Below are positions 1 to 64,000 of a stretch of DNA of 64,000 bases, piece after piece (position 1 is the stretch's first letter; each line of letters starts with the position of its first letter). Both the position numbers and the translations under genes were made by a program. Under the pieces are notes generated by a model. That model ran no database searches, was not told the origin of the DNA, and saw nothing but the letters and a program-made list of their open reading frames with translations. Source of the DNA: Nitrosomonadales bacterium (GTDB lineage Bacteria; Pseudomonadota; Gammaproteobacteria; Burkholderiales; SG8-39); contig JAKFDA010000093.1 of assembly GCA_036676355.1 (NCBI GenBank), positions 7,857 through 71,856 on the forward strand. Direction: 5' to 3'.

Positions 1-1862
1 CGCGTCGCGCCGCCGCCATGGCCGCCACGGCGAAGTATTACGACGCACTGTTCAGCGACGATGCAACGCTGAAGAGTTCGCGCGAAAGTTTCGCCATGAA
101 GGAGAACACGCTGCCCGACGCGAAGCGACGCGATGATATGTCCGCGTTCTTCACCTGGACGGCGTGGACTGCCGCCACCGAACGGCCGGGCCAAACGGCA
201 ACCTACACCAACAACTGGCCGCACGAACCGCTGATCGACAACCGTCCCACGGCGGAAAACATCGTCTGGTCGATTGTCAGCGTGGTACTGCTGGTGGCCG
301 GTATCGGCGCGCTGGTGTGGGCGTGGGCCTGGATGCGCAATCATGAGGAGGCCGATCCGCCCGCGCCTGCGCGCGATCCGCTCACGACTTTCGCGCTCAC
401 GCCTTCGCAAAGAGCGCTCGGCAAATATCTTTTCCTGATCGTCGCGCTGTTCGTCTTCCAGGTGCTGCTGGGCGGCTTGACCGCGCATTACACGGTCGAG
501 GGCCAGGAGTTCTACGGGATAGAGATCTCCAAGTGGTTCCCGTATTCGCTGACCCGCACCTGGCACATACAGAGCGCATTGTTCTGGGTCGCCACCGGCT
601 TCCTTGCAGCGGGCCTGTTCCTCGCGCCGATCATCAACGGCGGCAAGGAGCCGAAGTTTCAGAAAATCGGTGTCGACATCCTGTTCTGGGCACTGATCGT
701 GGTGGTGGTCGGCTCTTTCGCCGGCAACTGGATGGCGATCGCGCAAGTGATGCCGGAGCATCTCAATTTCTGGCTTGGTCACCAGGGTTACGAATACGTT
801 GACCTCGGCCGTCTCTGGCAGATCGGCAAGTTCGTCGGCATTGCGCTGTGGCTCGCGCTGATGCTGCGCTGCATGGTGCCCGCGTTGCGCAAACCCGGCA
901 GCGACAAGCATCTGCTCGTGTTGCTTACCTGCTCCGTCGTCGCCATCGGACTGTTCTACGGTACCGGCCTGTTCTACGGCGAACGTACGCACATCGCCAT
1001 CATGGAATACTGGCGCTGGTATGTGGTGCACCTGTGGGTCGAAGGCTTCTTCGAAGTGTTCGCCACCACCGCCCTCGCCTTCATCTTCGTCTCCATGGGG
1101 CTGGTGTCGCGCACGGTCGGGACGACAGCAAGCCTTGCCTCCGCCTCGCTGTTCATGCTCGGCGGCGTGCCCGGCACGTTCCATCACCTCTACTTCACCG
1201 GCACCACCACGCCGGTGATGGCGGTCGGTGCGACGTTCAGCGCGCTCGAAGTCGTGCCGCTGGTCGTGCTCGGCTACGAAGCGTGGGAGAACTGGCGCCT
1301 CCGCGTACGCGCACCGTGGATGGAACAACTCAAGTGGCCGCTGATGTGCTTCATCGCCGTGGCGTTCTGGAACATGCTCGGCGCCGGCGTATTCGGCTTC
1401 ATGATCAACCCGCCGGTTTCGCTGTACTACCTGCAAGGCCTCAACACCACCGCGACGCATGCACACGCAGCGCTGTTCGGCGTGTACGGCTTCCTGGCGC
1501 TCGGCTTCACCATCCTGGTGTTGCGCTACATTCGCCCCGCCTTCGTCTTCAACGACAAGTTGATGGGCACGGCGTTCTGGTGGTTGAACGGCGGCATCAC
1601 GCTGATGATTGTGGTCAGCCTGCTGCCGATCGGACTGTTCCAGTTCTACGCCAGCGCCAGCGAAGGGCTGTGGTACGCGCGCAGTGAAGCGTTCCTGCAG
1701 CAACCTTTCCTCGAAGCGCTGCGCTGGCTGCGCACCATCGGCGACGTGGCATTCATCATCGGCGCTGTGGCATTCGCATCGCAGGTGGTCAAAGGCCTGC
1801 GCGCTCCGTCGCATGACGTCTATATCCCCACCACCGGGGCGCTGGCCAAGGCCGAAAGTTAA
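1..1862 (+). CDS. norB: quinol-dependent nitric-oxide reductase (qNOR, NorZ/NorB type), N-terminus cut by window edge
   Basis: Frame of ORF 18..1862 stays open to base 1. A hydrophilic N-domain is followed by a multi-TM heme-copper oxidase core with His motifs (WYVVHLWVEGFFEVF, GTFHHLYF, THAHAALFGVYG). Confidence 0.85.
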   Translation, partial: RRAAAMAATAKYYDALFSDDATLKSSRESFAMKENTLPDAKRRDDMSAFFTWTAWTAATERPGQTATYTNNWPHEPLIDNRPTAENIVWSIVSVVLLVAGIGALVWAWAWMRNHEEADPPAPARDPLTTFALTPSQRALGKYLFLIVALFVFQVLLGGLTAHYTVEGQEFYGIEISKWFPYSLTRTWHIQSALFWVATGFLAAGLFLAPIINGGKEPKFQKIGVDILFWALIVVVVGSFAGNWMAIAQVMPEHLNFWLGHQGYEYVDLGRLWQIGKFVGIALWLALMLRCMVPALRKPGSDKHLLVLLTCSVVAIGLFYGTGLFYGERTHIAIMEYWRWYVVHLWVEGFFEVFATTALAFIFVSMGLVSRTVGTTASLASASLFMLGGVPGTFHHLYFTGTTTPVMAVGATFSALEVVPLVVLGYEAWENWRLRVRAPWMEQLKWPLMCFIAVAFWNMLGAGVFGFMINPPVSLYYLQGLNTTATHAHAALFGVYGFLALGFTILVLRYIRPAFVFNDKLMGTAFWWLNGGITLMIVVSLLPIGLFQFYASASEGLWYARSEAFLQQPFLEALRWLRTIGDVAFIIGAVAFASQVVKGLRAPSHDVYIPTTGALAKAES

Positions 1863-1885
1863 ACAACCGATAGCCTGTCCCTCTA

Positions 1886-1923
1886 CCGGCGTGACTCCGC
1901 AAGGAGCACGTCGGTTTTTTTTT
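1886..1923 (+). terminator. Rho-independent terminator after norB
   Basis: Imperfect GC stem ccggcgtgactcc / ggagcacgtcgg with gcaa loop, followed by a run of 9 T (1915..1923), 24 nt after the norB stop. Confidence 0.7.
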
Positions 1924-1991
1924 CGCCTTTCAATAACGCTTTACGCGTTGCTTACCGGCCGACGTTGGTCGGTTCAGCAATGGCTGACGCC

Positions 1992-2428
1992 TTACTCGCC
2001 GATGTGAATCAACGCGAGGCCGCTTTGCTCATCGTGCACACGCTTGAGATAAGCAGGCGAATCGACGAGGATCACCTCCAGCGTGGGCCGGACATAAGCC
2101 TCCAACAAATGGCCGCCATGCGCGCTTCCGTCGCGCTTTCCCAGCACGATATGCGCGTGAATCTTCGGCTCCGAACCGTGCAGCGCAATATCGCCGATCA
2201 AAGACAGCACCTCCACCTGTTCTTCGATTTCGATACGCTCATAATCCTTGCGCTCTCAATCGAATAGCCGATCGCCGCGCGACGCAATGCGCCGATGGCG
2301 GTAAAGCGGCTTGCGCCGATCGCGTGCTCACGCGCAAAGACCTCGAGCCCGACGACGACTTCGTCATCGGTATCGAAAATCAGTGCATAGGTGCGCTCGT
2401 CGGCATCGTTGAGAAGCTTGGCCCGCAT
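1992..2428 (-). pseudogene. PPC / DUF296 domain protein, disrupted (frameshift plus in-frame stop)
   Basis: Two ORF pieces read MRAKLLNDADERTYALIFDTDDEVVVGLEVFAREHAIGASRFTAIGALRRAAIGY and ERKDYERIEIEEQVEVLSLIGDIALHGSEPKIHAHIVLGKRDGSAHGGHLLEAYVRPTLEVILVDSP. Joining them needs a 1-nt correction near 2262..2266 and passes an in-frame TGA at 2256..2258 (reads F-D-stop where I recall F-D-W in this family). Confidence 0.55.
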
Positions 2429-2663
2429 CGGAATCCCCGTTGTGGTGGCGCCACTACGACGCCGGAGCCACGTGCGCTGCACTGCGCGTGCCCCGCTACG
2501 GCATCTCGTCGAGGCGCGTCTGGTTGATGAAGAAGAAGCGATTGACCAGGACGCATCAACCGCTGCAATGCGCGCGTTCCCTGCCAACGTGAGGGAACAG
2601 GCCTTGCAACACCTCACATGCGCGTCCGTGGACGCGGCGTTCTTTCCAATGGAAGCTCTGATT

Positions 2664-2776
2664 AAGGTTGTTTGATCAAGACGGTCGCCAGTTCGTATCA
2701 GTTCGTATCGCATGAGCGATTTGATTGCTTTGTCCTCGCTCGTACAGCTTCGCACACTCGCGACCATCCTCGGCAC
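2664..2776. repeat. dispersed intergenic repeat, family 2, copy A
   Basis: aaggttgtttgatcaag...gattgctttgtcctcgctcgtacagc..cgcacactcgcgaccatcctcggcac recurs at 22530..22763 and partly at 26934..26978. It contains a 10-bp tandem duplication cagttcgtat x2 (2689..2708) and an internal hairpin gagcga/tcgctc. Confidence 0.75.
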
Positions 2777-2819
2777 TCTTATTCAGACATTCCCGAAGCA
2801 AATTCCACAAGGAGTCACC

Positions 2820-3143
2820 ATGCAACTGAGCGAAGTACAACAACGCTTTTCCCGCGTCGAACAATGCATCGACGATGCCGCGAACGCCTGCCAGCAAAGC
2901 GCATCGGCGCCGCAACAGTTGAAGGAATCGATCCAGCAGCTCGATCAGCGTTCCGACCAGGCGCGGCAATACATTCAGGGCCAGGACGAAAGCAAGATTC
3001 GTCAATGTGTCAATGAACTGGAAGAGTTGAGCGACCGCGCCTTGGAGGCGTGCAAGCAAGCCGGCAATATCGAACCGCAACTGCAGCAAGCCGTACAGAA
3101 GACGCATAGCGAACTCTCTAGCCTCAAGCATCAGATGGGTTGA
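2820..3143 (+). CDS. hypothetical small helical (coiled-coil-like, Gln-rich) protein
   Basis: ATG at 2820 is preceded by aaggag 6 nt upstream, and a terminator follows. The longer ORF from 2712 would translate the repeat element. Confidence 0.6.
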   Translation: MQLSEVQQRFSRVEQCIDDAANACQQSASAPQQLKESIQQLDQRSDQARQYIQGQDESKIRQCVNELEELSDRALEACKQAGNIEPQLQQAVQKTHSELSSLKHQMG

Positions 3144-3157
3144 GGCGCCTGATCGAC

Positions 3158-3183
3158 AGGGCCGCGTACGCGCGGCCCTTTTG
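3158..3183 (+). terminator. Rho-independent terminator
   Basis: Palindrome gggccgcg-ta-cgcggccc followed by tttt, 15 nt after the stop at 3143. Confidence 0.65.
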
Positions 3184-3216
3184 CAAGAGGCGTCGGCACT
3201 TCTTGCAGGAACGACA

Positions 3217-3390
3217 ATGGAAGAAAAATACTTCGTTGCCAGCGACGGCGAACAGCCGATCCGCATCTACTTCGACCGTGACAGCGCGTTCGCTTCGCAA
3301 GCAGCCTACCTCGACAGCTTCGACCAGCGAGGCGAAGCGGTACAGCGCTACATGCGCAACGACGACGGGCAGTACACGATCGATTTCTAA
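3217..3390 (+). CDS. hypothetical small protein (57 aa)
   Basis: MEEKYFVASDGEQPIRIYFDRDS..., with agga 8 nt upstream of the ATG. No recognisable family. Confidence 0.45.
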   Translation: MEEKYFVASDGEQPIRIYFDRDSAFASQAAYLDSFDQRGEAVQRYMRNDDGQYTIDF

Positions 3391-3525
3391 TCCTTCCGAA
3401 GGGTGACCGGCGTCGTCATCAGCGCTTAGCACTTCGCTTGCGGAAGCGCGCGCTCTCGAACGTTGCATGAGGATAATTGCGGCTGCCGCGGATTACAATG
3501 CGCACACCACCGCTAGGACACCACC

Positions 3526-4539
3526 ATGAAAGCCGTCGGATATCGTAAATCCCTACCCATCGAACACGAACATGCGCTGATCGATCTCGACATCCCCGCA
3601 CCCGAGCCGCAAGGTCGCGATCTGCTCGTCGAAGTGGAAGCGGTATCGGTCAACCCGGTCGACACCAAAGTGCGCAAAAGAAGCGAGCCGTCCGAAGGCG
3701 CGTACAAGATTCTGGGCTGGGACGCCGCCGGAATCGTGCGCGAGGTGGGTAAAGAAGCATCACTGTTCAGGCCCGGCGATCGTGTCTGGTACGCGGGCTC
3801 CATCGACCGGCCCGGCAGCAATGCCGAACTGCAACTGGTGGACGAACGTATCGTCGGCCGGATGCCGAAAACGCTCGACTTCGCGCAGGCCGCTGCGCTG
3901 CCGCTTACCAGCATGACGGCGTGGGAGCTGCTCTTCGATCGCCTGCAGATTGCGCGCGGCAACGCACCGACCAGCGAACACCTGCTCATCATCGGCGCGG
4001 CGGGCGGCGTCGGGTCGATCATGGTGCAACTCGCCAAGCGCCTGACCGGACTCGCCGTCATCGGCACCGCCTCGCGACCGCAGACGCAGGACTGGTTGCG
4101 TAAGCTCGGCGTCGATCATGTCGTCGACCATGGCAAGCCGCTGACCGAAGAACTGCATCGCATCGGCGTGCCTAACATCGAATACATCGCAAGCCTTACG
4201 CACACGGACACACATTTCGAGCAGGCGGTGGAAGCGCTGGCCCCTCAGGGGCGGTTTGGTTTGATCGACGATCCCGAGCCGATCGATGTGCGGCTGCTCA
4301 AACGCAAGAGCGCCTCACTGCACTGGGAACTGATGTTCACGCGCGCGGTGTTTCAGACGGCGGACATGATCGAGCAGCACCGCATCCTCACCGAGGTCGC
4401 GCGCATGGTGGACGAGGGACTCATTCGAACCACCGTGGCGGAACACTACGGTCGCATCGATGCAGTCAACCTCAAGCGCGCGCATGCGCTGATCGAGAGC
4501 GGTCGCTCCATCGGCAAGATCGTGCTGGAAGGGTTTTGA
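3526..4539 (+). CDS. zinc-binding alcohol dehydrogenase / quinone oxidoreductase family (MDR) protein
   Basis: MKAVGY...LLVEVEAVSVNPVDTKVR, a GAAGGVGS Rossmann motif, 337 aa. Confidence 0.85.
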   Translation: MKAVGYRKSLPIEHEHALIDLDIPAPEPQGRDLLVEVEAVSVNPVDTKVRKRSEPSEGAYKILGWDAAGIVREVGKEASLFRPGDRVWYAGSIDRPGSNAELQLVDERIVGRMPKTLDFAQAAALPLTSMTAWELLFDRLQIARGNAPTSEHLLIIGAAGGVGSIMVQLAKRLTGLAVIGTASRPQTQDWLRKLGVDHVVDHGKPLTEELHRIGVPNIEYIASLTHTDTHFEQAVEALAPQGRFGLIDDPEPIDVRLLKRKSASLHWELMFTRAVFQTADMIEQHRILTEVARMVDEGLIRTTVAEHYGRIDAVNLKRAHALIESGRSIGKIVLEGF

Positions 4540-4582
4540 GAAAGCGGGGAGTCGAGCGCGAAAGCAGTCAAAGAAACGAATT

Positions 4583-5161
4583 TCAGCGCAGTTCGACCCG
4601 TGCGCCGGCCTCCCGCATCTCGCGCAGCGACCGTTCTCCGCCTTCCCGTGTAACAGGAAGCGAAGCGTCCGGAATAAGCGCCACTTCGAATCCTTCCCTC
4701 AAGCCGTCGAGCACGGTGGCGCGTACGCAGACATCCTGTGCCAGACCGCCGACCCACAAGCGCCTGATGCCATCGCGGCGCAGTTGTATTGCAAGGCCAG
4801 TCTGATCGAATGTCGAGTTCTGATCCTGATCGAAGCGCGTGCCTTTGGTGACTTTGATCGCGCTCGACGGCAGGCGCAGCGCCGGATGGAATTGCGCGCC
4901 GTCGCTGTCCTGCACGCAATGCGGCGGCCACTGCCCTCCCCGCTCATGAAAACTGAGATGTCCGGCCGGATGCCAGTCGCGCGATGCATAGATCGGCACA
5001 CCGATCTCGGCCGCCGCGTCGATCCAGCAATTCAGCGCCGGGATCACTTCGTCGCCACGCTCGATCGGCAGCGCACCGCCGGGACAGAAATCGTTCTGCA
5101 CATCGACAACGATCAGCGCGTCACCCGACTGCAGCAACGCTGATGGATGGTCCATGGTCAA
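4583..5161 (-). CDS. pncA: nicotinamidase / pyrazinamidase (isochorismatase family)
   Basis: ALIVVDVQNDFCPGGALP, a WPPHCVQ motif and the catalytic Cys context GGLAQDVCV. Sits directly downstream of pncB. Confidence 0.8.
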   Translation of the reverse strand: MTMDHPSALLQSGDALIVVDVQNDFCPGGALPIERGDEVIPALNCWIDAAAEIGVPIYASRDWHPAGHLSFHERGGQWPPHCVQDSDGAQFHPALRLPSSAIKVTKGTRFDQDQNSTFDQTGLAIQLRRDGIRRLWVGGLAQDVCVRATVLDGLREGFEVALIPDASLPVTREGGERSLREMREAGARVELR

Positions 5162-5164
5162 CCC

Positions 5165-6529
5165 TCACTGATCGTGCAGGCAATTGCGCGCCACCTGCTC
5201 CTGATACCGGAGCAGCATGTCACTCGGCCGTACCGGATACGGCGGCTTGGCCGGCGCGAGGGCCCGCACATGGTCGGGCAGACGGGCGATTTGCGCGCGG
5301 GCATAATCGCGCACCGCATCGAGCGGCGGGCTGGCATCGGGCAGGCGCCTGCCCTGTCGCATGACCGGCGAGAGCAACGGCCGTCCCTGCAGCTTCTCGC
5401 CCGCGCGCGCAATGATGTCGTGCACATCGCGGCCGTCTTCCGCCATGCGAAACACCTGTTTGCGGCCGGGCAGCACCGGCTTATCCGCCGACAGCTTCAC
5501 GCGCCCGCGCCCGTCGTATTCAACCAGCTTGTAAGCCATATCGAGAGACGGCGCATCGCTCGACACGCCCATGGCCGTGCCCACGCCGAACGCATCGAAC
5601 GGCGCGTCGCGCCGCACCAGTTCGGCGACGCGATCCTCGTCCAGGCTGCCGCTGGCGATGAGCCGCACGCGTTGTAGACCGGCTTCGTCGAGCATGCTGC
5701 GCGCCGCGTGCGCGAGCGCGGCGAGATCGCCGGAATCAAGGCGCAGCGCGCGCACCTTGAAGGCATCGCTCAGTTCGTGCGCCAGCTCGATCACCTTGCG
5801 CACCGCCCGCAGCGTGTCATAGGTATCGATCAGCAGCACGGTATCGGGATAAATACGCTCGAATGCGCGAAACGCCTGCGCTTCGCCGGCGTGCGCCTGG
5901 ATGTAACTATGCGCCATCGTGCCCGCAAGCGGCAGTCCGTAACGCCTTCCGGCGAGCACATTGGAAGTCGCCGATACGCCGGCGATATGGAAAGCGCGCG
6001 CCCCCTTCACCGCCGCATCCACGCCGTGATAACGCCGGGCGCCGAAATCCACCACCTCGCGGCCTTGTGCGGCGGTCGTCACGCGCGCGGCCTTGGATGC
6101 CGTCATGGTTTGCAGATGAATCTGATTCATCACAAAGGTTTCGATCAGTTGCGCCTGCGGCAACGGCGCGATCACTTCGACAATCGGCTCGTTGGCGAAC
6201 ACGACGGTACCTTCCGGCACGGCAACGACGTCTCCGGTAAAGCGAAAATCGCGCAGCCATGCGAGGAAGCGGTCGTTGAACTTGCCGAGCGTGCGCAGCC
6301 AGGCGATATCGTCCTCGCTGAAACGCAGATGTTCCAGATAATCGAGCACCGCTTCCAGCCCGCAGGCGAGCAGATAGTTGCGCTGCGCCGGCAAGCGCCG
6401 CACGAACAGACTGAAGACGGCATCCCGCTCCATGCCTTCCTCGAAATACGCCTGCAGCATGGTGAGTTCGTACAGGTCGGTGAACAGCGCATGCTGTGCC
6501 TCGTGCGGTTGCTGCGCGTTCATGCTCAT
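5165..6529 (-). CDS. pncB: nicotinate phosphoribosyltransferase
   Basis: LFTDLYELTMLQAYF N-terminus, 454 aa. Its start overlaps the stop of the upstream OYE gene by 4 nt. Confidence 0.85.
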   Translation of the reverse strand: MSMNAQQPHEAQHALFTDLYELTMLQAYFEEGMERDAVFSLFVRRLPAQRNYLLACGLEAVLDYLEHLRFSEDDIAWLRTLGKFNDRFLAWLRDFRFTGDVVAVPEGTVVFANEPIVEVIAPLPQAQLIETFVMNQIHLQTMTASKAARVTTAAQGREVVDFGARRYHGVDAAVKGARAFHIAGVSATSNVLAGRRYGLPLAGTMAHSYIQAHAGEAQAFRAFERIYPDTVLLIDTYDTLRAVRKVIELAHELSDAFKVRALRLDSGDLAALAHAARSMLDEAGLQRVRLIASGSLDEDRVAELVRRDAPFDAFGVGTAMGVSSDAPSLDMAYKLVEYDGRGRVKLSADKPVLPGRKQVFRMAEDGRDVHDIIARAGEKLQGRPLLSPVMRQGRRLPDASPPLDAVRDYARAQIARLPDHVRALAPAKPPYPVRPSDMLLRYQEQVARNCLHDQ

Positions 6530-7602
6530 TCGACATCCGCCGGTTTGGCGCGCTCATACTGGCGTGGCCAGCGGATATCCGCGTGCAGCGCGTGCGATGC
6601 GCGCAGCGGCCAGTACGGATCGCGCAGCAGTTCGCGGGCGAGGAACACCGCGTCGGCCTGCTCGTGCGCGATGATGTCTTCGGCTTGATGCGGTTTGGAG
6701 ATGAGGCCGACGGCGCCGGTCGCGATTCCGATCCGCTTGCGGATCGCCTCGGCGAACGGCACCTGGTAACCGGGCCCTACGGGAATTTTTGCGCCGGGCA
6801 CGAGGCCGCCGCTCGAACAGTCGATGAGATCGACGCCGATTTCCTTCAACTCGTGCACCAGCGCGAGACTTTGCTCGAGGTCCCAACCGCCCTCCACCCA
6901 GTCGGTCGCGGAGATGCGCACGAACACCGGCCGATGCGCCGGCCATACCTCGCGCACGACGCGAGCCACCTGAAGGGGAAAACGCATCCGTGCCGCAAGA
7001 TCGCCGCCATATTCATCGTCGCGCCGATTGCTGAGCGGCGACAGAAACTCGTGCAACAGATAGCCGTGCGCCATATGCACTTCGATGACCTGAAAGCCGG
7101 CATTGAGACTGCGTCGCGCCGCGTCGCGAAAGCGTCCGACGGTCGCTTCGATATCCTCGTGGGTCATCGCCACCGGCGTCGGCGATTGTTCATTGAAGGG
7201 AATTGCACTCGGTGCGAGGGGCACCCAGCCGCCCAGTTCCAGCGGCAGCGGATGGCCGCCATGCCAGGGCGCGTCGGTGGAGGCCTTGCGCCCCGCGTGA
7301 GCGATTTGAATGGCGCTGACCGCACCCTGATCTTCGATGAAGGTGCTGATGCGCTGGAAGCGCTCCATTTGCGCATCGTTCCAGATACCGGTATCACCGG
7401 GTGAAATGCGACCGGCGGGCGATATCGCCGTCGCCTCCACCATCACCAGTCCGGCGCCGCCCACCGCGCGACTGCCGAGATGAACGAAATGCCATTCGTT
7501 CGGCAGCCCGTCCTCGCAGCTGTACTGGCACATCGGCGAGACGAACGCCCGATTGCGGAAAATGGTGTCGCGCAGCCTGAATGTCGAAAACAGCTTGCTC
7601 AT
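6526..7602 (-). CDS. NADH:flavin oxidoreductase (Old Yellow Enzyme family)
   Basis: [55 protein letters not shown]. Start chosen at M93 of ORF 6526..7878 (ggaaagg 6 nt upstream). Confidence 0.85.
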
Positions 7603-7634
7603 ACCCGCCTTTCCTTGTTTGCCATCACGCCGCA

Positions 7635-7650
7635 AGCGACTTTGATGCCA
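7635..7650 (-). promoter_or_regulatory. candidate sigma-54 promoter TGGCAT-caaag-TCGCT (OYE-pncB-pncA operon)
   Basis: Exact GG-N10-GC spacing, with the -12 GC 34 nt upstream of the ATG at 7602. The -12 is TCGC rather than TTGC. Confidence 0.45.
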
Positions 7651-7868
7651 GGAGATCGAAACGGCCGGTGCCGTTCCCGGCGCCTTACCTCCGACAAGAT
7701 GCGCGAAATTATAGAAGTCGGCCACGCGGCCTGACGATCGCAATCGCTCGCCCTTCGGTCCGGGAAAGCCGTCCTCCGGCACGCCCCGGCGTCGGCGAAT
7801 CAACCGCGCAACGCCAGGAGCGTCTGCACAGGGTTGCGGTGGAGTCGCCGGTGACTCAATATCGCGCG

Positions 7869-8939
7869 ATGGCCACACTCAAACTCAGCAAGCCCGCCGT
7901 GCAATCCAGCACGAAACCGCCGGTACGGCATAGCAGTACCGCCCGCCGCCCGAGCGGCGTGCGCACCGATACATCGAATCCGCCATCGAGCCTTCCGCCA
8001 CCGAGTGCCGAGCGAGGCGGCACGCGAGCATCGCGGCCGCCTCGCGCGACGGCATCAGCCGAAGCCGCCGCGCCCCGACCGAAAGAGCGTCGCGCCGAGC
8101 GCGGCGACCGCGCCGACGTTCAACGCACGCAACGGCCGCGTAAACCGGCGGCCGCGCCCACCCGGACGCCCCTCGCCGTCGCAACCTCTCATCCGCCGGG
8201 CAGCGTGCGGCTGTCCAAGCGCATGAGCGAACTCGGTTTGACGTCCCGCCGCGAAGCCGACGAATGGATCGAACGCGGCTGGGTGCTGGTTGACGGCAAA
8301 GTGGTCTCCGAACTCGGCTCGCGCGTCATGCCGGAGCAGAAAATCGCCATCGACAAGCGCGCGGCGCAACAGCAGACCGAACGCGTCACCATCCTGCTCA
8401 ACAAACCGGTGGGCTTCGTCAGCGGCCAGGCGGAAGACGGTTACAAGCCGGCCGTGACACTTATTACACCGGACAATCACTGGAGCGAAGACGGCTCGAA
8501 GCTGCGCTTCAGGCGGGAACACCTGAAGGGGCTCGCGCCGGCAGGGCGGCTCGATATCGACTCGGTCGGTTTGCTGGTCTTCACGCAGGATGGCCGCGTC
8601 GCCAAGCAACTCATCGGCGACAAATCGACGACCGAGAAGGAATATCTGGTCCGCGTGGAATACACAGGCGGCAAAAAGTTGCCCGCACGCGATCTCGCCC
8701 GGCTCAATCACGGCCTCGAACTCGATGGCGTCGCGTTGCTGCCGGCGAAAGTCAGCTGGCAGAACGAAGATCAGTTGCGCTTCGTGTTGCGCGAAGGGAA
8801 AAAGCGGCAGATCCGTCGTATGTGCGAAGCCGTCGGCCTCAAGGTGCTCGGGCTGAAGCGGGTACGTATCGGCAGCGTATCGCTCGGCAAGCTGCCGCCG
8901 GGGCAGTGGCGCTATCTGCACGAAAGCGAACGGTTCTGA
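7869..8939 (+). CDS. rRNA pseudouridine synthase (RsuA/RluB/RluF family) with long basic low-complexity N-terminal extension
   Basis: S4 domain ([33 protein letters not shown]) and catalytic [16 protein letters not shown] motif. About 115 aa of Pro/Arg/Ala/Ser-rich sequence precede them. Confidence 0.8.
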
Positions 8940-8982
8940 AAGCAGCGTAGAGCGGTGCGTCGAGAGCCGAGAGTAAAAGCTT

Positions 8983-9229
8983 GGAACACGGAGTGCACGC
9001 AGAACGTGAAGAAAAATCCTTCTTAGAGCTTTCCGTCTGCATCGGTAATTATTCTCGACCCGCTTCAATGGATTCCGGCTCGCGCCCTTCGGGCTTGACC
9101 GGACCACTATCCATCGTCATTCCCGACAAGCGGCGCAGCCCGCGCGATCGGGAATCCGGAAATAATTTCCTTCGCCACAGAGAACACAGTGTTCACAGAG
9201 ATGACGATCGAAGATTTTCTCCGTGTTCC
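8983..9229. repeat. composite palindromic (MITE/BIME-like) element, family 1, copy R1
   Basis: Outer inverted arms ggaacacggag (8983..8993) / ctccgtgttcc (9219..9229). Core palindrome cattcccgacaagcggcgcagcccgcgcgatcgggaatcc is shared with copies at 26348..26544 and 36513..36673. Confidence 0.65.
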
Positions 9230-9262
9230 TCCGTGCGCTCTTTGTTTCAGGTTTCGCACCTA

Positions 9263-10246
9263 CTAAACGGACAGCACGACGCCGAGCACCGCGAGCAGCA
9301 CAATCGCGACGATGACGCCCAGCCAGCGATGGGTGGTGAACCAGAATTGCGCACTCCATGTCAGCGCGCCATGGTCGAACCGTCCGTGCGCACCGCGATC
9401 TTCGCGCACGGGCTGCCAGAGATTGTCCGCACGGTCGTTTTCGATCGGCTCATCGGCCTGCTGTCCTTCGTAGGCCTTGAACGCCAGCATGCGATCGAGA
9501 AAACCGGGCAGCACGCGAGTGCCGAGGATTGCCTGCGCGGCCGGCCAGCCCACCCATAGCTCACGCCGTCGATGCGTCGCCGACCAGTACACGCCTTCGG
9601 CCGCAACTTCCGGCTGAAAGATCTTGCCGAGCGGCTTTGGCTTGTTCGGCATGCAGGTACGGCCCCAATCGAATTGCGGTGTGTTGAACGCCGACAGGTG
9701 CACCATAGTGAGATGCACACGACTGCGGTCGTGGATGAGTTCGCACCGGATCGAGTCGGTAAAGCCGCGCAGCGCGCTTTTGGCGCCGCAGTACGCCGCC
9801 TGCAACGGGATCGACCGGTACGCCAGTGCCGAACCGACCTGCACGATGGTGCCGCGATCGCGGGCTTTCATGCGCTTCAACGCAGCCAGCGTTCCCCACA
9901 CCGCGCCCAGATACGTCACCTCCGTCGCGCGCTTGAAATCCGCCGGATCGGTGCTGAGGAATTCGCAGAAGATCGTTGCCATGGCATCGTTGACCCACAC
10001 ATCGATCGGTCCCCACTCGCGTTCGATCTGCGCGGCCGCCGCCTCGACCGCGGCCTGATCCGCAACGTCGGTCGGGATGGCCATCGCTTCGCCGCCGACG
10101 CGCTCCACATCTTTCTGCGCGCCTTGCAGTCCTTCGGGACTGCGCGCGAGCAAGGCGACGCGCCAGCCGCGCTTGCCGAACGCAACGGCAGTCGCACGGC
10201 CGATGCCGCCCGAGCAACCTGTCACGACAGCGATCTTTGGCATCAT
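9263..10246 (-). CDS. SDR family oxidoreductase with C-terminal membrane anchor
   Basis: MMPKIAVVTGCSGGIGRA, YxxxK (AAYCGAKSA) and a terminal hydrophobic helix WLGVIVAIVLLAVLGVVLSV. Its start lies 2 nt after the stop of the upstream gene. Confidence 0.8.
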   Translation of the reverse strand: MMPKIAVVTGCSGGIGRATAVAFGKRGWRVALLARSPEGLQGAQKDVERVGGEAMAIPTDVADQAAVEAAAAQIEREWGPIDVWVNDAMATIFCEFLSTDPADFKRATEVTYLGAVWGTLAALKRMKARDRGTIVQVGSALAYRSIPLQAAYCGAKSALRGFTDSIRCELIHDRSRVHLTMVHLSAFNTPQFDWGRTCMPNKPKPLGKIFQPEVAAEGVYWSATHRRRELWVGWPAAQAILGTRVLPGFLDRMLAFKAYEGQQADEPIENDRADNLWQPVREDRGAHGRFDHGALTWSAQFWFTTHRWLGVIVAIVLLAVLGVVLSV

Positions 10247-10248
10247 GC

Positions 10249-11706
10249 TCACCAGATGTTGTAGCGATCCCAGCCGTCGTAGTGATTGCGCACCGGGCCG
10301 CGCGGAATGGCGAGCACGATGAGCAATGCCCCGGCGACCATGCTGCCGATCGTGGCGGCCTCGTTTGCACCCTGCAGCACCCACGGCGCGACCACCAGCC
10401 ATGCGCCGAACAGCATGTTGAGCGCACGTGCCGGCCGCACGACTTCGGAATAGCAGGAGATCGAGACGACGATCACCAGTGCGCCGATCAGGTGATCGCT
10501 ATCCGCCATCGCACCTTCGGTGCCGAACAACACGCGCGTGAACATCAGCCACACGCCGATTGCCGCGGACAGCGTCAAGGCCTTGGGCAGCGCGCCGGTC
10601 GCGTGCGCCAGTTGCGCGCGTTTGCCGCTGCCGAGCTGGATGACAGGCTCATTCTGATCCAGTGCGTTCGGCATCGCCCCGCCCTTCCAGAACACCGACC
10701 ATAGCGACTTGCCGTCGCGCCTTGCGCGCAGTATGAATTGCAGCATGGCAAGGATTTCATCAAATGAATAAGGCAGCATGATCACCATCGCCGCAGCCGA
10801 AATGAGGCACAGCGTGCACCAGGTGCCGATCACGATCGGCTGGATGATGATGAAGAAAATGCTCACCCCGCCGAGCGGAATGACGAGCAGGCCGAACATG
10901 GCGACCATCCACGGCATGGTGCGCCAGCGCCGCCGGTCGCCCATCATTCCCGACAGCGCTTCGATCATGTAAGTGACGGCGCCGAGGCCGGCGTCGGCAA
11001 CGGGCCACGCACGCGATACATCGGACGTGATGATGCGACGCGTACCGTCACCGAAGAACGGATCCCATACCGTCGATATATGCCCGAGTTGATAAGCGGT
11101 CATGTAGCGCGCGAGCAAAAAACCGATGAAGGCGAGCGCGATGATCGGCAAACGTTGCGACCAGGTCGACGGCGAGTAATCCCAGCCCGGCGGAATGTAG
11201 CCGCGCTGCATCATGCCTTCCATGCTCATGCCCGGCATCATCGGAATGAGAATCGCGAAGGCGATGGCAAACGTGCCGCTCAGCGTGTCGTTCGCGTACG
11301 AGGCCGCATCTGGCGCCCATAGCAACAACGGCGCGAACAGCAGCCAGATGCCGACGAGGCACGTACCCCACTGCGCATAACGCCATCGCCAGGACAGCGA
11401 CAGCGCACCCAGCATCACCAGCAGCGCGCCGCTGAGCAGATCGCTCCACATCATCCACGCCGCCCGGATTTCCGGTGGCGCGAGATTGCGATCGGCGGTA
11501 ACACGCGCGACTTCGGGGCCGAAGTTAGCGGGCTCGAGATAACCGAGCGTCGCGGGAGAACTCAGCAGCCAGCAGCCCAGCGCGATCGTGCCGAAATGCG
11601 CCCACAGGCGATTCATGTGCCCCCGGCGCATTTCCTTCATGTGCGCTGCCGCTGCGTCGCGGCCCGGCGCGCCGATCGTAACCGGCGAGTCGACGTGCGG
11701 ATTCAC
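10249..11706 (-). CDS. polytopic membrane protein, VKOR-like CxxC core flanked by SPW-repeat-like domains
   Basis: About 12 TM segments, a WCTLCL motif in a TM helix, and SPW-like motifs (LLSSPATLGY, LVVAPWVLQG). The GTG start overlaps the ASRT stop (GTGA). Confidence 0.6.
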   Translation of the reverse strand: MNPHVDSPVTIGAPGRDAAAAHMKEMRRGHMNRLWAHFGTIALGCWLLSSPATLGYLEPANFGPEVARVTADRNLAPPEIRAAWMMWSDLLSGALLVMLGALSLSWRWRYAQWGTCLVGIWLLFAPLLLWAPDAASYANDTLSGTFAIAFAILIPMMPGMSMEGMMQRGYIPPGWDYSPSTWSQRLPIIALAFIGFLLARYMTAYQLGHISTVWDPFFGDGTRRIITSDVSRAWPVADAGLGAVTYMIEALSGMMGDRRRWRTMPWMVAMFGLLVIPLGGVSIFFIIIQPIVIGTWCTLCLISAAAMVIMLPYSFDEILAMLQFILRARRDGKSLWSVFWKGGAMPNALDQNEPVIQLGSGKRAQLAHATGALPKALTLSAAIGVWLMFTRVLFGTEGAMADSDHLIGALVIVVSISCYSEVVRPARALNMLFGAWLVVAPWVLQGANEAATIGSMVAGALLIVLAIPRGPVRNHYDGWDRYNIW

Positions 11707-12080
11707 GCGTCGGCCGAAAACGCAATCGTGCTCAACAACGCCAGTTCGGCATGCCTCGAATCGAGGCGCGTGTGCTGGACCACGATCGGCACGTCGGATT
11801 CAATCACGCTCGCATAATCCGTATCGGCCCGGATGGGCTCCGGGTCTTGCAGATCGTTGAAGCGCAGATGCAGGGTACGACGCGCCGGCACGCTGATTTT
11901 ATACGGGCCGACCGGGTCGCGATCGGTATAAAAGACGGTGATCTCCACGTTGGCCGCCCGGTCGCTCGCATTGAGCAGGCAGGCCGTTTCGTGACTCACC
12001 AGGCGCGGATCGGTTTGACCGGTAGAGAGTGGGATATAGCCCTCGGCAATCGCCCAACGCAATTTTCCGATCGGTTGCAT
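11703..12080 (-). CDS. sensory rhodopsin transducer (ASRT) family protein
   Basis: MQPIGKLRWAIAEGYIP..SHETACLLNA..VEITVFYTDRDPVGPY..VPARRTLHLRFNDL..DYASVIESDVPIVVQHTRLDSR..LLSTIAF closely parallels, from my recollection, the Anabaena ASRT sequence. 125 aa. Confidence 0.85.
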   Translation of the reverse strand: MQPIGKLRWAIAEGYIPLSTGQTDPRLVSHETACLLNASDRAANVEITVFYTDRDPVGPYKISVPARRTLHLRFNDLQDPEPIRADTDYASVIESDVPIVVQHTRLDSRHAELALLSTIAFSADA

Positions 12081-12114
12081 GTCGGCCTCGTGAAGCAATG
12101 AACATGCACGGGCT

Positions 12115-12130
12115 TGCAGATAGCGTGCCG
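12115..12130 (-). promoter_or_regulatory. candidate sigma-54 promoter CGGCAC-gctat-CTGCA (ASRT operon)
   Basis: Exact -24/-12 spacing. The -12 GC is 36 nt upstream of the ATG at 12080, with gagg RBS in between. Confidence 0.6.
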
Positions 12131-12186
12131 TCGCTCCGACGATTCGCGCATCGCGCGCTTCGGCAGAACGCATCGTCCCGCGCGGT

Positions 12187-12202
12187 GGGCCCGCCGTTTG
12201 CG
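12187..12202 (+). promoter_or_regulatory. candidate sigma-54 promoter GGGCCC-gccgt-TTGCG (yqhA-like gene)
   Basis: GG-N10-GC spacing, 40 nt upstream of the ATG at 12241, divergent from the ASRT promoter. The -24 half is weaker (CCC for CAC). Confidence 0.4.
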
Positions 12203-12240
12203 TGGCGCCTGCCAACTCACGGCGCGCGTCCACCTCTCGC

Positions 12241-12888
12241 ATGAAATCGACCGACGACGGGCACGACTCTTCTTTCGCCAAGGCAATCGGCCGCTCGCGC
12301 ATGATTGTCATCGTGGCCGTCATTGCGGTGCTGCTGGCGGCCTTCTCGCTTTTTCTGCTCGGCGCGGTCATCGCGCTGGAGACGATTTACACTTCGTGGC
12401 AAGGCGTGCTGAGCGGCCATCTCGGCCCGACCGACCTCACCGTACGTTTTCTGGAAATCGTATCGGTGATGCTGAAGGCGGTCGTCTTCTATCTTATCGG
12501 CGTCGGTTTTTACAGCCTGTTCATTTCGCCGCTCAACCTCACCATTGCGCTGGGCGTCGAAACGCTCAACGATCTGGAAACCAAAATCATCAGCGTGGTT
12601 ATCGTCATCATGGCGGTCCACTTCCTGCAGCAGTTCATCCAGCAGAAATCCGCAATGGACATCCTGCTCGCCGCCGGCGCGCTCAGCGTGGTCACCGTTG
12701 CGCTCGTCTTCTTCAAGATCCACGCGCACCGCGAAGCCAGGGAGATCAAGGAGGAGCGCACGCTTGCGCAAGAGCGTGCGCGCGAGGAAATGTTCCAGAA
12801 CGCGCATGAAGAGCACGACGTGAAGCAGGGAGACGATGCCGATGCGCAGGCAAGCGCCGCATCGCGAGCGGATGACCCACAACACTGA
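12241..12888 (+). CDS. YqhA/UPF0114-like inner membrane protein with acidic/charged C-terminal tail
   Basis: Three to four TM helices with the pattern LEIVSVMLKAVVFYLIGVGFYSLFISPL..LETKIISVVIVIMAVHFL. Start taken at the ATG at 12241, downstream of the candidate promoter. Confidence 0.55.
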   Translation: MKSTDDGHDSSFAKAIGRSRMIVIVAVIAVLLAAFSLFLLGAVIALETIYTSWQGVLSGHLGPTDLTVRFLEIVSVMLKAVVFYLIGVGFYSLFISPLNLTIALGVETLNDLETKIISVVIVIMAVHFLQQFIQQKSAMDILLAAGALSVVTVALVFFKIHAHREAREIKEERTLAQERAREEMFQNAHEEHDVKQGDDADAQASAASRADDPQH

Positions 12889-12896
12889 TACAGCCG

Positions 12897-13796
12897 TCAC
12901 GCTTGCAGCGGTGTATTCGCCGCTTTGATCCGGTGCCAGACGAGGAACAGCGCCACGAGCAGATAAACAGCACCGGCCGGCACCCACATGATCAGTCCGC
13001 CGAGTTGCTGATCGCTCAGCGCATCCATACCGGTCGCCTGCGCATAGCGCAAATACGGCGCATACCAGACGCTCGGCGCGAAGGTCAGCAAGGCGCCGAG
13101 AAGACCGGTGTGAATCATCGTCGTCAAGAGCGACAGCAATGCGCCACCATGCGTGCGGCGCGGGTCACGGCCAAGAATCGTCCACCAGAACACGAGCGCC
13201 GCGGCGAGGAAGCTCAGGTGCTGCCATGTATGCGTGGTCTCATCGACCAGCGCCGCATTGAACAGCGCCGGCGCGTGCCACACCCATAACACAAGCGCGT
13301 GCAGCACCCAGGCGCTCAACGGCGCCGTCAGCAAGGTCCACGCCGAAGCGAATGGCGCCTGGCGCGTCGCGCGCCCGACAGCACGCCGCCATGTATGCGG
13401 CAGCCCCCACGTCCATGCCGCGAGTGGACGGCTGATGACGAACAGCGGCGCCGCAACGAGCATGAGCATTTCATGCTGCACCATGTGCGCGGCGAAAAAA
13501 CGCCCACCCAGTGCATCCAGTGGCGAAACCAGCGCCACGACAAGTGATAGCCACCCTGCGATGAAAGCGCCGAGCTGCCTGACGCCCAGGCCGCGCCCGC
13601 GCCCCGCTCGCCGCCACAATTGCGCGATGCCGACGGCGTAAAAGGCGGCACTGAGAATCAGCGGGATGACGACCGGATAATCGAAGGTCCACATTGCACC
13701 GGGCGCAACGGCCAGAGTCCCCTCGACATGCGCATGGCCGACGCTTGAAAGCAGCAACATCAGCACCACTGCGAAGCTCTTTACAGGCATCGGCAA
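12897..13796 (-). CDS. ctaG: cytochrome c oxidase assembly protein CtaG (Caa3_CtaG family)
   Basis: Signal-like N-terminus and multi-TM body with FAAHMVQHEMLMLVAAPL and WVWHAP motifs. Start is TTG at 13796 or ATG at 13790. Confidence 0.8.
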   Translation of the reverse strand: MPMPVKSFAVVLMLLLSSVGHAHVEGTLAVAPGAMWTFDYPVVIPLILSAAFYAVGIAQLWRRAGRGRGLGVRQLGAFIAGWLSLVVALVSPLDALGGRFFAAHMVQHEMLMLVAAPLFVISRPLAAWTWGLPHTWRRAVGRATRQAPFASAWTLLTAPLSAWVLHALVLWVWHAPALFNAALVDETTHTWQHLSFLAAALVFWWTILGRDPRRTHGGALLSLLTTMIHTGLLGALLTFAPSVWYAPYLRYAQATGMDALSDQQLGGLIMWVPAGAVYLLVALFLVWHRIKAANTPLQA

Positions 13797-13834
13797 GTCA
13801 CTCGGCCGGAAGGCATCGACGACTCGGCCCGGTC

Positions 13835-13850
13835 CGCAAGCGCCATGCCC
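13835..13850 (-). promoter_or_regulatory. candidate sigma-54 promoter GGGCAT-ggcgc-TTGCG (ctaG)
   Basis: Exact spacing, 40 nt upstream of the start at 13796. Identical at 15 of 16 positions to the box at 26846..26861. Confidence 0.6.
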
Positions 13851-13918
13851 GCGACTGCCGCGCCAAAGCAGGTCCGTTCCTTTCTTTGCGATTCGAACCG
13901 CTTCCGATCCGACGCACT

Positions 13919-14281
13919 TTGAAGGCTTCCCTTTTTGCCGGTCTGGTAATCGCCTGCGCGACGCTCGCCGCGTGTGATCGTCCGGCGCAGGACATCGCCA
14001 AAGCCGATGCCGAACGCGGTCGCCTGCTGCTCTGGCAGTTCGGCTGCGGCAGCTGCCATCGCATCGGAGGCGTCGTCGGCGCGGTCGGCGAAGTCGGCCC
14101 GCCGCTCGATGGTGTCACAGCGCGCGTCTATATCGCGGGTGTGCTGGCCAATACGCCGGAAAACCTCATCCGCTGGATTCAGTCGCCGCAGCAAATCGAT
14201 CCGCTGACGGCCATGCCGGACATGGGCGTCAGCGCCGAACAGGCGCGTGACATGGTCGCGTTTCTGCAAAGTCGGCGATGA
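13919..14281 (+). CDS. monoheme cytochrome c lipoprotein
   Basis: TTG start gives MKASLFAGLVIACATLAAC (lipobox), and there is one CGSCH heme site. Its stop overlaps the next start. Confidence 0.7.
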   Translation: MKASLFAGLVIACATLAACDRPAQDIAKADAERGRLLLWQFGCGSCHRIGGVVGAVGEVGPPLDGVTARVYIAGVLANTPENLIRWIQSPQQIDPLTAMPDMGVSAEQARDMVAFLQSRR

Positions 14282-15147
14282 GCATTCGCCGCCTCGTCCA
14301 ACTATTGATTGCGCTCGCCGTACTGGCGACAGCGGCAAGCGCCGCGGTGATCTACTTCGGCTTATACAACGTCGCGGCGACGGAACAACACACCGCGCCG
14401 GTGTACTGGCTGTTGAACACATCGTTGAAGCAAGCGGCGGAACAACGCGCGAAGGATATCGTGCTGCCGGCACTGGATGACAAGCAGCGCATCGAGCGCG
14501 GATTCGACCTTTATCGTGAGCATTGCGTGAACTGCCACGGTGCGCCCGGCGTAGCGCCGGACGCCTTTGCGCTCGGCATGACCCCCGTGCCGGCCAATCT
14601 CGCGCTCACGGCAAAACACTGGCCCGCGAAACGGATGTACTGGGTGGTGCGCTACGGCATCAAGATGACCGGCATGCCGGCGTGGGAATTTCGTCTGCGC
14701 GAGGAAGAACTGTGGGATCTCGTGGCTTTCCTCATGACGCTGCCGAATATTTCACCACTGGACTATGCGGCCGGCGTGAGAAATGCGGCAACGAGGCAAG
14801 GGCCGCTCAAACCCATGCAGACGCAGGCACGCAAAGACGCCGTAACGTCCGAACCCGCCGCAATGCATGGCGATGCGGCACGCGGCAAGTTCGCACTGCA
14901 GCAGTACGCCTGCGTCACCTGTCACGAGATTCCCGGCGTGGTCGGCGCGATTCATGCGGTCGGCCCACCGCTCGAGGGTATGGCAACGCGCGGGTTCATC
15001 GGCGGCGTGTTGCCCAATACGCGCCAAAACATGGTGCGCTGGCTGCGCGACCCGCAAGCCGTCGATGCGCGCACGGCCATGCCCAATCTCGGTGTGACGG
15101 AACGGGACGCGCATGATCTCGCCGCATTTCTCGAGACGCTCAAATGA
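14278..15147 (+). CDS. diheme cytochrome c, membrane anchored
   Basis: N-terminal TM segment and CVNCH and CVTCH heme sites. The C-terminal domain is paralogous to the preceding gene. Confidence 0.8.
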   Translation: MSIRRLVQLLIALAVLATAASAAVIYFGLYNVAATEQHTAPVYWLLNTSLKQAAEQRAKDIVLPALDDKQRIERGFDLYREHCVNCHGAPGVAPDAFALGMTPVPANLALTAKHWPAKRMYWVVRYGIKMTGMPAWEFRLREEELWDLVAFLMTLPNISPLDYAAGVRNAATRQGPLKPMQTQARKDAVTSEPAAMHGDAARGKFALQQYACVTCHEIPGVVGAIHAVGPPLEGMATRGFIGGVLPNTRQNMVRWLRDPQAVDARTAMPNLGVTERDAHDLAAFLETLK

Positions 15148-16115
15148 AAGGCGCGCTGTGCGCGCTGCTGTTGCTGCCCGGTTGCCGCGGCGCGCAGCAC
15201 GTTCTCGATCCACGCGGCCCGCAAGCGCAGGTCATGGCAGATATAAGCTGGTTGCTGTACATCAGCGCCGCGCTAATTTTTCTTGTCGTGATGGCGATCG
15301 CCGCCTATGCCGTGTTCGGTCCCGCACACAAACGCGCGCGGCTTGCCCATCGCGGTCTGATCATCGGCGGCGGCATCACCTTTCCGATCGTCGCGCTTAC
15401 CGCGCTGATGATTTACGTTTTCGCCGGCGCGCCCGATCTGCTCCATCGAGGCAAGCCGATGCTGCACATCGAGGTCGTCGGCGAACAGTTCTGGTGGCGC
15501 GTGCTTTATCTCGACAAGAACGGCAGGCCGCAACTTGAAACCGCGAACGAGATTCATATTCCCGTCGGCGTAACGGTGGAATTGCGCTTGCGCTCCGCCG
15601 ACGTCATTCACAGCTTCTGGGTGCCCAGCCTGCACGGCAAGCTCGACATGATTCCCGGTCATGTCAACACCATGCGCATGCAGGCCGATCGCGCAGGCGT
15701 GTCTCGCGGCCAATGCGCAGAGTACTGCGGCGCGCAGCACGCCAAAATGGCGTTCCTTGTCATTGCACTCGAACCGGCCCGCTTCGACCAGTGGTTCGCG
15801 GCACAGATGCAGTCCGCACACGCGCCCGCGACGGCGCAGCTACGGCGTGGTCAGGAATTATTCATGTCGACCGGCTGCGTCACGTGTCACACGGTGCGCG
15901 GCACTGACGCAAGGGGCGTCATTGGTCCCGATCTCACGCATATCGGCAGTCGCCGCACGATCGGCGCCGGGCTCTTCCCGAATACGGTCGGTGCGCTGGG
16001 CGGCTGGATCGCCGACAGTCAGGCGCTCAAACCCGGCAACCGCATGCCGGCTTTCTCGGACCTGAAGGGCGAAGAACTGCGCGCGCTCGCCGCCTATATG
16101 GAAAGCCTTCAATGA
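15144..16115 (+). CDS. coxB: cytochrome c oxidase subunit II fused to a cytochrome c domain (caa3 type)
   Basis: CuA motif HSFWVPSLHGKLDMIPG...CAEYCGAQHAKM followed by a C-terminal CVTCH domain. Confidence 0.85.
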   Translation: MKGALCALLLLPGCRGAQHVLDPRGPQAQVMADISWLLYISAALIFLVVMAIAAYAVFGPAHKRARLAHRGLIIGGGITFPIVALTALMIYVFAGAPDLLHRGKPMLHIEVVGEQFWWRVLYLDKNGRPQLETANEIHIPVGVTVELRLRSADVIHSFWVPSLHGKLDMIPGHVNTMRMQADRAGVSRGQCAEYCGAQHAKMAFLVIALEPARFDQWFAAQMQSAHAPATAQLRRGQELFMSTGCVTCHTVRGTDARGVIGPDLTHIGSRRTIGAGLFPNTVGALGGWIADSQALKPGNRMPAFSDLKGEELRALAAYMESLQ

Positions 16116-16132
16116 AAGCGGTGAGCTGAGCG

Positions 16133-17188
16133 ATGGAATGGCTCGATTTCAAAAGTCACCCGCTCGCGCTGAATTTCGCGGTATTCGCAGCCGCCGGCCT
16201 CGTTGTATGGATTTCGGGCATACGACTGTCGCGCTACGCATCGACGATCGCCCACCGCACCGGCATCGGCCAGGCAGTGATCGGCATGGTGCTGCTCGGC
16301 GGCATCACTTCGCTGCCGGAGATCGCCGTGGCGGTAACGTCCGCGCTCGCCAATGTCGCGCCACTCGCGGTGAACAATCTGCTCGGCGGCGTCGCCATGC
16401 AAATCACCTTTTTAGCCGTCGCCGATGCACTGCTGGGGCGCGAGGCGTTGACGCACGTCGTGGCCAAGCCCGGCGTCCTGCTGCAAGGGGCGCTGGCGAT
16501 CCTGATGCTTGGCTTGGTGGCGGCTGCAGTGATGGTGGGCGACCGGCCGCTGTTCAATATCGGTGCATGGTGTTGGGGAATTCTGGGCACCTACTGCATC
16601 GCGGTGTGGATGGTTTCCAAGGAACGCAACGCCTGGGTGCCCAGCGGTGCATCGGGAGGTTCCGCCCTCGATATGGGACAAGGGATCGGCAATACGGGGC
16701 ACGGCACGGAGAGGTTTAGCGGGCGCACGGTGCTGATGCGCACGATCATCGCCGCGGCTTTCATTCTCGCTGCAGGTTTCGTGCTCTCTCGCACCGGCGA
16801 GGCCATCGCCGAAAAGACCGCGCTCGGCGCGAGCTTCGTCGGCGCCGTCCTGCTGGCGCTGTGTACCTCGCTTCCGGAAATCAGCACGGTTTACAGCTTG
16901 GTACGAATGCGCCGCTACGTTATGGCAGTGTCGGAAATGTTCGGCACCGGCATGTTCAATGTCGCTCTGCTGTTCGTGGTCGATGCGGTGTATCGAGGCG
17001 GGCCCGTGCTCAACGAGGTGGGCCGCTTCTCCGGTTTCGCCGCACTGCTCGGCATCGCGCTGATTACCATGTTCATGGTCGGTTTGATCGAGCGACGGGA
17101 CAAAACCGTGTTACGCATGGGTATTGATTCGCTTGCCGCGCTGCTGATCTATTTCGGCGGCCTGGTCGTCCTTTATCGGCTGCGATGA
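16133..17188 (+). CDS. CaCA (Na+/Ca2+ exchanger) family cation antiporter
   Basis: Two alpha-repeat-like motifs GITSLPEIAVAVTS and CTSLPEISTVYS, about 10 TM segments. Its stop overlaps the coxA start (ATGA). Confidence 0.75.
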   Translation: MEWLDFKSHPLALNFAVFAAAGLVVWISGIRLSRYASTIAHRTGIGQAVIGMVLLGGITSLPEIAVAVTSALANVAPLAVNNLLGGVAMQITFLAVADALLGREALTHVVAKPGVLLQGALAILMLGLVAAAVMVGDRPLFNIGAWCWGILGTYCIAVWMVSKERNAWVPSGASGGSALDMGQGIGNTGHGTERFSGRTVLMRTIIAAAFILAAGFVLSRTGEAIAEKTALGASFVGAVLLALCTSLPEISTVYSLVRMRRYVMAVSEMFGTGMFNVALLFVVDAVYRGGPVLNEVGRFSGFAALLGIALITMFMVGLIERRDKTVLRMGIDSLAALLIYFGGLVVLYRLR

Positions 17189-19695
17189 TGAGCGACACCC
17201 GACTCCCCCATTCGGCACCGCGACCGCAGGGTGAACTCGAGCGGCTGAAAGCGATATGGCAGCCGCCCACCGGCTGGCGTTTCTTCAGTGTGGTCAACAA
17301 CACTCATATCGGCATCCTGTATGTCGCCACGGCGCTGCTGTTCTTCGTTCTCGCGGGGATTCTCGCGCTATTGATGCGCACGCAGCTCGCCATCCCGGAA
17401 AACGAATTTATCGATCAGGGCACCTACAACCAGCTTTTCACCATGCACGGTACGGTGATGATGTTCCTCTTCGCCGTTCCCGCGGTCGAAGCCATGGGCG
17501 TGCTGTTGCTGCCCAACATGCTCGCTGCGCGCGATCTGCCCTTCCCGCGTCTTTCCGCGTATGCCTACTGGGCCTACCTCGTCGGCGGTGTGGTGTTCTT
17601 CTGCACCGTGTTCTTCGATGTCGCCCCCGATGGCGGTTGGTTCATGTATCCGCCGCTGACGAGTTTCGTTTTTTCTCCGGGTGTGAACTCCGATTTCTGG
17701 TTACTCGGCATCGGTTTCATCGAGATCTCCGCCATCGCCGGCGCGATCGAGATCATCGTCGGCGTCATGCGCACGCGCGCACCAGGCATGGGGCTCGACA
17801 AGCTGCCGATCTATGCCTGGGCGATGCTGGTGTTCGCCGGCATGATCGTGTTCGCCTTTCCCGCCGTGATTGTCGGGACCATGCTGCTGGAACTGGAACG
17901 CGCCTTCCACTGGCCTTTCTTCATGGCGGAGAAAGGCGGCGACCCGCTGCTATGGCAGCACCTGTTCTGGTTCTTCGGGCACCCGGAGGTGTACATCATC
18001 TTTCTGCCCGCGGCCGGCATGGTTTCGATGATGGTGCCGACGATGGCGGGCGTGAGACTGATCGGCTATCGGCTCACCGTGCTCGCGTTGCTCGGCACGG
18101 GCTTTCTCAGTTTCGGCCTATGGGTGCACCACATGTTCGCCACCGGCATTCCGCAACTATCGCTCAGCTTTTTCACCGCAGCCAGCATGGCCGTCGCCAT
18201 CCCGAGCGGCATTCAGGTATTCGCATGGATCGCAACCTTCGCGGCAGGCAAGGCGAAGCTGCACACGCCGACGCTGTTCCTGCTCGGATTTTTATTCATC
18301 TTCGTTCTCGGCGGGCTGACCGGCGTGATGGTCGCGGTCGTGCCGTTCGACTGGCAGGCGCACGACACGTATTTCATCGTCGCGCACCTGCATTACGTGC
18401 TCATCGGCGGCATGGTATTTCCGTTGTTCGCGGCAATGTACTACTGGACGCCGTCGCTCAGCAGGCGACGATTATCCGAACGCCTCGGTCGCTGGGTGTT
18501 CGGGCTGATGTTCGTCGGCTTCAACATCGCCTTCTTTCCCATGCACATCGTCGGCATGGCGGGCATGCCGCGTCGTGTCTATACCTACGCCGGCGATCTC
18601 GGCTGGGGTCCGCTCAACATGCTGTCCACGGTCGGCGCATTCATGATCGGCCTCGGCGTGTTGTTGTTCCTGATCGACATGGCGCGCAACTTCCGTCTTT
18701 CCTTCGACCACAACGCCGGCAATGTCTGGCATGCCGGCACGCTCGAATGGCTGCCCGGCGGCGCGTACTCCGCGCGCAGCATTCCGCTCGTCACCAGTCG
18801 CGAACCGTTGTGGGATCAGCCCGGGCTGGCAGAGGACGTGCAGGAGGGTCGCTACTACCTGCCGGGCGCGGCGACCGGCGGACGCGAAACCATCGTCACG
18901 GATCCCGTCGACGCACGTCCGCAATACATCCTGCAACTGCCCGGCCCCGGCTGGGCGCCCGTCATCGGCGCGCTCGGCACGGCGGCCTTCTTCCTGCTGC
19001 TTACCGTAAAACTTGTCCTGCCCGCATTGATCGGTGGGGCGATCGCGATCTGGGCAATCTGGCGCTGGCTATGGTCCACCGATCCCGGCGTGAACCACCC
19101 CCCGGTCGATATCGGCGGCGGTATCCGCCTGCCCGTTTACGCCACCGGTCCCGCCTCGCATTCATGGTGGGCGACGGTGGTGCTGTTGCTGGTCGCCGGT
19201 TCGATGTTCCTCTCCATGGCGTTTGCATATCTGTTCCTCTGGACCGTTTCACCGGATGTGTGGCCGCAAACGCGCGCCGCCCTGCCCGGTCCCGCGGTAC
19301 CAATCATCAGCGCAATGTGTCTGCTGTTGAGCGCCGCCTGCGCACAGTACGCGCACGCCCGCCTCGACCGAGCCGTATCCCTTCACCTCGCGCTGGCTAT
19401 CGGCGCATGCGCACTGCTCGCGGGTTTCGGCCTCGAACTATGGACCCACCGCGACCTTGCGCCGAGCGAATCCGGATACGGCGCCGCGGTCTACGGACTG
19501 CTGGCCCTGCACGGGTTCTTCGTCATCGTGGTGACGGTGATGCAGGCCTACACCATGGTGCGCACGGCGCGCGGCCTGCTCGATGCGACGCGCCGCGCGA
19601 CCTTCGACAACACACGGCTGATGTGGCTCTACACCACGGCACAAGGTTTGATCGCCCTCCTGCTGGTGCACGGTTTCCCACGCCTGACCGGATAG
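17185..19695 (+). CDS. coxA: cytochrome c oxidase subunit I fused to subunit III
   Basis: 836 aa. Subunit I motifs are present (HGTVMMF, WFFGHPEVYI, HHMF, HDTYFIVAHLHYV), followed by about 280 aa of extra helices resembling subunit III. Confidence 0.9.
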   Translation: MMSDTRLPHSAPRPQGELERLKAIWQPPTGWRFFSVVNNTHIGILYVATALLFFVLAGILALLMRTQLAIPENEFIDQGTYNQLFTMHGTVMMFLFAVPAVEAMGVLLLPNMLAARDLPFPRLSAYAYWAYLVGGVVFFCTVFFDVAPDGGWFMYPPLTSFVFSPGVNSDFWLLGIGFIEISAIAGAIEIIVGVMRTRAPGMGLDKLPIYAWAMLVFAGMIVFAFPAVIVGTMLLELERAFHWPFFMAEKGGDPLLWQHLFWFFGHPEVYIIFLPAAGMVSMMVPTMAGVRLIGYRLTVLALLGTGFLSFGLWVHHMFATGIPQLSLSFFTAASMAVAIPSGIQVFAWIATFAAGKAKLHTPTLFLLGFLFIFVLGGLTGVMVAVVPFDWQAHDTYFIVAHLHYVLIGGMVFPLFAAMYYWTPSLSRRRLSERLGRWVFGLMFVGFNIAFFPMHIVGMAGMPRRVYTYAGDLGWGPLNMLSTVGAFMIGLGVLLFLIDMARNFRLSFDHNAGNVWHAGTLEWLPGGAYSARSIPLVTSREPLWDQPGLAEDVQEGRYYLPGAATGGRETIVTDPVDARPQYILQLPGPGWAPVIGALGTAAFFLLLTVKLVLPALIGGAIAIWAIWRWLWSTDPGVNHPPVDIGGGIRLPVYATGPASHSWWATVVLLLVAGSMFLSMAFAYLFLWTVSPDVWPQTRAALPGPAVPIISAMCLLLSAACAQYAHARLDRAVSLHLALAIGACALLAGFGLELWTHRDLAPSESGYGAAVYGLLALHGFFVIVVTVMQAYTMVRTARGLLDATRRATFDNTRLMWLYTTAQGLIALLLVHGFPRLTG

Positions 19696-19699
19696 CGCT

Positions 19700-20056
19700 A
19701 TGACAATACGTTTTGCAACCGCGAGCCTGCGCATGGGCGCCGGGTTGCTGATCTGGGTGCTGTACTTCTCGTCGATCTACATCTACACCGCGCTGGTCTG
19801 CGCGCGCGGCAACACGCAGTCGCAATGGCTCGGCTTCCCCGTCCTGCGTCCGATCATCGGCGCGCTGACGATCGTCGCGATCGCCGCGCTCGCGCTTGTG
19901 CTGTGGAAATCGCTGCGCGGCAACTGGCACGCAGAAGCACGACGCGCCGATCGACCGTTCGTAGCGTGGGTGGGCGCGGCGGTCGCCGCTTACGGCTTGC
20001 TCGCGGTGCTGTGGTCGGCGCTGCCGGCCATCTGGGTCGCCGCCTGCCCGCCCTGA
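19700..20056 (+). CDS. small hydrophobic protein, possible oxidase accessory subunit
   Basis: 118 aa with 3-4 TM segments, starting 4 nt after the coxA stop. No recognisable family. Confidence 0.5.
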   Translation: MTIRFATASLRMGAGLLIWVLYFSSIYIYTALVCARGNTQSQWLGFPVLRPIIGALTIVAIAALALVLWKSLRGNWHAEARRADRPFVAWVGAAVAAYGLLAVLWSALPAIWVAACPP

Positions 20057-20060
20057 ATAC

Positions 20061-20076
20061 AGGCACGCTAGCTGCG
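20061..20076 (+). promoter_or_regulatory. candidate sigma-54 promoter AGGCAC-gctag-CTGCG (GH15 gene, distal)
   Basis: Exact spacing, 59 nt upstream of the ATG at 20134. Resembles the ASRT box (GGCACGCTA.CTGC). Confidence 0.5.
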
Positions 20077-20084
20077 TCCCACAT

Positions 20085-20100
20085 CGGCACAGCGCTCGCT
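20085..20100 (+). promoter_or_regulatory. candidate sigma-54 promoter CGGCAC-agcgc-TCGCT (GH15 gene, proximal)
   Basis: Exact spacing, 35 nt upstream of the ATG at 20134. The -12 is TCGC. Confidence 0.45.
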
Positions 20101-20133
20101 GCAGCGCGCGATCACCCACCGACGAAGAACAAC

Positions 20134-22014
20134 ATGTCCGCCAATGCGCCGCAGACCGCGCCCGAGGCGCCGGCCCCGTTCGAATGGCACTATCCGCCGA
20201 TTCAGGATTACGGTGTGATCGGCGACTGCCGCACCATCGCTCTGGTATCGCGCCAGGGTTCGGTGGACTGGCTCTGCCTGCCGCATTTTTCCGCGCCGTC
20301 CTGGTTCGCCGCCTTGCTCGACAAGGATCGCGGTGGACGTTTTGTCATCCGCCCGTGCGATTTCATCGACAGCACGCGCTCCTATATCGAACACACCAAC
20401 GTGCTGCAGACGCGCATGCGCAGTCCGACCGGCACGCTGATGGTGACCGATTCCGTATCGATGGTCGCCGAGGACCAGATCGCCGAACTCGCGCCGGAGC
20501 ACGAAATGATCCGGCTGATCGAATGCGCGGAAGGCGAAATCGACGTCGAGGTGTACTTCGAGCCGCGTCCCGCCTACGCATGCGCACGGCCGCGGCTGCG
20601 CAATCGGGGCAAACTCGGTTGGCACTGCGCCTGTCACGGCGATATCGCTTTTCTGCAAAGCGATATTCCGTTGCGCCAGACCGCGCCCGGCACGCTCTAC
20701 GGCTCTATCCGTTTGCGCGCCGGCGAACGACGCCAGGTGGTTTTCTCCTACTGCGAGAACGACGTCGGCATCCTCGCCCCGCTCGGTCCCGCCATCGAAC
20801 ATCGCGTGCAGGCGACGCAACGCTGGTGGAACCAGTGGTGCGCGCGCTGTCACTACGATGGTCCGCATCGCGACGCGGTCATACGCAGCGCGCTGACGCT
20901 CAAGCTGCTCAGTTATTGCCTCTCCGGCGCGGTCATTGCCGCCGCAACCACATCCCTGCCCGAAGGCGATACCGGCGCGCGTAATTGGGATTATCGTTAT
21001 TGCTGGCTGCGCGACACCTCGCTGGTGTTGCAGTCGTTCATGGACCTGGGCTTCTACGCCGAGAGCGAGAGCTTTCTCGCCTGGATGCTCCATGCCACGC
21101 GTCTCACCCAACCGCGCCTGCAGGTGATGTACGACATCTACGGTGAAACCGATCTGACCGAAAAGGAGTTATCGCACCTCAGCGGCTATCGCAATCTCGG
21201 CCCGGTGCGAATCGGCAACGGCGCCCACGCGCAACTGCAACTCGACATCTACGGCGACTCCGTCCAGACCGCGTACGAATTCGTCGAACGCGGCGGCTAT
21301 CTCGATCGTTATGAACGCAAACTGCTGGTGGGCTTCGGCCGCACCGTGCTCGAATGCTGGCGCCAGCCCGATGCCGGCATCTGGGAAATCCGTTCCGATC
21401 CGCGCCACAACACTTACTCCAAGTTGATGTGCTGGACTGCGCTCGACCGGTTGCTGAGCCTGGACAAGCGTATCGGCCTCGGCCTCGATCGCGCTAAGTA
21501 TCAGCACGAGTTGGAATGCGTACGTGTGGACATTGACCAGCATGCGTACGACGCCGCGCGTAACGCCTATGTCGGTTACTACGGCGGACATGAGCCCGAC
21601 GCCAGCTTGCTGCTCATGGCGCGCTACGGTTTTCTCGCCGCGGACGATCCGCGCATGATCGGTACCTGCCGCCTGATCGAGAGCGAACTCGGCGTTGACG
21701 GTCTGCTCTATCGCTACCCGCCGGGCACGGCGTACGACGGTGTCGAAGGCGGCGAAAATTTGTTCGGCATCTGCAGTTTCTGGCTGGTGGACTATCTTGC
21801 GCGCCTGGGCGACGTGGCGCGCGCCAAAGCGCTGTTCAACCGGCTGCTGGTGCTCGCCAACGACCTCGGCCTGTATGCCGAGGAGTTCGACGTGCACAGT
21901 AAAGCGCCGCTCGGCAACTTCCCGCAGGCCTTCACGCACGTCGGATTGATCACCGCCGCGCTCTCGCTGCAACAGGCACAGCGCGGCCGCCGGGGCGAGG
22001 AAATCAAACGATGA
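20134..22014 (+). CDS. glycoside hydrolase family 15 protein (glucoamylase/trehalase-like)
   Basis: YPPIQDYGVIGDCRTIALVSRQGSVDWLCLPHFSAPS N-domain, WDYRYCWLRD motif, and the end of the (alpha/alpha)6 domain FPQAFTHVGLI. Confidence 0.85.
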   Translation: MSANAPQTAPEAPAPFEWHYPPIQDYGVIGDCRTIALVSRQGSVDWLCLPHFSAPSWFAALLDKDRGGRFVIRPCDFIDSTRSYIEHTNVLQTRMRSPTGTLMVTDSVSMVAEDQIAELAPEHEMIRLIECAEGEIDVEVYFEPRPAYACARPRLRNRGKLGWHCACHGDIAFLQSDIPLRQTAPGTLYGSIRLRAGERRQVVFSYCENDVGILAPLGPAIEHRVQATQRWWNQWCARCHYDGPHRDAVIRSALTLKLLSYCLSGAVIAAATTSLPEGDTGARNWDYRYCWLRDTSLVLQSFMDLGFYAESESFLAWMLHATRLTQPRLQVMYDIYGETDLTEKELSHLSGYRNLGPVRIGNGAHAQLQLDIYGDSVQTAYEFVERGGYLDRYERKLLVGFGRTVLECWRQPDAGIWEIRSDPRHNTYSKLMCWTALDRLLSLDKRIGLGLDRAKYQHELECVRVDIDQHAYDAARNAYVGYYGGHEPDASLLLMARYGFLAADDPRMIGTCRLIESELGVDGLLYRYPPGTAYDGVEGGENLFGICSFWLVDYLARLGDVARAKALFNRLLVLANDLGLYAEEFDVHSKAPLGNFPQAFTHVGLITAALSLQQAQRGRRGEEIKR

Positions 22015-22505
22015 CGCCGGCCGCGTTCGCGATCATGGAAATTCTGCTGTGGGGGCTGATCGCCACGATCTGCATGGGCGCGATTCTGTTCGCGAGCCAG
22101 AATCTCGGCTGGTCGCGTCTCGATCTGCCTTTTCTGCTCGGCACCATCTTTACCGGCGAGCGTCACGCCGCGAATGTGCTGGGCTTTGCGCTCACCATCC
22201 TGATCGGCTGGTTCATCGCTTTCTTCTACTACCTCTTCTTCGCCGCGATCGGTCAGGCGAACTGGTGGCTCGGCGCCGTGACCGGATTCGTCCACGGTCT
22301 GCTGGTGCTGACCGCGCTGCTGCCGCTGCTGCCCTATATGCATCCGCGCGTCGCCTCCGAATACGACGGCCCGAGCGCCCGGCGACGCCTCGAACCACCC
22401 GGCTTCCTGGCACTCCATTATGGTTATCGCACCCCCGTCGTCACGCTGCTCGCGCAGACGGTCTACGGGGCGATTCTCGGCGCCGGCTTCGAATTGGTGT
22501 TCTAG
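22011..22505 (+). CDS. hypothetical 4-TM membrane protein
   Basis: ATGA overlap with the GH15 stop. Hydrophobic, with no family recognised. Confidence 0.55.
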   Translation: MTPAAFAIMEILLWGLIATICMGAILFASQNLGWSRLDLPFLLGTIFTGERHAANVLGFALTILIGWFIAFFYYLFFAAIGQANWWLGAVTGFVHGLLVLTALLPLLPYMHPRVASEYDGPSARRRLEPPGFLALHYGYRTPVVTLLAQTVYGAILGAGFELVF

Positions 22506-22529
22506 GGAAGCGCTACGGAAGCTCCGGTC

Positions 22530-22763
22530 AAGGTTGTTTGATCAAGGCAGCCGCCAGTTCGTTTCGCATAAGCGATTGATTGCTTTGTCCTCGCTCGTAC
22601 AGCCATGTGCCGGCGCGTGGAGCAGGGCCCCCCTCAGGGGATGCGACCGCAAAGGCACATGAAGGAACGCGAACGAATCGGCACATTCACAGCCCGCTGC
22701 GGGGTCGCATCCATCGATGAAGCCGCTCCGCCCTTCGCGGTCCCGCACTCGCGACCATCCTCG
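22530..22763. repeat. dispersed intergenic repeat, family 2, copy B, split by a 140-bp nested insertion
   Basis: Left half 22530..22603 and right half 22744..22763 align to copy A. The insert 22604..22743 carries its own stem ggatgcgacc (22639..22648) / ggtcgcatcc (22703..22712). Confidence 0.7.
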
Positions 22764-22783
22764 TCGCTTACATTCCCTAAAAC

Positions 22784-22799
22784 GGGAACGCTCGCTGCT
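22784..22799 (+). promoter_or_regulatory. candidate sigma-54 promoter GGGAAC-gctcg-CTGCT (hemerythrin 1)
   Basis: GG-N10-GC spacing, 34 nt upstream of the ATG at 22832. It has the same GGGAAC -24 variant as the box at 25367. Confidence 0.45.
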
Positions 22800-22831
22800 C
22801 CACCACACCATCAACGTCTACGCGGACTGTT

Positions 22832-23332
22832 ATGGACATCGATACCGCAATGCACGACAAGGACACCGAGGCGCACTTCGCCACCGATCTGCTACGCGCC
22901 GATCACGCCACTGTCCGGGCGCTATTCGACGACTATCAGACGGCGATGGACGAAGACGCCGCCGCGCGTCAGGTCATCGCGCAGGAAATCTGCATGCAGC
23001 TGGAAATCCATCAGCGCGTCGAACTGGAATTGTTCTACCCGGCGGTGCGCGACGAGGACAGTGTATTCATCGACAACGCGATGGAGGAGCACAAGGAGAT
23101 CGCCGCGACGATCGCCGAGATCCGCGAACTGCCGGCGTCGAGCGACGAATACGACGACTGCGTCATTGAATTGATGGACATGGTGGAGGCGCATGTCGCC
23201 GAAGAAGAGGACGTGCTGTTCCCGGAACTGGAAGAGCGCATGCCCGAAACGCTTGTTGCGCTGACTGACGAAATCATCGACTTCAAGGAGCGCATCGTCG
23301 GCTCTACCGACGATCTCGAAGGTCGGGCGTGA
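22832..23332 (+). CDS. hemerythrin (HHE cation-binding) domain protein
   Basis: LLRADHATVRALF...EIHQRVELELFYPAV...EEHKEI...HVAEEEDVLFPELE. Confidence 0.8.
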   Translation: MDIDTAMHDKDTEAHFATDLLRADHATVRALFDDYQTAMDEDAAARQVIAQEICMQLEIHQRVELELFYPAVRDEDSVFIDNAMEEHKEIAATIAEIRELPASSDEYDDCVIELMDMVEAHVAEEEDVLFPELEERMPETLVALTDEIIDFKERIVGSTDDLEGRA

Positions 23333-23549
23333 TCGGCTGCGCCGCCCCGGAACTGTCGCTTCCGCCCAACACGCCATGCGTGCATTCGTAAGCCGCGCGT
23401 CAACTTTTTCATAGTAGCGATCACGGCGAAACCCGAAACTCCGCTTCGTGCGTAAGCGGCGCGTTCCGAGCTGCGCATGCCGCCCCCGCATTCTGCGCGC
23501 GGCAGTTGAACGGACACCCCAACGCGCGAGTGTCCGCCGATGGATTTCA

Positions 23550-25340
23550 ATGACCCCCGATATTCCCGCTGTTTCCTCCACGCCGAGCGTGCGTGCACTC
23601 TATGGCGCCTACTGGCGTAACGCCCGAGGCAAACGGCCGCACATCCTGTACTCGAGCCTGCTGCTGATCGGCTCGCAACTGATCAAGCTCGCGATTCCCT
23701 GGCTTGCCGCGCAAGCCATCAACACCATCCAGACCACAGGCGTGGCGAATCTGACCGGCGCCGGGTTCTACATGCTGCTCATCATTCTCACGGTGGGCGC
23801 ATCCTGGGCCATGCACGGCCCGGGACGCATCATCGAGCGCAATGTCGCGGTGCAAGTGCGCCGCAACGTCGCCGACAGACTTTATGCACGCCTGGCGAGT
23901 CTGCCGCTCGCCTGGCATGAGAAGAACCATTCCGGCGATACGCTCTATCGCGTCGAGAAAACCACCAATGCGTTGTTCAGCTTCGCGCAGAGCCAGTTCA
24001 TGTATCTGCAGAGCTTCGTCAATCTGGCCGGCCCAATCGTCGCGTTGAGTCTGCTTTCGGCCTTCACCGGCTCGATGGCGCTGATCGGCTACGTCGTGAT
24101 CGCTTTGGTGATCATCCGTTTCGATCGCGTACTGATGCGTCTGGTGCAGGCCGAAAACGACGCGCAGCGCCGCTACAACGCGGCGATGATCGATTGTCTC
24201 GGCAACATTTCCACGGTGCTGAGCCTGCGTTTGCAGAATGCCACGCGCCAGATGCTGAACGGTCGCCTGGCGGCGGTGTTCGAGCCGCTCAAGCGCTCCA
24301 TCGTGGTCAACGAAGGCAAGTGGTGCGCGGTCGATCTGCTCAGCATCACACTGTCGTGGGTACTGGTCGCGCTGTACGCCTGGTCTGCGAAAAGCTCGAG
24401 CGGCACGCTGCTGCTGGGCGACGTATTCATGGTCTATCAATACACCCAGCAGGCCGCCGGCGTGGTGGGTTCGATCGCCGTGAATTTCCAGAGCTTCGCG
24501 CGCATGTATACCGACTACTCCTGCGCCGACAACATCTGGCAGGCGAAGGTCGCGGCCGAAGGCAAAACCGCGGTGGCACCGGAGTGGCGGCGCATCGACA
24601 TCGAAAACCTGCGGTTCTCCTACGGTCGACGCAAGGGTGACGAACATGCACTGGAAAGCCTGTCGATCACACTGCGTCGCGGCGAGCGTATAGCGCTGGT
24701 CGGCTCCAGCGGTTCAGGCAAGAGCACGCTGATGCGCCTGCTCGCCGGACTTTACAGCGCGCAGGAAGGCACGTTCAAAATAGACGGCGTCGCGCACGCG
24801 GAATTGCATCATCTCGGTTCCGTCGCGACTCTCATTCCGCAGGACGCCGAAGTGTTCGAAAGCTCGGTGCGCGACAACATCACATTCGGCGTGGAATACC
24901 CCGACACCGTGGTCGAGAACGCAATCCGGCTGGCCGGCTTCGATGCGGTGGCGCAGATGCTGCCGCAAGGACTGGAGACGATGATTTCCGAACGCGGCCT
25001 GAACCTTTCCGGCGGCCAGCGCCAGCGCCTCGCATTGGCGCGCGGTTTTCTCGCCGCGAGCGGAAGCTCCGTGCTGATGCTTGACGAGCCGACCAGCAGC
25101 CTCGACGCGTTGACCGAGTCGCGCATTTTCGAGGGGCTGAAGGCGGCCATGCCCGACGCCTGCATCATCTCTTCGGTCCATCGCCTCAATCTGCTGCCGC
25201 GCTTTGACCGTACCGTGTTAATGCACAACGGCCACGTCGTCGATGCCGGCACGGTGGAAGAACTGCGCGCGCGCCAGCCGCTATTCGAGGAATTGTGGCA
25301 GCGCTCGACCGGCACGACGCAACTCGCCGCCGCGGCGTAA
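23550..25340 (+). CDS. ABC exporter, fused permease/ATPase (MsbA-like type I exporter)
   Basis: Six-TM N-domain, Walker A GSSGSGKST, signature LSGGQRQR, Walker B VLMLDEPTSSLD. Start taken at MTPDIP. Confidence 0.85.
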   Translation: MTPDIPAVSSTPSVRALYGAYWRNARGKRPHILYSSLLLIGSQLIKLAIPWLAAQAINTIQTTGVANLTGAGFYMLLIILTVGASWAMHGPGRIIERNVAVQVRRNVADRLYARLASLPLAWHEKNHSGDTLYRVEKTTNALFSFAQSQFMYLQSFVNLAGPIVALSLLSAFTGSMALIGYVVIALVIIRFDRVLMRLVQAENDAQRRYNAAMIDCLGNISTVLSLRLQNATRQMLNGRLAAVFEPLKRSIVVNEGKWCAVDLLSITLSWVLVALYAWSAKSSSGTLLLGDVFMVYQYTQQAAGVVGSIAVNFQSFARMYTDYSCADNIWQAKVAAEGKTAVAPEWRRIDIENLRFSYGRRKGDEHALESLSITLRRGERIALVGSSGSGKSTLMRLLAGLYSAQEGTFKIDGVAHAELHHLGSVATLIPQDAEVFESSVRDNITFGVEYPDTVVENAIRLAGFDAVAQMLPQGLETMISERGLNLSGGQRQRLALARGFLAASGSSVLMLDEPTSSLDALTESRIFEGLKAAMPDACIISSVHRLNLLPRFDRTVLMHNGHVVDAGTVEELRARQPLFEELWQRSTGTTQLAAAA

Positions 25341-25366
25341 AGCGGAATCGCCATGCCGCAATGAAC

Positions 25367-25382
25367 GGGAACGTCGGTTGCA
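25367..25382 (+). promoter_or_regulatory. candidate sigma-54 promoter GGGAAC-gtcgg-TTGCA (DUF326-peroxiredoxin operon)
   Basis: Exact spacing and a consensus TTGCA -12, 35 nt upstream of the ATG at 25416. Confidence 0.55.
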
Positions 25383-25415
25383 CGTTCCTGGCGAGTCCAC
25401 GCCAGAGCCGACGTC

Positions 25416-25784
25416 ATGCCGGAGATATCGACGACCAACGATACCGCGGTCAGCCTGCAATCCTGCATTGATTCATGTCTGCAGTGCTATCGCACCTGCC
25501 TCGGCATGGCGACCAACATGTGTCTGGAGGAAGGCGGTCGCCACGCCGGCGCTGCGCATATCGGCCTGATGCTCGGTTGCGCCGAAATCTGTCGGACTGC
25601 GGCGCACTTCATGATCATGGAATCCCGGCTGCACCAGAAAGTGTGCGCCACTTGCGCGGATGTGTGCGAAGCGTGCGCAGTGAGTTGTCACCAGATCGGC
25701 GACATGGACGAATGCGTGGACATCTGCCGTCATTGCGCCGACAACTGTCGGCGCATGGCGCTGGGGATTGCCGTCGAGCTCTGA
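25416..25784 (+). CDS. Cys-rich four-helix-bundle copper-binding protein (DUF326)
   Basis: Repeated CxxxC-type motifs: CIDSCLQCYRTC, CAEICRTAA, CATCADVCEACAVSC, CVDICRHCADNC. Confidence 0.8.
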   Translation: MPEISTTNDTAVSLQSCIDSCLQCYRTCLGMATNMCLEEGGRHAGAAHIGLMLGCAEICRTAAHFMIMESRLHQKVCATCADVCEACAVSCHQIGDMDECVDICRHCADNCRRMALGIAVEL

Positions 25785-25819
25785 ACACACCTGCGGTGGA
25801 TTGCAGCAGAGGAGAACGC

Positions 25820-26341
25820 ATGCTGAACCCGGGCCAGCGCGCACCTGAATTCAAGGCGGAAGCCTATTACCCCTCGGGCGCCATTCACGTCGCATCGCTT
25901 GCCGAGTATCGTGGAAAGTGGATGGTGCTGTTCTTCTGGCCGCTCGATTTCACCTATGTGTGCCCGACCGAAATCCGCGCCTACAACGATCTCCATGCCG
26001 AATTCGGACGCTGCAACTGCGCCCTGCTCGGTGCGAGCATCGACTCGGCGCACGTGCACCGCGCCTGGACCCAGCAGGGCCTCGGCAAGATGAGTTTTCC
26101 GCTCATCGGCGACGTACAGCGGCTGCTCGTGGAGAAGTACGACGTGCTGCACGACGACGGCGTTGCACTGCGCGCCACGTATATCATCGATCCGCAAGGC
26201 GTCATTCAGTCGGCCAGCGCGAACGGACTGAATGTCGGGCGCTCGGCGCGCGAAACGCTGCGATTGGTGAAGGCTTTTCAATCCGGCGCCATGACGCCGT
26301 GCGAATGGCAACCGGGACAGGCTTACGTGGTGCCGGTGTAA
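25820..26341 (+). CDS. 2-Cys peroxiredoxin (AhpC/Prx1 subfamily)
   Basis: FFWPLDFTYVCPTEI peroxidatic Cys motif, with gaggag RBS 5 nt upstream of the ATG. Confidence 0.9.
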   Translation: MLNPGQRAPEFKAEAYYPSGAIHVASLAEYRGKWMVLFFWPLDFTYVCPTEIRAYNDLHAEFGRCNCALLGASIDSAHVHRAWTQQGLGKMSFPLIGDVQRLLVEKYDVLHDDGVALRATYIIDPQGVIQSASANGLNVGRSARETLRLVKAFQSGAMTPCEWQPGQAYVVPV

Positions 26342-26347
26342 ATTTGG

Positions 26348-26544
26348 CGGAGAGCGGAGAGTGAAAACAGTCGGAAGCACGACGACCGGATTCCCGATCG
26401 CGCCGCTACGCGGCTTGTCGGGAATGACGGCGGTGGGATAGCGTCACTTCCGCGAAGCTTGTCCCGGACTTTGATCCAAGAGCGGGAGTCCAGTTCGTTG
26501 CTCTAACTGCTCTTGCCTTCTACTCTCTACTCTCGGCTCTCCGC
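26348..26544. repeat. composite palindromic (MITE/BIME-like) element, family 1, copy R2
   Basis: Arms gcggagagcggagag (26348..26362) / ctctcggctctccgc (26530..26544). Core ggattcccgatcgcgccgctacgcggcttgtcgggaatgac, plus a segment similar to the left half of family 2. Confidence 0.65.
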
Positions 26545-26810
26545 TGCTGTTCCGACTCTCCCCCGTCGTTCTCGAACCGCTGCACGATCTCCTTCCGCAC
26601 GTCTTCCAGACATTCCATGCGCCGGTCGCCTTCGAGCTTGTCACAGCGCTTGATCCAGTCCGCTGATGCTTTGCGCTGTGCGCTTTGCGCTTGCTTCTCG
26701 CTCACATCGGCTTTCGGGGCGACAGCTCCGGTGGCTTCCTGCGTCTTTTCCGCCGCCGCGGGCATCGCCGTAAGCAAACCGATTAACGCAAAGGCCGCAA
26801 TGAAGTGCAT
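26520..26810 (-). CDS. small secreted hypothetical protein
   Basis: MHFIAAFALIGLLTAMPAAA signal peptide followed by a charged body. The last ~8 codons and the stop lie inside repeat R2. Confidence 0.5.
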   Translation of the reverse strand: MHFIAAFALIGLLTAMPAAAEKTQEATGAVAPKADVSEKQAQSAQRKASADWIKRCDKLEGDRRMECLEDVRKEIVQRFENDGGESEQQRRAESRE

Positions 26811-26845
26811 GAGAGTCGAATGGGGATTGCGATGCTTGCGGCCGC

Positions 26846-26861
26846 CGCAAGCGCCATGCCG
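26846..26861 (-). promoter_or_regulatory. candidate sigma-54 promoter CGGCAT-ggcgc-TTGCG (small secreted protein)
   Basis: Exact spacing, 37 nt upstream of the ATG at 26810. Confidence 0.6.
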
Positions 26862-26933
26862 TAGGACGCTTCGATTAGGGGTTTCCAGGCCAGGGCAGCG
26901 CGGGGCCCAAGCGACTAAAGCGTCGATGGCGTG

Positions 26934-26978
26934 GTCCTCGCTCGTACAGCTGCGCGCACTCGCGACCATACTCGGCAC
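26934..26978. repeat. dispersed intergenic repeat, family 2, partial copy C
   Basis: gtcctcgctcgtacagctgcgcgcactcgcgaccatactcggcac aligns to the right part of copies A and B. Confidence 0.6.
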
Positions 26979-26996
26979 TTAATCGCCCCCTCCCAG

Positions 26997-29900
26997 TCAG
27001 CGCGCCGCCTGCGAGCGCGCTTCCGCTTCGGTCTCGGCCGCCGCCGCGCGTCGGCCGGCCAGCACGCGGCTGATGGTGCTCACCAGCGCCCCCGGATCGA
27101 AAGGCTTTGCCACGCGTTCGATAAAGCCGGATTCGACAATGCGCACGCGGCTCAGTTCGGCGAAAGCCGTGACCGCGATCGCCGGAATCGACTCGTCGAC
27201 CGACAGACCTTTGCGCTGCTCGAGCGCACGCACGTTGGCAAGCACGCCGAAACCGTCCTCGCCCGGCATGGCGAGATCGAGCAGCAACACATCCGGGCAG
27301 GCCTGCGGCAGCCGCTCGTCGAGCAGCGCGATGAGTTCCGCACCCGACGCGGCGCTGTGTACATTCGCGCCGGCGCGGCGCAATGCGACGGCGATGATGT
27401 CGCGCGCATCCGGATCGTCATCGAGCGCGCAAATGTTGACGCCCGCGAGCACCGCATCGGGCGCGTCGCTGGTGCCGGCGCTGGGCAGGTTTTCCATCGT
27501 CACCCGCGCGGTCGGCAGCGGCAGGCAGACGGTGAATGTCGCGCCCTTGCCCAAGCCCTCGCTGGCCGCGCTGACCGTTCCGCCATGCAGTTCGATCAGG
27601 TGGCGCACCAGCGCCAGGCCGATGCCGAGACCGCCATGTTTGCGTGTGGTGGATGAATCGGCCTGCGTGAAACGTTGGAACAGACGCGGCAGGAACTGCG
27701 CGTCAATGCCGACGCCGGAGTCCGTCACGGCCAGCTTCGCCATATCGTCCGCCGCATGCGCGGTGACGTCGATGCGTCCTTCCTCCGGCGTGAACTTCAC
27801 CGCGTTGGAGAGCAGATTGACAACGACCTGATGCAGCCGCGCCGGATCGCCCGCGACGCTCAGTGCGCCGGGCGCGTGTTCGAACGACAGCGCGATACGC
27901 TTGGCCTCGGCGGCCGGACGGACCACATCGAGCGCCGCATTGACTGTTTCGATCAGATTGAGCGGGCGATGCTCCAGATTGAGCTTGCCGCTCATGATGC
28001 GCGACGTGTCGAGCAGATCGTCGATCAGACGGGCTTGATGATCGACGTTGCGCTTGATGGCCTGCACCGCGCGCTCGAGCAGATTGGGATCGACCGGATT
28101 GGAATTGCCGAGCAGGAAACTCCAGCCGCGCAAGGCATTCAGCGGTGAGCGCAATTCGTGCGACACCACGGCGAGAAATTCGTCCTTCGCGCGATTGGCG
28201 CGCTCGGCTTCGTGCCGCAGCCGCTTTTCAGCCTCGATGAGCTGTTCCAGTTCACGCTCGGCCTGGCGCCGGTCGGTGACATCGATCGCGACACCAAGTA
28301 TCAGCCGCGTGCGCGCGGACGGATCGAACAGACGCTCGCGACAGTAGAGCCAGCGCCAGTCGCCGTCGCGGTGACGAAAACGCAGTTCGAAGGTGCGCAG
28401 CCCATCCTCGCCCTCGCCGTATTCGCGCAGATGCGCCATCAGCGCGTGTCGGTCCTGCGGATGCACCAGTCCCAGCAATGCGTGTGTGCTCATACCGCGC
28501 AGGGTTTCCGTCTCGTAGCCGAGCGCCTGCAGCACCATGCCGCTGGCGAACACGAGGCGCCCGTGATCGAGATCGAGCAGATACAGCACCAGCGGCGCCG
28601 TGTCGAGCAGGCCCTGAGTGAAACGCTGCGCTTCGCGCAAATCGTTTTCGATGCGCTTGCGTTCGGTGATATCGGTGGCGACCGAAATCAGGCCGATGAT
28701 CTTGCCGTCCACATCGCGCAGCGGCGACTTGGTGGACAGAAATGTGCGATAGCCTTCGGCGGTCTTGAGCATCTGCTCCATGCGTTCGACGCGGCCGGAG
28801 CTCAACACACGTTCTTCGTGATCGTTATTGCTCTGCAAAATAGCCGGGTCGTCGATCAGATTGCCGAAGGTCTCGCCGATCAGATCGTCTTCCGCCCGCG
28901 CGAACAGTCGACAGGTGGCCGGATTGGCCATCACGATCCGATGTTCCAGATCCTTCACGAAAATCAGATCGGGCGTGCTTTCGGCCACGCCGCGAAACAG
29001 TGCGAGCGTTTCGTGCAGCGCCGCGTTGGCCTGTTGCAGCGCGCTGGTCCGCTCGGCGACGCGGCGGTCGAGTTCGGCATATGCGTCGCGCAGCACCTGC
29101 ACGTTGCGGCGCCGCTCGCTCACGTCGCGCATCACCATCACGCCGCCGAGCACGCGTCCTTCGATGTCGCGGATCGGCGCCACGCCCACTTCGATCAATA
29201 ATCGCTCGTCGTCGGACAGCTGCAGAGTCAGATCGCGATAGTTGCGCTCGGTGTCCTCGCCCCGCAGCACCGCACGCAGCGGGCACTCGATCGGCTGCCC
29301 CGCTTCGTCGTACATGACGACGCGGCCTGCAAGCGATTCGTGCAACATCGAATCGACCGGCACCCGTAACAACTCCGCGGCCGCGGGGTTCATCACCTGC
29401 ACCACGCAATCCGGATCGGTGGCGATGACCGCGTCGTGAATGCTGCCCAGCGTGACATGCAGCCATTCGCGCTGCGTTTCCGCGTCGCGTTCGGCAAGGC
29501 GGCGCTCGGCGTCGATACGATTGAGCACGCGCGCCAGCCAGAGCACGAAGGCGGCCAGCCCGAGACAGGTCAATACGGTGAGCAGCAGCCCCCCGGCCGC
29601 GGTGTCCATCCAGCCTGCGCGTTGCGCAGCCATGCGCGCCAACCCGAGCGCGACCGGAAAAATCAACACGACCGGCAGCGAGCGGCGCAATACGATCGCA
29701 CCGGCGCGCCGATCCGTCAGCTTATCGAGCAGCCAGTCGTCGGGACGGCCTGCCACTACTGCGAACGCGAGGGCGATGATCGACAGGCCGCCGGCCAGCG
29801 AGAGTTCGACCAGCGCCGGCATTTCGAGCATGAGGCGATAGGTGACACCGATCAGACCGGTGACCGCAAGTGTGCCGGCCGCGGTGGCGAACAAACGCGC

Positions 29901-30356
29901 GCCGTGGCGCGACCACTGCGTATTCCAGAAGCAAAGGCCGATTGCGATGAGTACGACCAGCGAAGTGACGGCTGGATAGGGCGTGATGTCGTAACCCCAG
30001 ACCGAACCACGCTGAACATACAAGCCGATCAGCAGCACCACAGCGGTTATCACCGTCCCGCAGACGACATATGCCGCATGTCGGGCGCGCGGCGTATCGC
30101 GCGTCAGCAGACGCAAGGTCGCTGCGCCGCCGATGCCGAACACCGCCATGACCGGATGCATGATCGGCCAGCCGGGCAGGAGGCGACGTAACTCGACGAT
30201 GTCGAATAGCCAGCCGATCACCGGGATGCCGATAACGAAGACGGCAAAGGCGAGCGCTGCATTCGCGCCGCGCTGCAGTCGGTATGCGACATTCTCGCGT
30301 CGTTGCTGTTGCGTTGCCCGCTGCGCGCGCACGAGTGTCTGGTTCGCTCCTACCAA
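26997..30356 (-). CDS. hybrid sensor histidine kinase / response regulator with membrane N-domain and multiple PAS domains
   Basis: Multi-TM N-terminus, three or more PAS-like blocks, H-box VVSHELRSPLNAL, ATPase G-boxes, and a C-terminal receiver (DVLLLDLAMPGEDG). Start proposed at TTG 30356, preceded by GAGGAG (30363..30368). Confidence 0.85.
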   Translation of the reverse strand: MVGANQTLVRAQRATQQQRRENVAYRLQRGANAALAFAVFVIGIPVIGWLFDIVELRRLLPGWPIMHPVMAVFGIGGAATLRLLTRDTPRARHAAYVVCGTVITAVVLLIGLYVQRGSVWGYDITPYPAVTSLVVLIAIGLCFWNTQWSRHGARLFATAAGTLAVTGLIGVTYRLMLEMPALVELSLAGGLSIIALAFAVVAGRPDDWLLDKLTDRRAGAIVLRRSLPVVLIFPVALGLARMAAQRAGWMDTAAGGLLLTVLTCLGLAAFVLWLARVLNRIDAERRLAERDAETQREWLHVTLGSIHDAVIATDPDCVVQVMNPAAAELLRVPVDSMLHESLAGRVVMYDEAGQPIECPLRAVLRGEDTERNYRDLTLQLSDDERLLIEVGVAPIRDIEGRVLGGVMVMRDVSERRRNVQVLRDAYAELDRRVAERTSALQQANAALHETLALFRGVAESTPDLIFVKDLEHRIVMANPATCRLFARAEDDLIGETFGNLIDDPAILQSNNDHEERVLSSGRVERMEQMLKTAEGYRTFLSTKSPLRDVDGKIIGLISVATDITERKRIENDLREAQRFTQGLLDTAPLVLYLLDLDHGRLVFASGMVLQALGYETETLRGMSTHALLGLVHPQDRHALMAHLREYGEGEDGLRTFELRFRHRDGDWRWLYCRERLFDPSARTRLILGVAIDVTDRRQAERELEQLIEAEKRLRHEAERANRAKDEFLAVVSHELRSPLNALRGWSFLLGNSNPVDPNLLERAVQAIKRNVDHQARLIDDLLDTSRIMSGKLNLEHRPLNLIETVNAALDVVRPAAEAKRIALSFEHAPGALSVAGDPARLHQVVVNLLSNAVKFTPEEGRIDVTAHAADDMAKLAVTDSGVGIDAQFLPRLFQRFTQADSSTTRKHGGLGIGLALVRHLIELHGGTVSAASEGLGKGATFTVCLPLPTARVTMENLPSAGTSDAPDAVLAGVNICALDDDPDARDIIAVALRRAGANVHSAASGAELIALLDERLPQACPDVLLLDLAMPGEDGFGVLANVRALEQRKGLSVDESIPAIAVTAFAELSRVRIVESGFIERVAKPFDPGALVSTISRVLAGRRAAAAETEAEARSQAAR

Positions 30357-30373
30357 TACATTCTCCTCAGTCG

Positions 30374-30389
30374 CGGCATGTCGTTTGCA
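30374..30389 (+). promoter_or_regulatory. candidate sigma-54 promoter CGGCAT-gtcgt-TTGCA (yihY-asmA operon)
   Basis: Exact spacing with both halves near consensus. It lies in the divergent gap once the kinase start is moved to 30356. Confidence 0.6.
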
Positions 30390-30461
30390 GCGCCGGTGCA
30401 TCAAGGTCATGGACGTTCGCTCCTGCGCAACGTGTCGCCATTGCCAACAGCACGTACGCCT

Positions 30462-31358
30462 ATGCTGCCTCACGGTCGGCACACGCGACAATCGGCGTGG
30501 GCCGGACTGAAAGCGATGTGGCGCACGCCGATCCGGGTATTGTCCGCCTGGAACGACGATGATTCGCTGCGGCTCGGCGCCGCGGTTGCGTTCTATGCGA
30601 TTTTCTCACTTGCGCCGCTTCTGGCAATGGCCGTACTGATAGCCGGTCTGGTATTCGGCGTCGATGCCGCGCGAGACCAGATTATGGGCCAGGTCGGCGG
30701 GCTCGTCGGCGAAGGCGGCGGGCAAACGCTGCGTACCATGCTCGATAGCGCCATGGTTGAGGGCACCGAAGGAAAGCAGTGGACCACCGGCCTGGTCGGT
30801 TTCGCCACGCTCTTCATCGGAGCGACAGGCGTGTTCGTCGAATTGCGCAATGCGCTCGACGCCATCAACAAGGAGGCCGAACAGGTCGAACACGGCTTAT
30901 CGTGGATGGTGAAGGCCCGAATTGTCTCGTTTTCGCTGGTGCTCGCGGTAGGTTTCGTCGCACTTGTCTCGCTTGCGCTGAGTGCTGCCATGGCGGCGTT
31001 CGCCGCATGGTTGTCGGCCTCGGCCCCAATACTGGGCGCCCTGGCGCTGTTGCTCGATACCATCGTGTCGCTGTCGCTCATCACCGCGCTGTTCATCCTG
31101 CTGCTGCGCTTTCTGCCGTCGATCCAGCCGCGCAAAGTCTCGCTGTGGCCGGGCGCGCTGCTCGCGGCGATTCTGTTCGTTCTCGGCAAGCATCTCATCG
31201 GCCTGTACATCGGCAAGGCCGGCGTGGCGGACGCCTACGGCGCGGCCGGCTCGCTGGTCGTCATTCTCATCTGGGTGTACTACAGCACGCAGGTTCTGCT
31301 ATTGGGCGCCGAATACAACAAAATTCGCGCTGATCGCGTCGCACCCGCGGCGCCGTGA
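30462..31358 (+). CDS. YihY/BrkB family membrane protein
   Basis: SLRLGAAVAFYAIFSLAPLL, six TM segments and the C-terminal YYSTQVLLLGAEYN motif. The start is uncertain (GTG 30432, ATG 30462 or ATG 30516). Confidence 0.75.
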   Translation: MLPHGRHTRQSAWAGLKAMWRTPIRVLSAWNDDDSLRLGAAVAFYAIFSLAPLLAMAVLIAGLVFGVDAARDQIMGQVGGLVGEGGGQTLRTMLDSAMVEGTEGKQWTTGLVGFATLFIGATGVFVELRNALDAINKEAEQVEHGLSWMVKARIVSFSLVLAVGFVALVSLALSAAMAAFAAWLSASAPILGALALLLDTIVSLSLITALFILLLRFLPSIQPRKVSLWPGALLAAILFVLGKHLIGLYIGKAGVADAYGAAGSLVVILIWVYYSTQVLLLGAEYNKIRADRVAPAAP

Positions 31359-33322
31359 TGAGAAGAGCGCTCATCGGCGTGCTGATCGCCATCGCCGTAC
31401 TGGCGGCTGCCGTCGCCTGGGTCGTGCAATCGGCCTGGCTACGCGGCCTGCTCGAACGACAGCTCGAGAACATGACCGGGCGCGACGTATCCATCGGCCG
31501 CCTTGATATCGATATCCGCAGTTGTCTGCGCATCGAGGCCACGGATTTGCGCATCGCCAATCCGGACTGGGCCAGGACCGGCCAACTGATCGATGCGAGA
31601 TACCTCCGCGCCTGCCTCGCGTGGCTGCCGTTATTCATCGGACGCGCGCACGTGGAATCGCTCGGACTGGCCGATGCCGAATTGGGCCTCGAGCGCGACG
31701 GCGAGCGCGCGACCTGGGCCATCGGCAAGGAACAGAAAGAGGACAAAGGCGAAGCCCCGCCGGTGATCAACAACGTGCGTATCAGCAACACACTCATTCA
31801 CTACCGCGACACAAACCTGCAAACCGAACTCGATGTGCGCGCGGAAGGCGGCACGAGCGAAAATCCGAACATCACGCTGCACGCCGCAGGCAAAGTGCGC
31901 AACGCCGAAATCAAGGCGGTGCTCAATACGCCCGCCGCCCTGCCTTCCTCCGATGCGCCGGTCGTCGTGTCGGCCGCGTTCACAATTGGTCACACCACCG
32001 CCGCGGCGGCCGGGCGGCTAAGCTCGCTCGGCGTCGACGGCATCGAAGTTCTGCTCACCATCGCCGGCGACGATTTGTCGGATCTCAATCGCCTCGGCAT
32101 CGCGCTGCCCGAAAGCCCGCCCTATGCTTTGCGCGGGCGCCTGCGCAACGCGGATCACGTGTGGTCGCTCGAACCGTTCGAAGGGCGCGTCGGCGATAGC
32201 GATCTGTCCGGGCGCCTCGCTTACGCGGTGAAAGAGCCGCGTGCGCTGCTCACCGCCGAGGTGAATTCCAAACTGCTCGACTTGGACGATCTCGGCCCGC
32301 TGGTGGGCGCGCCCCCCAAAACGGGTAGCGGTGAAAAGGCGTCACCCAAACAGAAAAAACAGGCGGACGAAATCAAGGATTCGGGCAATGTGCTGCCGGA
32401 CAAACCGCTGGGTATGGAGGCCTGGGGCCGCCTGGATGCGGATGTACGCCTGCGCGCAGAGCAGGTCAAACGTCCCGATGCCGTACCGATCAACGCGCTT
32501 GCGGCGCATCTCAAAATCGACGACTCGACTTTGCGTCTGCAACCGTTGAACTTCGAAATCGCCGGAGGCACGGTGGCCGCCGACATCGTGCTCGAAGCCA
32601 AGGCGAAGCCGCCGCAAGCAACTGCCAATTTCGACGTGCGCAAAATCGATCTCGCCAAAATGCTGCCGGAGATCACCGCGCAGGAAGTTGCGGTCGGCAC
32701 GCTATTCGGTCGCGCCAAGTTCAAGAGCCAGGGTGTATCGATCGCTCAACTGCTGGGCCGCGCGGATGGTGATCTCACCCTCATGATCAACGGCGGTCAG
32801 ATGAGCGCCCTGCTGCTGGAGGCTGCGGGATTGGATATCGCCGAAGTGGTGAAGTTTCTCACCATCCGCGGCAAGCCCGTACCGCTTCGCTGCGCGATCG
32901 CCGATCTGCACGTCGCCGACGGCATCGCCAAATCGGAGTTGTTCGTGATCGACACGCAGGACACCGTGTTCATCGGCGAAGGCTACATCGACATGGGCAA
33001 GGAACGTCTCGATATCACCATCCATCCGCGTCCGAAGGATCAAAGTATTCTTGCGTTGCGCTCGCCGTTGCATATCGAAGGACGGTTCAAGGAGCCGAGT
33101 GCGGGTGTGAAGGCCGGTCCGCTGGCCGCCAAAGGCGCGGCGGCCGTCGCCCTGGGACTGGTCAATCCACTGCTCGCCATCATCCCCCTGATCGAAACAG
33201 GCCCCGGCGAAAACAGCGACTGCGGCGAGTTCTCGCGGCGCGTGCGTCAATCGCCGCAGAAGAATGCGCCGAGTTCCAACAAGAGGGAAAAGCAACGCGC
33301 TGCGGGAGAGGCGAAAAATTAG
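31355..33322 (+). CDS. AsmA family protein
   Basis: N-terminal anchor MMRRALIGVLIAIAVLAAAVAWV followed by a long beta-rich periplasmic body, 655 aa. ATGA overlap with yihY. Confidence 0.8.
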   Translation: MMRRALIGVLIAIAVLAAAVAWVVQSAWLRGLLERQLENMTGRDVSIGRLDIDIRSCLRIEATDLRIANPDWARTGQLIDARYLRACLAWLPLFIGRAHVESLGLADAELGLERDGERATWAIGKEQKEDKGEAPPVINNVRISNTLIHYRDTNLQTELDVRAEGGTSENPNITLHAAGKVRNAEIKAVLNTPAALPSSDAPVVVSAAFTIGHTTAAAAGRLSSLGVDGIEVLLTIAGDDLSDLNRLGIALPESPPYALRGRLRNADHVWSLEPFEGRVGDSDLSGRLAYAVKEPRALLTAEVNSKLLDLDDLGPLVGAPPKTGSGEKASPKQKKQADEIKDSGNVLPDKPLGMEAWGRLDADVRLRAEQVKRPDAVPINALAAHLKIDDSTLRLQPLNFEIAGGTVAADIVLEAKAKPPQATANFDVRKIDLAKMLPEITAQEVAVGTLFGRAKFKSQGVSIAQLLGRADGDLTLMINGGQMSALLLEAAGLDIAEVVKFLTIRGKPVPLRCAIADLHVADGIAKSELFVIDTQDTVFIGEGYIDMGKERLDITIHPRPKDQSILALRSPLHIEGRFKEPSAGVKAGPLAAKGAAAVALGLVNPLLAIIPLIETGPGENSDCGEFSRRVRQSPQKNAPSSNKREKQRAAGEAKN

Positions 33323-33339
33323 CGGCTACCGAACCCGTT

Positions 33340-33813
33340 TCAGCGGCGCAACAGCGCGGCCGGTGGATCGGCCATGCCGGTATAACCCTGACTGTCGCCC
33401 ACCGACGTCGGTGTCGGACGCGACATCGCAGCGTGCGTCGCGGCGGCGTGTCGCGCAGAGCGTCTGGCCTGATAGATGCGCGTGGTGATCCAGCGCACCA
33501 ACCCGACCGGTCCGCCGAACTGCGCCTGCGCGAGGGACAACGCACCGGCGCCAAGCAGGCCAAGCAGGCTGGTCTTCACCGGCGCGCTATCCTCCTTGCG
33601 GCGCTTCTTGCCGCGGAATAGAAATTTGCCCGCAACGAAACCCACACCCAGTGCGCCCAGCAGAAACTTCGGCGAGGCAATCGTGGTGACGGCCGTTTCA
33701 CGCACGCTTTCCACGTAGCCCACGAAAGCCTGCTCGAGCAGCTTGCGATCGGCCGCGATCGCGCGTTCGACTGCCGCGATTTCGCCGTCGAGCGCAGAGA
33801 TGCTCAGTTTCAT
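33340..33813 (-). CDS. hypothetical membrane protein (YqjK-like position in module)
   Basis: Coiled N-terminus and two hydrophobic segments. 4-nt overlap with the upstream gene. Confidence 0.5.
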   Translation of the reverse strand: MKLSISALDGEIAAVERAIAADRKLLEQAFVGYVESVRETAVTTIASPKFLLGALGVGFVAGKFLFRGKKRRKEDSAPVKTSLLGLLGAGALSLAQAQFGGPVGLVRWITTRIYQARRSARHAAATHAAMSRPTPTSVGDSQGYTGMADPPAALLRR

Positions 33814-34271
33814 GGCTTCGCTTCGCTTTGAGGCGCTTCGCCCTTGAGTTGCCGCAGCGTCGCGGAGAAAGGCATTTCCGCAACCAGCGACCTGATGCGC
33901 CACACCAATATTCCGGCGCCGGCAAGATTGATCACCGCGGCGATCAACAACACGAGCGGCAGCGACATGTTTTCTTCAAGCAGCCAGGTCACCAGCGCAG
34001 TGATCGCCGTCAACCACGCCGTCACACCGAGCACCGCAATCACCACGCCGGTGCCGACCAACCATGCGAGCTGAATGCTCGCGCGCCGCATGTCGAGCAC
34101 GGCAAGCAACGCATAACCGTGCGCGACACGACGCGCCGTACGCCACAAAAAATCGAAGTGTCCCTCCAGCGGCTCATTGCGCGCGGCGTCGAACCGCGCG
34201 CGATATTCCGGAGAAGCTGCTTCGAGCGCCGCCTGGTGCTGTCGCGTCAGTTCGTCCGCCGAGACGGCCAT
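33810..34271 (-). CDS. YqjE-like / phage-holin-family (DUF1469-like) membrane protein
   Basis: Two long TM helices after a charged N-terminus. Starts 5 nt after the DUF883 gene. Confidence 0.5.
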   Translation of the reverse strand: MAVSADELTRQHQAALEAASPEYRARFDAARNEPLEGHFDFLWRTARRVAHGYALLAVLDMRRASIQLAWLVGTGVVIAVLGVTAWLTAITALVTWLLEENMSLPLVLLIAAVINLAGAGILVWRIRSLVAEMPFSATLRQLKGEAPQSEAKP

Positions 34272-34276
34272 GAGCG

Positions 34277-34570
34277 CTAGCGACGCGAGGTCAATTTGGA
34301 CAGCAGTATGCCGGCCGCGACCGCGATACCCACCGCGGCGAGCGGATTGGCGCGCACCAGTTCGCGAGTATGTTCTACATAATGCTGACCTTGCTCGGAC
34401 CATTGTTCACCGGACGCCATCAACCGCTCTTTCGCAGCCTGTGCCTTGGAGGCAAGACGATCGACCGCCTGATGGGCGGAGGAAGACGCGCGATCCACTG
34501 TGGCCGACGCGCGCTCGCGCATCGCTTCAGTGTCGAAATTGGTGCCAGGGTTCTGTGTGCCGGATGTCAT
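34277..34570 (-). CDS. DUF883 (ElaB/YqjD family) tail-anchored stress protein
   Basis: Helical hydrophilic body with the C-terminal anchor ANPLAAVGIAVAAGILLSKLTSRR. Confidence 0.8.
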   Translation of the reverse strand: MTSGTQNPGTNFDTEAMRERASATVDRASSSAHQAVDRLASKAQAAKERLMASGEQWSEQGQHYVEHTRELVRANPLAAVGIAVAAGILLSKLTSRR

Positions 34571-34628
34571 GATGCTTCCTCTCCTATCCAGGGGACGTGG
34601 TAATCAAAAAACGGTTGCAGTGTCGGGA

Positions 34629-34644
34629 GGCAACGGATATGCCC
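34629..34644 (-). promoter_or_regulatory. candidate sigma-54 promoter GGGCAT-atccg-TTGCC (DUF883 module)
   Basis: Exact spacing, 60 nt upstream of the ATG at 34570. Confidence 0.6.
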
Positions 34645-34711
34645 GGAAAGCAATCGCGCGTCGAAAGCCGCGCACGCCGTTCGCGGTTCTCTCTCGATTT
34701 CCTGTCCGGGG

Positions 34712-35026
34712 TTACTTTTGTTTATTGTCCTTGCTGCTCGGCACATCCGACGGAATACCGCGTCGTTCGGTGTCAGGCAGGCCGCGTTCGATGTCGCGGT
34801 ACGCGCGAGGAATGTCGGTCTGCGGCTGATCCGTCGCACGATCGGTGCCCCGGGCGCCACCGTCCGGCGCCGTGTCGCGTTCGTTCGGCTGGCGCAAGTC
34901 GTGGTCGGAGATTTGTCGGCGCAATCCGCCTTCCTTTTCCACATCCTGCTGATGGCGCGCCAATGCGTCGGGATTGGTGACGCCTGCCGGCGATGGGATA
35001 CGAGCCGTATCTTTCTTCCTGACCAT
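34712..35026 (-). CDS. small highly hydrophilic hypothetical protein
   Basis: MVRKKDTARIPSP..., 104 aa, rich in D/E/R/K/Q. AAGGAG RBS (35033..35038) lies 6 nt before the ATG. Confidence 0.55.
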   Translation of the reverse strand: MVRKKDTARIPSPAGVTNPDALARHQQDVEKEGGLRRQISDHDLRQPNERDTAPDGGARGTDRATDQPQTDIPRAYRDIERGLPDTERRGIPSDVPSSKDNKQK

Positions 35027-35054
35027 ATAACACTCCTTGATCGTGCCCTGAAGA

Positions 35055-35070
35055 TGCACCCGGCGTGCCG
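35055..35070 (-). promoter_or_regulatory. candidate sigma-54 promoter CGGCAC-gccgg-GTGCA (hydrophilic protein)
   Basis: Exact spacing, 30 nt upstream of the ATG at 35026. The RBS lies within the predicted short leader. Confidence 0.5.
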
Positions 35071-35154
35071 GTCCGCAGCCTGCGCGCCGCGGCGGCTTCT
35101 GCGAGCCTGGTCCGAAGCGTCTGCATTCCGCTGCGCCGCTTCAAGCAGCGGATA

Positions 35155-35170
35155 CGGTATGCAGCTTGCA
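35155..35170 (+). promoter_or_regulatory. weak sigma-54-like box CGGTAT-gcagc-TTGCA
   Basis: Correct spacing but the -24 half is GGTAT. Sits 93 nt upstream of the ATG at 35262, and may be chance or a second promoter. Confidence 0.3.
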
Positions 35171-35210
35171 GCGGTGGCTGCGAAGCGCCGCGTCGGCGAT
35201 GAGCCGTTTC

Positions 35211-35226
35211 CGGCATCCGAGGTGCG
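35211..35226 (+). promoter_or_regulatory. candidate sigma-54 promoter CGGCAT-ccgag-GTGCG (hemerythrin 2)
   Basis: Exact spacing, 37 nt upstream of the ATG at 35262. aaggag RBS lies in the leader. Confidence 0.5.
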
Positions 35227-35261
35227 CGCGCGCAAGCCCCATTCTCGAAGGAGATCGATTC

Positions 35262-35846
35262 ATGCCTGCCAGCAAGAGCCGTCGGGATTCGTCCGACGCA
35301 ATCGCCATGCTGATCGCGGATCACCGCAAAGTGCAGAAGTTGTTCCGGGATTTCGAGAAGCTCGACCGCAGCGATGAAGAAGCCTGCGTCGAACTCGTTG
35401 AAACGGCTTGTACCGAGCTGAAGATTCACAGCATCATCGAAGAGGAAATCTTCTATCCGGCGGTGCGCTCGAAAATAAACGAGGAAGGCGAGAAGCTGCT
35501 CAACGAAGCGGCCATCGAACACGAGGTGGCCGACACGCTGATCGACAAGCTCGGAGAAATCGATCCGTCGGAGCCCGAATACGCCGCGTGTTTCGCCGTG
35601 CTGTCCGAGTATGCCCAGCATCACATCAATGAAGAGGAGAAGGAGCTCTTCCCCAAGGTCAAAAAAATGAAGGAACTCGATCTGGAAGAACTGGGCGGCG
35701 AAATGCAGGCGCGCAAGGACGAGTTGATCGCCGGAATCGAATCGGACGCCGAAATGCTACCGGACGAAGATCAGGACGAAGAAGAAAACGCCAGTCGTTC
35801 GGCGGGAAACACGGACGATGCGGAATACAAGCGCCCCGGTCGTTAG
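35262..35846 (+). CDS. hemerythrin (HHE) domain protein with acidic C-terminal tail
   Basis: AIAMLIADHRKVQKLF..ELKIHSIIEEEIFYPAV..IEHEVA..HHINEEEKELFP. Confidence 0.8.
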   Translation: MPASKSRRDSSDAIAMLIADHRKVQKLFRDFEKLDRSDEEACVELVETACTELKIHSIIEEEIFYPAVRSKINEEGEKLLNEAAIEHEVADTLIDKLGEIDPSEPEYAACFAVLSEYAQHHINEEEKELFPKVKKMKELDLEELGGEMQARKDELIAGIESDAEMLPDEDQDEEENASRSAGNTDDAEYKRPGR

Positions 35847-35973
35847 GTGAAGCGAAGCTGAGCCGCGACTGCGTCATCGCTCGAGTTATGCAACGCTCCC
35901 TCGCTGGTTATTCGAGCAGCGCCGCGGCCCGACGCACCGGCGCGCTTCGAGACACGTTATGCGAGATAACCAC

Positions 35974-36447
35974 TTACTCAACGAAGGGCTTATCGTGCCC
36001 GGCAATGCGTCCTTTGATAATCGCGCGTAGAAACCAGGCGACACTGGCTGCAAACGCTTCGTCATACCACGCATACATGCCGCTCACGCCGACCACGATG
36101 CCATCGACGCATACGCCTCCGCCCAATACCGTGTCGCCCGATTCGAGCAAATGCGGCGCGCTTGTCGCCAAGCCATAAGTGTCGCGACCGGTACGCCAGG
36201 CCAGCTTGGCCTTGGCACGCGCGTACATGGCGTAATCGGCATCCCACCGCTCGCGGTTGAAACTCTCTTCGTAAAGAATCGCCTGCGTAAAAGCGATCGA
36301 TCCGGGCCGGGCATACGGGTCCATCACGACGACATGGGCACAACCGCTGTCGCCGAAATCCTGTGTATTCACGGCGCGCTCGAACAGCGGCCGAACGCTG
36401 ACCACTGCCTGCAGCGCAGTCTCGCGTGTAATGAGTGGTTGGAACAT
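35974..36447 (-). CDS. hypothetical protein, weak GlcG/HbpS (DUF336)-like features
   Basis: GGGVCVDGIVVGVSG resembles the DUF336 glycine-rich loop. Start moved to M135 (36447) because the candidate -12 box overlaps the upstream ATG at 36486. Confidence 0.45.
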   Translation of the reverse strand: MFQPLITRETALQAVVSVRPLFERAVNTQDFGDSGCAHVVVMDPYARPGSIAFTQAILYEESFNRERWDADYAMYARAKAKLAWRTGRDTYGLATSAPHLLESGDTVLGGGVCVDGIVVGVSGMYAWYDEAFAASVAWFLRAIIKGRIAGHDKPFVE

Positions 36448-36485
36448 CGCGAGAGCGACTCCAGGCCGAATGAGTGACGTTCTCA

Positions 36486-36501
36486 TGCAACGCACACGCC
36501 G
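36486..36501 (-). promoter_or_regulatory. candidate sigma-54 promoter CGGCGT-gtgcg-TTGCA
   Basis: Exact spacing, 40 nt upstream of the ATG at 36447. The -24 half is GGCGT. Confidence 0.45.
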
Positions 36502-36512
36502 GGAAGCTGCAG

Positions 36513-36673
36513 AACAGCGGAGAGCGGAGAGCAAACGGCAATTAGAAGTACGACTGGATTCCCGATCGCGCGGCTGCGCCGCTTGTCGGGAATGACGATG
36601 GATGCGCCACCCCCGCGCAGGCGGGGATTCACGTCGTTCCTCTGACCGCTTTTGCTCTCCGCTCTCCGCTGTT
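36513..36673. repeat. MITE-like element, family 1, copy R3 (cleanest copy)
   Basis: Perfect 23-bp terminal inverted repeats aacagcggagagcggagagcaaa (36513..36535) / tttgctctccgctctccgctgtt (36651..36673). Internal palindromes are ggattcccgatcgcgcggctgcgccgcttgtcgggaat and ccccgcgcaggcgggg. Confidence 0.75.
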
Positions 36674-36701
36674 TTGCCGGCTCTCCGCACTCGGGCTATC
36701 G

Positions 36702-38093
36702 CTAGCCCTTCTCGTACTCTTCCTCTTCCTCGCTGAGCGGCGCGATCTTGCCGCCGTCCCGCTCGGCGTTGTATTGCGCCAGACGGTTGTACAGCGTCTT
36801 GAGACTGATGCCGAGCGTTTCCGCGGCTTTGCGTCGCACATTGCCACACTCGGCCATGGTCGCTTCGATCAACCGGCGATTGACCTCTTCCAACGTACTA
36901 CCGACACGCACGGTAAGAATGGGCTTGGGATCGGGCTCGGCGAACATGCGCGGTGCGAATTCCACATCGATAACGCGATCGGCGAGGATGTAGACGCGTT
37001 GCACGTAATTCTTCAACTCGCGCACATTGCCCGGCCAGTTATGCGCATATAGCGCGGCAATGGCCTGCGGCGAGAAGGCCTTATCCGTACCCTCCTCCTC
37101 GTTGAGAATATCGAGAAAATGCTCGGCGAGAAATTCGATGTCGGTGCCGCGCTCGCGCAAGGGCGGAAGTGTGATCGGGAAGACGTTGAGCCGGTGATAC
37201 AGATCTTCGCGCAACTTGCCGTCCTGCACGGCCTTGGCCGGATTGCGGTTGGTCGCGGCAATGACCCGCACGTCGACCGGAACCGCCGTATTCATGCCCA
37301 CGCGCATCAAGCTGCCTGTCTCCAGCACGCGCAGCAATTTCACCTGCAACTCGATCGGCATTTCGGTGATTTCGTCGAGAAACAGTGTGCCGCCGTCGGC
37401 GCGTTCGAAGAAACCTTTGTGCTGACGGTCCGCGCCGGTGAAGCTGCCCTTCTCATGGCCGAACAGTTCGCTTTCGATCAGGTTGGGCGACACTGCGCCG
37501 CAGTTGAGCGGCAGAAACGGCCGCTTCTTGCGACGACTGAGTTCGTGCACGGTTTGCGCGGCCAGTTCCTTGCCGGTACCGCTTTCGCCGATCAGCAAGA
37601 CCGTCGCCGACGTCGGCGCGACACGACCGATCTGATCGTAGAACTTCTGCATCACCGGTGAATTGCCGAGGATGTGACCGAAGCGGCCCAATCCGCGCAA
37701 TTCCTGGCGCAACTCGCCGATCTCCTCGCGCAATTCGGCAGTGCCCGGAACGCGCTTGAGAATGGCGCGCAGCCGGTCGATATCGACCGGCTTGGTGAGG
37801 TAATCGCTCGCGCCCTGTCGCAATGCGCTGACCGCGCTCTCGACCGTGGCATGACCGGTGATGAGCACGAATTCCGTACCCTCGAGCGTGTCGAGGTCCT
37901 TGATCAACTCAATGCCCTCGCCATCGGGCAACTGCAGATCCGCAAAGATCACATCGGGCCGCATCTGCGCGAGGTTGATGCGGGCACCGCGCAGGGAAGA
38001 CGCCTTGCCTACGGTGAAGCCTTCCGATTTGACGAACTCGGACAGCCACTCCAACGCCTCCGGGTCGTCGTCGACCATCAATATATGAGGCAT
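36702..38093 (-). CDS. sigma-54-dependent Fis-family response regulator (NtrC-type bEBP)
   Basis: Receiver domain ([23 protein letters not shown]), AAA+ domain with GESGTGKE and the sigma-54 contact loop GSFTGA, and a C-terminal Fis-type HTH ([16 protein letters not shown]). Confidence 0.9.
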
Positions 38094-38234
38094 CGCTATC
38101 TCCTTTAGAACAACCGCTCCGGCGTGCGCAGCCCATGCGGATGGCATCAGGGCGCGTAAGAGCCGCCCGAGCCAGGTAATTGTTACTGAATTTTCAGCCG
38201 AAATGCACCCGAAAATCCTCTCGAGCCCTGCTTA

Positions 38235-38250
38235 AGCAGCTTGTGGGCCA
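38235..38250 (-). promoter_or_regulatory. candidate sigma-54 promoter TGGCCC-acaag-CTGCT (upstream of the bEBP gene)
   Basis: Exact spacing, 143 nt upstream of the ATG at 38093. The -12 half overlaps the 12-bp palindrome ctgcttaagcag (38229..38240). Confidence 0.4.
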
Positions 38251-38320
38251 GTTTTACGCGCTCCAAGCGCGCGACAGAGGAAAAAAATGCAAGGCCCGGG
38301 TCCCGGCGCGGTGCGTTGAA

Positions 38321-39178
38321 TCAGCCGTTCACGATCGTGCCGCCATTGGGATGCAACACCTGGCCGGTCATATAAGCCGAGTCGCCGGAGGCGAGAAAGA
38401 TGAAGCTCGGGGCGACCTCGTCGGGTTGGCCCGCATGGCCGAGCGGGACGTCGGCGCCGAATTCGGCAACCTTGTCCGGCGGAAACGTTGAAGGAATGAG
38501 TGGCGTCCAGATCGGTCCGGGCGCGACCGCGTTGACGCGAATACCGCGCTCGGCGACGGCCAGGGCAAGTGAACGCGTGTACGCCACGATCGCACCTTTG
38601 GTGGCGGAGTAGTCAAGCAGCTTGGGATTGCCCTTGTACGCGGTGACCGACGCGGTGTTGATAATGCGCGCGCCGGGGCGCAGATACGGCAGCGCCGCGT
38701 TCACCAGATAGAACATGGCGAAGATGTTGGTCGCGAAGGTGCGCTGCAACTGAATGGCGGCGATATCTTCGGGTCGCTCTTGCGGATGCTGTTCGGCCGC
38801 GTTGTTCACCAGCACGTCAAGTCGGCCAAGCTCACTCACTGCCTTTCCCACCGCAAATCGGCAGTGTTCCTCGTCCGCGATATCGCAAGGGATGAGCAGA
38901 CAACGCCGCCCTTCGCTTTCGATGGCCGCTCGCGTCGCATCGGCATCTTCATGCTCTTCCAGATAGACGATCGCGATATCTGCGCCTTCCTTGGCAAAAC
39001 CGACCGCCACGGCGCGGCCGATCCCGCTGTCCGCGCCGGTGATCAGCGCGACCTGCCCATCGAGTTTGCCGCTGCCGATGTAGCCCTTCATAAAGGACTC
39101 CGTCCGCGGCTGCATCGGCGCTTCGCGTCCGGGCTGTCGATCCTGCTGCTGTGGCGGACGCTGTTGAGTCGGGCTCAT
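38321..39178 (-). CDS. SDR family oxidoreductase, YghA/YhxC general-stress type
   Basis: Gln/Pro-rich leader followed by LDGQVALITGADSGIGRAVA, NNAAEQ and YSATKGA motifs. Confidence 0.85.
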   Translation of the reverse strand: MSPTQQRPPQQQDRQPGREAPMQPRTESFMKGYIGSGKLDGQVALITGADSGIGRAVAVGFAKEGADIAIVYLEEHEDADATRAAIESEGRRCLLIPCDIADEEHCRFAVGKAVSELGRLDVLVNNAAEQHPQERPEDIAAIQLQRTFATNIFAMFYLVNAALPYLRPGARIINTASVTAYKGNPKLLDYSATKGAIVAYTRSLALAVAERGIRVNAVAPGPIWTPLIPSTFPPDKVAEFGADVPLGHAGQPDEVAPSFIFLASGDSAYMTGQVLHPNGGTIVNG

Positions 39179-39210
39179 ACGATACCTTTCATTGAACGCA
39201 TCGAAGTGTG

Positions 39211-39226
39211 AGCAATGCCTATGCCG
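39211..39226 (-). promoter_or_regulatory. candidate sigma-54 promoter CGGCAT-aggca-TTGCT (YghA-like SDR)
   Basis: Exact spacing, 34 nt upstream of the ATG at 39178. Confidence 0.6.
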
Positions 39227-39258
39227 CGAGCCATCTTTTGAATGTGAATTCGCCACAT

Positions 39259-39300
39259 CACTGTCGTTGTCTTTGAGCGCGTCAGCGTTCGACGACAGTG
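39259..39300. promoter_or_regulatory. 9-bp perfect inverted repeat CACTGTCGT-N24-ACGACAGTG between divergent sigma-54 boxes (possible activator site)
   Basis: Located 33 nt from box 39211..39226 and 44 nt from box 39344..39359. A second small palindrome, tgtg-N7-caca, lies just upstream (about 39243..39257). Confidence 0.3.
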
Positions 39301-39343
39301 CGTAAACACTGCTTCCATGTCGAATCGTTGAAGCGATATACCG

Positions 39344-39359
39344 CGGCATGCGGCTTGCT
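39344..39359 (+). promoter_or_regulatory. candidate sigma-54 promoter CGGCAT-gcggc-TTGCT (glycan operon)
   Basis: Exact spacing, 42 nt upstream of the ATG at 39400. Confidence 0.6.
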
Positions 39360-39399
39360 GCCTTTCCGGCAGAACAACCTCATCCCGTTTCGATTCCAA

Positions 39400-40677
39400 A
39401 TGAAAATCGCGCTCATCAGCGAGCACGCTTCACCCCTCGCGACGCTAGGCGGTGTCGATAGCGGCGGCCAGAATGTCTACGTCGCACATCTCTCCCGGCA
39501 ACTCGCGCGCAGAGGACACAAGGTCGACGTATTTACCCGATGCGACGATGAGGCGTTGCCCGGCATCGTGCCCTTCGATCGCAGCGTGCGCGTGATACAC
39601 ATTCCCGCAGGACCGCGCCGACACATCGCCAAAGAGCAGCTGCTGCCATACATGCAGGAGTTTTCTCTGCGCATGGCGAATTACTGTTCGGTGCCGACAC
39701 GCCGCTATGACATCGTGCACGCCAATTTCTTCATGTCCGGACTGGTCGGCGCGCGTCTGCAGGAAGAACTCGGCATTCCGCTCGTCATCACTTTTCATGC
39801 GCTCGGCAAGGTGCGCAGGCTGCATCAGCGAGAAGCCGATCGTTTTCCCGCCGCACGCATGGCGATCGAGGAACAGCTCGTACGCCGCGCCGATCGCATC
39901 GTCGCGGAGTGTCCGCAGGATCGCGATGATCTGATCCATCTTTACGACGCCGCGCCCGATAAGATCGATGTGGTCGGCTGCGGCGTGGATATCGACGAGT
40001 TAAGCTCGGTGAGCCGTAGCGCGGCACGTTCGACGCTCGGTCTCGACGACGACGATTTCGTGGTTCTGCAATTGGGGCGGCTCGTTCCGCGCAAGGGCAT
40101 CGACAACGTGATTCGCGCGATCGGCTGTCTTCAGCGCGATCACGGCATTCGCGCGCGACTGCTCGTCGTCGGCGGCGAATCGATCGAACCCGACCCGATA
40201 ATCACGCCCGAGATCGGCCGATTGGCCGCAGTCGCCGACGCCGAAAATGTGCGCGAGCTCGTGACCTTCGTCGGCCAGCGCGCACGGCCCGAACTGCGCA
40301 ACTACTACTCGGCGTCGGACGTATTCATCACGACGCCATGGTACGAACCCTTCGGCATTACGCCGCTTGAATCCATGGCGTGCGGCACACCGGTGATCGG
40401 CGCCGCGGTCGGCGGCATCAAGCACACGGTGATCGACGAGGTCACCGGCTATCTGGTTCCGCCTAAAGACCCCGCCGCAGTGGCGGAACGCCTCGCGCGC
40501 TTCCACCGCAATGCGGAACTCGCGCGCGCATTCGGGCGTGCGGGCATCCGGCATGTGCGCGCCAATTACACATGGGAGCAGATCGCCCGGCAGATGACGG
40601 AAGTCTATGCCTCGACGCTGCGACCGCCGCGCGCCCTCATACATTCTTCTTCCGACGAAAGCGCCGCGACTGTATGA
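39400..40677 (+). CDS. glycosyltransferase family 4 (SPS/MshA-like N-terminal motif)
   Basis: MKIALISEHASPLATLGGVDSGGQNVYVAHLSRQL, with the C-terminal E-x7-E region FITTPWYEPFGITPLESMACGTPVIG. Confidence 0.8.
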   Translation: MKIALISEHASPLATLGGVDSGGQNVYVAHLSRQLARRGHKVDVFTRCDDEALPGIVPFDRSVRVIHIPAGPRRHIAKEQLLPYMQEFSLRMANYCSVPTRRYDIVHANFFMSGLVGARLQEELGIPLVITFHALGKVRRLHQREADRFPAARMAIEEQLVRRADRIVAECPQDRDDLIHLYDAAPDKIDVVGCGVDIDELSSVSRSAARSTLGLDDDDFVVLQLGRLVPRKGIDNVIRAIGCLQRDHGIRARLLVVGGESIEPDPIITPEIGRLAAVADAENVRELVTFVGQRARPELRNYYSASDVFITTPWYEPFGITPLESMACGTPVIGAAVGGIKHTVIDEVTGYLVPPKDPAAVAERLARFHRNAELARAFGRAGIRHVRANYTWEQIARQMTEVYASTLRPPRALIHSSSDESAATV

Positions 40678-41414
40678 AACACTCACTCAAGGAAAAACTT
40701 GCCGTCGTTACCGGCGGCGCACGCGGTCTCGGTGCGGCGTTATGCGAACGACTTGCCGCGGAAGGTTGCAAAGTCGTGGTCGTCGACATGAAGCTCGAAC
40801 TGGCGCAGGCGACCTGTGCCCGTATTCACGACAATGCGCGCGACGACTCCGTCATGGCGTGGGCATATTCGACCGACATCGGCGACGCTGCCCAGGTCGA
40901 AGCAATGGTGCGCGACATCGGCGAACGATACGGTCCCATCGATATCGTGATCAACAACGCCGGCATCGATATCACGTTGCCGATCGATGAATTGACGGTC
41001 GACGAATTCGATCGCGTCGTGCAGACCAATCTGCGCGGACCTTTCCTGCTCTCCAAATACGCGGCGGTGCAAATGCGCGAACGCGGCCGCGGCCACATCG
41101 TCAACATCGCGTCGACCGCATCGAAGCGCGCATGGGCCAACGCTTCCGCGTATCACGCCAGCAAATGGGGCGTGCTCGGCCTGTCACATGCGCTGCATGC
41201 GGAACTGCGCCCGCACGGCATCAAGGTAACCGCTGTCGTGGCTGGCGGCATGCGCACACCTTTCCTGCTCGACCGCTTTCCCGACATCGACCGCAACACA
41301 TTGCAGGAGCCGGCGGATGTTGCCGAAGCGATCGTCGGCATCCTCGGCATCGGCGGATCGACCGTCATCCCGGAACTGATGATCCTGCCGATGCGTGAAA
41401 CCTCCTGGCCATGA
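40674..41414 (+). CDS. SDR family oxidoreductase
   Basis: LAVVTGGARGLGAA, NNAG and YHASKWG motifs. ATGA overlap with the upstream gene. Confidence 0.8.
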   Translation: MKHSLKEKLAVVTGGARGLGAALCERLAAEGCKVVVVDMKLELAQATCARIHDNARDDSVMAWAYSTDIGDAAQVEAMVRDIGERYGPIDIVINNAGIDITLPIDELTVDEFDRVVQTNLRGPFLLSKYAAVQMRERGRGHIVNIASTASKRAWANASAYHASKWGVLGLSHALHAELRPHGIKVTAVVAGGMRTPFLLDRFPDIDRNTLQEPADVAEAIVGILGIGGSTVIPELMILPMRETSWP

Positions 41415-42004
41415 GTACGCAACCGAAGAAGCGACACGCAGTGACTAAAGCGGCCGTATTCATCGACAAGGACGGTACGTTGATACCGGACGTACCGTAT
41501 AACGTCGATCCGGCGAAAATTCGTCTGCGCCCCAAGGCCGGTATGGCGCTGCGGCGCCTGCAGAATGCCGGCTACGAACTGGTGCTGATTAGCAACCAGG
41601 CCGGCGTCGCGCTCGGCCGCTTCGACGAAAGCGCGCTGGACCCGGTCTGGTCGAAATTGCGTGCGCAACTTGCGGGCGAGCGCGTCGACCTGTCGGCGAT
41701 CTATTACTGCCCGCATCATCCCGCCGGCGAAGTACCGCAATACGCCGCCGAGTGCGAATGCCGCAAACCGCGGCCTGGCCTGCTGCAGCGCGCCGCGCAC
41801 GAACGCCATATCGACCTTCAGCGCTCCTGGATGCTGGGCGACATTCTCGATGATGTGGAAGCGGGACGGCGTGCAGGTTGTCGCACCGTGCTGCTCGATG
41901 TCGGCTCCGAGACCGAGTGGCGCGAATCCGCGTTGCGCACGCCCGATTTCATGGCGCGCGATCTCGATGCCGCGTCGCATTACATCCTCGCGAGCACGCC
42001 ATGA
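41411..42004 (+). CDS. HAD-IIIA phosphatase, GmhB (heptose 1,7-bisphosphate phosphatase)-like
   Basis: AVFIDKDGTL, SNQAGVA, the Zn-finger-like CPHHP...CECRKP motif, and GDILDDVEAG. ATGA overlaps on both sides. Confidence 0.7.
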   Translation: MSTQPKKRHAVTKAAVFIDKDGTLIPDVPYNVDPAKIRLRPKAGMALRRLQNAGYELVLISNQAGVALGRFDESALDPVWSKLRAQLAGERVDLSAIYYCPHHPAGEVPQYAAECECRKPRPGLLQRAAHERHIDLQRSWMLGDILDDVEAGRRAGCRTVLLDVGSETEWRESALRTPDFMARDLDAASHYILASTP

Positions 42005-43170
42005 TGCGGAGCCACTCGCTGCCGAGCGCGGTTCACGCCGATACCGCATTGTGGGCGCGCGCAAAGCGGGTGCTGTGCGTGCGACTCGATGCGCTCGGCG
42101 ATGTGCTGATGACCACGCCGGCGATGCACGCCCTCAAGCACGCCAAGCCCGAACGCGAAATCACGCTGCTGACCTCGCCGAGCGGTGCGGCTGCCGCAAA
42201 TCATCTGGCCGATGTTGATCATGTGCTGATCCACGATGCGCCGTGGATGAAACACGAGCGCGCACCGGCCGTCGCGGCGATGCAGGTTCTCATCGAAACC
42301 CTGCGCGCCGCGCATTTCGACGCGGCAGTCATCTTTACCGTCTACAGTCAGAGTGCACTGCCCGCCGCCATGCTGTGCTGGATGGCCGGCATCCCGCTTC
42401 GGCTTGCACATGCGCGCGAGAATCCCTATCACCTTTTGACCGATTGGGAACCGGAGCGCGAGCCGACGGTTCCGGTGCGCCATGAAGTGCAGCGCCAGCT
42501 CGACCTGGTGGCCAGCATCGGCGCACATACGATCGATACGCGCATGCGGTTCTCGCTTTCGGCGCACGACCAGCAGAGCGCGATGCGAACGCTCGCCGCG
42601 GCGGGGGTGCGCATCGATCGTGAATGGATCGTCGTACACCCGGGCGCCAGTGCCTCATCGCGCCGCTATCCAACCGAACATTACGCCCTGGCCCTGCAAC
42701 GCCTCGCATTGCACGACAACCTTCAGATGCTGATCACCGGCGCCGCCGGGGAAGGCGCGCTCGTGCAGGCGTTGGCTTCGCGCGTGCCCGGCGCGGCGTC
42801 ACTGGCCGGCGCATTGAGTTTGGGCGAGTTGGCGTGGGTGATTTCGCGCGCCACGCTACTCATCTCGAACAATACCGCGCCGGTACATCTTGCCGCGGCG
42901 CTCGGCACGCCCGTGGTCGATCTGTATGCGCTGACCAATCCGCAGCATACGCCGTGGCAGATAACCAGCCGCGTGCTCTCGCACGATGTGCCGTGCCGCT
43001 ACTGCTATCGCAGCGTGTGTGTCGAGGGTCATCACGCGTGTTTGCGCGGCGTACCGCCCGACGCGGTTGCGCAGGCGGCGATCGAATTGCTGCGGGAGAC
43101 GCGCCAACCGTCAACCCGTGAAGCGCATTCCTTCGCACAAGCAACGGAGTCATCTTTGTGTACACGCTAG
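42001..43170 (+). CDS. glycosyltransferase family 9 (heptosyltransferase-like)
   Basis: VLCVRLDALGDVLMTTPAMHAL and the C-terminal LISNNTAPVHLAAALGTPVVDLY motif. Confidence 0.8.
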   Translation: MMRSHSLPSAVHADTALWARAKRVLCVRLDALGDVLMTTPAMHALKHAKPEREITLLTSPSGAAAANHLADVDHVLIHDAPWMKHERAPAVAAMQVLIETLRAAHFDAAVIFTVYSQSALPAAMLCWMAGIPLRLAHARENPYHLLTDWEPEREPTVPVRHEVQRQLDLVASIGAHTIDTRMRFSLSAHDQQSAMRTLAAAGVRIDREWIVVHPGASASSRRYPTEHYALALQRLALHDNLQMLITGAAGEGALVQALASRVPGAASLAGALSLGELAWVISRATLLISNNTAPVHLAAALGTPVVDLYALTNPQHTPWQITSRVLSHDVPCRYCYRSVCVEGHHACLRGVPPDAVAQAAIELLRETRQPSTREAHSFAQATESSLCTR

Positions 43171-44930
43171 GGCTCAACGCCGCCTTTCACGACAGCGCCG
43201 CCTGTCTGGTGCACGACGGCATGCTGATCGCCGCCGCTGAGGAAGAGCGCTTCAGTCGCATCAAACACGCCAAACGACCGGTGCCGTTCAGTGTGTGGGA
43301 ATTACCCTACAACGCGATCGATTACTGTCTGCGTGAAGCGAACATCACGTTGGCCGATGTCGACCACGTCGCCTACTCGCTCGACCCCGCGCTGCTGCCG
43401 AATCGGCCCGAGCGCGACGCGCCCATCGTGCTGCCGCAACATCCGCCCGCCGCGCGCAGCGTCGACCGCAAGCCCTGGGATGATCTGTTTTATCTGTATG
43501 TCGTCAACGCGCCGCGCCAATTGAGCGGCGGTGCCCCGCATCATCTGCGCGGGCGCATCAACCCCGGCAAGCCGCTGCGTTACGAATGGCATTTCGTCGA
43601 ACACCATCTCGCTCATGAGTCGAGCGCGTTTCTCGCATCCCCTTACGAATCGTGCGCCGTGCTCACGCTCGACGGACGCGGCGAGCAGGCGACCACGACT
43701 TACGGCGTGTGGCGCGACGGCGAGTTGCGCCGGCTGAAGCAGATCGATGTGCCGCACTCGCTCGGTCTGCTGTACGAAGACGTGACGCGCTATCTGGGCT
43801 TCCTGCACTCGTCCGACGAGTACAAGGTCATGGCGCTCGCATCCTACGGCACGCCGCGCCATCTCGATGAGTTCCGCGACATCGTGCAGGTCGACGACGA
43901 TGGCGGCTATCGCATCAACGGCCCCGACCTGGAAAATCGCTTCGGTTCCGCGCGCGAGCACAGCGCTCCGTTCGATGCACGGCACTTCGATATCGCCGCA
44001 TCGCTGCAGAAGGTGCTGGAGCAAAGCGCGCTCAGGCTCGCGGCATGGCTGCGCGAGGCGAGCGGCGAAAAACATCTGGCCATGGCGGGCGGCGTCGCGC
44101 TCAACTGCGTGATGAACGCGCGCATTCGCGACAGCGGTCTGTACGACGACGTGTGGGTCCAGCCGGCCTCGGGCGACGCCGGCACCGCGCTGGGCGCCGC
44201 GCTATGGATCGACTATCGCCGTCGCGGCGAACGAAGCTGGCGGATGGATCACGCGTACTACGGTCCCGGCTACGGCGACGACGAGATCGAGCAACTGCTC
44301 GAATGGAGCAAGATCCCCTATCGGCGACTCGACAACGTGGCGGAAGAAACCGCCAAACTGCTTGCGCAGAATTACATCATCGGCTGGTTTCAGGGACGCA
44401 TGGAATTCGGTCCGCGCGCGCTCGGTGCGCGCTCGATCCTCGCCTCGCCGATCGACCCCGACATGAAAGGTCGCCTCAACGAACTGAAGGATCGCGAGGA
44501 TTTCCGCCCGGTCGCGCCTGTGGTGCTGGAAGAAAAACTCGACGAATGGTTCGTGCGCAAGGACGGCATCACGGGCAAGGCACCGTTCATGCTGTTCGTG
44601 TACGGCGTGCGAGAGGATATCGCCACACGCATTCCGGCCGCGGTGCACGTAGACCGCACCGCACGCGTACAGACCGTCGATGCGCACGCCAATCCGCGCT
44701 ATCGCGAACTGCTCGCGGCATTCGAGCGCCGCACCGGTGTGCCGGTGCTGGTCAATACCTCATTCAACAGCCGCGGGCAGCCGATCGTGTGTTCGCCGCG
44801 CGATGCCATCGAAGCGTTCTACAGCACGCCGCTCGATGCGCTGGTGATCGGCTCCTTCATGGTCACCAAGAATGTCACTGCGCAGGGTGACCCATTGCTC
44901 GCCGCGTCGGTGGCCGAGGCCATCGTATGA
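43158..44930 (+). CDS. carbamoyltransferase (NodU/CmcH family)
   Basis: GTG start. (M)YTLGLNAAFHDSAACLV..AAEEERFSRIKH, with the C-terminal VNTSFNSRGQPIV. Confidence 0.85.
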   Translation: MYTLGLNAAFHDSAACLVHDGMLIAAAEEERFSRIKHAKRPVPFSVWELPYNAIDYCLREANITLADVDHVAYSLDPALLPNRPERDAPIVLPQHPPAARSVDRKPWDDLFYLYVVNAPRQLSGGAPHHLRGRINPGKPLRYEWHFVEHHLAHESSAFLASPYESCAVLTLDGRGEQATTTYGVWRDGELRRLKQIDVPHSLGLLYEDVTRYLGFLHSSDEYKVMALASYGTPRHLDEFRDIVQVDDDGGYRINGPDLENRFGSAREHSAPFDARHFDIAASLQKVLEQSALRLAAWLREASGEKHLAMAGGVALNCVMNARIRDSGLYDDVWVQPASGDAGTALGAALWIDYRRRGERSWRMDHAYYGPGYGDDEIEQLLEWSKIPYRRLDNVAEETAKLLAQNYIIGWFQGRMEFGPRALGARSILASPIDPDMKGRLNELKDREDFRPVAPVVLEEKLDEWFVRKDGITGKAPFMLFVYGVREDIATRIPAAVHVDRTARVQTVDAHANPRYRELLAAFERRTGVPVLVNTSFNSRGQPIVCSPRDAIEAFYSTPLDALVIGSFMVTKNVTAQGDPLLAASVAEAIV

Positions 44931-45928
44931 ACACATCACTGCAACAGGCGGGCGCGCCGCTGGTGTCCGTGGTCGTCCCGACGTGCGGAAGACCGACGCT
45001 GCTGCGACGCTGCCTGCTCGCCCTGCGACGTCAGCGTATGCCGGGCAACAGCTACGAGATCATCGTTGCCGACGACGGTCACTCGGACGCGACGCAGCGC
45101 CTCGCGGAACAACTCGATGGTGCGGATCCCGAAGGGCCGCGCGTGCGCTACGTCCGCTCGCCTGGTTGCAAAGGCGGCCCCGCCGGTGCGCGCAACGCCG
45201 GCTGGCGCGCGGCGCATGCGCCGGTGATCGCCTTCACCGACGACGATACCGTGCCCGCACGCGACTGGCTGGACGAAGGAATGCACGCGCTGCAACCGGG
45301 CGTTGCCGCCGCCACCGGCCGTACGCGCGTGCCGCTGCCGAGTGCCCCGACCGATTGGCAGCGCAACACCGCAGGACTCGAACGCGGCGAGTTCATCACC
45401 GCCAACTGTTTCGTACGGCGCGAGGTGCTGGAGGAACTGGACGGTTTCGACGAACGCTATCGTCGTCCGTGGCGCGAGGATTCCGACCTGCATTTCGCCA
45501 TGCTGGAGCGAGGCATGGCGATCGCGCATGCGCCGCGCGCGCTGGTGCTTCATCCCGCACGCGAGGCTCCCTGGGGAGTCAGCGCGAAGATTCAGCAAAA
45601 CGTTTACTTCGACGCGCTGCTGTTCAGGAAACATCCGCTGTTATACCGCGCGCGCATTTCTCCCGGCCCGCCGCTACGCTACTATTTCGCCGTCTCCGCG
45701 CTCGGCCTCGCCGCGATCGGCCTGCTCCGCGGCGCCCCGCTGCTGGCGCTCGGCGGGGGAACCGCCTGGCTCGCATGGACGGTCGGTTTCGCCGCCTATC
45801 GATTGCGCCACACTTCGCACGATCCGCGCCATATCGCCGAAATGCTTTACACCTCGGCGGTCATTCCGCCGCTAGCGGTGTATTGGCGCATCGCCGGCGC
45901 GCTGCGTTTCAAGGTCGCCTTCGCATGA
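44927..45928 (+). CDS. glycosyltransferase family 2 with C-terminal TM segments
   Basis: VSVVVPTCGRP, a DDG..D motif and FTDDD (DxD). Confidence 0.8.
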   Translation: MNTSLQQAGAPLVSVVVPTCGRPTLLRRCLLALRRQRMPGNSYEIIVADDGHSDATQRLAEQLDGADPEGPRVRYVRSPGCKGGPAGARNAGWRAAHAPVIAFTDDDTVPARDWLDEGMHALQPGVAAATGRTRVPLPSAPTDWQRNTAGLERGEFITANCFVRREVLEELDGFDERYRRPWREDSDLHFAMLERGMAIAHAPRALVLHPAREAPWGVSAKIQQNVYFDALLFRKHPLLYRARISPGPPLRYYFAVSALGLAAIGLLRGAPLLALGGGTAWLAWTVGFAAYRLRHTSHDPRHIAEMLYTSAVIPPLAVYWRIAGALRFKVAFA

Positions 45929-46956
45929 ACGCGCGCCCCGATCTGCTCGCCGATATTGCGACGACCGTACCACTGCCGCGCTTTGTGCAGATCGAGCCGG
46001 TCGGGCAATGCAATCTCCGCTGCGCCATGTGCACGATTCAGTATCGCGCCGATGCACCGCATGACGGCTCACCCGCGCTGCTCTCGTTCGACGATTTCAC
46101 CCGACTGCTGGCGCAGTTCGATGATGTCGATGCGCTACACCTGCAGGGCCTCGGCGAACCGCTCATGAATCCGGACTTCTTTCGCATGGTGCGCCATGCG
46201 GTGGACCGCGGCTTCAAGGTTTCCACCAACAGCAATCTCACCCTGCTCAGCGAAGCGCGCGCGCAGGCTTGCGTGGACAGCGGCCTCGACACGTTGCACA
46301 TCTCGCTCGACGGCGCCAGCGCAGCGGTGTACGAATCGATCCGCCATGGGGCCTCCTTCGCCAAGGTCATGCGTAATCTCGAGCGGATCGTCGCCGCAAA
46401 AGAGCGATTGCAGAGCGCGACACCTCATCTGCGCATCGTGACGGTAGTGATGCGCAAGAACCTGGACGAACTCGCCGATATCGTCACGCTGGCTTTCACG
46501 CATGGCGTCGACTCGGTTTTTGTGCAGCATCTAAGCCATGATTTCCAGGAAAGCTCGTTACCCGAAGCGTACATCCCGATGCGCAGTTTCGTGCAAAACG
46601 AATCGCTGCTGAACGAAGACCGGGCGCGCATCCGCACGTGTTTCGGGCACGCGCGCGAGCGCGCCGCCGCGCTCGGCGTGCAATTGCGACTGCCGGCGCT
46701 CGAAAGCGAACGTCGCAATTCCACGCCATGCGGTTGCGACTGGCCCTGGCGCGGCGCCTACCTGACCTTTCGCGGCGAAGCGTTGCCATGCTGCATGGTC
46801 AGCACGCCGGAACGTTTCCGACTGGGCAATATGCTGCAGCGCGGCGTCAGCGAGGTGTGGAACGACATGCCTTATCGGCAACTGCGCGAAGCGCTGGAGT
46901 CCGGCCACCCGCCCGATATCTGCCGTTCCTGTTCTCTCTATCGGCATACCTTCTGA
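45925..46956 (+). CDS. radical SAM / SPASM-domain protein
   Basis: CNLRCAMC (CxxxCxxC) cluster, plus the Cys-rich C-terminus CGCDWPW..LPCCMV..CRSCSLY. Confidence 0.8.
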   Translation: MNARPDLLADIATTVPLPRFVQIEPVGQCNLRCAMCTIQYRADAPHDGSPALLSFDDFTRLLAQFDDVDALHLQGLGEPLMNPDFFRMVRHAVDRGFKVSTNSNLTLLSEARAQACVDSGLDTLHISLDGASAAVYESIRHGASFAKVMRNLERIVAAKERLQSATPHLRIVTVVMRKNLDELADIVTLAFTHGVDSVFVQHLSHDFQESSLPEAYIPMRSFVQNESLLNEDRARIRTCFGHARERAAALGVQLRLPALESERRNSTPCGCDWPWRGAYLTFRGEALPCCMVSTPERFRLGNMLQRGVSEVWNDMPYRQLREALESGHPPDICRSCSLYRHTF

Positions 46957-46958
46957 GC

Positions 46959-48032
46959 ATGGCGCACGCACATCCGGATCGCGTTTCGCCAACACCGCAG
47001 CGCATTGCGGTGTTTCGCGCCTTGCAGATCGGCGACATGCTGGTCGTCGTGCCGGCCTTGCGCGCATTGCGTCGTGCCTATCCCCGCGCGCACATCACGC
47101 TTATCGGTTTACCGTGGGCGCGCGACTTCGTCGAACGCTTCGGCTATTGCGACGACCTGCTCGAATTCCCCGGCTACCCCGGCCTGCCCGAGTGCGAACC
47201 CGACACGCGGGCGCTGGCGGATTTTTACACTGCGGCACGCGCCCGGCGCTTCGATCTCGCCTTGCAGATGCACGGCAGCGGGCGCTTGACCAACGCGCTC
47301 GTACTCGAACTGGGCGCGCAGGCCGTTACGGGCTTCCGCCCCGCCGAAGCCCGCGCGCCGTCGCACTTCCTGCCATGGCAAACCCATCAGTCCGAACTGC
47401 GCCGTTATCTCGACCTGATGAGCGCGATCGGCGTACCGCCGCAGGGCGAGCATCTCGAATTCCCCGTCCGTCCGGCAGAACAACACGAAGCAGCCGAATT
47501 GCTGAAGCGCCATTTTCCGCTTGCTGCCGCGCCCTACATCTGCCTGCACGCCGGTGCGCGTCTGCCGTCGCGCCGCTGGCCGGCCGAACGTTTCGCCGCC
47601 GTAGCGGATGCGCTTGCGCGCCACGGCTACACCATTGTGCTGACCGGCGCGCCTGAAGAAGCCGCTGTCGGCATTCAAGTGTGCGAAGGGATGCGTCGAG
47701 CCGCGGTCAACCTGATCGGCAAAACCAGCCTGGGGGCGTTTGCCGCCTTGGTGCGCGCAGCGCGCCTGCTGATCTGCAACGATACCAGCGCCTCGCATGT
47801 GGCCGCCGCGACGCGCACGCCGAGTGTCGTAATTTCTTCCGCCGCGGATGTGGCGCGCTGGCGCCCGCTGGATCAAAGCCGTCATCGCGTGCTTTGGCAT
47901 GACACCGACTGTCGCCCTTGCGATCACGCCATCTGCCCGACCCGACACGAATGCGCACTGGGCGTCGAGGCCAAATCCGTCATCGCGATGGCCCGCGATT
48001 TGCTGAATGTGGGCGAACGCGACGCGGCGTAA
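46959..48032 (+). CDS. glycosyltransferase family 9 (second heptosyltransferase-like)
   Basis: IAVFRALQIGDMLVVVPALRAL and LLICNDTSASHVAAATRTPSVV. Confidence 0.8.
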   Translation: MAHAHPDRVSPTPQRIAVFRALQIGDMLVVVPALRALRRAYPRAHITLIGLPWARDFVERFGYCDDLLEFPGYPGLPECEPDTRALADFYTAARARRFDLALQMHGSGRLTNALVLELGAQAVTGFRPAEARAPSHFLPWQTHQSELRRYLDLMSAIGVPPQGEHLEFPVRPAEQHEAAELLKRHFPLAAAPYICLHAGARLPSRRWPAERFAAVADALARHGYTIVLTGAPEEAAVGIQVCEGMRRAAVNLIGKTSLGAFAALVRAARLLICNDTSASHVAAATRTPSVVISSAADVARWRPLDQSRHRVLWHDTDCRPCDHAICPTRHECALGVEAKSVIAMARDLLNVGERDAA

Positions 48033-48090
48033 GAGGAGAAGCTTGAACGAGCGAAGGCCTTCAAATTTTTTGTCAACGAGATTTTGAAAC

Positions 48091-49035
48091 GTGAAACGTC
48101 TCCGCATCCTCACCTGGCATGTGCACGGTAATTACCTCTATTACCTCACTCAGGTTCCGCACGATTTTTTCGTGCTGACGGATGCACGGCGCTCGCCGGG
48201 TTATGCCGGTCGCGCCGGCACGCTGCCGTGGGGGCCGAACGTGATCGAAGTGCCGGTGGCGCAGGTGCGCGAAACGCCGTTCGACTGCGTGCTGTATCAA
48301 TCGCGCCGGGGCTGGGAGCGCGACCGCCTCGATCTGCTGTCCGAAGCGCAGCGCAAACTGCCGCGCATTTTTCTGGAACACGATCCGCCGCAGGCGCATC
48401 CGACCGACACGCGGCACTTCGTCGACGATCCGGGCGCGATGCTGGTTCATGTCACGGCTTTCAACGCTTTGATGTGGGACAGCGGCCGCACACCCACGAC
48501 CGTCATCGAGCACGGCGTCAAGCCGCTCAGCACGGCGCGCTACAGCGGTGAACTCGAACGGGGCATCGTCGTTGTGAACAATCTGCGCAAACGCGGTCGT
48601 CGCCTCGGCGCCGACGTGTTTCACCGGGTGCGCGAACAGGTACCTCTCGATCTGGTCGGCATGGACGCCGAAAGCGCCGGCGGATCCGGGGAAATCGGCA
48701 ACGTCGCGCTGACCGCGCATATCGCGCGCTACCGTTTTTTTTTCAACCCGATCCGCTGGACGAGCCTGGGGCTGGCGGTCATCGAAGCGATGATGGTGGG
48801 GCTACCCATTGTCGGGCTGGCTACCACCGAGATGAGCACTGTCGTGCGCAACGGCGAGTCGGGCTGGGTGGATACGCGCATCGAAGTACTGGTGGAACGC
48901 ATGCAGGCGCTGTTGGCCGACCCGGCCGAAGCGCGCCGGCTCGGCGAAAACGCGCGCCGCGACGCGCTCGAGCGCTTCAATATCGATCGCTTCGCGGCCG
49001 AGTGGTCACGCCTCTTGCTAGAGGTCTGCACATGA
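48091..49035 (+). CDS. glycosyltransferase (GT1/GT4-like, short)
   Basis: GTG start. C-terminal GT-B motif FFFNPIRWTSLGLAVIEAMMVGLPIVG..ESGW. Confidence 0.7.
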   Translation: MKRLRILTWHVHGNYLYYLTQVPHDFFVLTDARRSPGYAGRAGTLPWGPNVIEVPVAQVRETPFDCVLYQSRRGWERDRLDLLSEAQRKLPRIFLEHDPPQAHPTDTRHFVDDPGAMLVHVTAFNALMWDSGRTPTTVIEHGVKPLSTARYSGELERGIVVVNNLRKRGRRLGADVFHRVREQVPLDLVGMDAESAGGSGEIGNVALTAHIARYRFFFNPIRWTSLGLAVIEAMMVGLPIVGLATTEMSTVVRNGESGWVDTRIEVLVERMQALLADPAEARRLGENARRDALERFNIDRFAAEWSRLLLEVCT

Positions 49036-49129
49036 CCGGGGTGGGATTCGATGCATCTGGCCTCTGCGGTTTTTCCGGGGGTTTTTACGAGGCAGTCCCC
49101 TTAAACGCCCGATCGAAGGAAGCGCCGCC

Positions 49130-50329
49130 ATGCTGAACAGCTTTTTCATCGCCGGCTTTCCCGGCACGACCCGCGTGCCGCGCAGCGGCCGCCGGATCGA
49201 GCAGGCGGAAATTTGCGGCCACCAGCGCTTTTACGCGCAGGACTACGTCCGTGCCAGAAAACTCGGCTTGCAGGTCGCGCGCGAGTCGGCGCAATGGCCG
49301 GCAATCGAGCGTGTTGCGGGACACTACGATTTTTCCTTTGTGCGGCGTCGCATCCACTGCGCGCGCGCGCAAGGCATTCAACTGATCTGGACCCTGCTCG
49401 ACGGCGGCTGGCCGTCGGACCTGGACGTCATGCGACCGGTATTCGTGCAGCGTTTCGCCGCCTACGCACGTGCCTTCGCGAGACTGTTACGCGATCAGGA
49501 GGTCAAGGATCCGGTCGTCGTGCCGATTAACGAAATCGGTCCGCTCGCGCGCGCGGGTGGCGAACTGGCGCATGCCTTTCCGTTTCTGGAGGAGCGCGGC
49601 CTTGAATTGCGCTGCCAGCTCGTGCGCGCGTCGGTCGCGGCGATCGATGCGCTGCGCGAGGTCATCCCGGAAATTCGCATCATGCACGTCGAACCGATGT
49701 TTCACGTCGCGCCGCATCCGTTCCACCCGGAGGACAGCGACGCGGCCGAATCGATGCGCCGCGAACAATATGCGGTGTTCGACATGCTGAGCGGCCGCAT
49801 CTGGCCGCAACTCGGCGGACGCGAGCATCATCTCGATGTGCTCGGTGTCAGCCACTACCTCGCCGGTCAGTATTACTACGCTGGCCCAAAACATCCGGGC
49901 AAGATGATCAACCCGCAAGCCGCGGAATGGCGCCGCCTGAGCGACATGCTGGCCGAAGTCGGACGGCGTTACACCTGCCCGTTGCTGCTTGCCGCCACCG
50001 GCCATGACGGCGCCGGACGCGCCGCATGGCTGCGCTACGTCTGCCGCGAGGTGCAGCATGCGACTGCGCGAGGCATCGCGGTGAAAGGGGTGTGCATGCA
50101 GCCGATCGTCGACTGCACCGCACCGCAATTCGAAGCGCGCAGCGCGAGCGGCCTATGGGGCGCCGCCGACGAGGAAGGCGAACGCAGTGTCGATATGTGG
50201 CTCGCCAAGGAACTGCGCGAACAGCAACGCGCCTTCGAGCGCATGAGCAGCGTGTCGGGCATGAACGCGACCGAACTGGACGTCGCCGAACGCGCGCGCA
50301 TCGCCAGCAACCGGGCGCTCGACGCATGA
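49130..50329 (+). CDS. TIM-barrel protein resembling glycoside hydrolase family 1 / clan GH-A
   Basis: INEIGP resembles the acid/base NEP motif. At the expected nucleophile position I read [10 protein letters not shown] (no Glu). gaaggaag RBS is present. Confidence 0.45.
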
Positions 50330-51366
50330 GGCGTCGCACGCGTCAACGCGTGTTGGTGACCGGCGGCGCCGGCTTTCTCGGCTCGCACCTGTGCGATCGA
50401 CTGCTCGCGCAGGGCGATGAAGTGCTGTGCGTCGATAACTTCTACACCGGCGATCGCGACAACATCGCGCACCTGCTGCGCCATACGCGCTTCGAACTGA
50501 TGCGCCACGACATCACTTTTCCGCTGTACGTCGAGGTCGACCGCATCTATAACCTCGCCTGCCCGGCATCACCGATTCACTACCAGACCGATCCGGTGCA
50601 GACCCTGAAAACCTGCATCCACGGCGCAATCAACATGCTCGGGCTGGCCAAGCGCCTGGGTATACCGATCCTGCAGGCTTCGACCAGCGAGGTCTATGGC
50701 GACCCGACGGAGCATCCGCAATTCGAAGGCTATTGGGGACACGTGAATCCGACCGGACCACGCGCCTGTTACGACGAAGGAAAACGCTGCGCCGAAACGC
50801 TGTTCTTCGACTACCATCGCCAGCATCGCGTGCCGGTGAAAATCGCGCGCATCTTCAATACCTATGGTCCGCGCATGGCCGACGACGATGGCCGCGTCGT
50901 ATCGAATTTCATCATGCAGGCGTTACGCGGCGAGCCGATCACGCTTTACGGCGACGGCGCGCAAACGCGCTCCTTCTGCTATGTGGACGATCTCGTCGAC
51001 GGACTGATACGGCTGATGAACACCGAGAACGAGTTCATCGGTCCGGTCAATTTCGGCAATCCGGCCGAAACAACGGTGCACCAACTTGCAGAACGCATCA
51101 TTGCCCTTACCGAGTCGACCTCCGCGATCGAATATCGTCCTTTACCGACCGATGATCCGGTACGGCGTTGCCCCGATATCGGGCTTGCTCAGACCAGACT
51201 CGGATGGTCACCGCAGATCGAACTGGAAGAAGGTTTGAAACAAACCATCGGTTACTTCTGCGCTGCGCTCGAAATCGATGTCCCGGCACAATGCGTCGCA
51301 CATCTGTCGCCGCCGGATTCAATACCGCGCCGATTGGCGGGCGCATCGGCCATGCCCGATTTCTGA
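50326..51366 (+). CDS. UDP-glucuronate decarboxylase (UDP-xylose synthase)
   Basis: [89 protein letters not shown]. Confidence 0.9.
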
Positions 51367-51400
51367 AGACCCCCGGCGCGAGAACTCTTCTTCGCTTGGC

Positions 51401-52501
51401 TTATTGCCGCAACGGCAGGCGCACGTTGAACTGACTGCCTTTGCCCGGTCCGTCACTGCGCGCCTGCACAATGCCGTTGTGCATGGTCACGAATTCGCGC
51501 ACCAGCGCGAGCCCGATGCCCAGGCCGCCTTTGGCGACGGCCCCGTCCGCTTGTGTAAAGAGTTCGAATATCCGCGGCAGCGCCTCGGGGTCGATCCCGC
51601 ATCCGGTGTCTACGATCTTGACGACGGCTTCCGCGCCCTCCACGGTGGCTTCGACTGTTATCTGCCCACCGTCCGGGGTGAACTTCGTGGCGTTCTGGAG
51701 CAGATTGACAAACACCTGATGCAACCGGTCGATGTCGCACAGGACCGGAATGGGAGCCTCGAGCAATATCGTTTTAAGCATCTGTCGTTTTTGTCCGGCC
51801 GATTCAGCCACTGTTGCGACAGCCAGATCCACCACACCGCGCAGGTCGACTTCGCGCATGTTCAGTGCGACCTTGCCGGTTTCCACGCGGGTAACGTCGA
51901 GCAGGTCGTCCACCAGCCGTTTGATGAAGTCGATCTGACGCTGCATGATCTTGATCGGGAAGAGCAGATCGGCATCGCCATGCGTCTTTATGCGCACGAT
52001 CTCCAGCGCGTTCGACAGCGGCGAGATCGTATTGCGCACTTCATGGCCCAGCGTTCCGATAAAGCCGCTACGCTCCTTTTCGGCGCGCCCGCATATCGTT
52101 GCCCGATTACGCAGCGCTTCGAGTTGCTGCTTCAACTCGGTGCGATCTTCGAGGATCTTGCAGTAGCCCGTTATCTCGCCTTGCGCGCTTGTCAGTTCGA
52201 CCAGGCATCCCATCGCCCAGAAGCGAGTGCCGTCCGCGCGCAGCATCCAGCGATCGTCTTCCGATGATTTACGTGCATTGGCCGCGTCGATTTCGTAGCG
52301 CGGGATGCCGCGCTCGACATCCTCGGGAACGAACAGCAAATCCATCTGATGACCGATTACATCGACCGCCTCGTATCCAAACAGGGACGAAGCCTTGGCA
52401 TTCAACCACTGGATCTTTCTGTTTGCGTCAAGCAGGATGATGGCGTGCTGCGGTGTCTGCGCCGCAAACAACACCATCAGCGCCGTTGCTTCCATGCCCA
52501 T
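51401..52501 (-). CDS. cytoplasmic PAS-domain sensor histidine kinase
   Basis: One PAS domain, H-box LGHEVRNTISPL, and N/G1/G2 boxes (LLQNATKFT, DTGCGI, GGLGIGLALV). Confidence 0.85.
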   Translation of the reverse strand: MGMEATALMVLFAAQTPQHAIILLDANRKIQWLNAKASSLFGYEAVDVIGHQMDLLFVPEDVERGIPRYEIDAANARKSSEDDRWMLRADGTRFWAMGCLVELTSAQGEITGYCKILEDRTELKQQLEALRNRATICGRAEKERSGFIGTLGHEVRNTISPLSNALEIVRIKTHGDADLLFPIKIMQRQIDFIKRLVDDLLDVTRVETGKVALNMREVDLRGVVDLAVATVAESAGQKRQMLKTILLEAPIPVLCDIDRLHQVFVNLLQNATKFTPDGGQITVEATVEGAEAVVKIVDTGCGIDPEALPRIFELFTQADGAVAKGGLGIGLALVREFVTMHNGIVQARSDGPGKGSQFNVRLPLRQ

Positions 52502-52541
52502 TTGCGGCTTGAAATGCCGGCGCCTTGTGCCGATGCGCTTC

Positions 52542-53300
52542 CTAGAGCATCGGCCGTGTCATTACCCGCGCTTCCTCCAGGTTCATCGCGGCAGTTGCTT
52601 GAATCTGGTGACGCCGCACGCGACGCTGACCCATCGTGCCGGTCAGACCGCCCAGAATGCCGGCGATCAATGACAGCAGTAACGCGAGGGTCAAGCCGCC
52701 GGTGGCCATGCCGACCCGATCAGCCGCGCTCTCCATGCCGGCCTGCGCCTGCGGCGTGGGCTCGCCGCTCTGCGCGACGGAGGACGCCTGATTCATGATG
52801 TTGCGGATCTGCTCGTCGGACAGCCCGAGATTGCGCAGCGTCTGCGCCACATCGCCGCGATCCGCGTTCTGCGGATTCTGCTGCATCGACTGCGGAATCG
52901 CCTGACTCAGCATCGGGCGAAGCTGACCGAACAGCCCTGAGGTGGCAGCGCTCAATACCGTGCTGGCGAGGAGCGCATACAGCAGGGTCGAAGCACCCCA
53001 CGTCACCGCACCATGCAACGCACCGTCGCCCTTGCGCCGCAAGCCGGACGAACGCGATGCCACGTAACCGCCGACGAACGCGGCGATCAACATGCTGACC
53101 CCGCTCCAGATCGCGGCGCTTGCGCTCATCTGCCGGGCGGTGTCACTACCCGGCTCCACAACCAGTCCGCCGACTGCGACGCCGGCAAGCATGAGAAACA
53201 GTTGCAGGGCGATACCGACGGCAAGCCCGGCGAAAATCGCCTGCCAGGAAATCGGGCGGAAATACATCCGCCGCGCGCCGCTGGGGAATTCGACTGCCAT
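52542..53300 (-). CDS. hypothetical membrane protein (4-5 TM with a central Gln-rich loop)
   Basis: Hydrophobic segments flank a polar loop SQAIPQSMQQNPQNADRGD. Start taken at MAVEFP (aggaac 6 nt upstream). Confidence 0.5.
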   Translation of the reverse strand: MAVEFPSGARRMYFRPISWQAIFAGLAVGIALQLFLMLAGVAVGGLVVEPGSDTARQMSASAAIWSGVSMLIAAFVGGYVASRSSGLRRKGDGALHGAVTWGASTLLYALLASTVLSAATSGLFGQLRPMLSQAIPQSMQQNPQNADRGDVAQTLRNLGLSDEQIRNIMNQASSVAQSGEPTPQAQAGMESAADRVGMATGGLTLALLLSLIAGILGGLTGTMGQRRVRRHQIQATAAMNLEEARVMTRPML

Positions 53301-53311
53301 GGGAGTTCCTT

Positions 53312-54394
53312 TCATCGAGAAGCCGGCGACCTTGAACCACGTCGCGGTGCCACGCTCTCCGTCTGTTCTGCGCGAACCGGAGTACGCGCGCCGTCTTTGC
53401 CGGAATGAGCCGCACGTTTCAGAAGCTGCAACAGCCGTTCCCGTCCTGCACGAGCCGGCTTGCCTGCGGCGCCCAACCGGCCGGACAAATACGCCTGTAA
53501 TACGCCGGGATGGACATAACACTTGCGACACATGGACGGCGTATTGCCCAGTCGGCGGGAAACCTCCGTAAGGACCGCTTTCACGTGCGCCTGGGCTTCG
53601 CGCGGATTCGCGTAAGGGCGGTGCATCAGCGCTTCGAGCGCACCGATGGTCGCGTACCAGGTGCGGAAATCCTTCGCGGTGTAGCCCTCGCCCGCGGCGA
53701 CGCGAATGTAGTCATTGACGTCCGACGAGGTGACCGCGCGCAAAGCGCCGTCGCCGTCCACATACTGGAACAACTCCTGGCCGGGCAGATCGAGGCAGCG
53801 TCGAACCACTGCGGCGGCGTGCCGATCGGTCACCGTGAGGCGATGCCGGATACGCGCCTTGCCGCGGAATTCGAAATGAATGACATCGCCCGACACATCG
53901 ACGTGTTGTGTGCGTAGCGTCGTCAGGCCGTAGGATTTGTTTTCGCGCGCGTACTGTTCATTGCCGACGCGGATCAACGTGCGCTCGAGCAGTCGCACCA
54001 CGGTCGCCAGCACACGCTCGCGCGACATGCCCGGCTTGCGCAAATCCTGCGCGACGCGGCGATGCACACGAGCCAGCACGCGGCCGAAATCCAGCATGCG
54101 GTCGAATTTGTCCGCGTCGCGCACGGCACGCCAGTCCGGATGGTAGCGGTACTGCTTCCGGCCCCGTGCATCGATCCCGGTTGCCTGCAGATGCCCTGCT
54201 GCCGAGGCGCAGATCCATACCTGTTCGTACGCGGGCGGAATGGCAAGCGAACGAATACGGATCAGCGTTTCGGCGTCCGTCACCCTAACGCCGTCCGGCG
54301 TGACATACATGAAACCCTTGCCGTTGCGTCGTCGATGTATGCCCGGTTGATCGTCGGAGGAGTAATGCAGGCCGGTGGCAGCCAGCGCAACCAC
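53312..54394 (-). CDS. DNA topoisomerase IB (bacterial/poxvirus type)
   Basis: IPPAYEQVWIC..ATGIDARGRKQYRYH..GNEQYARENKSYGLTTLR..FEFRGKARIRH..AKDFRTWYAT..CRKCYVHP (catalytic Tyr context). GTG start lies 37 nt after the upstream stop. Confidence 0.8.
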   Translation of the reverse strand: MVALAATGLHYSSDDQPGIHRRRNGKGFMYVTPDGVRVTDAETLIRIRSLAIPPAYEQVWICASAAGHLQATGIDARGRKQYRYHPDWRAVRDADKFDRMLDFGRVLARVHRRVAQDLRKPGMSRERVLATVVRLLERTLIRVGNEQYARENKSYGLTTLRTQHVDVSGDVIHFEFRGKARIRHRLTVTDRHAAAVVRRCLDLPGQELFQYVDGDGALRAVTSSDVNDYIRVAAGEGYTAKDFRTWYATIGALEALMHRPYANPREAQAHVKAVLTEVSRRLGNTPSMCRKCYVHPGVLQAYLSGRLGAAGKPARAGRERLLQLLKRAAHSGKDGARTPVRAEQTESVAPRRGSRSPASR

Positions 54395-54431
54395 CGTGTC
54401 CCTCGGCGGACTGACCGCCGGAGCGCCCGGA

Positions 54432-55115
54432 TCAGCGTGTAATCTCGACGCCCTGTCGGACTTTTTCGGCACGTTCGAGATGCTGACGCAAGGTCGGCAC
54501 CAGACGTTCGGCGTAGCGTTTGAGCTCGGTATCCTCGCCCTCGCGGATCTCGCCCTCGTACAACTCCAATGCATCGCGGTGCGCCGCAACGCCGAAGCGC
54601 TCCATATAGAAGCGATCGTGCTGCGGTCCGGTGGTCGTAGTGAGTTGCTGCAGGGCGTCCTTGTATGAGGCCGGTGGCGCCATCGGCATTTCGAGCTTTT
54701 TTGCCTGTGCGATTTTGGTCAGCTCCTCGTTCGACGCGGTATGGTCCTTGACCATTTCCTGGGCGAACTGACGCACATCCTCGTCGAGCGTCTTCTCGGC
54801 GGCCAGACGCCCGGCTTGCACGATCGCAATGCTCGTGGCGAACGCGCGTGTCGCGAAATCGTGATCGACATCGTTCAGCATCGCAGAAGCCGTATCGCCG
54901 GGATCGCCGCTCGCTGCGGAGGCAGCCGTTTCACCCGCGCTTCCGGCGGGCGCAGCAGACGTAACGGCATCGTCAGGGCCCGAAGGCGCCGGGACAACGG
55001 CCGATGACGAAGGGGGCCCTTCGTAAGCGTGCTTGCTTTCCTCGCGCCCACAACCGGCGAACATCAGCAAGACGACCGTGCATGCGGTCAGGCGAATCCA
55101 TTCTTCAGTCTTCAT
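54432..55115 (-). CDS. DUF4142 domain lipoprotein
   Basis: Lipobox LLMFAGC, low-complexity linker, then DHDFATRA...FAQEMVKDHTASNEEL...ELKRYAERLVPTLRQHLE. Confidence 0.75.
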   Translation of the reverse strand: MKTEEWIRLTACTVVLLMFAGCGREESKHAYEGPPSSSAVVPAPSGPDDAVTSAAPAGSAGETAASAASGDPGDTASAMLNDVDHDFATRAFATSIAIVQAGRLAAEKTLDEDVRQFAQEMVKDHTASNEELTKIAQAKKLEMPMAPPASYKDALQQLTTTTGPQHDRFYMERFGVAAHRDALELYEGEIREGEDTELKRYAERLVPTLRQHLERAEKVRQGVEITR

Positions 55116-55156
55116 ATGCGCTCCCTCTCGCGTACATAGCATAGAGCGCCTGCGCA

Positions 55157-55417
55157 TCACCGTCGCGCAATGAGTACTCCGACGGCAACTCCTGCCGCGA
55201 ACGCAAGGGCGACGGTGCCAAACGGGTAACGGTGAATATAGGTTCCAACCGCATCACGCGCCTCGACGGCGCCGCGCTGCGACGCATCGCCCGCATCGCG
55301 CGCACGTTCGCGCAAACCGTATAACCAGTTCAGCAATCCCGCCGTATGCGACGCGGCCGAATCCGCCGCATAACGACCGCTTTCACGTATCGCCTGCTCA
55401 TCTGCGTTGAATTCCAT
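55157..55417 (-). CDS. DUF883 (ElaB/YqjD family) tail-anchored protein, second copy
   Basis: C-terminal anchor YPFGTVALAFAAGVAVGVLIARR. Confidence 0.7.
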   Translation of the reverse strand: MEFNADEQAIRESGRYAADSAASHTAGLLNWLYGLRERARDAGDASQRGAVEARDAVGTYIHRYPFGTVALAFAAGVAVGVLIARR

Positions 55418-55455
55418 AAAATTCCTTATCGTTCGATCGGCGCCGGCGATATGCC

Positions 55456-55968
55456 TCAGCGCCGAATGATTGCCGGCGCCGGTGTGCCGCTACGCCCCAG
55501 TACAAGCGTCGCGGGCCGCCTCGGCAGCCCGCGCCGCAGTTGCGCGTGATCGCGCGCGGAATGCTGCTGGATCAATTCATCGAACTGGCGTTGCAACAGC
55601 CGGCGCACAGGCTGCGGCAAATCGAAATCGAGGGCATCGCGATAGCGCATCAGCGCGACCGCTTCAAGACGTTCCAACATCCCGAGCGCGGAAGTTTCAT
55701 CGCTCATCGCCCCGAACGCGCGATTGTGCTGCGAACCATGCAGCGTCGGTTCACTCAACGCCGGCACGCTGCATTCCGCAGTGCCCATGAGATTGCGCAA
55801 TTTGGCGAGACGACGGCGCGCATGCGCAGTGCGCTTGCCGCGATGCTTGAGCGAGCGCCGCACCGTGTCGTCGCGGACGAACTGCGCGCAGGCCCGGTAA
55901 CAGGTTTCTCCTTCGCGGCACACCTCTATCAGGTCGTCGAGGATTTCCGACACCCGAGCAATTTTCAT
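55456..55968 (-). CDS. PA2169/DUF2383-like four-helix-bundle protein
   Basis: ILDDLIEVCREGETCYRACAQFV.. and a second-half repeat LERLEAVALMRYRDAL. Confidence 0.6.
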   Translation of the reverse strand: MKIARVSEILDDLIEVCREGETCYRACAQFVRDDTVRRSLKHRGKRTAHARRRLAKLRNLMGTAECSVPALSEPTLHGSQHNRAFGAMSDETSALGMLERLEAVALMRYRDALDFDLPQPVRRLLQRQFDELIQQHSARDHAQLRRGLPRRPATLVLGRSGTPAPAIIRR

Positions 55969-56016
55969 CGCTGCCCTCCTGGTTGTGTATGGGTTGCAAA
56001 CATATCGGCGGAGTGG

Positions 56017-56032
56017 TGCAGCCAGCATGCCC
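56017..56032 (-). promoter_or_regulatory. candidate sigma-54 promoter GGGCAT-gctgg-CTGCA (PA2169-to-kinase operon)
   Basis: Exact spacing, 50 nt upstream of the ATG at 55968. Confidence 0.6.
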
Positions 56033-56167
56033 ACGCCTCGCCGCGCTCAAACAACTTGTCAGATATACGCACCCTCGTTGTCCGCTTTTCAGACGCCATA
56101 CTTTTTCTTTCGTTGCTCTTTGCGCTGTCCATTTTGACTGCCCGTTGTGCCGTCGGTGACATGCGCC

Positions 56168-56183
56168 GGGCACATCGCTTGCC
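56168..56183 (+). promoter_or_regulatory. candidate sigma-54 promoter GGGCAC-atcgc-TTGCC (PRC-barrel gene 1)
   Basis: Both halves are near consensus with exact spacing. The leader is long, 123 nt to the ATG at 56305. Confidence 0.55.
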
Positions 56184-56304
56184 GCCTTTTAAACGGTATC
56201 GACCCGCGGCGCCAGTGTCTCCCATGCACGACGCGGGCCCGTTCCGGGACGCTTTTCCGTACAGCGTCGCACTTGCGTCCAACCCACCTGAGCGAGTTGC
56301 CTCA

Positions 56305-56844
56305 ATGAGCAAGCTTCATCCCGCTGTACTCGCTGCACTGCTTGGTTGCGCAATCGCGGGCCCGGTCTGGGCACAGGGCTCGCAACCGGGCGAGGCCATG
56401 CGCGGATCGGCCGGCACTGCGAAAAGCGATCGCGCGCCGGGTGCCACTTCGAGCGGTTCGCTGCAGGACTCGAAGGAACGCTGGGCGATGACGCACCGTG
56501 CCAGCAAGATCATCGGTACGGACGTGCGCAGCGCCGACGGCGAGGAGATCGGCGACATCAAGGAGATTGTGATCGATCCGCGCAGCGGCAACGTCGCTTA
56601 TGCGGTCGTGTCTTTCGGCGGCGTGCTGGGCGTCGGCGACAAGCTGTTCGCCGTGCCGTGGAAGGCCCTCAAGCTCGACAACAAGGACAACAGTTTCGTG
56701 CTGAACGTGGCGAAGGAACGACTTAGAGACGCGCCGGGTTTCGACCCGGATCGCTGGCCCGATATGGCCAATGTGCAATGGAATACCGACATACATAAGT
56801 TCTACGGCCAGCGTTACGACGCTAACGCATCCGGCAAACGTTAA
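56305..56844 (+). CDS. PRC-barrel domain protein, secreted
   Basis: Signal peptide MSKLHPAVLAALLGCAIAGPVWA, then IIGTDVRSADGEEIGDIKEIVIDPRSGNVAYAVVSFGGVLGVGDKLFAVPW. Confidence 0.8.
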   Translation: MSKLHPAVLAALLGCAIAGPVWAQGSQPGEAMRGSAGTAKSDRAPGATSSGSLQDSKERWAMTHRASKIIGTDVRSADGEEIGDIKEIVIDPRSGNVAYAVVSFGGVLGVGDKLFAVPWKALKLDNKDNSFVLNVAKERLRDAPGFDPDRWPDMANVQWNTDIHKFYGQRYDANASGKR

Positions 56845-56852
56845 AACCCGAC

Positions 56853-56874
56853 GGCCGTTGCAAAGCGGCCTTTT
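56853..56874 (+). terminator. weak Rho-independent terminator
   Basis: ggccg-ttgcaaag-cggcc followed by tttt, 9 nt after the stop at 56844. The stem is only 5 bp. Confidence 0.4.
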
Positions 56875-57106
56875 ATCGCAGTTCCATCCCCCAACGGAGA
56901 TTTATCAATGCAACACATAAATCCCTGATCCAGGCGCGAGCGCGATAGCGGGCGGCGAGCACGACAACTCTTCCAACGGGGGTCGTACCGACAGCGGCGG
57001 TGCATATGAGTCTCCGTTGCGCCAGCACAGATACACGAACGCGCGGCTTCATGCGGAGCCGCGCGCCAGACGCAATCAACCAGCCATACCCGAGGAGTCA
57101 CCTACC

Positions 57107-57595
57107 ATGCCAAACATCAACGATCCCGTCGACCCGACGAACCCTTCCACGCTGACCACCGGCGGTGCAAGCTCGATGAGCACCGGGCCCGGCACGGCGC
57201 AAGGCGGCGCCCGCATTGAAGGCACGCCGGAAGAAACTCCCGGACCGGGGCCGCGCATCATGGCGTCCAGCACGCTGGAAGGCGACGCGGTAATGAACCG
57301 CGAAGGCGAAAAGCTCGGCACCATCGAGGAAATCATGCTCGATGTCAGCAGCGGACGCGTGGCCTACGCCGTACTCGCGGCAGGCGGTTTTCTGGGCATC
57401 GGCGACAAGCTCTTTGCCATTCCATGGCAGGCGCTCACGCTGGATACCGACAACGAATGTTTCATACTCGACATCGACAAGACGCGACTGGAAAATGCGC
57501 CCGGCTTCGATAAGGATCACTGGCCGGCAATGGCCGACCAGCGCTGGGCAAGCGAACTGGATACCTACTACGGCACGCGGCCGTACTGGTCTTAG
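57107..57595 (+). CDS. PRC-barrel domain protein, cytoplasmic paralog
   Basis: VMNREGEKLGTIEEIMLDVSSGRVAYAVLAAGGFLGIGDKLFAIPW. gaggag RBS lies 9 nt upstream. Confidence 0.8.
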   Translation: MPNINDPVDPTNPSTLTTGGASSMSTGPGTAQGGARIEGTPEETPGPGPRIMASSTLEGDAVMNREGEKLGTIEEIMLDVSSGRVAYAVLAAGGFLGIGDKLFAIPWQALTLDTDNECFILDIDKTRLENAPGFDKDHWPAMADQRWASELDTYYGTRPYWS

Positions 57596-57605
57596 TTAAG
57601 TAGCG

Positions 57606-57644
57606 GAGAGTCGAGAGCGGCAAACGATCCCGCTCTCGACTCTC
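57606..57644. terminator. bidirectional hairpin between convergent genes (minimal family-1 arm pair)
   Basis: Perfect 15-bp stem gagagtcgagagcgg / ccgctctcgactctc with a 9-nt loop, located between stops at 57595 and 57657. There is no T-run. Confidence 0.65.
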
Positions 57645-57656
57645 GATACTCATCCG

Positions 57657-58481
57657 TTACGCCAGCGCAATGCCGCGCTCCCGCAGCGCCCGATGCATGG
57701 CGAAATAGAGATCGCTGGCCAGCACGTCCCGTTCGCGCACCCGCGTGGTGTTCCAGACCTGCAGTTCGAATGCCATCGCACCGCCCGCCTGCAGCGCGAG
57801 CAGGCGCACGACCGGCTCCGGGTCGTCCAATACCTCTTTATGCGCATTGGCGACAGCGCACAACAGGCGTCGCACTTCGTCCGGATCATTGCCGGCGGCG
57901 ATGTTGATCGGCAGGCGCAGGCGGATCGGCGCGTGCAGATAAGCGTAGTTGGTGACGTTTTCGATAATGAAACGCGAATTCGGCACGATGACGACGGTAT
58001 GGTCATTGGTGATGACCGTGGTGCGCCGCGCGCCGATTTCCGCGACGTCGCCCTGCACCGTCCCCAATTCGATGCGATCGCCTACCTTCACCGGCCGTTC
58101 GAGCATGATGATCAGGCCGCTGATGAAATTCTGGAAAATGTTCTGCAGCCCGAATCCGACGCCGACGCCGAACGCCCCGGCGAGAAAATTGAACGTGCTC
58201 AGATTGATGCCGTAAGTCTGCAGTATCGCCACCGCGCCGACGATGACGATCAGATAGCGGATGATCGAACCGAAAGCCTTGCGCGTTCCGAGATCGAGTT
58301 CGGTACGCCCCAGCAGCCGTTCGCTGACCAGTCGGCCGGCCCAGCGCGACAGCACCATCACCAGCAGCAGCAGGATAAGCAATTGCGTAACGCTGAACAG
58401 GCTGATCGGCGTCGTACCGATGGTGAAGAGCGGGACGTCCAGATCGCGCAGTTCGTCGAGCGCGGAAAAACGGTTGTTCAC
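57657..58481 (-). CDS. small-conductance mechanosensitive channel (MscS family)
   Basis: Three TM segments followed by the beta domain PVKVGDRIELGTVQGDVAEIGARRTTVITNDHTVVIVPNS. Confidence 0.85.
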   Translation of the reverse strand: MNNRFSALDELRDLDVPLFTIGTTPISLFSVTQLLILLLLVMVLSRWAGRLVSERLLGRTELDLGTRKAFGSIIRYLIVIVGAVAILQTYGINLSTFNFLAGAFGVGVGFGLQNIFQNFISGLIIMLERPVKVGDRIELGTVQGDVAEIGARRTTVITNDHTVVIVPNSRFIIENVTNYAYLHAPIRLRLPINIAAGNDPDEVRRLLCAVANAHKEVLDDPEPVVRLLALQAGGAMAFELQVWNTTRVRERDVLASDLYFAMHRALRERGIALA

Positions 58482-58697
58482 TTCATCCCTTCGTTTTCGA
58501 TAAGGCAGGTTTAGCCGGGGGCGGCGCGCGTTCCGGCCGCGCCGCCCGTCATCGCGTTTGGCGGGAATCTGCCGGCGTTCTGCGCCGACCCGTGCTGATC
58601 CGATCGGCCGACGCGATAGCTGGCTTGCAGGCGCGTTTCATGCACGGTCAGCGCCACGGTACCGCCGCACGAACCGCCCGCACGCAAAGGACTCAGC

Positions 58698-59921
58698 ATG
58701 ACGATGCTGCACGGCCAGCTGGACGCGCCAAATCTTACGGCCTCCCCGGCGCAGGAGGCGAGAAATCTTCGCATCGCGCTGGTCAGCGAGACCTATCCGC
58801 CCGAACTGAACGGCGTCGCCCTGACCGTGCGGCGTTATGTCGAATATCTACGCGGTCGGGGCCACCGCGTGGAATTGATCCGCCCGCGCCAACCCGGCGA
58901 TGCACGCAACGATGGGGCGGACGAAATCCTGCTGCCGGGTCTGCCGCTGCCGATGTATCGCGATGTTCGTTTCGGCCTGCCCGCCACCCGCATGCTGCGC
59001 ACACACTGGCGCATGCAGCGACCCGATGTGGTCCATATTGCAACCGAAGGCCCGCTCGGCTGGTCGGCGTTGCACGCCGCACGCGGACTCGACATTCCGG
59101 CGTGCACCGATTACCGCACCAACTTCCATCGCTACAGCAGCCATTATCGACTCGGCTGGCTGGAGCGGCCGATCGACCTTTATTTGCGCGCGTTTCACAA
59201 CGCCGGACACTGCACCTTCGTGCCGACCGGCGCACAACGCGCACAACTGGCCGCACGCGGTTACCGCAATCTTGCCGTGATCGGCCGGGGCGTGGATGCG
59301 CAACTGTTCAACCCGCAGCGGCGCAGTCGCGCCCTGCGCAGGCGCTGGGATGCGTGCGAAAGCGACGTCGTGGTGCTGCACGTAGGCCGTCTCGCGCCGG
59401 AAAAAAATCTCGACCTGGTCGTGCGCAGCTTCGACGCGATCCGGCGCATGCATCCCCATGCGCGCATGGTGTGGGTCGGTGACGGGCCGCTGCGACGAAA
59501 ATACGAACAAGCGAATCCGGAGCATCTGTTCCTCGGCCCCCTCGCCGGTGAAGCGCTCGCCGCGTGTTATGCGTCGGCCGATCTGTTCCTGTTTCCCAGC
59601 CTCACCGAAACTTTCGGCAACGTCACGCTTGAAGCAATGGCAAGCGGGCTGGCACTGGTCGCATTCGATTACGGCGCCGCCGGCGAACATGCACTCGACG
59701 GGATCGACGCCTGCCTCGTCCCCTACGGCGACGAACGATGCTTCATCCAGAAAGCGGTCGACCTGGCCCGTTTCCCCGGCGCCCGGACGCACATGCGCCT
59801 GATGGCGCGCGAAGCGATCAAGCCGCTGCGCTGGCCGGTAATCATCGGCGAATTCGAACAGCAATTACGCATACTTGCCGGCGAACATGCAACGCAACAA
59901 CGCACCGCTGCGACAGGTTGA
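58698..59921 (+). CDS. glycosyltransferase family 4 (SqdX/glycolipid-synthase-like)
   Basis: LRIALVSETYPPELNGVALTV, and the C-terminal LFLFPSLTETFGNVTLEAMASGLALV. Confidence 0.8.
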   Translation: MTMLHGQLDAPNLTASPAQEARNLRIALVSETYPPELNGVALTVRRYVEYLRGRGHRVELIRPRQPGDARNDGADEILLPGLPLPMYRDVRFGLPATRMLRTHWRMQRPDVVHIATEGPLGWSALHAARGLDIPACTDYRTNFHRYSSHYRLGWLERPIDLYLRAFHNAGHCTFVPTGAQRAQLAARGYRNLAVIGRGVDAQLFNPQRRSRALRRRWDACESDVVVLHVGRLAPEKNLDLVVRSFDAIRRMHPHARMVWVGDGPLRRKYEQANPEHLFLGPLAGEALAACYASADLFLFPSLTETFGNVTLEAMASGLALVAFDYGAAGEHALDGIDACLVPYGDERCFIQKAVDLARFPGARTHMRLMAREAIKPLRWPVIIGEFEQQLRILAGEHATQQRTAATG

Positions 59922-59940
59922 GCGCCTGCCCCTGCCGCGC

Positions 59941-60444
59941 ATGCGGGAATGGGAACACAGTGTCATCGTGGCACTGAACCGCTACACCGTCACGCCGGTG
60001 TGGAAACATCTGTTTGCCGCGGTGAGTCGTCTGGGCGACGGCGGTCTATGGCTGGCGCTTGCTCTGGCGCTGCTGGTACTGGGCGGCTCGCGGGGCGTGG
60101 AATGCGTTGTACACATGTTGATCGCGGGTTCGATCGCGTTATCGGTCTACAAGCTGTGCAAGCGTTGCGCGAGTCGGCCGCGCCCCTGCGCGACACTACG
60201 GAATTTGCATGTATGTGTGCCGCCGCTGGACGAATACAGTTTTCCGTCCGGCCATACTTTGCATGCGGTCGCATTCACCACAATCGCGGTCGCCTATTTT
60301 CCGGACCTCTCGCTCGCCCTGGTTCCCTTCGCCGTATTGACAGCACTGTCACGCGTGGCGCTCGGTCTGCACTATCCCAGCGACGTGCTTGGCGGTGCGG
60401 CAATCGGCGCGGGCGTCGCGCTGCTTTCCTTCTCGTTCGGATAG
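59941..60444 (+). CDS. PAP2 family phosphatase
   Basis: SFPSGHT and SRVALGLHYPSDV motifs. Start uncertain (59875, 59887 or 59941). Confidence 0.7.
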   Translation: MREWEHSVIVALNRYTVTPVWKHLFAAVSRLGDGGLWLALALALLVLGGSRGVECVVHMLIAGSIALSVYKLCKRCASRPRPCATLRNLHVCVPPLDEYSFPSGHTLHAVAFTTIAVAYFPDLSLALVPFAVLTALSRVALGLHYPSDVLGGAAIGAGVALLSFSFG

Positions 60445-61979
60445 GGGCGCAGGGTGGCGAGTGTTTTCATCAACGCCGCCGCATCGAGCGGCTTGATGAA
60501 ACAGTGATGAAAACCCGCTTCCCGAATGCGTCGCACATACTCTTCCTGACCGTAGCCGGTCACCGCGATCAGCACCATATCGCTCAACGCCGGCAATGTA
60601 CGCAAACGCTGCGCAATGTCGAACCCGTCGAGTTGCGGCAACGCGATATCCAGCAGGGTGACGTGGGGCTGAAACGATTCGGCAATCGATAAAGCGGCTT
60701 GCCCGTCGTAGCAGACGCGCACGTCGTTACCCCAGATACGCAGCAGCGCGGCCGTGGTATCGGCGCCGTCATGATCATCGTCGACCACCAGAATGCGCGA
60801 TGCGGCCATTCGGCGTTCCATCAGCGCCGCCGAGTCGTCCTGCGCTTCAAGTTCCGCCGCTCGCAACGGCAGCCGCACAATAAACTCCGCCCCCTTATTG
60901 CGCCCGGCGCTACGAACTTCGACGGAGCCGTTATGCAGGCGCACCAGGCGCTCCACCAAGGCGAGACCAATGCCGAGGCCGCCCTCGGACTGATCGAGCG
61001 AACGTTCGCCCTGCGTGAACAGTTCGAACACATGCGGCAACAGGTCCGGAGAAATACCGATCCCGTTATCGCACACACGCAGCACGGCCTGCTTGTCCTC
61101 CCGAACCGCCTCGCAACGAATCGCTCCACCGGCGGGCGTGTACTTGGCGGCGTTGTTCAGCAGATTGACCGCCACCTGGCACAGACGCATGCCGTCACCA
61201 TCCACCATCAACGGCTCGGATTCCGTCTCGCAAACGAGATGCTGTGCGCGTGCGTCGATGATCGGGCGTACGGACTCGACCGCGCGCAGCGCAACGCTGT
61301 TCAGATCCGTCGCCGATTTCTGCAGCGCGATTTTTCCGCTCGTCACGCGACTCACATCGAGCAGGTCATCGACCAGGCGGGTCAATTGCGCAACCTGTCG
61401 TTCCAGCACATTGCCCGCCCACTGCACCGTGGTCACATCGTCCGGCTTGGCGCGCAGAATCTCGGTGACGTTGCGCATCGGTGCGAGCGGATTGCGCAAC
61501 TCGTGCGCAAGCATGGCGAGGAACTCGGTCATGCGCTGTTTCGACGCTTCCAGCGCCTCGGCATGGCGACGCTCGGTAAGATCGCGCGTTACTTTGGCAA
61601 AACCGCGCAGGCGCTTGCGGTCGTCGTACAGCGCGGTGATGATGACATTGGCCCAGAATTTGGAACCGTCCTTGCGCAGCCGCCACGCTTCGTCTTCGAA
61701 ACGGCCCTTTTTGGCCGCCTCCTTCAGTTCGAATTGCGGCCAACCGATCGCGATCGCCTCACGCGGATAGAAACAGGAGAAATGCCTGCCGAGGATCTCT
61801 TCGGCGGTGTAACCCTTTATACGTTCCGCGCCGCGATTCCAGGTCTGTACGTTGCCCTCGGGGTCGAGCATGAAAATGGCGTAATCGATCACGCTCTCGA
61901 CCAGCAGTCGAAACGGCTCATCGGCACGCTGATTCACCAATTTGGCCTTGGGCGGCATCGGTTCCTCACACGCAGGCAA
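60372..61979 (-). CDS. PAS-domain hybrid sensor histidine kinase / response regulator
   Basis: PAS (VQTWNRGAERIKGYTAEEILG), H-box LAHELRNPLAP, ATPase boxes, and a C-terminal receiver (HVTLLDIALPQLDG). Confidence 0.85.
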   Translation of the reverse strand: MPACEEPMPPKAKLVNQRADEPFRLLVESVIDYAIFMLDPEGNVQTWNRGAERIKGYTAEEILGRHFSCFYPREAIAIGWPQFELKEAAKKGRFEDEAWRLRKDGSKFWANVIITALYDDRKRLRGFAKVTRDLTERRHAEALEASKQRMTEFLAMLAHELRNPLAPMRNVTEILRAKPDDVTTVQWAGNVLERQVAQLTRLVDDLLDVSRVTSGKIALQKSATDLNSVALRAVESVRPIIDARAQHLVCETESEPLMVDGDGMRLCQVAVNLLNNAAKYTPAGGAIRCEAVREDKQAVLRVCDNGIGISPDLLPHVFELFTQGERSLDQSEGGLGIGLALVERLVRLHNGSVEVRSAGRNKGAEFIVRLPLRAAELEAQDDSAALMERRMAASRILVVDDDHDGADTTAALLRIWGNDVRVCYDGQAALSIAESFQPHVTLLDIALPQLDGFDIAQRLRTLPALSDMVLIAVTGYGQEEYVRRIREAGFHHCFIKPLDAAALMKTLATLRPYPNEKESSATPAPIAAPPSTSLG

Positions 61980-62038
61980 AGTTTAAATTATAAGGCGGCA
62001 TTTTATCCGGCACCATGCAGCGCAACGCGACGCCCGTA

Positions 62039-62818
62039 CTAGGTTCGCTCGGTGCCGGGTATACGCAACGCCTGACGCGCTTCGTTCAACTGTCGTGCGT
62101 AAGCGTATTTCGTCATGGGCTCGCGCACGCGTGCGAGCTTATCGAGCAATTTCAACGCGTGGTGCGCGACACCTGGGTGCAGCGCATCGGCCGGATGCAA
62201 GCCCACGCGCACCAGCGACGCGCCCGTGGTCGCGGCCAGCAGCGCGCGATTCCAGCCGCGTGACAGGGCGCGTCGCGGGGCACTACGCGCGCTGTACACC
62301 ACGCTCGGCGCAAAGATGCGCTGCCGTGTCCGCAATGCGATGAATCGCGTCAGCGTGGTAGTGTATTCAAAATCGAACTCCTCCAGCGCGGCCCAGGCAC
62401 CGTCGCCGAGCATCCACGCCGGCGCGACAAAACCGCGCACCTTCAACCCGTGCAATGCGCACCATAGGCGTCCGCGCGCGATGCGGCGCATGGCCTCCCG
62501 ATGCGACAACCCGGCGAATTCACCCTCGCCCGTGGTGTAGATGCGACGCACGAGTCGCTGCACACCCTTTGTGGCGTGCGCACGTTCGTCGCGATGGGTA
62601 TAGCCGTGCAGCGCGATTTCATCACCCCGCGCCACACATTCCCGCAACCAGTCGAGATAGGCCGTCGGCACATCGGCCCCGCCATCGTGATAATTCGGCA
62701 CCACCAGCAGCGTGACCGGCGCGCGCGGACACCGTTCATGCACCGCATCGCGCAACACACGGCACAGCGACCAGGTCGCCGGAGCCACGTCATGGATGGA
62801 AATACATAGCGCGCGCAT
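62039..62818 (-). CDS. DUF2334 / polysaccharide-deacetylase-like protein
   Basis: MRALCISIHDVAP..LLVVPNYH..ALHGYTH. Sits 14 nt downstream of the GT gene. Confidence 0.7.
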   Translation of the reverse strand: MRALCISIHDVAPATWSLCRVLRDAVHERCPRAPVTLLVVPNYHDGGADVPTAYLDWLRECVARGDEIALHGYTHRDERAHATKGVQRLVRRIYTTGEGEFAGLSHREAMRRIARGRLWCALHGLKVRGFVAPAWMLGDGAWAALEEFDFEYTTTLTRFIALRTRQRIFAPSVVYSARSAPRRALSRGWNRALLAATTGASLVRVGLHPADALHPGVAHHALKLLDKLARVREPMTKYAYARQLNEARQALRIPGTERT

Positions 62819-62832
62819 TGTTCCCCGTGAGC

Positions 62833-63948
62833 TCAACATGTGCGCCGAATGGATTCGGCGCCACCGCGCAGACCGCGATAGCGTTGCAGCAGTTCTGGCA
62901 GGACGCTCTCCCAGTCGTAGTATTGCGCGATCGCGCGCGCGCGTGCGCCGAGCTGGGGCAGGTCTCGCTCGAACAGCGCGGCTATCCCTTCGGCCATGGC
63001 CGCCGCGCTGTGCGGTTGAACAAGCACGCCGACCTCTTCGCTGACGAGTTCTCCGATGCCGGCTGCCTCCGTGCCGATGACCGGCAGACCGCAGGCCATC
63101 GCTTCGAGCGCGGCCAGGCCGAACGTTTCCTGCGCGCCGGCATGGACGAAGGCGTCGCAACCGGCGAGCAGTGCGGCGAGCTTGTTGCGGTCGCGAATGA
63201 AGCGCAGCACGCGCACGTTATGCGGCACATCCGGCGGCAAAGCGCCTGCGCCGACGAGCACCAACGTGTAACGCTCGCCCAGATTCCGCAGCGCCTGAAA
63301 CAGCAGCGACAGATTCTTTTCCGGCGCGAAACGGCCGGCATAGATCAACAAGCGGCTGCGTGCATCGACACCGAGCATTTTGCGCAGCGCCGCGTTGCGC
63401 CGCGTGGGTTTGAACACCTGCAGATCGACACCCAGGCGCTGGCGATGCACCTGTCGAATGCCGATGCTGCGCAGTTTCCCGGCCATCACCAGACTGGGTG
63501 CGAGGACGAGATCGAACTGCTCATACAACCGATGCACGTATTTTTCCGCCAGGCGCTCGGCGCGCAGCCCATAACGGCGACCGAGCATCTCGGGCAGGTC
63601 GGAATGACAGAAAGCGACCGATGGCACATCGAGCGCAACGGCTGCGTCGAGTACCGCCCATGCGAGATGATAAGGATCGCCGGCTTCGATGACGGACGGC
63701 TTTACATGCAAAAGCTTCTGCGTCACCGCGCTCTTTCCCAACGGCACGCGGTAACCGTGCGACAACGGCAACGGCACGCTGCGCAGCGCAATCGTCCATG
63801 GCTCCGACGGCATGCTGCGCGCCGCCGGGATCATGAGTGTGTGGGAATGGCCGGGGCGCTGCCGCAGCCACGCACGCTTGGTATCGACGTAACGCCGTAT
63901 GCCGCCGCTTTCGGCGGCATACAGCATGGTCACGTCACAGACGTGCAT
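62833..63948 (-). CDS. glycosyltransferase family 4
   Basis: C-terminal GT-B motif AFVHAGAQETFGLAALEAMACGLPVIG, 371 aa. Confidence 0.8.
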   Translation of the reverse strand: MHVCDVTMLYAAESGGIRRYVDTKRAWLRQRPGHSHTLMIPAARSMPSEPWTIALRSVPLPLSHGYRVPLGKSAVTQKLLHVKPSVIEAGDPYHLAWAVLDAAVALDVPSVAFCHSDLPEMLGRRYGLRAERLAEKYVHRLYEQFDLVLAPSLVMAGKLRSIGIRQVHRQRLGVDLQVFKPTRRNAALRKMLGVDARSRLLIYAGRFAPEKNLSLLFQALRNLGERYTLVLVGAGALPPDVPHNVRVLRFIRDRNKLAALLAGCDAFVHAGAQETFGLAALEAMACGLPVIGTEAAGIGELVSEEVGVLVQPHSAAAMAEGIAALFERDLPQLGARARAIAQYYDWESVLPELLQRYRGLRGGAESIRRTC

Positions 63949-64000
63949 ACGCCGGCGATGCTGCGAACACGCACCGACGAAGCGTCGATGGCGCCTGTTT

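Follow-up and report, generated by a model that had tools for sequence, protein, structure and literature searches.

Sequence analysis suggests about 16 sigma-54-type promoters before stress-protection genes in a 50-kb island with an adjoining dedicated activator gene

In the window (the whole 64-kb stretch of DNA analysed), boxes that very probably represent sigma-54 (RpoN) -24/-12 promoters precede stress-protection genes of a 50-kb island in the genome of an uncultured soil member of the Burkholderiales, and about 15 of the island's transcription units would accordingly be enhancer-dependent and driven by the kinase/regulator circuit proposed here. In the best reading, the product of 36702-38093, a response regulator of the NtrC family, acts with a PAS histidine kinase to drive a sigma-54 regulon that is general-stress-like and feeds back positively on itself. 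The label "general stress" is borrowed from the RpoS and EcfG regulons of other organisms. This reading draws on direct observations, namely the identity, enrichment, position, orientation and conservation of the motif, the domain content of the regulator and the gene content of the island. A preliminary description of this DNA had proposed that stress-type genes are wired here through RpoN plus an enhancer-binding protein, which is supported by the motif match, geometry, conservation, activator domains and related loci.

The -24/-12 boxes and their scores

The 19 boxes of the preliminary description are all present as 16-mers with exact GG-N10-GC spacing, and the reported match of the 13835 and 26846 boxes at 15 of 16 positions was confirmed, as were the gene names (by Pfam). 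Only 10 of the 19 boxes fit its stated pattern, GGCAY-N5-YTGC; the other 9 carry GGGCCC, GGGAAC (twice), CGGCGT, TGGCCC, GTGC (twice) or TCGC (twice), so that several depart from GGCA or TTGC. The strong boxes have C or G at position 1, compared with the canonical T. GGCAY-N5-YTGC occurs 12 times in the window against 4.27 +/- 1.99 times in shuffled sequence, a count of 12 being reached by none of 100 shuffles. A weight matrix trained on related loci of other genomes only was then applied to the window (128,000 positions), and ranks 1 to 8 fell, in order, to boxes 39344, 30374, 26846, 13835, 39211, 56168, 12115 and 34629, all of them intergenic (p ~7e-7). Ranks 14 to 35 include 35055, 20061, 20085, 36486, 12187, 56017, 25367 and 38235, while boxes 7635 (rank 42), 22784 (rank 103) and 35211 (rank 140) score at or near chance. 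The comparison of coding and intergenic density that had been suggested as a check was run in the window: 22 of the 35 positions with at least 10 bits fall in non-coding DNA, which makes up 17% of the window (p ~2e-9). Among related sites, position 7 is a purine in 97% and position 16 is C in only 6%; neither position was imposed in the search, and this agreement with the sigma-54 consensus supports sigma-54 identity. Box by box, support is good for about 13, moderate for 3-4 and weak for 7635 and 22784, and 35211 is probably wrong.

The features are given below; distances are measured between the C of the -12 GC and the first start codon in frame, with gene starts as called in this analysis.

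39344..39359, + strand: -24/-12 box CGGCATGCGGCTTGCT, rank 1, 42 nt to the ATG of a 12-gene glycan operon, GT4 to epimerase (~39400-51366; operon by Pfam)
30374..30389, + strand: -24/-12 box CGGCATGTCGTTTGCA, rank 2, before BrkB/YihY-AsmA (to 33322)
26846..26861, - strand: -24/-12 box CGGCATGGCGCTTGCG, rank 3, 37 nt to the ATG of a small secreted protein (26520-26810) with a signal-peptide-like N-terminus
13835..13850, - strand: -24/-12 box GGGCATGGCGCTTGCG, rank 4, 40 or 46 nt before ctaG (caa3 oxidase assembly; 12897 to ~13796; Pfam Caa3_CtaG)
39211..39226, - strand: -24/-12 box CGGCATAGGCATTGCT, rank 5, 34 nt to the ATG of a YghA-like SDR (38321-39178), divergent from the 39344 box
56168..56183, + strand: -24/-12 box GGGCACATCGCTTGCC, rank 6, 42 nt to the ATG of PRC-barrel protein 1 (to 56844; Pfam PRC)
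12115..12130, - strand: -24/-12 box CGGCACGCTATCTGCA, rank 7, 36 nt to an ATG with GAGG, ASRT - VKOR/SPW - SDR (12080 down to 9263; Pfam)
34629..34644, - strand: -24/-12 box GGGCATATCCGTTGCC, rank 8, 60 nt to an ATG with AGGAG, DUF883 / YqjE-like / YqjK-like module (34570 down to 33340)
35155..35170, + strand: -24/-12 box CGGTATGCAGCTTGCA, rank 10, before hemerythrin 2 (35262-35846), absent from the preliminary description
35055..35070, - strand: -24/-12 box CGGCACGCCGGGTGCA, rank 14, 30 nt to an ATG with AGGAG, hydrophilic 104-aa protein (35026 down to 34712)
20061..20100, + strand: tandem candidate boxes AGGCACGCTAGCTGCG (20061) and CGGCACAGCGCTCGCT (20085), ranks 15 and 20, 59 and 35 nt to the ATG of a GH15 glucoamylase/trehalase-like gene (20134-22014; Pfam GH15 and TREH_N), both within the 77-nt gap before it
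36486..36501, - strand: -24/-12 box CGGCGTGTGCGTTGCA, rank 22, 40 nt to an ATG with GGAG, GlcG/HbpS-like gene (36447 down to 35974)
12187..12202, + strand: moderate box GGGCCCGCCGTTTGCG, rank 24, 11.3 bits, departing from GGCA, 40 nt to the ATG of a UPF0114/YqhA-like gene (12241-12888), back to back with the 12115 box
56017..56032, - strand: -24/-12 box GGGCATGCTGGCTGCA, rank 25, 11.2 bits, 50 nt to an ATG with an AGGAG ribosome-binding site, operon DUF2383 - DUF883 - DUF4142 - topoisomerase IB - membrane protein - PAS histidine kinase (55968 down to 51401; Pfam)
25367..25382, + strand: moderate box GGGAACGTCGGTTGCA, rank 28, 10.6 bits, 35 nt to the ATG of a Csp - peroxiredoxin pair (25416-26341; Csp, copper storage, DUF326, is PF03860)
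38235..38250, - strand: variant -24/-12 box TGGCCCACAAGCTGCT, rank 35, upstream of the activator gene
7635..7650, - strand: weak, doubtful box TGGCATCAAAGTCGCT, rank 42, 9.3 bits, TCGC at -12, before OYE-pncB-pncA
22784..22799, + strand: weak box GGGAACGCTCGCTGCT, rank 103, 7.4 bits, before hemerythrin 1 (22832-23332)
2478-2493, - strand: extra candidate GGGCACGCGCAGTGCA, rank 29, intergenic, 51 nt before a frameshifted PCC/DUF296 gene
2593-2608, + strand: extra candidate GGGAACAGGCCTTGCA, rank 21, intergenic, 105 nt before the ORF 2712-3143

The last two form a candidate divergent pair beyond the range described earlier. Matches of the quality of box 22784 are expected about 0.5 times by chance at such a distance across all units (an estimate from matrix ranks), and in locus L072 a strong box stands about as far upstream of the hemerythrin 1 homologue. 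Box 25367 also belongs to a GGAACG-N9-CGTTCC inverted repeat.

Position, strand and conservation

The spacing of 30-42 nt to the start codon, reported earlier for 13 boxes, holds for 14. Longer distances of 44-60 nt were found for boxes 30374, 56017, 20061 and 34629, and box 38235 lies 89 or 143 nt from the start of the activator gene. Where the flanking genes are co-directional (about nine intergenic regions), the box lies on the coding strand without exception, as had been claimed. A clear Shine-Dalgarno sequence is missing from many of the predicted 5' leaders.

L081 is a syntenic metagenome contig whose activator is 93% identical to that of the window, and all 8 boxes in the shared stretch are kept there as islands, the remaining intergenic DNA being unalignable. 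The 16-mer of box 39344 is unchanged within such unalignable DNA; boxes 30374, 34629 and 36486 have counterparts at the same place (CGGCATGTGGCTTGCA, GGGCATAGCCGTTGCC and the stronger AGGCATGGGCGTTGCA), and box 35055 is kept as AGGCACGGGCGGTGCA. Genes for hemerythrin 2, SDR, AsmA, GlcG and the activator are preceded by boxes in other loci as well. Orthologues of the SDR box occur in L081 (AGGCATAGGCCTTGCC), L001 (GGGCATAGGCTTTGCT) and L023, AsmA orthologues in L083 and L085 have strong boxes, and DUF2383 homologues in L010, L012, L036 and L042 are likewise preceded by boxes. Box 38235 forms a conserved island in L081 (TGGCCCGCAATCTGCT), and boxes of the form TGGC[CGT]C or TGGTAC stand upstream of about 20 activator orthologues, which makes it a candidate autoregulatory promoter with a long leader. 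The box spacers are also conserved between orthologous promoters, a feature that does not separate one regulon from several.

For hemerythrin 2, the box proposed earlier (35211..35226, + strand, CGGCATCCGAGGTGCG; rank 140, 6.7 bits) is unsupported as its promoter and is not conserved in L081, whose conserved element matches position 35155 of the window instead. Homologues in L081, L083, L085, L002 and L020 have orthologous boxes 75-90 nt upstream, and that of L023 has one further upstream; the real promoter is likely box 35155.

The gene families of the island have homologues that are RpoS- or EcfG-dependent in other bacteria. This would favor transcription from sigma-70-family promoters (RpoD, RpoS, ECF), as in enterics, pseudomonads and alphaproteobacteria, with GG-N10-GC boxes that are non-functional or fortuitous, and the three near-chance boxes fit the idea, as does a good sigma-70-like TCGTCA-18-TATAAT at 7737-7708, about 60 nt upstream of box 7635 on the same strand. 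However, the 5-nt gap between the two blocks is incompatible with a sigma-70, RpoS or ECF -35/-10 promoter, the intergenic regions of the strong boxes have no sigma-70-like consensus, and EcfG-type motifs show no enrichment (2 matches vs 1.17 expected). Together with the intergenic location of the top 8 matrix matches and the boxes being the sole conserved islands within diverged intergenic DNA, this renders such an explanation very improbable.

The activator and its candidate kinase

Two genes would form the core of the proposed circuit:

36702..38093, - strand: NtrC-family enhancer-binding response regulator, REC - sigma-54 AAA+ - HTH_8 (Pfam), the proposed island activator
51401..52501, - strand: cytoplasmic PAS-HisKA-HATPase histidine kinase (Pfam), last gene of the 56017 operon

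The regulator has the Walker A sequence GESGTGKE and a GSFTGA loop, falls under every NCBIfam equivalog cut-off (best AtoC, 389 bits vs 714), and has orthologues at 73-84% identity in soil metagenomes and MAGs. It is encoded by the sole enhancer-binding protein gene in the 64 kb, at the center of the densest box cluster; no rpoN gene lies within the 64-kb window. PAS-kinase homologues adjoin the activator in many related loci, so it seems that the 51401-52501 kinase is a candidate cognate sensor and positive-feedback element. Stretches of its gene are 82-88% identical in nucleotide sequence to the kinase gene at 26997-30356; the island encodes two paralogous hybrid kinases.

We propose that a cytoplasmic PAS histidine kinase, for which 51401-52501 is the best candidate, would sense a signal (plausibly redox, oxygen, energy or osmotic state) and phosphorylate the regulator, which, using ATP, would open closed complexes of sigma-54 holoenzyme at the island promoters, so that sigma-54 would start transcription at the boxes. 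This pairing, like the signal and the physiological role, we infer. The joint induction would cover ElaB/YqjD-type DUF883 modules, hemerythrins, peroxiredoxin with Csp, and PRC-barrel, DUF2383 and DUF4142 proteins; topoisomerase IB, the YghA-like SDR and the GH15 enzyme; and BrkB-AsmA, CtaG and the surface-glycan operon. Positive autoregulation of the circuit is predicted, since a conserved variant box precedes the regulator gene itself and the kinase is encoded by a box-driven operon.

Position and synteny suggest that one activator controls all island units. The boxes may instead be real sigma-54 promoters that answer to different enhancer-binding proteins encoded elsewhere and to different signals (envelope state, nitrogen, carbon), the island then reflecting a general leaning of sigma-54 to the cell exterior and miscellaneous functions. 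A search upstream of the window promoters found no enhancer motif common to them, three different sensor kinases are encoded in the window, most Burkholderiaceae loci have two divergent activator paralogues, and the large glycan operon and BrkB-AsmA suit a "bacterial exterior" theme (PMC3162934). Against this stand the single enhancer-binding protein gene amid the densest boxes and, in many genera, one regulator family accompanying box-bearing otsA, BON, CsbD, DUF883, hemerythrin and SDR genes, and we regard separate regulons as unlikely.

Related loci and known sigma-54 systems

Across 160 loci around activator homologues, the motif lies upstream of otsA, BON, CsbD, DUF883, DJ-1, hemerythrin and YghA-like genes. 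Counting in the first 80 loci (1.42 Mb) gave 317 strict motifs compared with about 100 in simulation, and 254 of the 317 fall in the 24% that is non-coding. Downstream genes include otsA (32 loci), a sigma-54 gene (18), BON (11), CsbD (9) and DUF883 (8), as well as DJ-1, DUF2383, hemerythrin and SDR. Upstream of otsA in relatives, a CGCGAYG-N6-CRTCGCG palindrome is followed by an AT-rich block and the -24/-12 box, the classic architecture. A sigma-54 gene is present within the flanks in 48 of the 160 loci, in Ralstonia as the rpoN2 locus. In these comparisons the same regulator family and motif appear to mark stress islands across Burkholderiales and beyond, often linked to a sigma-54 gene.

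Conservation by itself does not identify the bound protein, and the 16-mer might serve as operator for a sequence-specific transcription factor, or be some other DNA or RNA element with no more than a resemblance to a -24/-12 promoter. We give this hardly any weight, since the element is asymmetric rather than palindromic, is found on the coding strand in every case, at a distance typical of promoters, matches the sigma-54 consensus at unforced positions, and is accompanied by a sigma-54 activator gene and, in those 48 loci, a sigma-54 gene; an Rfam search of the window found no RNA family. Moreover, boxes of identical type upstream of Ralstonia rpoN2 are experimentally rpoN1-dependent (PMC4371752).

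The preliminary description held that such wiring of these gene families had not been described, a claim that needs tempering. In Burkholderia pseudomallei, late-stationary-phase expression of katE reportedly depends on RpoN2, acting through an RpoN box (PMC4745423), and Ralstonia rpoN2 has a sigma-54 promoter and requires rpoN1, its locus being called "enigmatic" (PMC4371752). The literature searched covers only fragments of the proposed regulon. The Ralstonia rpoN2 locus is syntenic to related loci of this activator family, and in the Ralstonia loci L013 and L018 a box 61 nt upstream of the sigma-54 gene matches the published one (PMC4371752). If the proposed regulon is real, a general-stress-like programme would be run via sigma-54, which may explain the role of the "enigmatic" second sigma-54 in related bacteria.

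Sigma-54-type boxes and the genes behind them

Genes of the window were called with a codon-usage model trained on its own long ORFs and annotated by Pfam and NCBIfam, which bore out the gene names of the preliminary description. The annotated units are as follows.

OYE-pncB-pncA unit
ASRT-VKOR/SPW-SDR unit
UPF0114 gene
CtaG gene, adjoining a caa3-type oxidase cluster
GH15 gene
two hemerythrins
Csp and peroxiredoxin
BrkB-AsmA
DUF883/YqjE-like/YqjK-like module
GlcG-like gene
36702-38093 (-), activator with REC-AAA+-HTH_8 domains
YghA-like SDR
12-gene glycosyltransferase operon
operon DUF2383 - DUF883 - DUF4142 - topoisomerase IB - membrane protein - PAS-kinase
two PRC-barrel genes
MscS

Nineteen 16-nt boxes, designated here by their start coordinates, had been proposed in the window, and all 19 16-mers are present where the preliminary description had placed them, each with the GG-N10-GC spacing. 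The pattern it gave for them, GGCAY-N5-YTGC, fits only 10, and the other nine each deviate in one block. This pattern occurs 12 times in the window (10 of the matches being proposed boxes) against 4.27 ± 1.99 in dinucleotide shuffles, none of which reached 12, and GGCA-N7-TGC has 27 matches, 14 of them in the intergenic 11.5% of the window (p ~3e-7). To avoid circularity, we built a weight matrix (PWM) solely from sites in other genomes and then applied it to the window; relaxation under a strict threshold barely altered the matrix, and pseudocounts were added for scoring. Among 128,000 window positions, ranks 1 to 8 were taken by boxes 39344, 30374, 26846, 13835, 39211, 56168, 12115 and 34629, all of them intergenic (p ~7e-7), while boxes 35055, 20061, 20085, 36486, 12187, 56017, 25367 and 38235 fell within ranks 14 to 35. 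Boxes 7635, 22784 and 35211 ranked 42, 103 and 140, with chance matches at the right distance estimated from rank at about 0.2 to 0.6 per window. At 10 bits or more there are 35 positions, 22 of which lie in the non-coding 17% of the window (p ~2e-9), which points to about 19 genuine sites, near the "about 18" originally counted. High-scoring matches in the window are far denser upstream of genes than in coding sequence. The short spacing also stood, with 30 to 42 nt between the C of the -12 GC and the first in-frame start codon in 14 boxes (box-to-start-codon distances in the window run from 30 to 60 nt), and placement on the coding strand held in all of the roughly nine co-directional intergenic gaps counted from the gene calls and the PWM.

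Promoters of the sigma-54 class have an invariant GG and GC, 10 nt apart, with the extended consensus TGGCACG-N4-TTGCW. Besides the spacing common to the 19 boxes, which is retained in the orthologous boxes of the syntenic metagenome contig L081, the 10 best window boxes agree with the consensus in GGCAY as well as in YTGC, and a purine occupies position 7 in 11 of the 13 best. In the related-site matrix, 97% of sites have a purine at position 7 and just 6% have C at position 16, neither having been imposed; taken together, these features reproduce the extended consensus. Deviation from it is seen at position 1, which is C or G, not T, in all strong window boxes. Because only 5 nt separate the two blocks, the boxes fit no sigma-70-family -35/-10 promoter, and a sigma-70 consensus scan found none in the strong-box intergenic regions, which is weak evidence at the 63% G+C of the window. 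A sigma-70-like TCGTCA-18-TATAAT (10/12) lies at 7737-7708 (-), about 60 nt upstream of the 7635 box and before OYE-pncB-pncA, and this good match upstream of OYE makes box 7635 doubtful. The EcfG-type promoter motif GGAAC-N16-17-CGTT is not enriched in the window, which has 2 matches where 1.17 would be expected. The two lie on the minus strand, one at 25364-25388, where it overlaps the region of box 25367 on the other strand, and one at 55221-55246, and neither is placed to drive a box-bearing unit.

Outside the range covered by the preliminary description are two candidate back-to-back boxes, 2478-2493 (-), which precedes a frameshifted PCC/DUF296 gene (~1992-2428, with its N- and C-terminus in different frames), and 2593-2608 (+), which precedes ORF 2712-3143. 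The leader and N-terminal codons of this ORF belong to a repeated module of about 130 nt found at 2651-2784, 22517-22775 and 26925-26986; the second copy contains a ~105-nt hairpin-containing insertion and its end abuts the weak 22784 box, and of the third copy a truncated remnant of 18 codons is left, which lies upstream of box 26846. A REP-like element occurs in two 77% identical copies (26352-26429 and 36520-36597, hairpin ATTCCCGA...TCGGGAAT), one 3' of the peroxiredoxin gene and the other between the activator stop codon and the GlcG box. Respiratory genes within or flanking the island, the ~50-kb part of the window that carries the boxes and stress-type genes, comprise a qNOR-type nitric oxide reductase and the caa3-type oxidase cluster (3-1862 and 13919-20056). 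The latter consists of two cytochromes c, COX2, a Na/Ca-exchanger-like protein and COX1, and runs in the direction opposite to that of its box-driven neighbour ctaG. The caa3-type oxidase operon itself yielded no box.

The activator and the conservation of the boxes

The activator, an NtrC-family response regulator, matches Pfam Sigma54_activat at 2e-70 and carries the Walker A motif GESGTGKE and a GSFTGA loop. It falls below every NCBIfam equivalog cut-off tested (AtoC, NtrC, ZraR, GlrR, PspF, NorR, RtcR, PEP-CTERM regulator and LuxO), the best scores being 389 bits for AtoC (cut-off, 714), 387 for NtrC (559) and 361 for the PEP-CTERM regulator (503). Its closest homologues are 82 to 84% identical in "Burkholderiales bacterium" MAGs and 93% identical in one metagenome contig (L081), and homologues of about 60% identity occur in Paraburkholderia, Caballeronia, Trinickia, Ralstonia, Cupriavidus, Herbaspirillum and Achromobacter; these relatives place the window among uncultured soil Burkholderiales.

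L081 is syntenic with window positions 29782-41661, and the coding DNA of the two is 70 to 85% identical. Their intergenic DNA is unalignable save for short islands, and these islands are the boxes: all eight promoters of the shared stretch are retained in the same place and orientation.

Boxes of the stretch shared with L081 (window box, downstream gene, L081 box)
39344, GT4 operon, CGGCATGCGGCTTGCT (identical)
39211, SDR, AGGCATAGGCCTTGCC
38235, activator, TGGCCCGCAATCTGCT
36486, GlcG-like, AGGCATGGGCGTTGCA
35055, hydrophilic protein, AGGCACGGGCGGTGCA
34629, DUF883 module, GGGCATAGCCGTTGCC
30374, BrkB, CGGCATGTGGCTTGCA
35155, hemerythrin 2, CGGTATGGCCGTTGCT (window box absent from the preliminary description)

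The hemerythrin-2 box had originally been placed at 35211, which is not conserved in L081. The conserved counterpart is 35155-35170 (+), CGGTATGCAGCTTGCA, with PWM rank 10, and boxes also lie 75 to 90 nt upstream of the hemerythrin-2 homologues in four related loci (L083, L085, L002 and L020) and further upstream in L023. We therefore regard 35155-35170 as the predicted conserved promoter of hemerythrin 2. The interval that separates box 35055 from its divergent neighbour 35155 contains a perfect 17-bp palindrome, CGCCGCTTCAAGCAGCG (35134-35150), present as a single copy in the window, and L081 has a near-identical GCGCTGCTTCAAGCGGC in another of its intergenic regions with a box.

Related loci, rpoN2 and upstream elements

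We collected 160 loci around activator homologues (L001 to L160). The first 80 of them, 1.42 Mb in all, contain 317 copies of the strict motif versus about 100 in Markov simulations, and 254 of the 317 fall in the 24% called non-coding. The families downstream of boxes are OtsA (32 loci), a sigma-54 gene (18), BON (11), CsbD (9) and DUF883 (8), and DJ-1/PfpI, a LuxR-type regulator, DUF2383, hemerythrin and the YghA-like SDR also recur. Neighbours of the SDR, PRC-barrel, topoisomerase IB, hemerythrin and PAS-kinase types are found in Herbaspirillum, Noviherbaspirillum, Cupriavidus and Usitatibacter loci. Activator homologues of 56 to 61% identity are also found in MAGs labelled Binatia, Eisenbacteria, Acidobacteriota and Usitatibacter (L059, L064-L075, L080), where CsbD, BON, DJ-1 and otsA genes bear boxes and topoisomerase IB genes lie nearby; with these MAGs of other phyla, the association extends beyond Burkholderiales.

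Of the 160 loci, 48 have a sigma-54 gene in their flanks, and it adjoins the activator in L006, L007, L013, L018, L063, L087, L090-L092 and others. In the Ralstonia loci L013 and L018 it adjoins two activator homologues, which BrkB adjoins as well, and its box, TGGCA[TC]AC[CG]CTTTGCA, lies 61 nt upstream. The published rpoN2 promoter of R. solanacearum is TGGCACAGCCTTTGCA, at 63 nt (PMC4371752), and this match in sequence and distance identifies L013 and L018 as rpoN2 loci. Their rpoN2 gene is flanked by the counterpart of a GT4 - (hybrid kinase) - DUF2334 - GT4 block found at 58698-63948 of the window. No sigma-54 gene (rpoN or rpoN2) is present within the 64-kb window, and the ORF running off its end (...ASPAYARL, stop) has no likeness to a sigma-54 C-terminus; the last GT4 gene ends 52 nt before the window end.

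Enhancer sites of the sigma-54 class usually lie about 80 to 150 bp from the promoter. Upstream of the otsA boxes of Paraburkholderia and Caballeronia, a conserved palindrome, CGCGAYG-N6-CRTCGCG, stands about 100 nt upstream and is followed by an AT-rich block (GTCACATTTGCATACATTTTTATTT) and then the box (examples in L034, ~12370-12470, L039 and L049). The palindrome and AT-rich block look like an enhancer plus a DNA-bending site, and the layout as predicted from these elements is the classical sigma-54 architecture. This palindrome was not found in the window. The 200-nt stretches that precede the 13 strongest proposed boxes show no convincingly enriched k-mer, and a dyad search of the window and its closest loci found nothing. 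Upstream footprints shared by the window and L081 amount to a GCTT-N-AAGC palindrome, one perfect 17-mer (35134-35150) unrepeated in the window, and the box alone is conserved among 12 aligned activator-gene upstream regions.

Position 1, which was left out of scoring, divides the related promoters. Among sigma-54 (rpoN2-type) genes, 31 of 33 promoters have T there, and among activator genes 18 of 24 do; of the 75 effector promoters (otsA, BON, CsbD, DUF883 and DJ-1), just 8 do, with a Fisher p of ~4e-19 that ignores shared ancestry. Example sites are L063 7892, L013 7491, L034 17135 and window 38235. It seems unlikely to us, though conceivable, that this reflects a two-tier sigma-54 cascade with promoters partitioned by the base at position 1 (about -26), in which housekeeping RpoN1 on T-class promoters would switch on rpoN2 and the activator, and RpoN2 with the activator would then act on C/G-class effector promoters. 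An RpoN1-first tier fits with the rpoN1-dependence of rpoN2 in Ralstonia (PMC4371752), and, if the cascade were true, Betaproteobacteria would have a dedicated "stress sigma" of the sigma-54 family, comparable to RpoS. However, Cupriavidus, reported to lack rpoN2 (PMC4371752), has C/G-class boxes in loci L056 and L057, which argues against strict partitioning, and the window itself holds no rpoN2. Instead of partitioning promoters between paralogues, this base could do no more than adjust how strong each promoter is.

Proposed regulation and comparison with known systems

In the regulation we propose, a PAS histidine kinase would phosphorylate the NtrC-type regulator (36702-38093), which in turn would activate the sigma-54 holoenzyme at about 15 promoters. 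The best candidate sensor is the kinase at 51401-52501; two paralogous hybrid kinases are encoded at 26997-30356 and 60372-61958. Since the kinase belongs to a box-driven operon, and since a conserved variant box and a long leader precede the regulator gene, positive feedback is expected. Direct observations are the identity, enrichment, placement and conservation of the motif, the regulator domains and the gene content; from these we infer the link to this particular regulator, the signal and the physiology. The three island sensor kinases are paralogues, with 71 to 88% nucleotide identity over stretches at 27603-27839, 51497-51727 and 60951-61187; the most similar pair is the 1119-aa hybrid kinase and the PAS kinase encoded in the 56017 operon.

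Transcription by sigma-54 together with an enhancer-binding protein is well known, and ElaB/YqjD, CsbD, BON/OsmY, OtsA, YghA, hemerythrin, PRC-barrel, DUF4142 and PA2169-like genes are textbook RpoS or EcfG targets. Here, such general-stress genes stand behind conserved -24/-12 boxes in the window and in loci of many Burkholderiales genera and some other phyla. If the proposal is true, much of the stress and dormancy physiology of these bacteria would be all-or-none, ATP-dependent and under two-component control, not set by sigma-factor competition. It predicts that the second sigma-54 (rpoN2), with this activator family, drives the stress island, so that its "enigmatic" role becomes testable. 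The sequence and positions of the boxes can be used for regulon annotation in soil Burkholderiales, and they suggest candidate determinants of persistence and of tolerance to desiccation and osmotic stress among relatives that are associated with plants, insects and humans. No sigma-54 regulon of these effector families was described in the full-text literature searched, a body in which subscription journals mostly fall outside coverage. The mechanism is already known; what is new is the unusual content of the proposed regulon, which is conserved, together with a direct lead to the function of rpoN2.

The nearest precedents are the rpoN2 systems. RpoN2 of B. pseudomallei is needed for katE expression at 48 to 72 h, with an RpoN box upstream of katE (PMC4745423), and Ralstonia rpoN2 (RSp1671) is rpoN1-dependent and induced in minimal medium, but "its role remains enigmatic" (PMC4371752). 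Like the genes of the window, katE is a classic stationary-phase stress gene; however, the published work names one target (katE) or none, and no activator (PMC4745423, PMC4371752), and describes no regulon of DUF883, CsbD, BON, otsA, hemerythrin, PRC-barrel and similar genes. Unlike a locus of the RSp1671 type, the 64-kb window lacks the sigma-54 gene, which may lie elsewhere in the genome. Plasmid RpoN of Bradyrhizobium DOA9 has been loosely linked to stress (PMC13207237). Bordetella pertussis BP2158 is likewise a betaproteobacterial Fis-family sigma-54 activator with its own sigma-54-type promoter and a long 5' leader; it is linked to the persistence (Bvg-minus) mode and its regulon is "not yet known" (PMC11722255). 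Activator homologues of 57 to 58% identity are present in the Bordetella-labelled loci L076 and L079. An Rfam scan of the window returned no family and hence no toxic-sRNA or S17-type RNA.

The enteric sigma-54 stress systems PspF/psp, RtcR/rtcBA, ZraSR and NorR each control one or two narrow-function operons (PMC11722255 citing Bush and Dixon; PMC4987338). They share with the present case a specialised AAA+ activator acting with sigma-54 on stress-protection genes and a regulator gene beside its targets, whereas here about 15 clustered units of a broad general-stress type are involved.

The PhyR-NepR-EcfG response of Alphaproteobacteria works by partner switching on an ECF sigma factor, with a response-regulator-type switch at its start. 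It resembles the present case in that start and in its effectors (hemerythrin, PRC-barrel, DUF4142, CsbD, BON, GH15 and DUF883), but its promoter motif is not enriched in the window and its mechanism is not enhancer-dependent sigma-54. The RpoS regulon of Escherichia coli and Pseudomonas includes yqjD/elaB-type DUF883, yghA-type SDR, otsA, osmY/BON, csbD-like, peroxiredoxin/catalase and PA2169-type DUF2383 genes, and thus overlaps in content with the box-bearing genes here. Its promoters are of the -10/-35 sigma-70 type and its control lies in sigma-factor abundance, whereas the sigma-54 -24/-12 promoters predicted here would strictly need an ATP-dependent activator and would be governed, as we propose, by a two-component phosphorelay.

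Follow-up and report, generated by a model that had tools for sequence, protein, structure and literature searches.

A conserved island of sigma-54 promoters and its candidate activator, a GSFTGA-loop response regulator that may activate its own gene

The locus analysed here raises the question of which promoters are served by a single sigma-54 activator (bEBP) that lies beside a back-to-back pair of near-identical sigma-54 boxes, and whether it also acts on its own gene. The window, meaning the whole stretch of 64,000 nucleotides analysed, comes from an uncultured organism. We examined the activator, the boxes and their counterparts in related loci, which are designated by L numbers.

The protein shows the three sequence features of group I bEBPs, all found with Pfam: a receiver (Response_reg, 4-112, E 1e-24), an AAA+ domain with a GAFTGA-type loop (Sigma54_activat, 141-307, E 2e-70, plus AAA_lid) and a C-terminal Fis-type HTH (HTH_8, 400-441, E 1e-12). 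The receiver has all phospho-acceptor residues (DDD at 8-10, the Asp in ADLQLPD, the T in LITGH and the K in LTKP). The Walker A motif reads GESGTGKE and the sigma-54 contact loop GSFTGA, a loop found in 119 of the 120 closest homologues, and the closest solved structure is Aquifex NtrC4 (PDB 4l4u, E 7e-90). The gene starts at the ATG at 38093, preceded by the RBS aaaggag and kept in 12 relatives; a longer ORF (to 38147) was rejected, its start being too early relative to this conserved RBS and ATG. As the sequence-only reading had stated, this is the sole sigma-54 activator of the window, since tblastn gave one match only. No named NCBIfam family was reached, the score being under every named equivalog cut-off: 386.5 bits for NtrC (TIGR01818, cut-off 558.6) and 329 for PRK10923 (620), 389 for AtoC (714), 360 for PrsR (TIGR02915, 503), which is the third-best match, 346 for LuxO (800), 339 for ZraR (760) and 305 for GlrR (763). 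An assignment to NtrC was discarded because of this score and because neither NtrB nor glnA was found in the window by Pfam scan. The best 120 homologues (72-98% identical) carry generic names only. Among the matches listed, at least 8,000 proteins fall below E 1e-50, many of them probably members of other bEBP families, and the recognition helix is essentially invariant throughout the family. Judging from these comparisons and from its surroundings, the bEBP is probably, at moderate confidence, a phosphorylation-controlled sigma-54 activator of an unnamed but abundant family, with a conserved stress-protection island around its gene.

Table 1. Genes, sigma-54 boxes and candidate regulatory sites of the 64-kb window, with counterparts of the boxes in related loci (position in the locus where given).
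Feature	Position	Strand	Context	Basis	Counterparts
Hybrid PAS-HisKA-HATPase-REC kinase	26997..30356	-	Best cognate candidate by synteny	Pfam	
Sigma-54 box CGGCATGTCGTTTGCA	30374..30389	+	Before BrkB/YihY (30462..31358) and AsmA (31355..33322)		L081 16710, L084 10533, L085 16914
Sigma-54 box GGGCATATCCGTTGCC	34629..34644	-	Before DUF883 (34277..34570)		L081, L084, L085, L004
Sigma-54 box CGGCACGCCGGGTGCA	35055..35070	-	Before 104-aa ORF 34712..35026 (-)		L081, L084, L085
Sigma-54 box CGGTATGCAGCTTGCA	35155..35170	+	Before hemerythrin gene 35262..35846 (+)		L081 12668, L084 6551
Sigma-54 box CGGCGTGTGCGTTGCA	36486..36501	-	Before HbpS/GlcG-like gene 35974..36447 (-)		L081 11504, L084 5380
bEBP gene	36702..38093	-	463 aa, REC - AAA+ (GSFTGA) - HTH_8 response regulator	Pfam, sequence	
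Degenerate second site GTAAGAGCCGC	38156..38166	.	20 nt centre-to-centre from UAS1	Read from sequence	
UAS1, palindrome GTAATTGTTAC (GTAA-N3-TTAC)	38176..38186	.	In bEBP leader; likely high-affinity bEBP site	Predicted	
Third box, sigma-54-type, TGGCCCACAAGCTGCT	38235..38250	-	141 nt before bEBP ATG		
YghA/YdaD-like SDR	38321..39178	-		Pfam adh_short_C2; NCBIfam NF005214, 414 bits vs cut-off 413	
Sigma-54 box CGGCATAGGCATTGCT (SDR box)	39211..39226	-	32 nt before SDR ATG (39178)		L001, L084, L021, L026, L066; weaker in L085, L101
Inverted repeat CACTGTCGT-N24-ACGACAGTG	39259..39300	.	Midway between divergent boxes		
GTAAACACTGC	39302..39312	.	Weak two-mismatch candidate bEBP site	Read from sequence	
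Sigma-54 box CGGCATGCGGCTTGCT (GT4 box)	39344..39359	+	40 nt before GT4 ATG (39400)		
11-gene glycan operon	39400..51366	+		Pfam and NCBIfam	
Soluble PAS-HisKA-HATPase kinase	51401..52501	-	Feedback partner in earlier proposal	Pfam	
Sigma-54 box GGGCATGCTGGCTGCA	56017..56032	-	Heads six-gene unit, 55968 down to 51401		L087 3255 (before DUF2383)
Sigma-54-like box GGGCACATCGCTTGCC	56168..56183	+	Before PRC-barrel gene 56305..56844		

The divergent boxes had been described as two exact copies of CGGCAT-N5-TTGCT that head the SDR gene and an 11-gene glycan operon. Both statements were borne out: the two matches compare with 0.06 expected, one of 100 shuffles reached 2, and each box stands in the right orientation before its gene. 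Like the third box, which lies in the bEBP leader, they have GG-N10-GC in a TGGCAC-N5-TTGCW-like context, and both begin with C where the consensus has T. The operon runs GT4, SDR, GmhB-like HAD, GT9, carbamoyltransferase, GT2, radical SAM/SPASM, GT9, GT1, unknown and epimerase, in an order identical in L081-L085. Both boxes are kept in relatives amid diverged non-coding flanks. Across seven lineages no non-coding block other than GGCA...TTGC of the GT4 box is invariant, and this holds even where GT4 sits 5-9 kb from the bEBP; the SDR box also precedes SDR orthologues in other genera (Paucimonas, Noviherbaspirillum and Mycoavidus). A search of 36500..39500 found no sigma-70-type promoter. By these comparisons the divergent boxes very likely function as sigma-54 promoters. 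The SDR gene lies upstream of the bEBP gene on the same strand, with no clear terminator found in between, so transcription from the SDR promoter could extend into the bEBP gene as well. Direct control of both divergent promoters by the bEBP is plausible from position only, because no copy of the family motif described below lies near either box, an upstream activator sequence being expected within ~80-200 nt. The inverted repeat between them is not kept in this form in L081, L084 or L085. The candidate site GTAAACACTGC, at distances of 37 nt (GT4 box) and 81 nt (SDR box), is speculative because it is not conserved in these three loci. It resembles GTAAAAACTGC, found upstream of rpoN2 in Caballeronia loci. 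The GT4 promoter of L081, L084 and L085 has a TTCAAGC-N-GCTTGAA palindrome and a proximal CTTGAAG; enrichment of TTGAAG-type 6-mers is weak (p ~1e-4 before correction for ~2000 words), and the orthologues are not independent.

The pair is part of a larger set. With a sigma-54 matrix that is our own approximation of the published consensus, 13 matches of at least 12 bits were found in the window against 3.8 in shuffles, and related loci gave 2.2-3.8 such matches per 10 kb against ~0.6 expected. At least eight sigma-54 promoters in the 30-39 kb part of the window are conserved in relatives, and six beyond the SDR/GT4 pair are conserved in L081, L084 and L085. Under the GGGCATATCCGTTGCC box, DUF883 is followed by a holin-X/YqjE-like gene (Phage_holin_3_6) and a 157-aa ORF (33340..34271). 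The unit headed by GGGCATGCTGGCTGCA is co-directional and closely spaced, and encodes DUF2383, a DUF883-like protein, DUF4142, TopoIB, a membrane protein and a PAS kinase. The CGGCACGCCGGGTGCA box is back-to-back with the hemerythrin box across an 84-nt gap, and GGGCACATCGCTTGCC with the box of the six-gene unit across 135 nt. The SDR/GT4 pair that had been singled out is real and conserved, but it is one of three such pairs and belongs to a set of at least eight conserved promoters in the island, and has no special status.

We then looked at the site that this activator family may recognise. In 1.63 Mb of loci the palindrome GTAA-N3-TTAC has 49 exact copies, where base composition would predict an estimated ~6.5. 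Of 355 strong sigma-54 boxes, 49 have it 20-210 nt upstream, compared with 1 of 355 controls; in the group of 73-79% identity it is upstream of 10 of 56 boxes, compared with 1 in controls. Tandem copies with 20-21 nt spacing are frequent (seen in L017, L027, L047, L086 and L101). Because it lies upstream of many sigma-54 boxes in the more distant relatives, this palindrome is likely the binding site of the family. No copy was found near the SDR/GT4 boxes or the other island promoters of the window, even allowing one mismatch, and likewise none near island promoters across the subclade of at least 80% identity.

UAS1, in the leader of the bEBP gene, is the only exact copy of the palindrome in the 64 kb. 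It tops the motif matrix at 16.9, the runner-up scoring 11.2 (the matrix was made from exact copies, UAS1 included), and it is invariant in 12 lineages. The position of the second site GTAAGAGCCGC carries GGTAAG/GTAAC-type half sites in relatives. The third box, noticed from the sequence alone, is present and does overlap the palindrome CTGCTTAAGCAG (38229..38240), but that palindrome is not conserved in relatives. The GG and GC of the box are invariant in 12 lineages (74-100% protein identity); in L081-83 it is degenerate, falling below threshold on the approximate matrix. Together with the tandem palindrome it makes up the only invariant non-coding blocks of the leader in 12 lineages, kept whatever gene stands upstream (SDR, Ku or a small divergent ORF). 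In the clade of the window the palindrome follows the box, at ~+45 relative to the predicted start, and in L081, which is without the SDR, it lies ~290 nt upstream of the divergent GT4 box. In L101 and Ralstonia the order is the canonical one of palindrome, box and gene, the tandem palindrome preceding the box by 61-84 nt. Since the leader conserves just these elements, and given the canonical geometry of L101 and Ralstonia, positive autoregulation of the bEBP gene is a reasonable reading.

A positive feedback loop had been proposed from the arrangement of the locus, through one of three PAS kinases. The window does encode three, the two of Table 1 and a further hybrid at 60372..61979, and the 51401..52501 kinase does close the unit headed by GGGCATGCTGGCTGCA. 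Self-activation of the bEBP is the part of this loop that we retain; the route via this kinase is without comparative support. Synteny does not support it as a feedback partner, and the GGGCATGCTGGCTGCA-type unit ends in L090 in Ku, directly upstream of the bEBP gene. The layout is the same in L091 and L092, where the upstream gene has no annotation. No kinase adjoins the bEBP gene, since its neighbours are the SDR gene upstream and the HbpS/GlcG-like gene downstream. The term orphan thus fits the immediate surroundings, but the hybrid kinase 26997..30356 shares one conserved syntenic block with the bEBP in L081, L084, L085 and L087. Moreover, kinases that adjoin bEBP homologues (L063, L075 and L017/19/21/26) have their best match in 26997..30356 and not in 51401..52501. 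This hybrid kinase is without a sigma-54 box of its own, and Pfam found no Hpt domain in it. It is the best candidate for the cognate kinase of the bEBP.

Taken as a whole, the best explanation, which we hold to be moderately probable, is that the bEBP activates itself and the sigma-54 promoters of the island. A PAS sensor kinase, with 26997..30356 as the best candidate by synteny, would phosphorylate the receiver Asp. The bEBP would then assemble on the conserved tandem GTAA-N3-TTAC site of its own leader (38156..38186) and may open the sigma-54 holoenzyme at the third box, raising its own level. Once activated, it would turn on the divergent pair, that is the SDR gene, possibly on into the bEBP gene, and the glycan operon. 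Either a DNA loop could bring the leader site, 1.03-1.16 kb off, to these promoters, or weak sites within their 117-nt spacer could serve the bEBP there. Other targets would be the HbpS-like gene, the hemerythrin gene, the 104-aa ORF, the DUF883 / holin-X/YqjE-like operon and BrkB-AsmA. The boxes of this regulon are conserved; we infer their dependence on the bEBP from position.

Alternatively, the divergent pair and most other island boxes may be genuine and activated by a different bEBP encoded outside the window, the adjacent one controlling itself and perhaps a few genes; its adjacency to the boxes would then reflect co-inheritance of the island. This would agree with the sole recognisable family site in 64 kb being in the leader of the bEBP itself, and the TTCAAGC-type and CTTGAAG elements of the GT4 promoter in L081, L084 and L085 could serve another regulator, as could the inverted repeat found in the window. 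However, the underlying word enrichment is weak, as noted above, and no other bEBP was found in the window, nor within 10 kb on either side in L081-L087 among called genes with Pfam hits. In distant lineages, moreover, SDR, DUF883, BrkB and hemerythrin genes have sigma-54 boxes beside members of the same bEBP family, often with the palindrome. We consider an outside activator unlikely.

Activation of its own gene by the bEBP also has a competing account, in which the leader box and palindrome either serve mainly to repress the gene (negative autoregulation) or persist as a relic. At ~+45, the palindrome would be an operator or roadblock, or overlap an unrecognised sigma-70 promoter, and its downstream position in the clade of the window suits such a role; NtrC-type sites can, however, activate from downstream positions, and L101 and Ralstonia have the activating order. 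The search that found no sigma-70-type promoter also covers this leader. As a relic, the third box would go back to a promoter that once worked in both directions and drove a small divergent gene. The quasi-palindromic box of L004, L086 and L094-L100 (TGGTACGCAAGTTGCGTGCC) can be read as a box on either strand, and in L086 and L087 the one on the opposite strand points at a gene of 66-67 aa at a distance of 36 nt; the degenerate box of L081-83 points the same way. Against this, GG and GC are invariant where there is no divergent gene, in the window, L084, L001, L085 and L089-92. This account too seems rather improbable. Far less credible still is the view that the divergent boxes play no part in sigma-54 transcription and are accidental matches or pieces of sigma-70 promoters. 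In its favour, this GC-rich window holds two-mismatch copies of TGGCAC-N5-TTGCW no more often than chance predicts (42 vs 34 expected), and both boxes open with C. The excess of the exact pair, the 32/40 nt placement, the missing sigma-70-like promoter in the region and the fact that GG-N10-GC alone is kept while its flanks diverge in seven lineages all speak against it.

How does the proposed system compare with known ones? With the group I bEBPs of the NtrC/NtrB type (NtrC, DctD, ZraR, AtoC and Aquifex NtrC4) it shares the REC - AAA+ - Fis-type HTH architecture, the full set of phospho-acceptor residues, a sigma-54 contact loop, -24/-12 promoters and palindromic sites in tandem, spaced by two helical turns. 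It differs in the familywide GSFTGA loop, a kinase outside the operon and the motif GTAA-N3-TTAC, and its candidate targets are stress and envelope genes, whereas those of the NtrC-type systems are nitrogen, C4-dicarboxylate, zinc and acetoacetate genes. PrsR/PrsK, whose PEP-CTERM-box response regulator (TIGR02915) controls exopolysaccharide loci, is also of the NtrC family. Like PrsR, the bEBP is encoded next to a large operon of glycosyltransferases under a sigma-54 promoter; unlike PrsR, its candidate regulon reaches far beyond glycan genes, and no PEP-CTERM/exosortase match was found among the window ORFs scanned with Pfam. Stress-type genes of the window comprise the YghA/YdaD-like SDR, DUF883 (ElaB/YqjD family), PRC-barrel, DUF4142, the ferritin-like DUF2383, hemerythrin, MscS, a GH15/trehalase-like protein and TopoIB; related loci add Ku, LigD and cytochrome bd, and OtsA in Caballeronia. 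Such gene content is typical of general stress regulons, those of RpoS in Gammaproteobacteria and of EcfG-NepR-PhyR in Alphaproteobacteria. The analogy is functional only: an alternative sigma factor of the sigma-70 family acts there, and sigma-54 with an ATPase activator here. Another sigma-54 activator, BP2158 of Bordetella pertussis, resembles the bEBP in the apparent sigma-54 promoter of its own gene; its authors suggest self-activation and describe its regulon as unknown (Sim et al. 2024 preprint, PMC11722255). A Bordetella locus (L079, 58% identity) is among the bEBP homologues; no equation with BP2158 is implied.

The family is also linked to a second rpoN. In 43 of 168 bEBP homologue loci, among them L006, L007 and L087 (73-77% identity), the fetched flanks contain an rpoN paralogue, almost always with a strong sigma-54 box and often with a palindrome-like element. 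None was found in the 64-kb window, nor within 10 kb in L081-L085. In R. solanacearum OE1-1, a homologue 62-63% identical to the bEBP lies 2.7 kb from the megaplasmid sigma-54 gene, and its neighbours (hybrid kinase, DUF2334 and YihY/BrkB) belong to families also present in the window. The rpoN2 loci of Burkholderiaceae differ from the window in a second, receiver-less bEBP transcribed divergently and in the presence of rpoN itself; the recognition helix is the same, and GTAA-N3-TTAC and a sigma-54 box stand at the bEBP gene in both. The boxes at the rpoN paralogues fit the published sigma-54 promoter of R. solanacearum rpoN2 (RSp1671), which depends on rpoN1 (Ray et al. 2015, PMC4371752). The role of rpoN2 was termed 'enigmatic' in that work; Burkholderia rpoN2 has been linked to katE expression (Diep et al. 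2015, PMC4745423), and the activators beside rpoN2 are uncharacterised in both studies.

A two-component bEBP with sigma-54 and self-activation is textbook, so the box pair itself is unsurprising. The main value of the locus is comparative: a predicted motif, a predicted self-activation module and a candidate stress-protection regulon for an abundant activator family. We tentatively propose, as a possibility that we rate below the local model, that the GSFTGA-loop family is a master activator of a sigma-54 general stress/dormancy regulon in Burkholderiales and other soil Proteobacteria, activating itself and switching on rpoN2. If so, the regulon would span envelope/ribosome-associated stress proteins, SDR, hemerythrin, compatible-solute/glycan genes and DNA-end repair, and the family would fill the place held elsewhere by RpoS or EcfG. 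Its recognition site would be GTAA-N3-TTAC, and it would stimulate its own gene and, in genomes with rpoN2, that gene too in a feed-forward cascade. The physical linkage of the family to the second rpoN of Ralstonia and Burkholderia offers a lead on the purpose of rpoN2, which becomes addressable by specific experiments in cultivable species.

All conclusions reported here were drawn from sequence conservation and position, and the gene starts of the window were set by eye, guided by homology, start codons and ribosome-binding sites. As the sequence-only reading had claimed, the window encodes a single sigma-54 activator (bEBP). In this 463-aa product, Pfam detects a receiver, the AAA+ domain for sigma-54 interaction with an AAA lid, and a Fis-type HTH. 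Walker A and B can be read from the sequence, as can the GSFTGA loop and, in the receiver, the acidic pocket and the phospho-acceptor; the loop recurs in 119 of the 120 best-matching homologues. The listing of its ORF up to 38147 is over-long, and the start at ATG 38093 is kept in 12 relatives. The closest solved structure is Aquifex NtrC4 (4l4u, E 7e-90). By its architecture, the protein is a standard group I bEBP, and its scores for the named NCBIfam equivalogs all fall under the curated cut-offs. The closest homologues, the best 120 matches (72-98% identity), bear generic names only and originate from soil metagenomes and from MAGs labelled Burkholderiales, Betaproteobacteria or Pseudomonadota. 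The recognition helix (12 residues) is essentially invariant family-wide. Our literature search found no account of this family or of the GTAA-N3-TTAC motif described below.

The bEBP leader, meaning the non-coding DNA before its ATG, does contain the reported third sigma-54 box and the palindrome CTGCTTAAGCAG lying over it. As an operator, CTGCTTAAGCAG was discarded, as it is not kept in L084, L001 and L085, three of the 168 loci fetched around bEBP homologues (L001-L168). The conserved leader palindrome is GTAA-N3-TTAC, 50 nt beyond CTGCTTAAGCAG. An alignment of the leaders of 12 lineages (74-100% identity), running from the third box down to the start codon, showed only two invariant non-coding blocks, namely the box's GG and GC, and GTAA-N3-TTAC; a degenerate second copy of the palindrome follows 20 nt further on. 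Both blocks are kept irrespective of the upstream gene, which is an SDR in the window, L084, L001 and L085, Ku in L090 (L091 and L092 have the same layout, with the upstream gene unannotated) and a small divergent ORF in L086 and L087. In the window clade, 65-78 nt separate the 5' edge of the third box from the palindrome, which is downstream, roughly at +45, and in L101 (68% identity, SDR upstream) and Ralstonia the order is canonical, with tandem palindromes 61-84 nt upstream of the box. In the 73-78% clade (L004 2462-2482, L086 9861-9881, L094-L100), the box of the bEBP gene is quasi-palindromic, TGGTACGCAAGTTGCGTGCC, and makes a sigma-54 box on either strand, the opposite strand facing a 66-67-aa gene in L086 and L087.

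Positions of the activator gene, sigma-54 boxes, palindromes and kinase genes in the window
Feature	Position	Strand	Context
bEBP gene	36702..38093	-	start ATG preceded by aaaggag
Third box, TGGCCCACAAGCTGCT	38235..38250	-	bEBP leader
GTAA-N3-TTAC	38176..38186		bEBP leader
Degenerate palindrome copy	38156..38166		bEBP leader
Sigma-54 box CGGCATAGGCATTGCT	39211..39226	-	32 nt 5' of ATG, YghA/YdaD-like SDR 38321..39178
Sigma-54 box CGGCATGCGGCTTGCT	39344..39359	+	40 nt 5' of ATG 39400, GT4 glycosyltransferase
Sigma-54 box	36486..36501		before HbpS/GlcG-like gene directly after bEBP; orthologous boxes in relatives
Sigma-54 box	35155..35170		before hemerythrin; orthologous boxes in relatives
Sigma-54 box	35055..35070		before 104-aa ORF; orthologous boxes in relatives
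Sigma-54 box	34629..34644		before DUF883 / holin-X/YqjE-like (Phage_holin_3_6) operon; orthologous boxes in relatives
Sigma-54 box	30374..30389		before BrkB-AsmA; orthologous boxes in relatives
Sigma-54-like box TGGCCCGCGATTTGCT	47989-48004	+	inside second GT9 3' end, 87 nt before GT1
Sigma-54-like box GGCATGGCGCTTGCG	13835-13850	-	39 nt before CtaG-like cytochrome oxidase assembly gene
Sigma-54-like box GGCATGGCGCTTGCG	26846-26861	-	36 nt before small secreted-protein ORF after hybrid kinase
Sigma-54-like box CGGCACGCTATCTGCA	12115-12130	-	~35-40 nt before an ATG of ASRT-domain ORF 11703..12371
Hybrid kinase	26997..30356	-	PAS-HisKA-HATPase-REC; probable start TTG 30356, RBS gaggag
51401 PAS kinase	51401..52501	-	in the unit under the 56017 box
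Second hybrid kinase	60372..61979		PAS-HisKA-HATPase-REC; adjoins DUF2334 and GT4 genes

Exact copies of GTAA-N3-TTAC number 49 in the 1.63 Mb around the homologues, versus ~6.5 by chance according to our own estimate from base composition, and are often tandem with a spacing of 20-21 nt. Strong boxes with a palindrome 20-210 nt upstream account for 49/355 where bEBP identity is <64%, 10/56 at 73-79% and 2/43 in the window's group (at least 80%), with 1 in the random control windows in each case. The sole exact copy of the window is that of the leader, and no one-mismatch copy in the window is intergenic. A matrix derived from the exact copies, the leader one included, gives the leader copy 16.9 and the next best window site 11.2. 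On these grounds, the best-supported interaction is the predicted binding of the bEBP at its own leader.

Both boxes of the divergent SDR/GT4 pair are present exactly as reported, and their exact pattern is found twice in the window, for 0.06 expected. The 11 co-directional plus-strand genes said to follow the GT4 box were also recovered, ending at 51366, in the order GT4, SDR, GmhB-like phosphatase, GT9, carbamoyltransferase, GT2, radical SAM/SPASM, GT9, GT1, unknown and epimerase. The 694-aa entry of the ORF list at 44872-46956 is not a single gene: GT2 (44927..45928) uses a different frame, and the start of the radical SAM/SPASM gene is near 45925, matching L081-L085. In 7/7 lineages, no non-coding block is invariant other than GGCA...TTGC, which lies 36-53 nt 5' of the GT4 ATG. 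The SDR is missing from L081-83 (89% bEBP identity), where the same glycan operon is directly divergent from the bEBP, and present in L084 (93%) and L085 (85%); in L003, L086 and L087 (74-78%), a GT4 gene is 2-9 kb away from the bEBP. SDR orthologues have a box at the same position in L001 and L084, a weaker one in L085 and L101, and also one in Paucimonas, Noviherbaspirillum humi and Mycoavidus loci. The SDR and bEBP genes are co-directional, a point that the sequence-only reading had not stressed, and terminator calling gave none in between, the GC-rich stretch before a T-run showing no proper stem on inspection; therefore, the SDR promoter may also feed the bEBP gene. Inside the operon, a high-scoring sigma-54-like box precedes GT1, with a similar box at the equivalent position of L081 (1044-1059); it may represent either a promoter within the operon or mere conservation of the coding sequence.

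Searching the window for exact and one-mismatch copies, we found no GTAA-N3-TTAC near the SDR/GT4 pair. Three routes to the pair can be proposed. The bEBP would loop from its leader site, which is 1.03-1.16 kb off in the window and, in L081, just ~290 nt 5' of the GT4 box, or it would use weak sites, for example GTAAACACTGC at 39302..39312. Alternatively, another regulator would act via TTCAAGC-N-GCTTGAA and CTTGAAG elements or via a window-specific inverted repeat. L081 (~9715-9730), L084 (~2425-2445) and L085 (~8845-8860) each have a perfect TTCAAGC-N-GCTTGAA palindrome ~130-150 nt 5' of the GT4 box, and in all three a CTTGAAG sits close to that box, 7-14 nt 5' of its -24 GG. The palindrome may be bound by another regulator; intact in these loci and degenerate in the window, where it is reduced to its right half (~39233-39250), it was rejected as the site of the window activator. 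An upstream motif common to all island promoters of the window subclade was likewise rejected, the 6-mer signals TTGAAG/AAGCGG being weak, non-significant after correction and mostly restricted to the GT4 promoter.

Using our own position matrix for sigma-54 promoters, we obtained 13 matches of at least 12 bits in the window versus 3.8 in shuffles, about half of them directly 5' of a gene in the correct orientation. Five island boxes have orthologues in L081, L084 and L085, close orthologous promoters that are not independent observations; with the SDR, GT4 and third boxes, 8 conserved sigma-54 promoters lie at 30.3-39.4 kb. Back-to-back pairs were found three times (39211/39344, 35055/35155 and 56017/56168). 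The 56017 box does head the unit that had been noted, made of six genes, the DUF2383, DUF883-like, DUF4142, TopoIB, membrane protein and 51401 PAS kinase genes. Strong boxes at 57760, 1768, 18827, 45957 and 46523 were treated as chance because they are inside or antisense to genes. Known RNA families gave no match at 26-57 kb of the window. The sigma-54-like boxes before the CtaG-like and small secreted-protein genes share the identical 15-mer GGCATGGCGCTTGCG, and the latter box was not seen in L081 or L084. Another such box precedes an ORF with an ASRT (Anabaena sensory rhodopsin transducer) domain, whose downstream gene is a VKOR-SPW fusion.

Three PAS kinases are indeed encoded in the window. 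The hybrid kinase belongs to the conserved block of L081, L084, L085 and L087. Elsewhere, kinase genes are found directly after the bEBP homologue (L063, L075), convergent to it (L017, L019, L021, L026) or 2-3 kb downstream (L004, L005, L007). In all nine loci the best match is the hybrid kinase, receiver included, and none matches the 51401 kinase. Moreover, the DUF4142-TopoIB-membrane protein unit of L090 closes with Ku, directly upstream of the bEBP. The 51401 kinase was therefore rejected as the cognate partner, and comparison with relatives lends no support to the positive feedback loop proposed through it. As the hybrid kinase lacks an Hpt domain, direct phosphotransfer is an assumption. 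Since its probable start is 18 nt from the divergent BrkB box, its own promoter must, given this start, overlap the BrkB leader. A second hybrid kinase of the window adjoins DUF2334 and GT4 genes within 60372-63160, and rpoN2 of the Ralstonia megaplasmid (L168) is likewise flanked by DUF2334 and a hybrid kinase.

The genes of the window include those for AhpC, an alternative cytochrome oxidase, GH15, MscS and PRC-barrel proteins; relatives have Ku, LigD, cytochrome bd and Csp, and Caballeronia has OtsA. Set against the content of the RpoS and EcfG regulons, this repertoire can be read as that of a stress or dormancy island. On the margin of the stress-gene region (4583-6529), genes for NAD salvage, a nicotinamidase-like isochorismatase and a nicotinate phosphoribosyltransferase, adjoin an Old Yellow Enzyme-type oxidoreductase.

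Finally, the flanks fetched around the homologues contain an rpoN paralogue at 43/168 loci (25/66 among loci of at least 15 kb), including L006, L007, L014-L016, L020, L022, L168 (6764-8266) and L087, where the sigma-54 gene (100-1545) is 8.5 kb from the bEBP; none is within reach in the window or its nearest relatives. In nearly every case, the linked paralogue starts 13-100 nt after a strong sigma-54 box, and a GTAA-N3-TTAC-like element is frequent further upstream. On the R. solanacearum OE1-1 megaplasmid, a hybrid kinase, two hypothetical genes, DUF2334, sigma-54, a hypothetical gene and a receiver-less bEBP are followed divergently by the bEBP homologue (62% identity), DUF1328, a hypothetical gene and YihY/BrkB. 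A second, receiver-less bEBP is divergent from the homologue in Burkholderiaceae L014-L066 (e.g., L036 6999-8330) as well as in L168 (9313-10473), with ~120 N-terminal residues without Pfam match and then AAA+ and HTH_8; a sigma-54 box, a palindrome and DUF883 genes lie between the two, with OtsA downstream in Caballeronia. Ralstonia rpoN2 (RSp1671) is preceded by a sigma-54 promoter and depends on rpoN1, no rpoN2 phenotype was found and its role was termed enigmatic (Ray et al. 2015, PMC4371752), and B. pseudomallei rpoN2 was linked to katE expression (Diep et al. 2015, PMC4745423). The rpoN2-linked layout fits both reports. The bEBP is possibly the activator of an rpoN2-linked stress regulon, and this possible role is what would interest specialists.

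Follow-up and report, generated by a model that had tools for sequence, protein, structure and literature searches.

The classical ADP-heptose gene set consists of GmhA, HldE and GmhB, and the family 9 glycosyltransferases (GT9) characterised to date act, to our knowledge, on lipid-anchored or protein acceptors. In a 64-kb stretch of DNA (hereafter, the window), we analysed an eleven-gene operon, all in + orientation (39400-51366), that carries two GT9 genes behind a GT4 gene (GT4a) whose nearest PDB relatives are a sucrose-phosphate synthase and MshA. We judge the chances evenly balanced that this operon is a self-contained, horizontally shared, sigma-54/stress-induced pathway for a carbamoylated heptose/xylose oligosaccharide or glycoconjugate that is independent of the lipid A-core. 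As part of this explanation, the stress regulon would be of the osmotic, desiccation or stationary-phase type. The product is probably a new carbamoylated heptose-containing compound rather than ordinary cell-surface LPS. We infer its identity, its cytoplasmic synthesis and location, and all the substrates from the genes. We found no published description of the gene cluster in the literature; it is apparently undescribed, and it is common to very distant bacteria, including LPS-less ones.

Performing Pfam, NCBIfam and PDB comparisons, we find that the gene order and family calls of the earlier, sequence-only reading hold, and the coordinates bear out its single strand and its junctions. Its hedged inferences also stood up to our tests, some of them gaining strength. 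Six junctions are ATGA overlaps (GT4a/SDR, SDR/HAD, HAD/GT9a, carbamoyltransferase/GT2, GT2/radical SAM and GH1-fold/UDP-xylose synthase). GT9a and the carbamoyltransferase gene overlap by 13 nt, and 2 nt separate the radical SAM gene from GT9b, which starts at ATG 46959. Gaps of 58 nt and 94 nt precede the ninth (GT4b) and tenth (GH1-fold) genes, respectively. The operon start is corrected here: the promoter element, and no gene, begins at position 39344, and the first ATG lies at 39400. A 694-aa ORF at 44872-46956 in the mechanical ORF list was rejected as a gene, as it is the radical SAM frame extended back across GT2. No transmembrane segment was predicted in any of the 11 operon proteins.

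We checked the window for export and LPS genes with a Pfam scan of most ORFs carrying a coding signature. No Wzx/Wzy/Wzz, ABC-2, phosphoglycosyl transferase, WaaA or Lpx family was found in the 64-kb window, as had been claimed for polymerase, initiating transferase, WaaA and lipid A genes. The claim that export genes are lacking stood for this window and failed for the family. Unlike this operon, the clusters of several relatives include an MsbA/NdvA-type ABC exporter, and MsbA-like ABC exporters lie inside the cluster in Noviherbaspirillum, Gemmataceae and other lineages. In several lineages, these exporters suggest that the product is exported or lipid-linked. Here, there is no operon-linked exporter, and the product may therefore stay soluble in the cell. 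The exporters in relatives and the acceptor range of characterised GT9 enzymes both count against our preferred explanation. The window's single ABC exporter (23448-25340) lies 14 kb from the operon and was rejected as an orthologue of the cluster-linked exporters (26% identity).

The first three genes would form a primer module. GT4a (39400-40677, +) is an SPS/MshA-like retaining glycosyltransferase with Pfam GT4/GT1 domains and a DSGGQNVYV motif. It scores 300.7 bits against the NCBIfam MshA model, below the cutoff of 462.5, and its PDB matches are Tll1590 of Thermosynechococcus, at 236 bits, and MshA of C. glutamicum, at 216 bits. All 124 GT4a orthologues carry K/F/A/R at MshA positions 78/110/134/154, which we take to be the phosphate contacts. 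The invariance of the basic positions K78 and R154 favours the primer role, and two of the four positions are changed relative to MshA (Y110F and T134A, both invariant), which counts against the overall explanation. The second gene (40674-41414, +) encodes a classical SDR (adh_short, 190 bits), which in relatives always lies between GT4a and HAD. The third encodes a HAD-IIIA phosphatase of the GmhB/HisB-N type (41411-42004, +) with DxDGT and a CPH..CECRKP Zn loop. This protein passes the TIGR01656 cutoff (119.8 bits) and stays below that of PRK08942 (137.6 bits, cutoff 178).

In other lineages GT4a is fused to GmhA or to a HAD phosphatase. The GT4a-HAD fusions occur in Gemmataceae and others, and their HAD part shares 58% identity with the operon's own HAD. 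Together with the closeness of GT4a to SPS and MshA, these fusions support the sugar-phosphate synthase/phosphatase logic that the sequence-only reading had suggested. The HAD may instead be a plain GmhB, the fusions reflecting pathway clustering and not a synthase/phosphatase pair, since GmhA, HldE and GmhB together would be exactly the classical set. Many Chloroflexota, cyanobacterial and Planctomycetota clusters do have their own ADP-heptose genes, namely GmhA (fused to GT4a) and HldE; the fused GmhA domain passes its equivalog cutoff (211 > 209.45), and so does HldE domain II (199.7 > 181.5). This is the pattern outside Betaproteobacteria and Gemmatimonadota. Among the 21 betaproteobacterial loci, HAD is present in 16, HldE in one and GmhA in none, a distribution that favours the synthase/phosphatase reading. 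We retain the SPS/SPP-style reading, with a product probably primed on a sugar phosphate and GT4a as the proposed primer-forming enzyme on a phosphorylated sugar acceptor. GT4a would join an NDP-hexose to this acceptor, most likely heptose-7-phosphate from GmhA. The GmhB-type HAD would then strip the primer phosphate in the style of sucrose-phosphate synthase/phosphatase, and the SDR would work on the acceptor or the primer.

The sequence-only reading had proposed a synteny search. Running it, we find 352 radical SAM relatives among 185,579 species genomes. About 90 independent loci share the gene set in this order, and they come from Betaproteobacteria, Cyanobacteriota, Chloroflexota, Planctomycetota and Gemmatimonadota. 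The arrangement therefore exceeds chance. Beside the related clusters, we found no recurring gene family for lipid A or Kdo. The earlier reading had also spoken against a classical core, O-antigen or EPS locus, which agrees with the retention of the cluster in LPS-less Chloroflexota, in cyanobacteria and in Planctomycetota. Two of the Chloroflexota carriers, Ktedonosporobacter rubrisoli and Thermosporothrix hazakensis, are isolate genomes of Ktedonobacteria, which have no known LPS. Contaminated bins are an unlikely source of the LPS-less carriers because several of these are isolates. Variants without the radical SAM gene or without GT9b occur (Azoarcus BH72, L092 and L094; L numbers denote our loci), which implies that the product varies within the family. 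This variation counts against the best explanation.

The assembly enzymes follow the primer module. GT9a (42001-43170, +; PF01075, 108.8 bits) carries an N-terminal LGDVL and a C-terminal NNTAPVHLAAA motif. It reaches 128.3 bits against the HepII model (cutoff 134.6) and matches WaaF (47 bits) and WaaC (34 bits) in PDB. GT9b (46959-48032, +; PF01075, 121 bits) shows IGDML and NDTSASHVAAA. By family, both are (heptosyl)transferases, and they would add heptose from ADP-heptose. Further sugars would be added by the soluble GT2 (44927-45928, +; PF00535) and by GT4b (48091-49035, +), including xylose from the operon's UDP-xylose synthase. The top NCBIfam match of GT2 is MftF-like (120 bits, below the cutoff of 280) and its PDB matches are weak. 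GT4b is a GT-B enzyme in which the C-terminal GT1-type domain alone is detectable (Glycos_transf_1, 42 bits), and it is 49-90% identical in relatives from four phyla. A GTG-started O-carbamoyltransferase of the NodU/CmcH/TobZ family (43158-44930, +) has the Carbam_trans_N and _C domains, matches NovN (333 bits), GdmN (295 bits) and TobZ (285 bits) in PDB, and is 59-79% identical across phyla. As a TobZ/NovN-type enzyme, it would carbamoylate a hydroxyl. The compatible-solute pathways known to us are all far simpler than at least six transferases plus tailoring enzymes, and this complexity counts against the explanation favoured here.

The radical SAM enzyme (45925-46956, +) has Radical_SAM and SPASM domains, the latter a C-terminal SPASM/twitch-type cluster domain. 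Its CX3CX2C motif is C29/33/36, and C116, C271, C289, C290, C333 and C336 are invariant. The PDB sequence matches are PqqE, BlsE, BtrN and DesII. The structural model (pLDDT 87.5) has BlsE as top fold match (TM 0.67/0.70), followed by SkfB and DesII; BtrN also matches. The enzyme lacks an N-terminal extension that could accommodate an RRE, and we found no peptide ORF nearby. We propose a sugar-modifying tailoring enzyme, which would perform a radical oxidation, decarboxylation or epimerisation in the manner of BlsE/DesII/BtrN. The GH1-fold TIM barrel (49130-50329, +) gave no Pfam match; its AlphaFold model (pLDDT 89.8) resembles GH1 beta-glucosidases (TM 0.73-0.75). The acid/base NE is retained and the ETG nucleophile motif has become AATG in its own clade, so that it is predicted to be an accessory protein without a catalytic nucleophile, which would bind or remodel the product. 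Its gene is confined to the closest relatives (L002, L003/L082 and L077). The UDP-glucuronate decarboxylase, or UDP-xylose synthase (50326-51366, +; 407.7 bits to human UXS1, PDB 4gll), occurs in 14 of the 21 betaproteobacterial loci and is absent from the clusters of the other phyla.

A sigma-54 -24/-12 element (CGGCAT-N5-TTGCT, 39344-39359, +) lies 41 nt before the first ATG and is the sole conserved block in the aligned upstream regions. No sigma-70-like promoter was found on the + strand of the operon promoter region. In 15 related loci, most of them betaproteobacterial, sites of the form GG-N10-GC/TTGCW lie 50-100 nt before the first GT4, and matching elements precede the orthologous GT4 also in L082, L084, L086 and L088; sites of equal quality occur by background once per ~10 kb of strand. 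Noviherbaspirillum carries the cluster as three separate units, each preceded by a sigma-54 site. Sites before split units were found in 13 to 17 loci for GT4a and GT2 and in 8 for the carbamoyltransferase. A putative internal sigma-54-like site (TGGCCC-N5-TTGCT, 47989-48004, +; score 10/11) lies ~100 nt before GT4b and has a counterpart at L082:12026, 96 nt before the GT4b of that locus.

An NtrC-type sigma-54-dependent response regulator (36702-38147, -; Response_reg, Sigma54_activat and HTH_8 domains) probably activates the operon. Its orthologues (60-89% identical) adjoin the cluster in L003/L082, L004, L010 and L016, and Azoarcus BH72 and L094 have a bEBP as well. This flanking activator and the conserved -24/-12 sites support the suggested sigma-54 control. 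A PAS histidine kinase whose gene converges on the end of the operon (51401-52501, -; PAS, HisKA and HATPase_c domains) is a candidate sensor, weakly linked because it is not conserved beside the cluster in other loci.

The proposed stress control draws support from the genes around the operon and the related clusters, which include hemerythrin, DUF4142, PRC-barrel, MscS, BON, DUF892, Hsp20 and trehalase/glycogen genes. The divergent neighbour (38321-39226 including its promoter, -; ATG 39178) is a YghA/YdaD-type general-stress SDR (PRK06701, 414 bits, cutoff 413) with its own sigma-54-like site (CGGCAT-N5-TTGCT, 39211-39226, -), 48 nt before the ATG. A weakly HbpS/GlcG-like 156-aa protein (35980-36447, -; Pfam HbpS-like, E=3.7e-4 only) has homologues in 25 loci by tblastn and accompanies the cluster as a conserved neighbour in Betaproteobacteria. 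In Noviherbaspirillum, its homologue directly follows GT4b.

The window has a high GC content (0.59-0.66), and long shadow ORFs are frequent as a consequence. Genes were called here from frame-specific GC and domain matches, and in the high-GC loci of other genomes with a simple coding-signature filter. The eleven-gene, one-strand, coupled operon described by the sequence-only reading proved correct, with small coordinate refinements. All the genes are on the + strand. The first encodes a GT4 glycosyltransferase (GT4a, 39400-40677), identified by domain, NCBIfam and PDB matches. Domain matches identified the next eight: an SDR (40674-41414), a HAD-IIIA phosphatase (HAD, 41411-42004), a first GT9 (GT9a, 42001-43170), an O-carbamoyltransferase (CmT, 43158-44930), a GT2 (44927-45928), a radical SAM/SPASM enzyme (rSAM, 45925-46956), a second GT9 (GT9b, 46959-48032) and GT4b (48091-49035). 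A GH1-like TIM barrel (49130-50329), recognized by fold in the absence of any Pfam domain, and a UDP-xylose synthase (UXS, 50326-51366; 407 bits to human UXS1) complete the set. ATGA overlaps join GT4a/SDR, SDR/HAD, HAD/GT9a, CmT/GT2, GT2/rSAM and TIM/UXS. GT9a and CmT overlap by 13 nt, and the identical overlap exists in L082, a locus from one of the closest relatives. The gap between rSAM and GT9b is 2 nt, and those before GT4b and the TIM gene are 58 and 94 nt. No transmembrane helix was found in any of the eleven proteins. The operon GC (0.60-0.66, against 0.59-0.65 elsewhere in the window) gives no sign of foreign origin, and the window contains no regulatory RNAs or tRNAs.

Examining the individual enzymes, we find that HAD carries DxDGT and a CPH..CECRKP zinc loop, as in GmhB/HisB-N phosphatases. 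It scores 137.6 bits to the GmhB equivalog (cutoff 178) and passes the subfamily-domain model only. Both GT9 proteins keep the N-terminal catalytic-Asp motif of heptosyltransferases, and their kinship to WaaC/WaaF is distant (for GT9a, PDB WaaF, 47 bits; WaaC, 34 bits). The TIM protein has the GH1 TIM-barrel fold, with Foldseek TM values of 0.73-0.75 to many GH1 structures. Its wider family is small (88 proteins) and has an NE/ETG catalytic pair. In the window protein, the acid/base N134-E135 is kept and the nucleophile position is A289 (AATG instead of ETG); the two-glutamate GH1 pair (NE acid/base plus ETG/ENG nucleophile) is absent from it. Alanine at the nucleophile occurs in the window protein and its three operon-linked relatives in the alignment, and 19 of the 26 aligned members have glutamate. 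Judging by these residues, the protein may serve in binding or be an enzyme that does not hydrolyse its substrate. In a sister clade, both catalytic residues have been lost.

A -24/-12 element (CGGCAT-N5-TTGCT) lies at 39344, 41 nt 5' of the first ATG. Position 39344, the start coordinate given earlier, is thus that of the sigma-54 element, and the first gene begins at 39400. Neither a sigma-70-like promoter nor an excess of terminators was found in the operon region. An NtrC-type sigma-54 activator is encoded 1.2 kb upstream on the opposite strand (36702-38147) and is kept beside the cluster in relatives, and a PAS histidine kinase gene converges on the end of the operon. The background frequency of sites as good as that at 39344 is about one in 10 kb of strand in the examined loci. 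Such a site stands 50-100 nt 5' of GT4a orthologues in 15 related loci, and also in L082, L084, L086 and Azoarcus olearius BH72. In the aligned leaders, the -24/-12 element is the sole conserved block. The conserved GG-N10-GC element and the nearby, conserved enhancer-binding protein support the proposal that the operon is fronted by a sigma-54 promoter. The Noviherbaspirillum cluster is divided among three units (GT4a-SDR-HAD-GT9a; GT2-rSAM-GT4b with a 165-aa protein; CmT-GT9b-UXS). Sigma-54 sites precede each of them, and two fully annotated loci confirm those of GT4a and GT2.

Similar sites are found before other genes of the window. On the - strand, they lie at 39226, before a divergent YghA/YdaD-type stress SDR, and at 53442, before a conserved membrane protein (52728-53300). 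On the + strand, they lie at 25367 before a small ORF (25416), at 30374 in the stress-gene island, and at 56168 before a PRC-barrel gene (ATG 56224). An internal + strand site at 47989, before GT4b, is conserved in L082. Because such sites precede other window genes and the leader elements are conserved, the operon appears to belong to a sigma-54 stress regulon, and the island with the operon looks like a general-stress regulon of this type.

The island itself spans 22800-60500, and many of its stress-type genes have sigma-54-like GG-N10-GC/TTGCW sites 5'. Its members include two hemerythrins, BrkB/YihY, the YghA/YdaD-type SDR, the membrane protein, DUF4142, two PRC-barrel proteins and MscS. 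Nearby, 26997-30491 and 60372-61979 encode two additional PAS hybrid kinases. A 156-aa protein (35980-36447, -) shows a faint HbpS/GlcG-like match and has homologues in 25 betaproteobacterial cluster loci. Its homologue directly follows GT4b in Noviherbaspirillum and has its own sigma-54-like site in L082.

To trace the cluster in other genomes, an rSAM-alignment scan covered one genome per species in 185,579 species and returned 352 relatives, of which the best 80 loci were analyzed. Extra loci were added from exact-protein look-ups. Single-linkage clustering of stop-to-stop ORFs fused the high-GC shadow ORFs into a junk component, and clean components alone were used. CmT-GT2-rSAM was present in nearly all rSAM-seeded loci of at least 15 kb, a set that over-represents rSAM-containing variants. 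It is accompanied by GT4a-(SDR)-HAD-GT9a and GT9b/GT4b in Betaproteobacteria, Planctomycetota, Gemmatimonadota and part of the Cyanobacteriota and Chloroflexota. The GT9-carbamoyltransferase-GT2-rSAM-GT9 core that had been singled out for a synteny search is recovered as a CmT-GT2-rSAM core recurring across five phyla, with GT9 partners in part of the loci. Across phyla, identity is 52-64% for rSAM and 58-74% for CmT. The closest named rSAM relative is a Burkholderiales MAG (85% rSAM identity). Mis-binning cannot explain this spread because the carriers include isolates, namely Ktedonosporobacter rubrisoli, Thermosporothrix hazakensis, Tundrisphaera sp. TA3, Floridaenema, Pantanalinema and several Noviherbaspirillum strains. 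The cluster was also found in Chloroflexia genomes.

The composition varies with lineage. UXS occurs only in Betaproteobacteria, and outside the closest relatives the GH1-like gene is confined to one planctomycete. Azoarcus olearius BH72, L092 and L094 carry rSAM-less variants, and Azoarcus also lacks GT9b. In Azoarcus olearius, a model endophyte, the reduced cluster (BH72 and DQS-4) occupies about 1.976-1.997 Mb of AM406670.1. Its neighbours are genes for a sigma-54 activator, a PAS hybrid kinase, BrkB and a BON protein, together with a glycogen-synthase-like gene, glucokinase and a MalQ/amylase fusion. Cyanobacterial versions place a DUF1622 membrane protein between GT2 and rSAM (9472-9990 in both L032 and L020) and also contain a class I methyltransferase and a small second GT2 (L032 12376-14047). 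Among the 12 Chloroflexota loci, 11 have an extra GT2 and three have a methyltransferase.

Many of the cyanobacterial, Chloroflexota and Planctomycetota loci hold ADP-heptose genes inside the cluster. In relatives, a domain fused to GT4a passes the GmhA equivalog cutoff (L032), and a PfkB kinase or a full HldE stands between HAD and GT9a; the HldE adenylyltransferase domain passes its cutoff (L069). Neither GmhA nor HldE is encoded in the window. Because clusters in relatives carry ADP-heptose genes, we take heptose as a building block and the GT9 proteins as heptosyltransferases. These dedicated genes show a pathway without need for an LPS acceptor. ADP-heptose is used outside LPS in heptose-containing products of Gram-positives, such as septacidin and hygromycin B. 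The likeness to those systems is that GmhA, HldE and GmhB occur in a non-LPS cluster of organisms lacking LPS heptose. However, their other downstream enzymes differ, this cluster has no nucleoside or aminocyclitol genes, and it spans five phyla in a stress-regulon setting.

The first sugar transfer is best approached through GT4a. Its closest solved relatives are Thermosynechococcus Tll1590 (236 bits), which we take to be a sucrose-phosphate synthase (SPS), and C. glutamicum MshA (216 bits). It stays below both equivalog cutoffs (MshA, 300.7 against 462.5; sucrose-phosphate synthase, 140 against 576). The GGQN motif is invariant and places GT4a in the SPS/MshA clade. All 124 GT4a orthologues have K, F, A and R at MshA positions 78, 110, 134 and 154, presumably the phosphate-contact residues. 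The K78 and R154 equivalents are kept, and F and A replace Y110 and T134. As read from the alignment, this invariant pattern would mark a distinct acceptor specificity. HAD follows one gene after GT4a through ATGA overlaps, and GT4a~HAD fusions exist in four homologous proteins from relatives (P0304, P0317, P0318 and P0324), with a fused domain 58% identical to the window HAD.

Within the 21 betaproteobacterial clusters, GmhA is found in none, HldE in one and HAD in 16. Because HAD is kept while GmhA and HldE are missing, a non-redundant job for HAD in Betaproteobacteria is suggested. GmhA, GT4a and HAD would act in consecutive steps, because the nearest characterized relatives of GT4a transfer sugars to phosphorylated acceptors and a phosphatase then acts on the products, because GT4a is fused, by lineage, to GmhA (the source of heptose-7-phosphate) or to the HAD of the cluster, and because HAD persists in betaproteobacterial clusters mostly devoid of GmhA/HldE. 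We give a synthase/phosphatase step by GT4a and HAD nearly an even chance. The family of HAD removes the 7-phosphate of heptose. Since GmhA, HldE and GmhB form the classical ADP-heptose set, HAD may be nothing more than GmhB.

The SPS/SPP logic suggested earlier therefore stands for the GT4a clade and for the HAD coupling and fusion, and the acceptor evidence is mixed (K/R kept; Y110F, T134A). Like SPS/SPP and MshA/phosphatase systems, the operon has a GT4 with the GGQ(N)VYV motif, and its nearby HAD phosphatase is fused to it in some lineages, as in SPS-SPP fusions. Unlike in SPS/SPP, the phosphatase is of the GmhB/HisB-N type (HAD-IIIA, Zn-loop) rather than an SPP-type HAD, and the GT4a/HAD pair is followed by six more glycan-building or tailoring enzymes.

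Downstream of this step, GT9a and GT9b would heptosylate the product, and GT2 and GT4b would add further sugars, with UDP-xylose from UXS. Going by the enzyme families, O-carbamoylation and a radical modification would serve as tailoring. The soluble machinery and the lack of an exporter in the window suggest that the product is cytoplasmic in this organism. For exporter-bearing lineages, it is suggested that the product, or a lipid-linked form, leaves the cytoplasm. Tentatively, and with well under even confidence, we propose that the cluster makes an unrecognized class of stress-protective, non-reducing oligosaccharides built on heptose, a "heptose analogue of sucrose or trehalose", which is made by a route from GmhA through the SPS-like GT4 to the GmhB-like phosphatase, extended by LPS-type GT9 enzymes, decorated by rSAM and CmT, and spread by horizontal transfer among at least five phyla of soil and mat bacteria. 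If true, GT9 heptosyltransferases would have a second, ancient role independent of lipid A.

Two sugar-hydrolase-like genes were seen in this context. A trehalase-like GH15 is encoded in the window at 19825-22014 (+), and its score against archaeal TreH1, 332 bits, does not reach the cutoff. An enzyme resembling GDE/mannosylglycerate hydrolase adjoins the Ktedonosporobacter cluster (L080, 3999-6278). Either could serve in the catabolism of a stress sugar.

An exported glycolipid or periplasmic glycan is the strongest rival to a cytoplasmic solute because of the recurrent ABC exporters. Here, an inner-face glycolipid or oligosaccharide would be moved out by an MsbA/NdvA-type exporter to give an exported or membrane-anchored glycoconjugate. 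The anchor could be diacylglycerol, a phospholipid or a polyprenyl, and export could proceed as with core-lipid A or cyclic glucans. We hold this to be unlikely, while granting it real weight. ABC_membrane+ABC_tran exporters are part of the cluster or adjoin it in Noviherbaspirillum (11 of 21 betaproteobacterial loci), L092, L090 (Gemmataceae), L093 and L094. MsbA-like exporters are embedded at 6972-8810 in L084, 6910-8724 in L086, 5648-7456 in L092, 17428-21253 in L090 and 14456-18033 in L093, and those of Noviherbaspirillum and L092 are 59% identical. The best models are MsbA (421 bits) and a glucan exporter (372 bits), both below cutoff. In addition, the known GT9 enzymes, like many of the GT4 family, associate peripherally with the membrane and act on lipid acceptors. 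However, the window, L082, L004 and L006 have no cluster-linked exporter, and genes for an initiating phosphoglycosyl transferase or for lipid synthesis do not recur beside the cluster. GT4a is also nearer to enzymes whose acceptors are soluble sugar phosphates (236 and 216 bits) than to glycolipid synthases (47-83 bits). The earlier statement that export genes are absent thus applies to the window and its closest relatives and fails for Noviherbaspirillum, L092, Gemmataceae, L093 and L094. The sole ABC exporter of the window (23448-25340) was ruled out as the missing one, being 26% identical to the cluster-linked type.

A GT4+PAP2 pair 7 kb downstream of the operon (58698-60444, +), with a GT4 at the equivalent place in L082, also speaks for export. 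The pair directly follows MscS, and the L082 counterpart GT4 starts at 19934 (a 76%-identity relative). This GT4 is weakly similar to GlcNAc-phosphatidylglycerol and glucosyl-diacylglycerol synthases, and the two genes are possibly a glycolipid pair that could relate to the acceptor of the operon. The L092 exporter has a PIG-L (MshB-type) deacetylase and an extra GT2 next to it, a hint of a residue derived from GlcNAc. Cyclic beta-glucan and osmoregulated-glucan systems (NdvA/ChvA) resemble the cluster in the cytoplasmic assembly of a stress-related oligosaccharide and in the 372-bit score of some relatives' exporters to the glucan exporter model. They differ in that the cluster has no glucan synthase, its building blocks are heptose, xylose and carbamate, and the window has no cluster exporter.

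Conditional remodelling of the LPS inner core, in which the GT9s, the GT4s and the carbamoyltransferase of this proteobacterium would build or decorate a heptose region on Kdo-lipid A under stress, is improbable in our view. GT9a comes near the heptosyltransferase II model score (128.3 against a cutoff of 134.6) and GT9b reaches 97.8 against 170.2, so that the curated WaaC/WaaF/WaaQ scores are reached by neither. The P. aeruginosa LPS core has a carbamoylated HepII, and a carbamoyltransferase and a GT4 beside GT9 genes recall its core cluster. UXS could likewise supply a core pentose. Further likenesses to the LPS inner core are the catalytic Asp motif of the two GT9 proteins, the joining of a GT4 with an O-carbamoyltransferase, and the GmhB-type phosphatase. 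Against this, the operon has no WaaA, Lpx or WaaL genes, it is sigma-54/stress regulated, and it includes a radical SAM enzyme, GT2 and UXS. The GT4a fusions and SPS/MshA affinity are ill-suited to core assembly. Chloroflexota are not known to make LPS, nor is cyanobacterial LPS known to contain heptose; yet the cluster occurs in Chloroflexota, isolates included, and many cyanobacterial, Chloroflexota and Planctomycetota loci bring their own GmhA and HldE.

The genomic neighbours point the same way. WaaA, lipid A, ligase and O-antigen export genes were absent from the Pfam-scanned coding-signature ORFs of the 64-kb window. No Kdo, lipid A, ligase or O-antigen family recurred in the 80 loci on all-against-all clustering or appeared in the Pfam tables of the later loci. 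The reported lack of lipid A, Kdo and O-antigen genes therefore holds in the window, with no recurrent linkage in relatives. The opposite situation, orthologous clusters always lying beside lipid A/Kdo or O-antigen export genes, was not encountered in the loci examined. The occurrence in LPS-less bacteria and the missing waaA/lpx linkage together disfavour LPS remodelling.

The radical SAM enzyme brings in a further alternative, a specialized antibiotic-like pseudo-oligosaccharide made in the manner of aminoglycosides or nucleosides. Clusters for such compounds combine MshA-like GT4, BtrN/BlsE-type radical SAM and TobZ-type carbamoyltransferase enzymes, sometimes with ADP-heptose. The nearest solved tailoring relatives are indeed from antibiotic pathways: NovN, GdmN and TobZ for CmT (285-333 bits, PDB), and BlsE, DesII and BtrN for rSAM. 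The rSAM model (pLDDT 87.5) matches BlsE best (TM 0.67/0.70), followed by SkfB, DesII, SuiB, anSME and BtrN, that is, sugar-acting enzymes and peptide maturases alike. The protein has CX3CX2C and six further invariant cysteines, and its C-terminal spacing (C271-x17/18-C289/C290-x42-C333-x2-C336) resembles the BtrN twitch cluster. It differs from BlsE, DesII and BtrN in its extra invariant cysteines (C116, C289/C290) and is only 16-23% identical to any solved radical SAM enzyme. The patchy cross-phylum distribution suggests horizontal transfer, and a PIG-L deacetylase adjoins one variant, and both speak for such a pathway. However, the cluster has no cyclitol synthase, aminotransferase or resistance gene, and dedicated efflux is not obvious in most loci. 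It lies among stress-protection genes and, by its promoter elements, appears to share their sigma-54 control. Across phyla, the tailoring enzymes are conserved to an unusual degree, as would suit a conserved physiological product more than an antibiotic that diversifies. We consider an antibiotic quite improbable.

Least credible among the product-based alternatives, and very improbable, is protein or peptide glycosylation, either as GT9 protein O-heptosylation or as a mycofactocin-like SPASM peptide modification with an MftF-like GT2. The best NCBIfam match of GT2 is MftF, the best PDB sequence match of rSAM is PqqE, SkfB and SuiB are among its fold matches, and GT9b has a faint TibC-type match (E=3.7e-4). 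The scores nevertheless fall far below the cutoffs (MftF, 120 against 280 bits; MftC model, 81 against 265; TibC cutoff, 200), and homologues of MftA, B, D and E are absent. The junctions, all being overlaps or gaps of 2, 58 and 94 nt, leave no space for a precursor ORF, and a screen of ORFs of at least 70 aa found no non-enzyme ORF conserved across phyla. rSAM has no N-terminal RRE/PqqD-like peptide-recognition domain, as its core starts at about residue 20. The RiPP/mycofactocin reading was rejected on these grounds: precursor ORF, RRE and scores. Anti-phage defence, suggested by a Pfam 'GT4-conflict' match, was dismissed since PADLOC found nothing specific (a generic rSAM-core match to pVip at 60 bits, and no match for the other nine proteins scanned, from GT4a to the TIM barrel).

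The cluster is in part a mixture of SPS/SPP- or MshA-type priming, inner-core heptosylation and carbamoylation, and aminoglycoside-type tailoring, and it falls outside each of these systems. Its enzyme families are known, yet the composition, the acceptor logic and the phylogenetic range are new or unexpected, and full-text literature searches found no paper describing it. GT9 heptosyltransferases and the ADP-heptose pathway belong to the textbook account of the LPS core, and they are under study as triggers of innate immunity and as drug targets. Here, the same families operate under another logic, with their own heptose in many clusters, an SPS/SPP-like first step and sigma-54/stress control. 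The product so indicated is a heptose glycan or solute, as yet unexplored, that probably helps cells to survive osmotic stress or desiccation. Azoarcus olearius BH72 and the Noviherbaspirillum isolates, which carry versions of the cluster, offer tractable entry points and would allow the chemistry of a new radical SAM subfamily that acts on sugars to be worked out.

Two further genes of the window deserve mention. A type IB topoisomerase, an uncommon enzyme in bacteria, is encoded at 53312-54589 (-) between DUF4142 and the conserved membrane protein, and the sigma-54-like site of the latter falls in its 3' end. A VKOR domain fused to SPW repeats is encoded at 10249-11706 (-), near cytochrome oxidase genes (12897-19695) and NAD-salvage genes (4583-6529).
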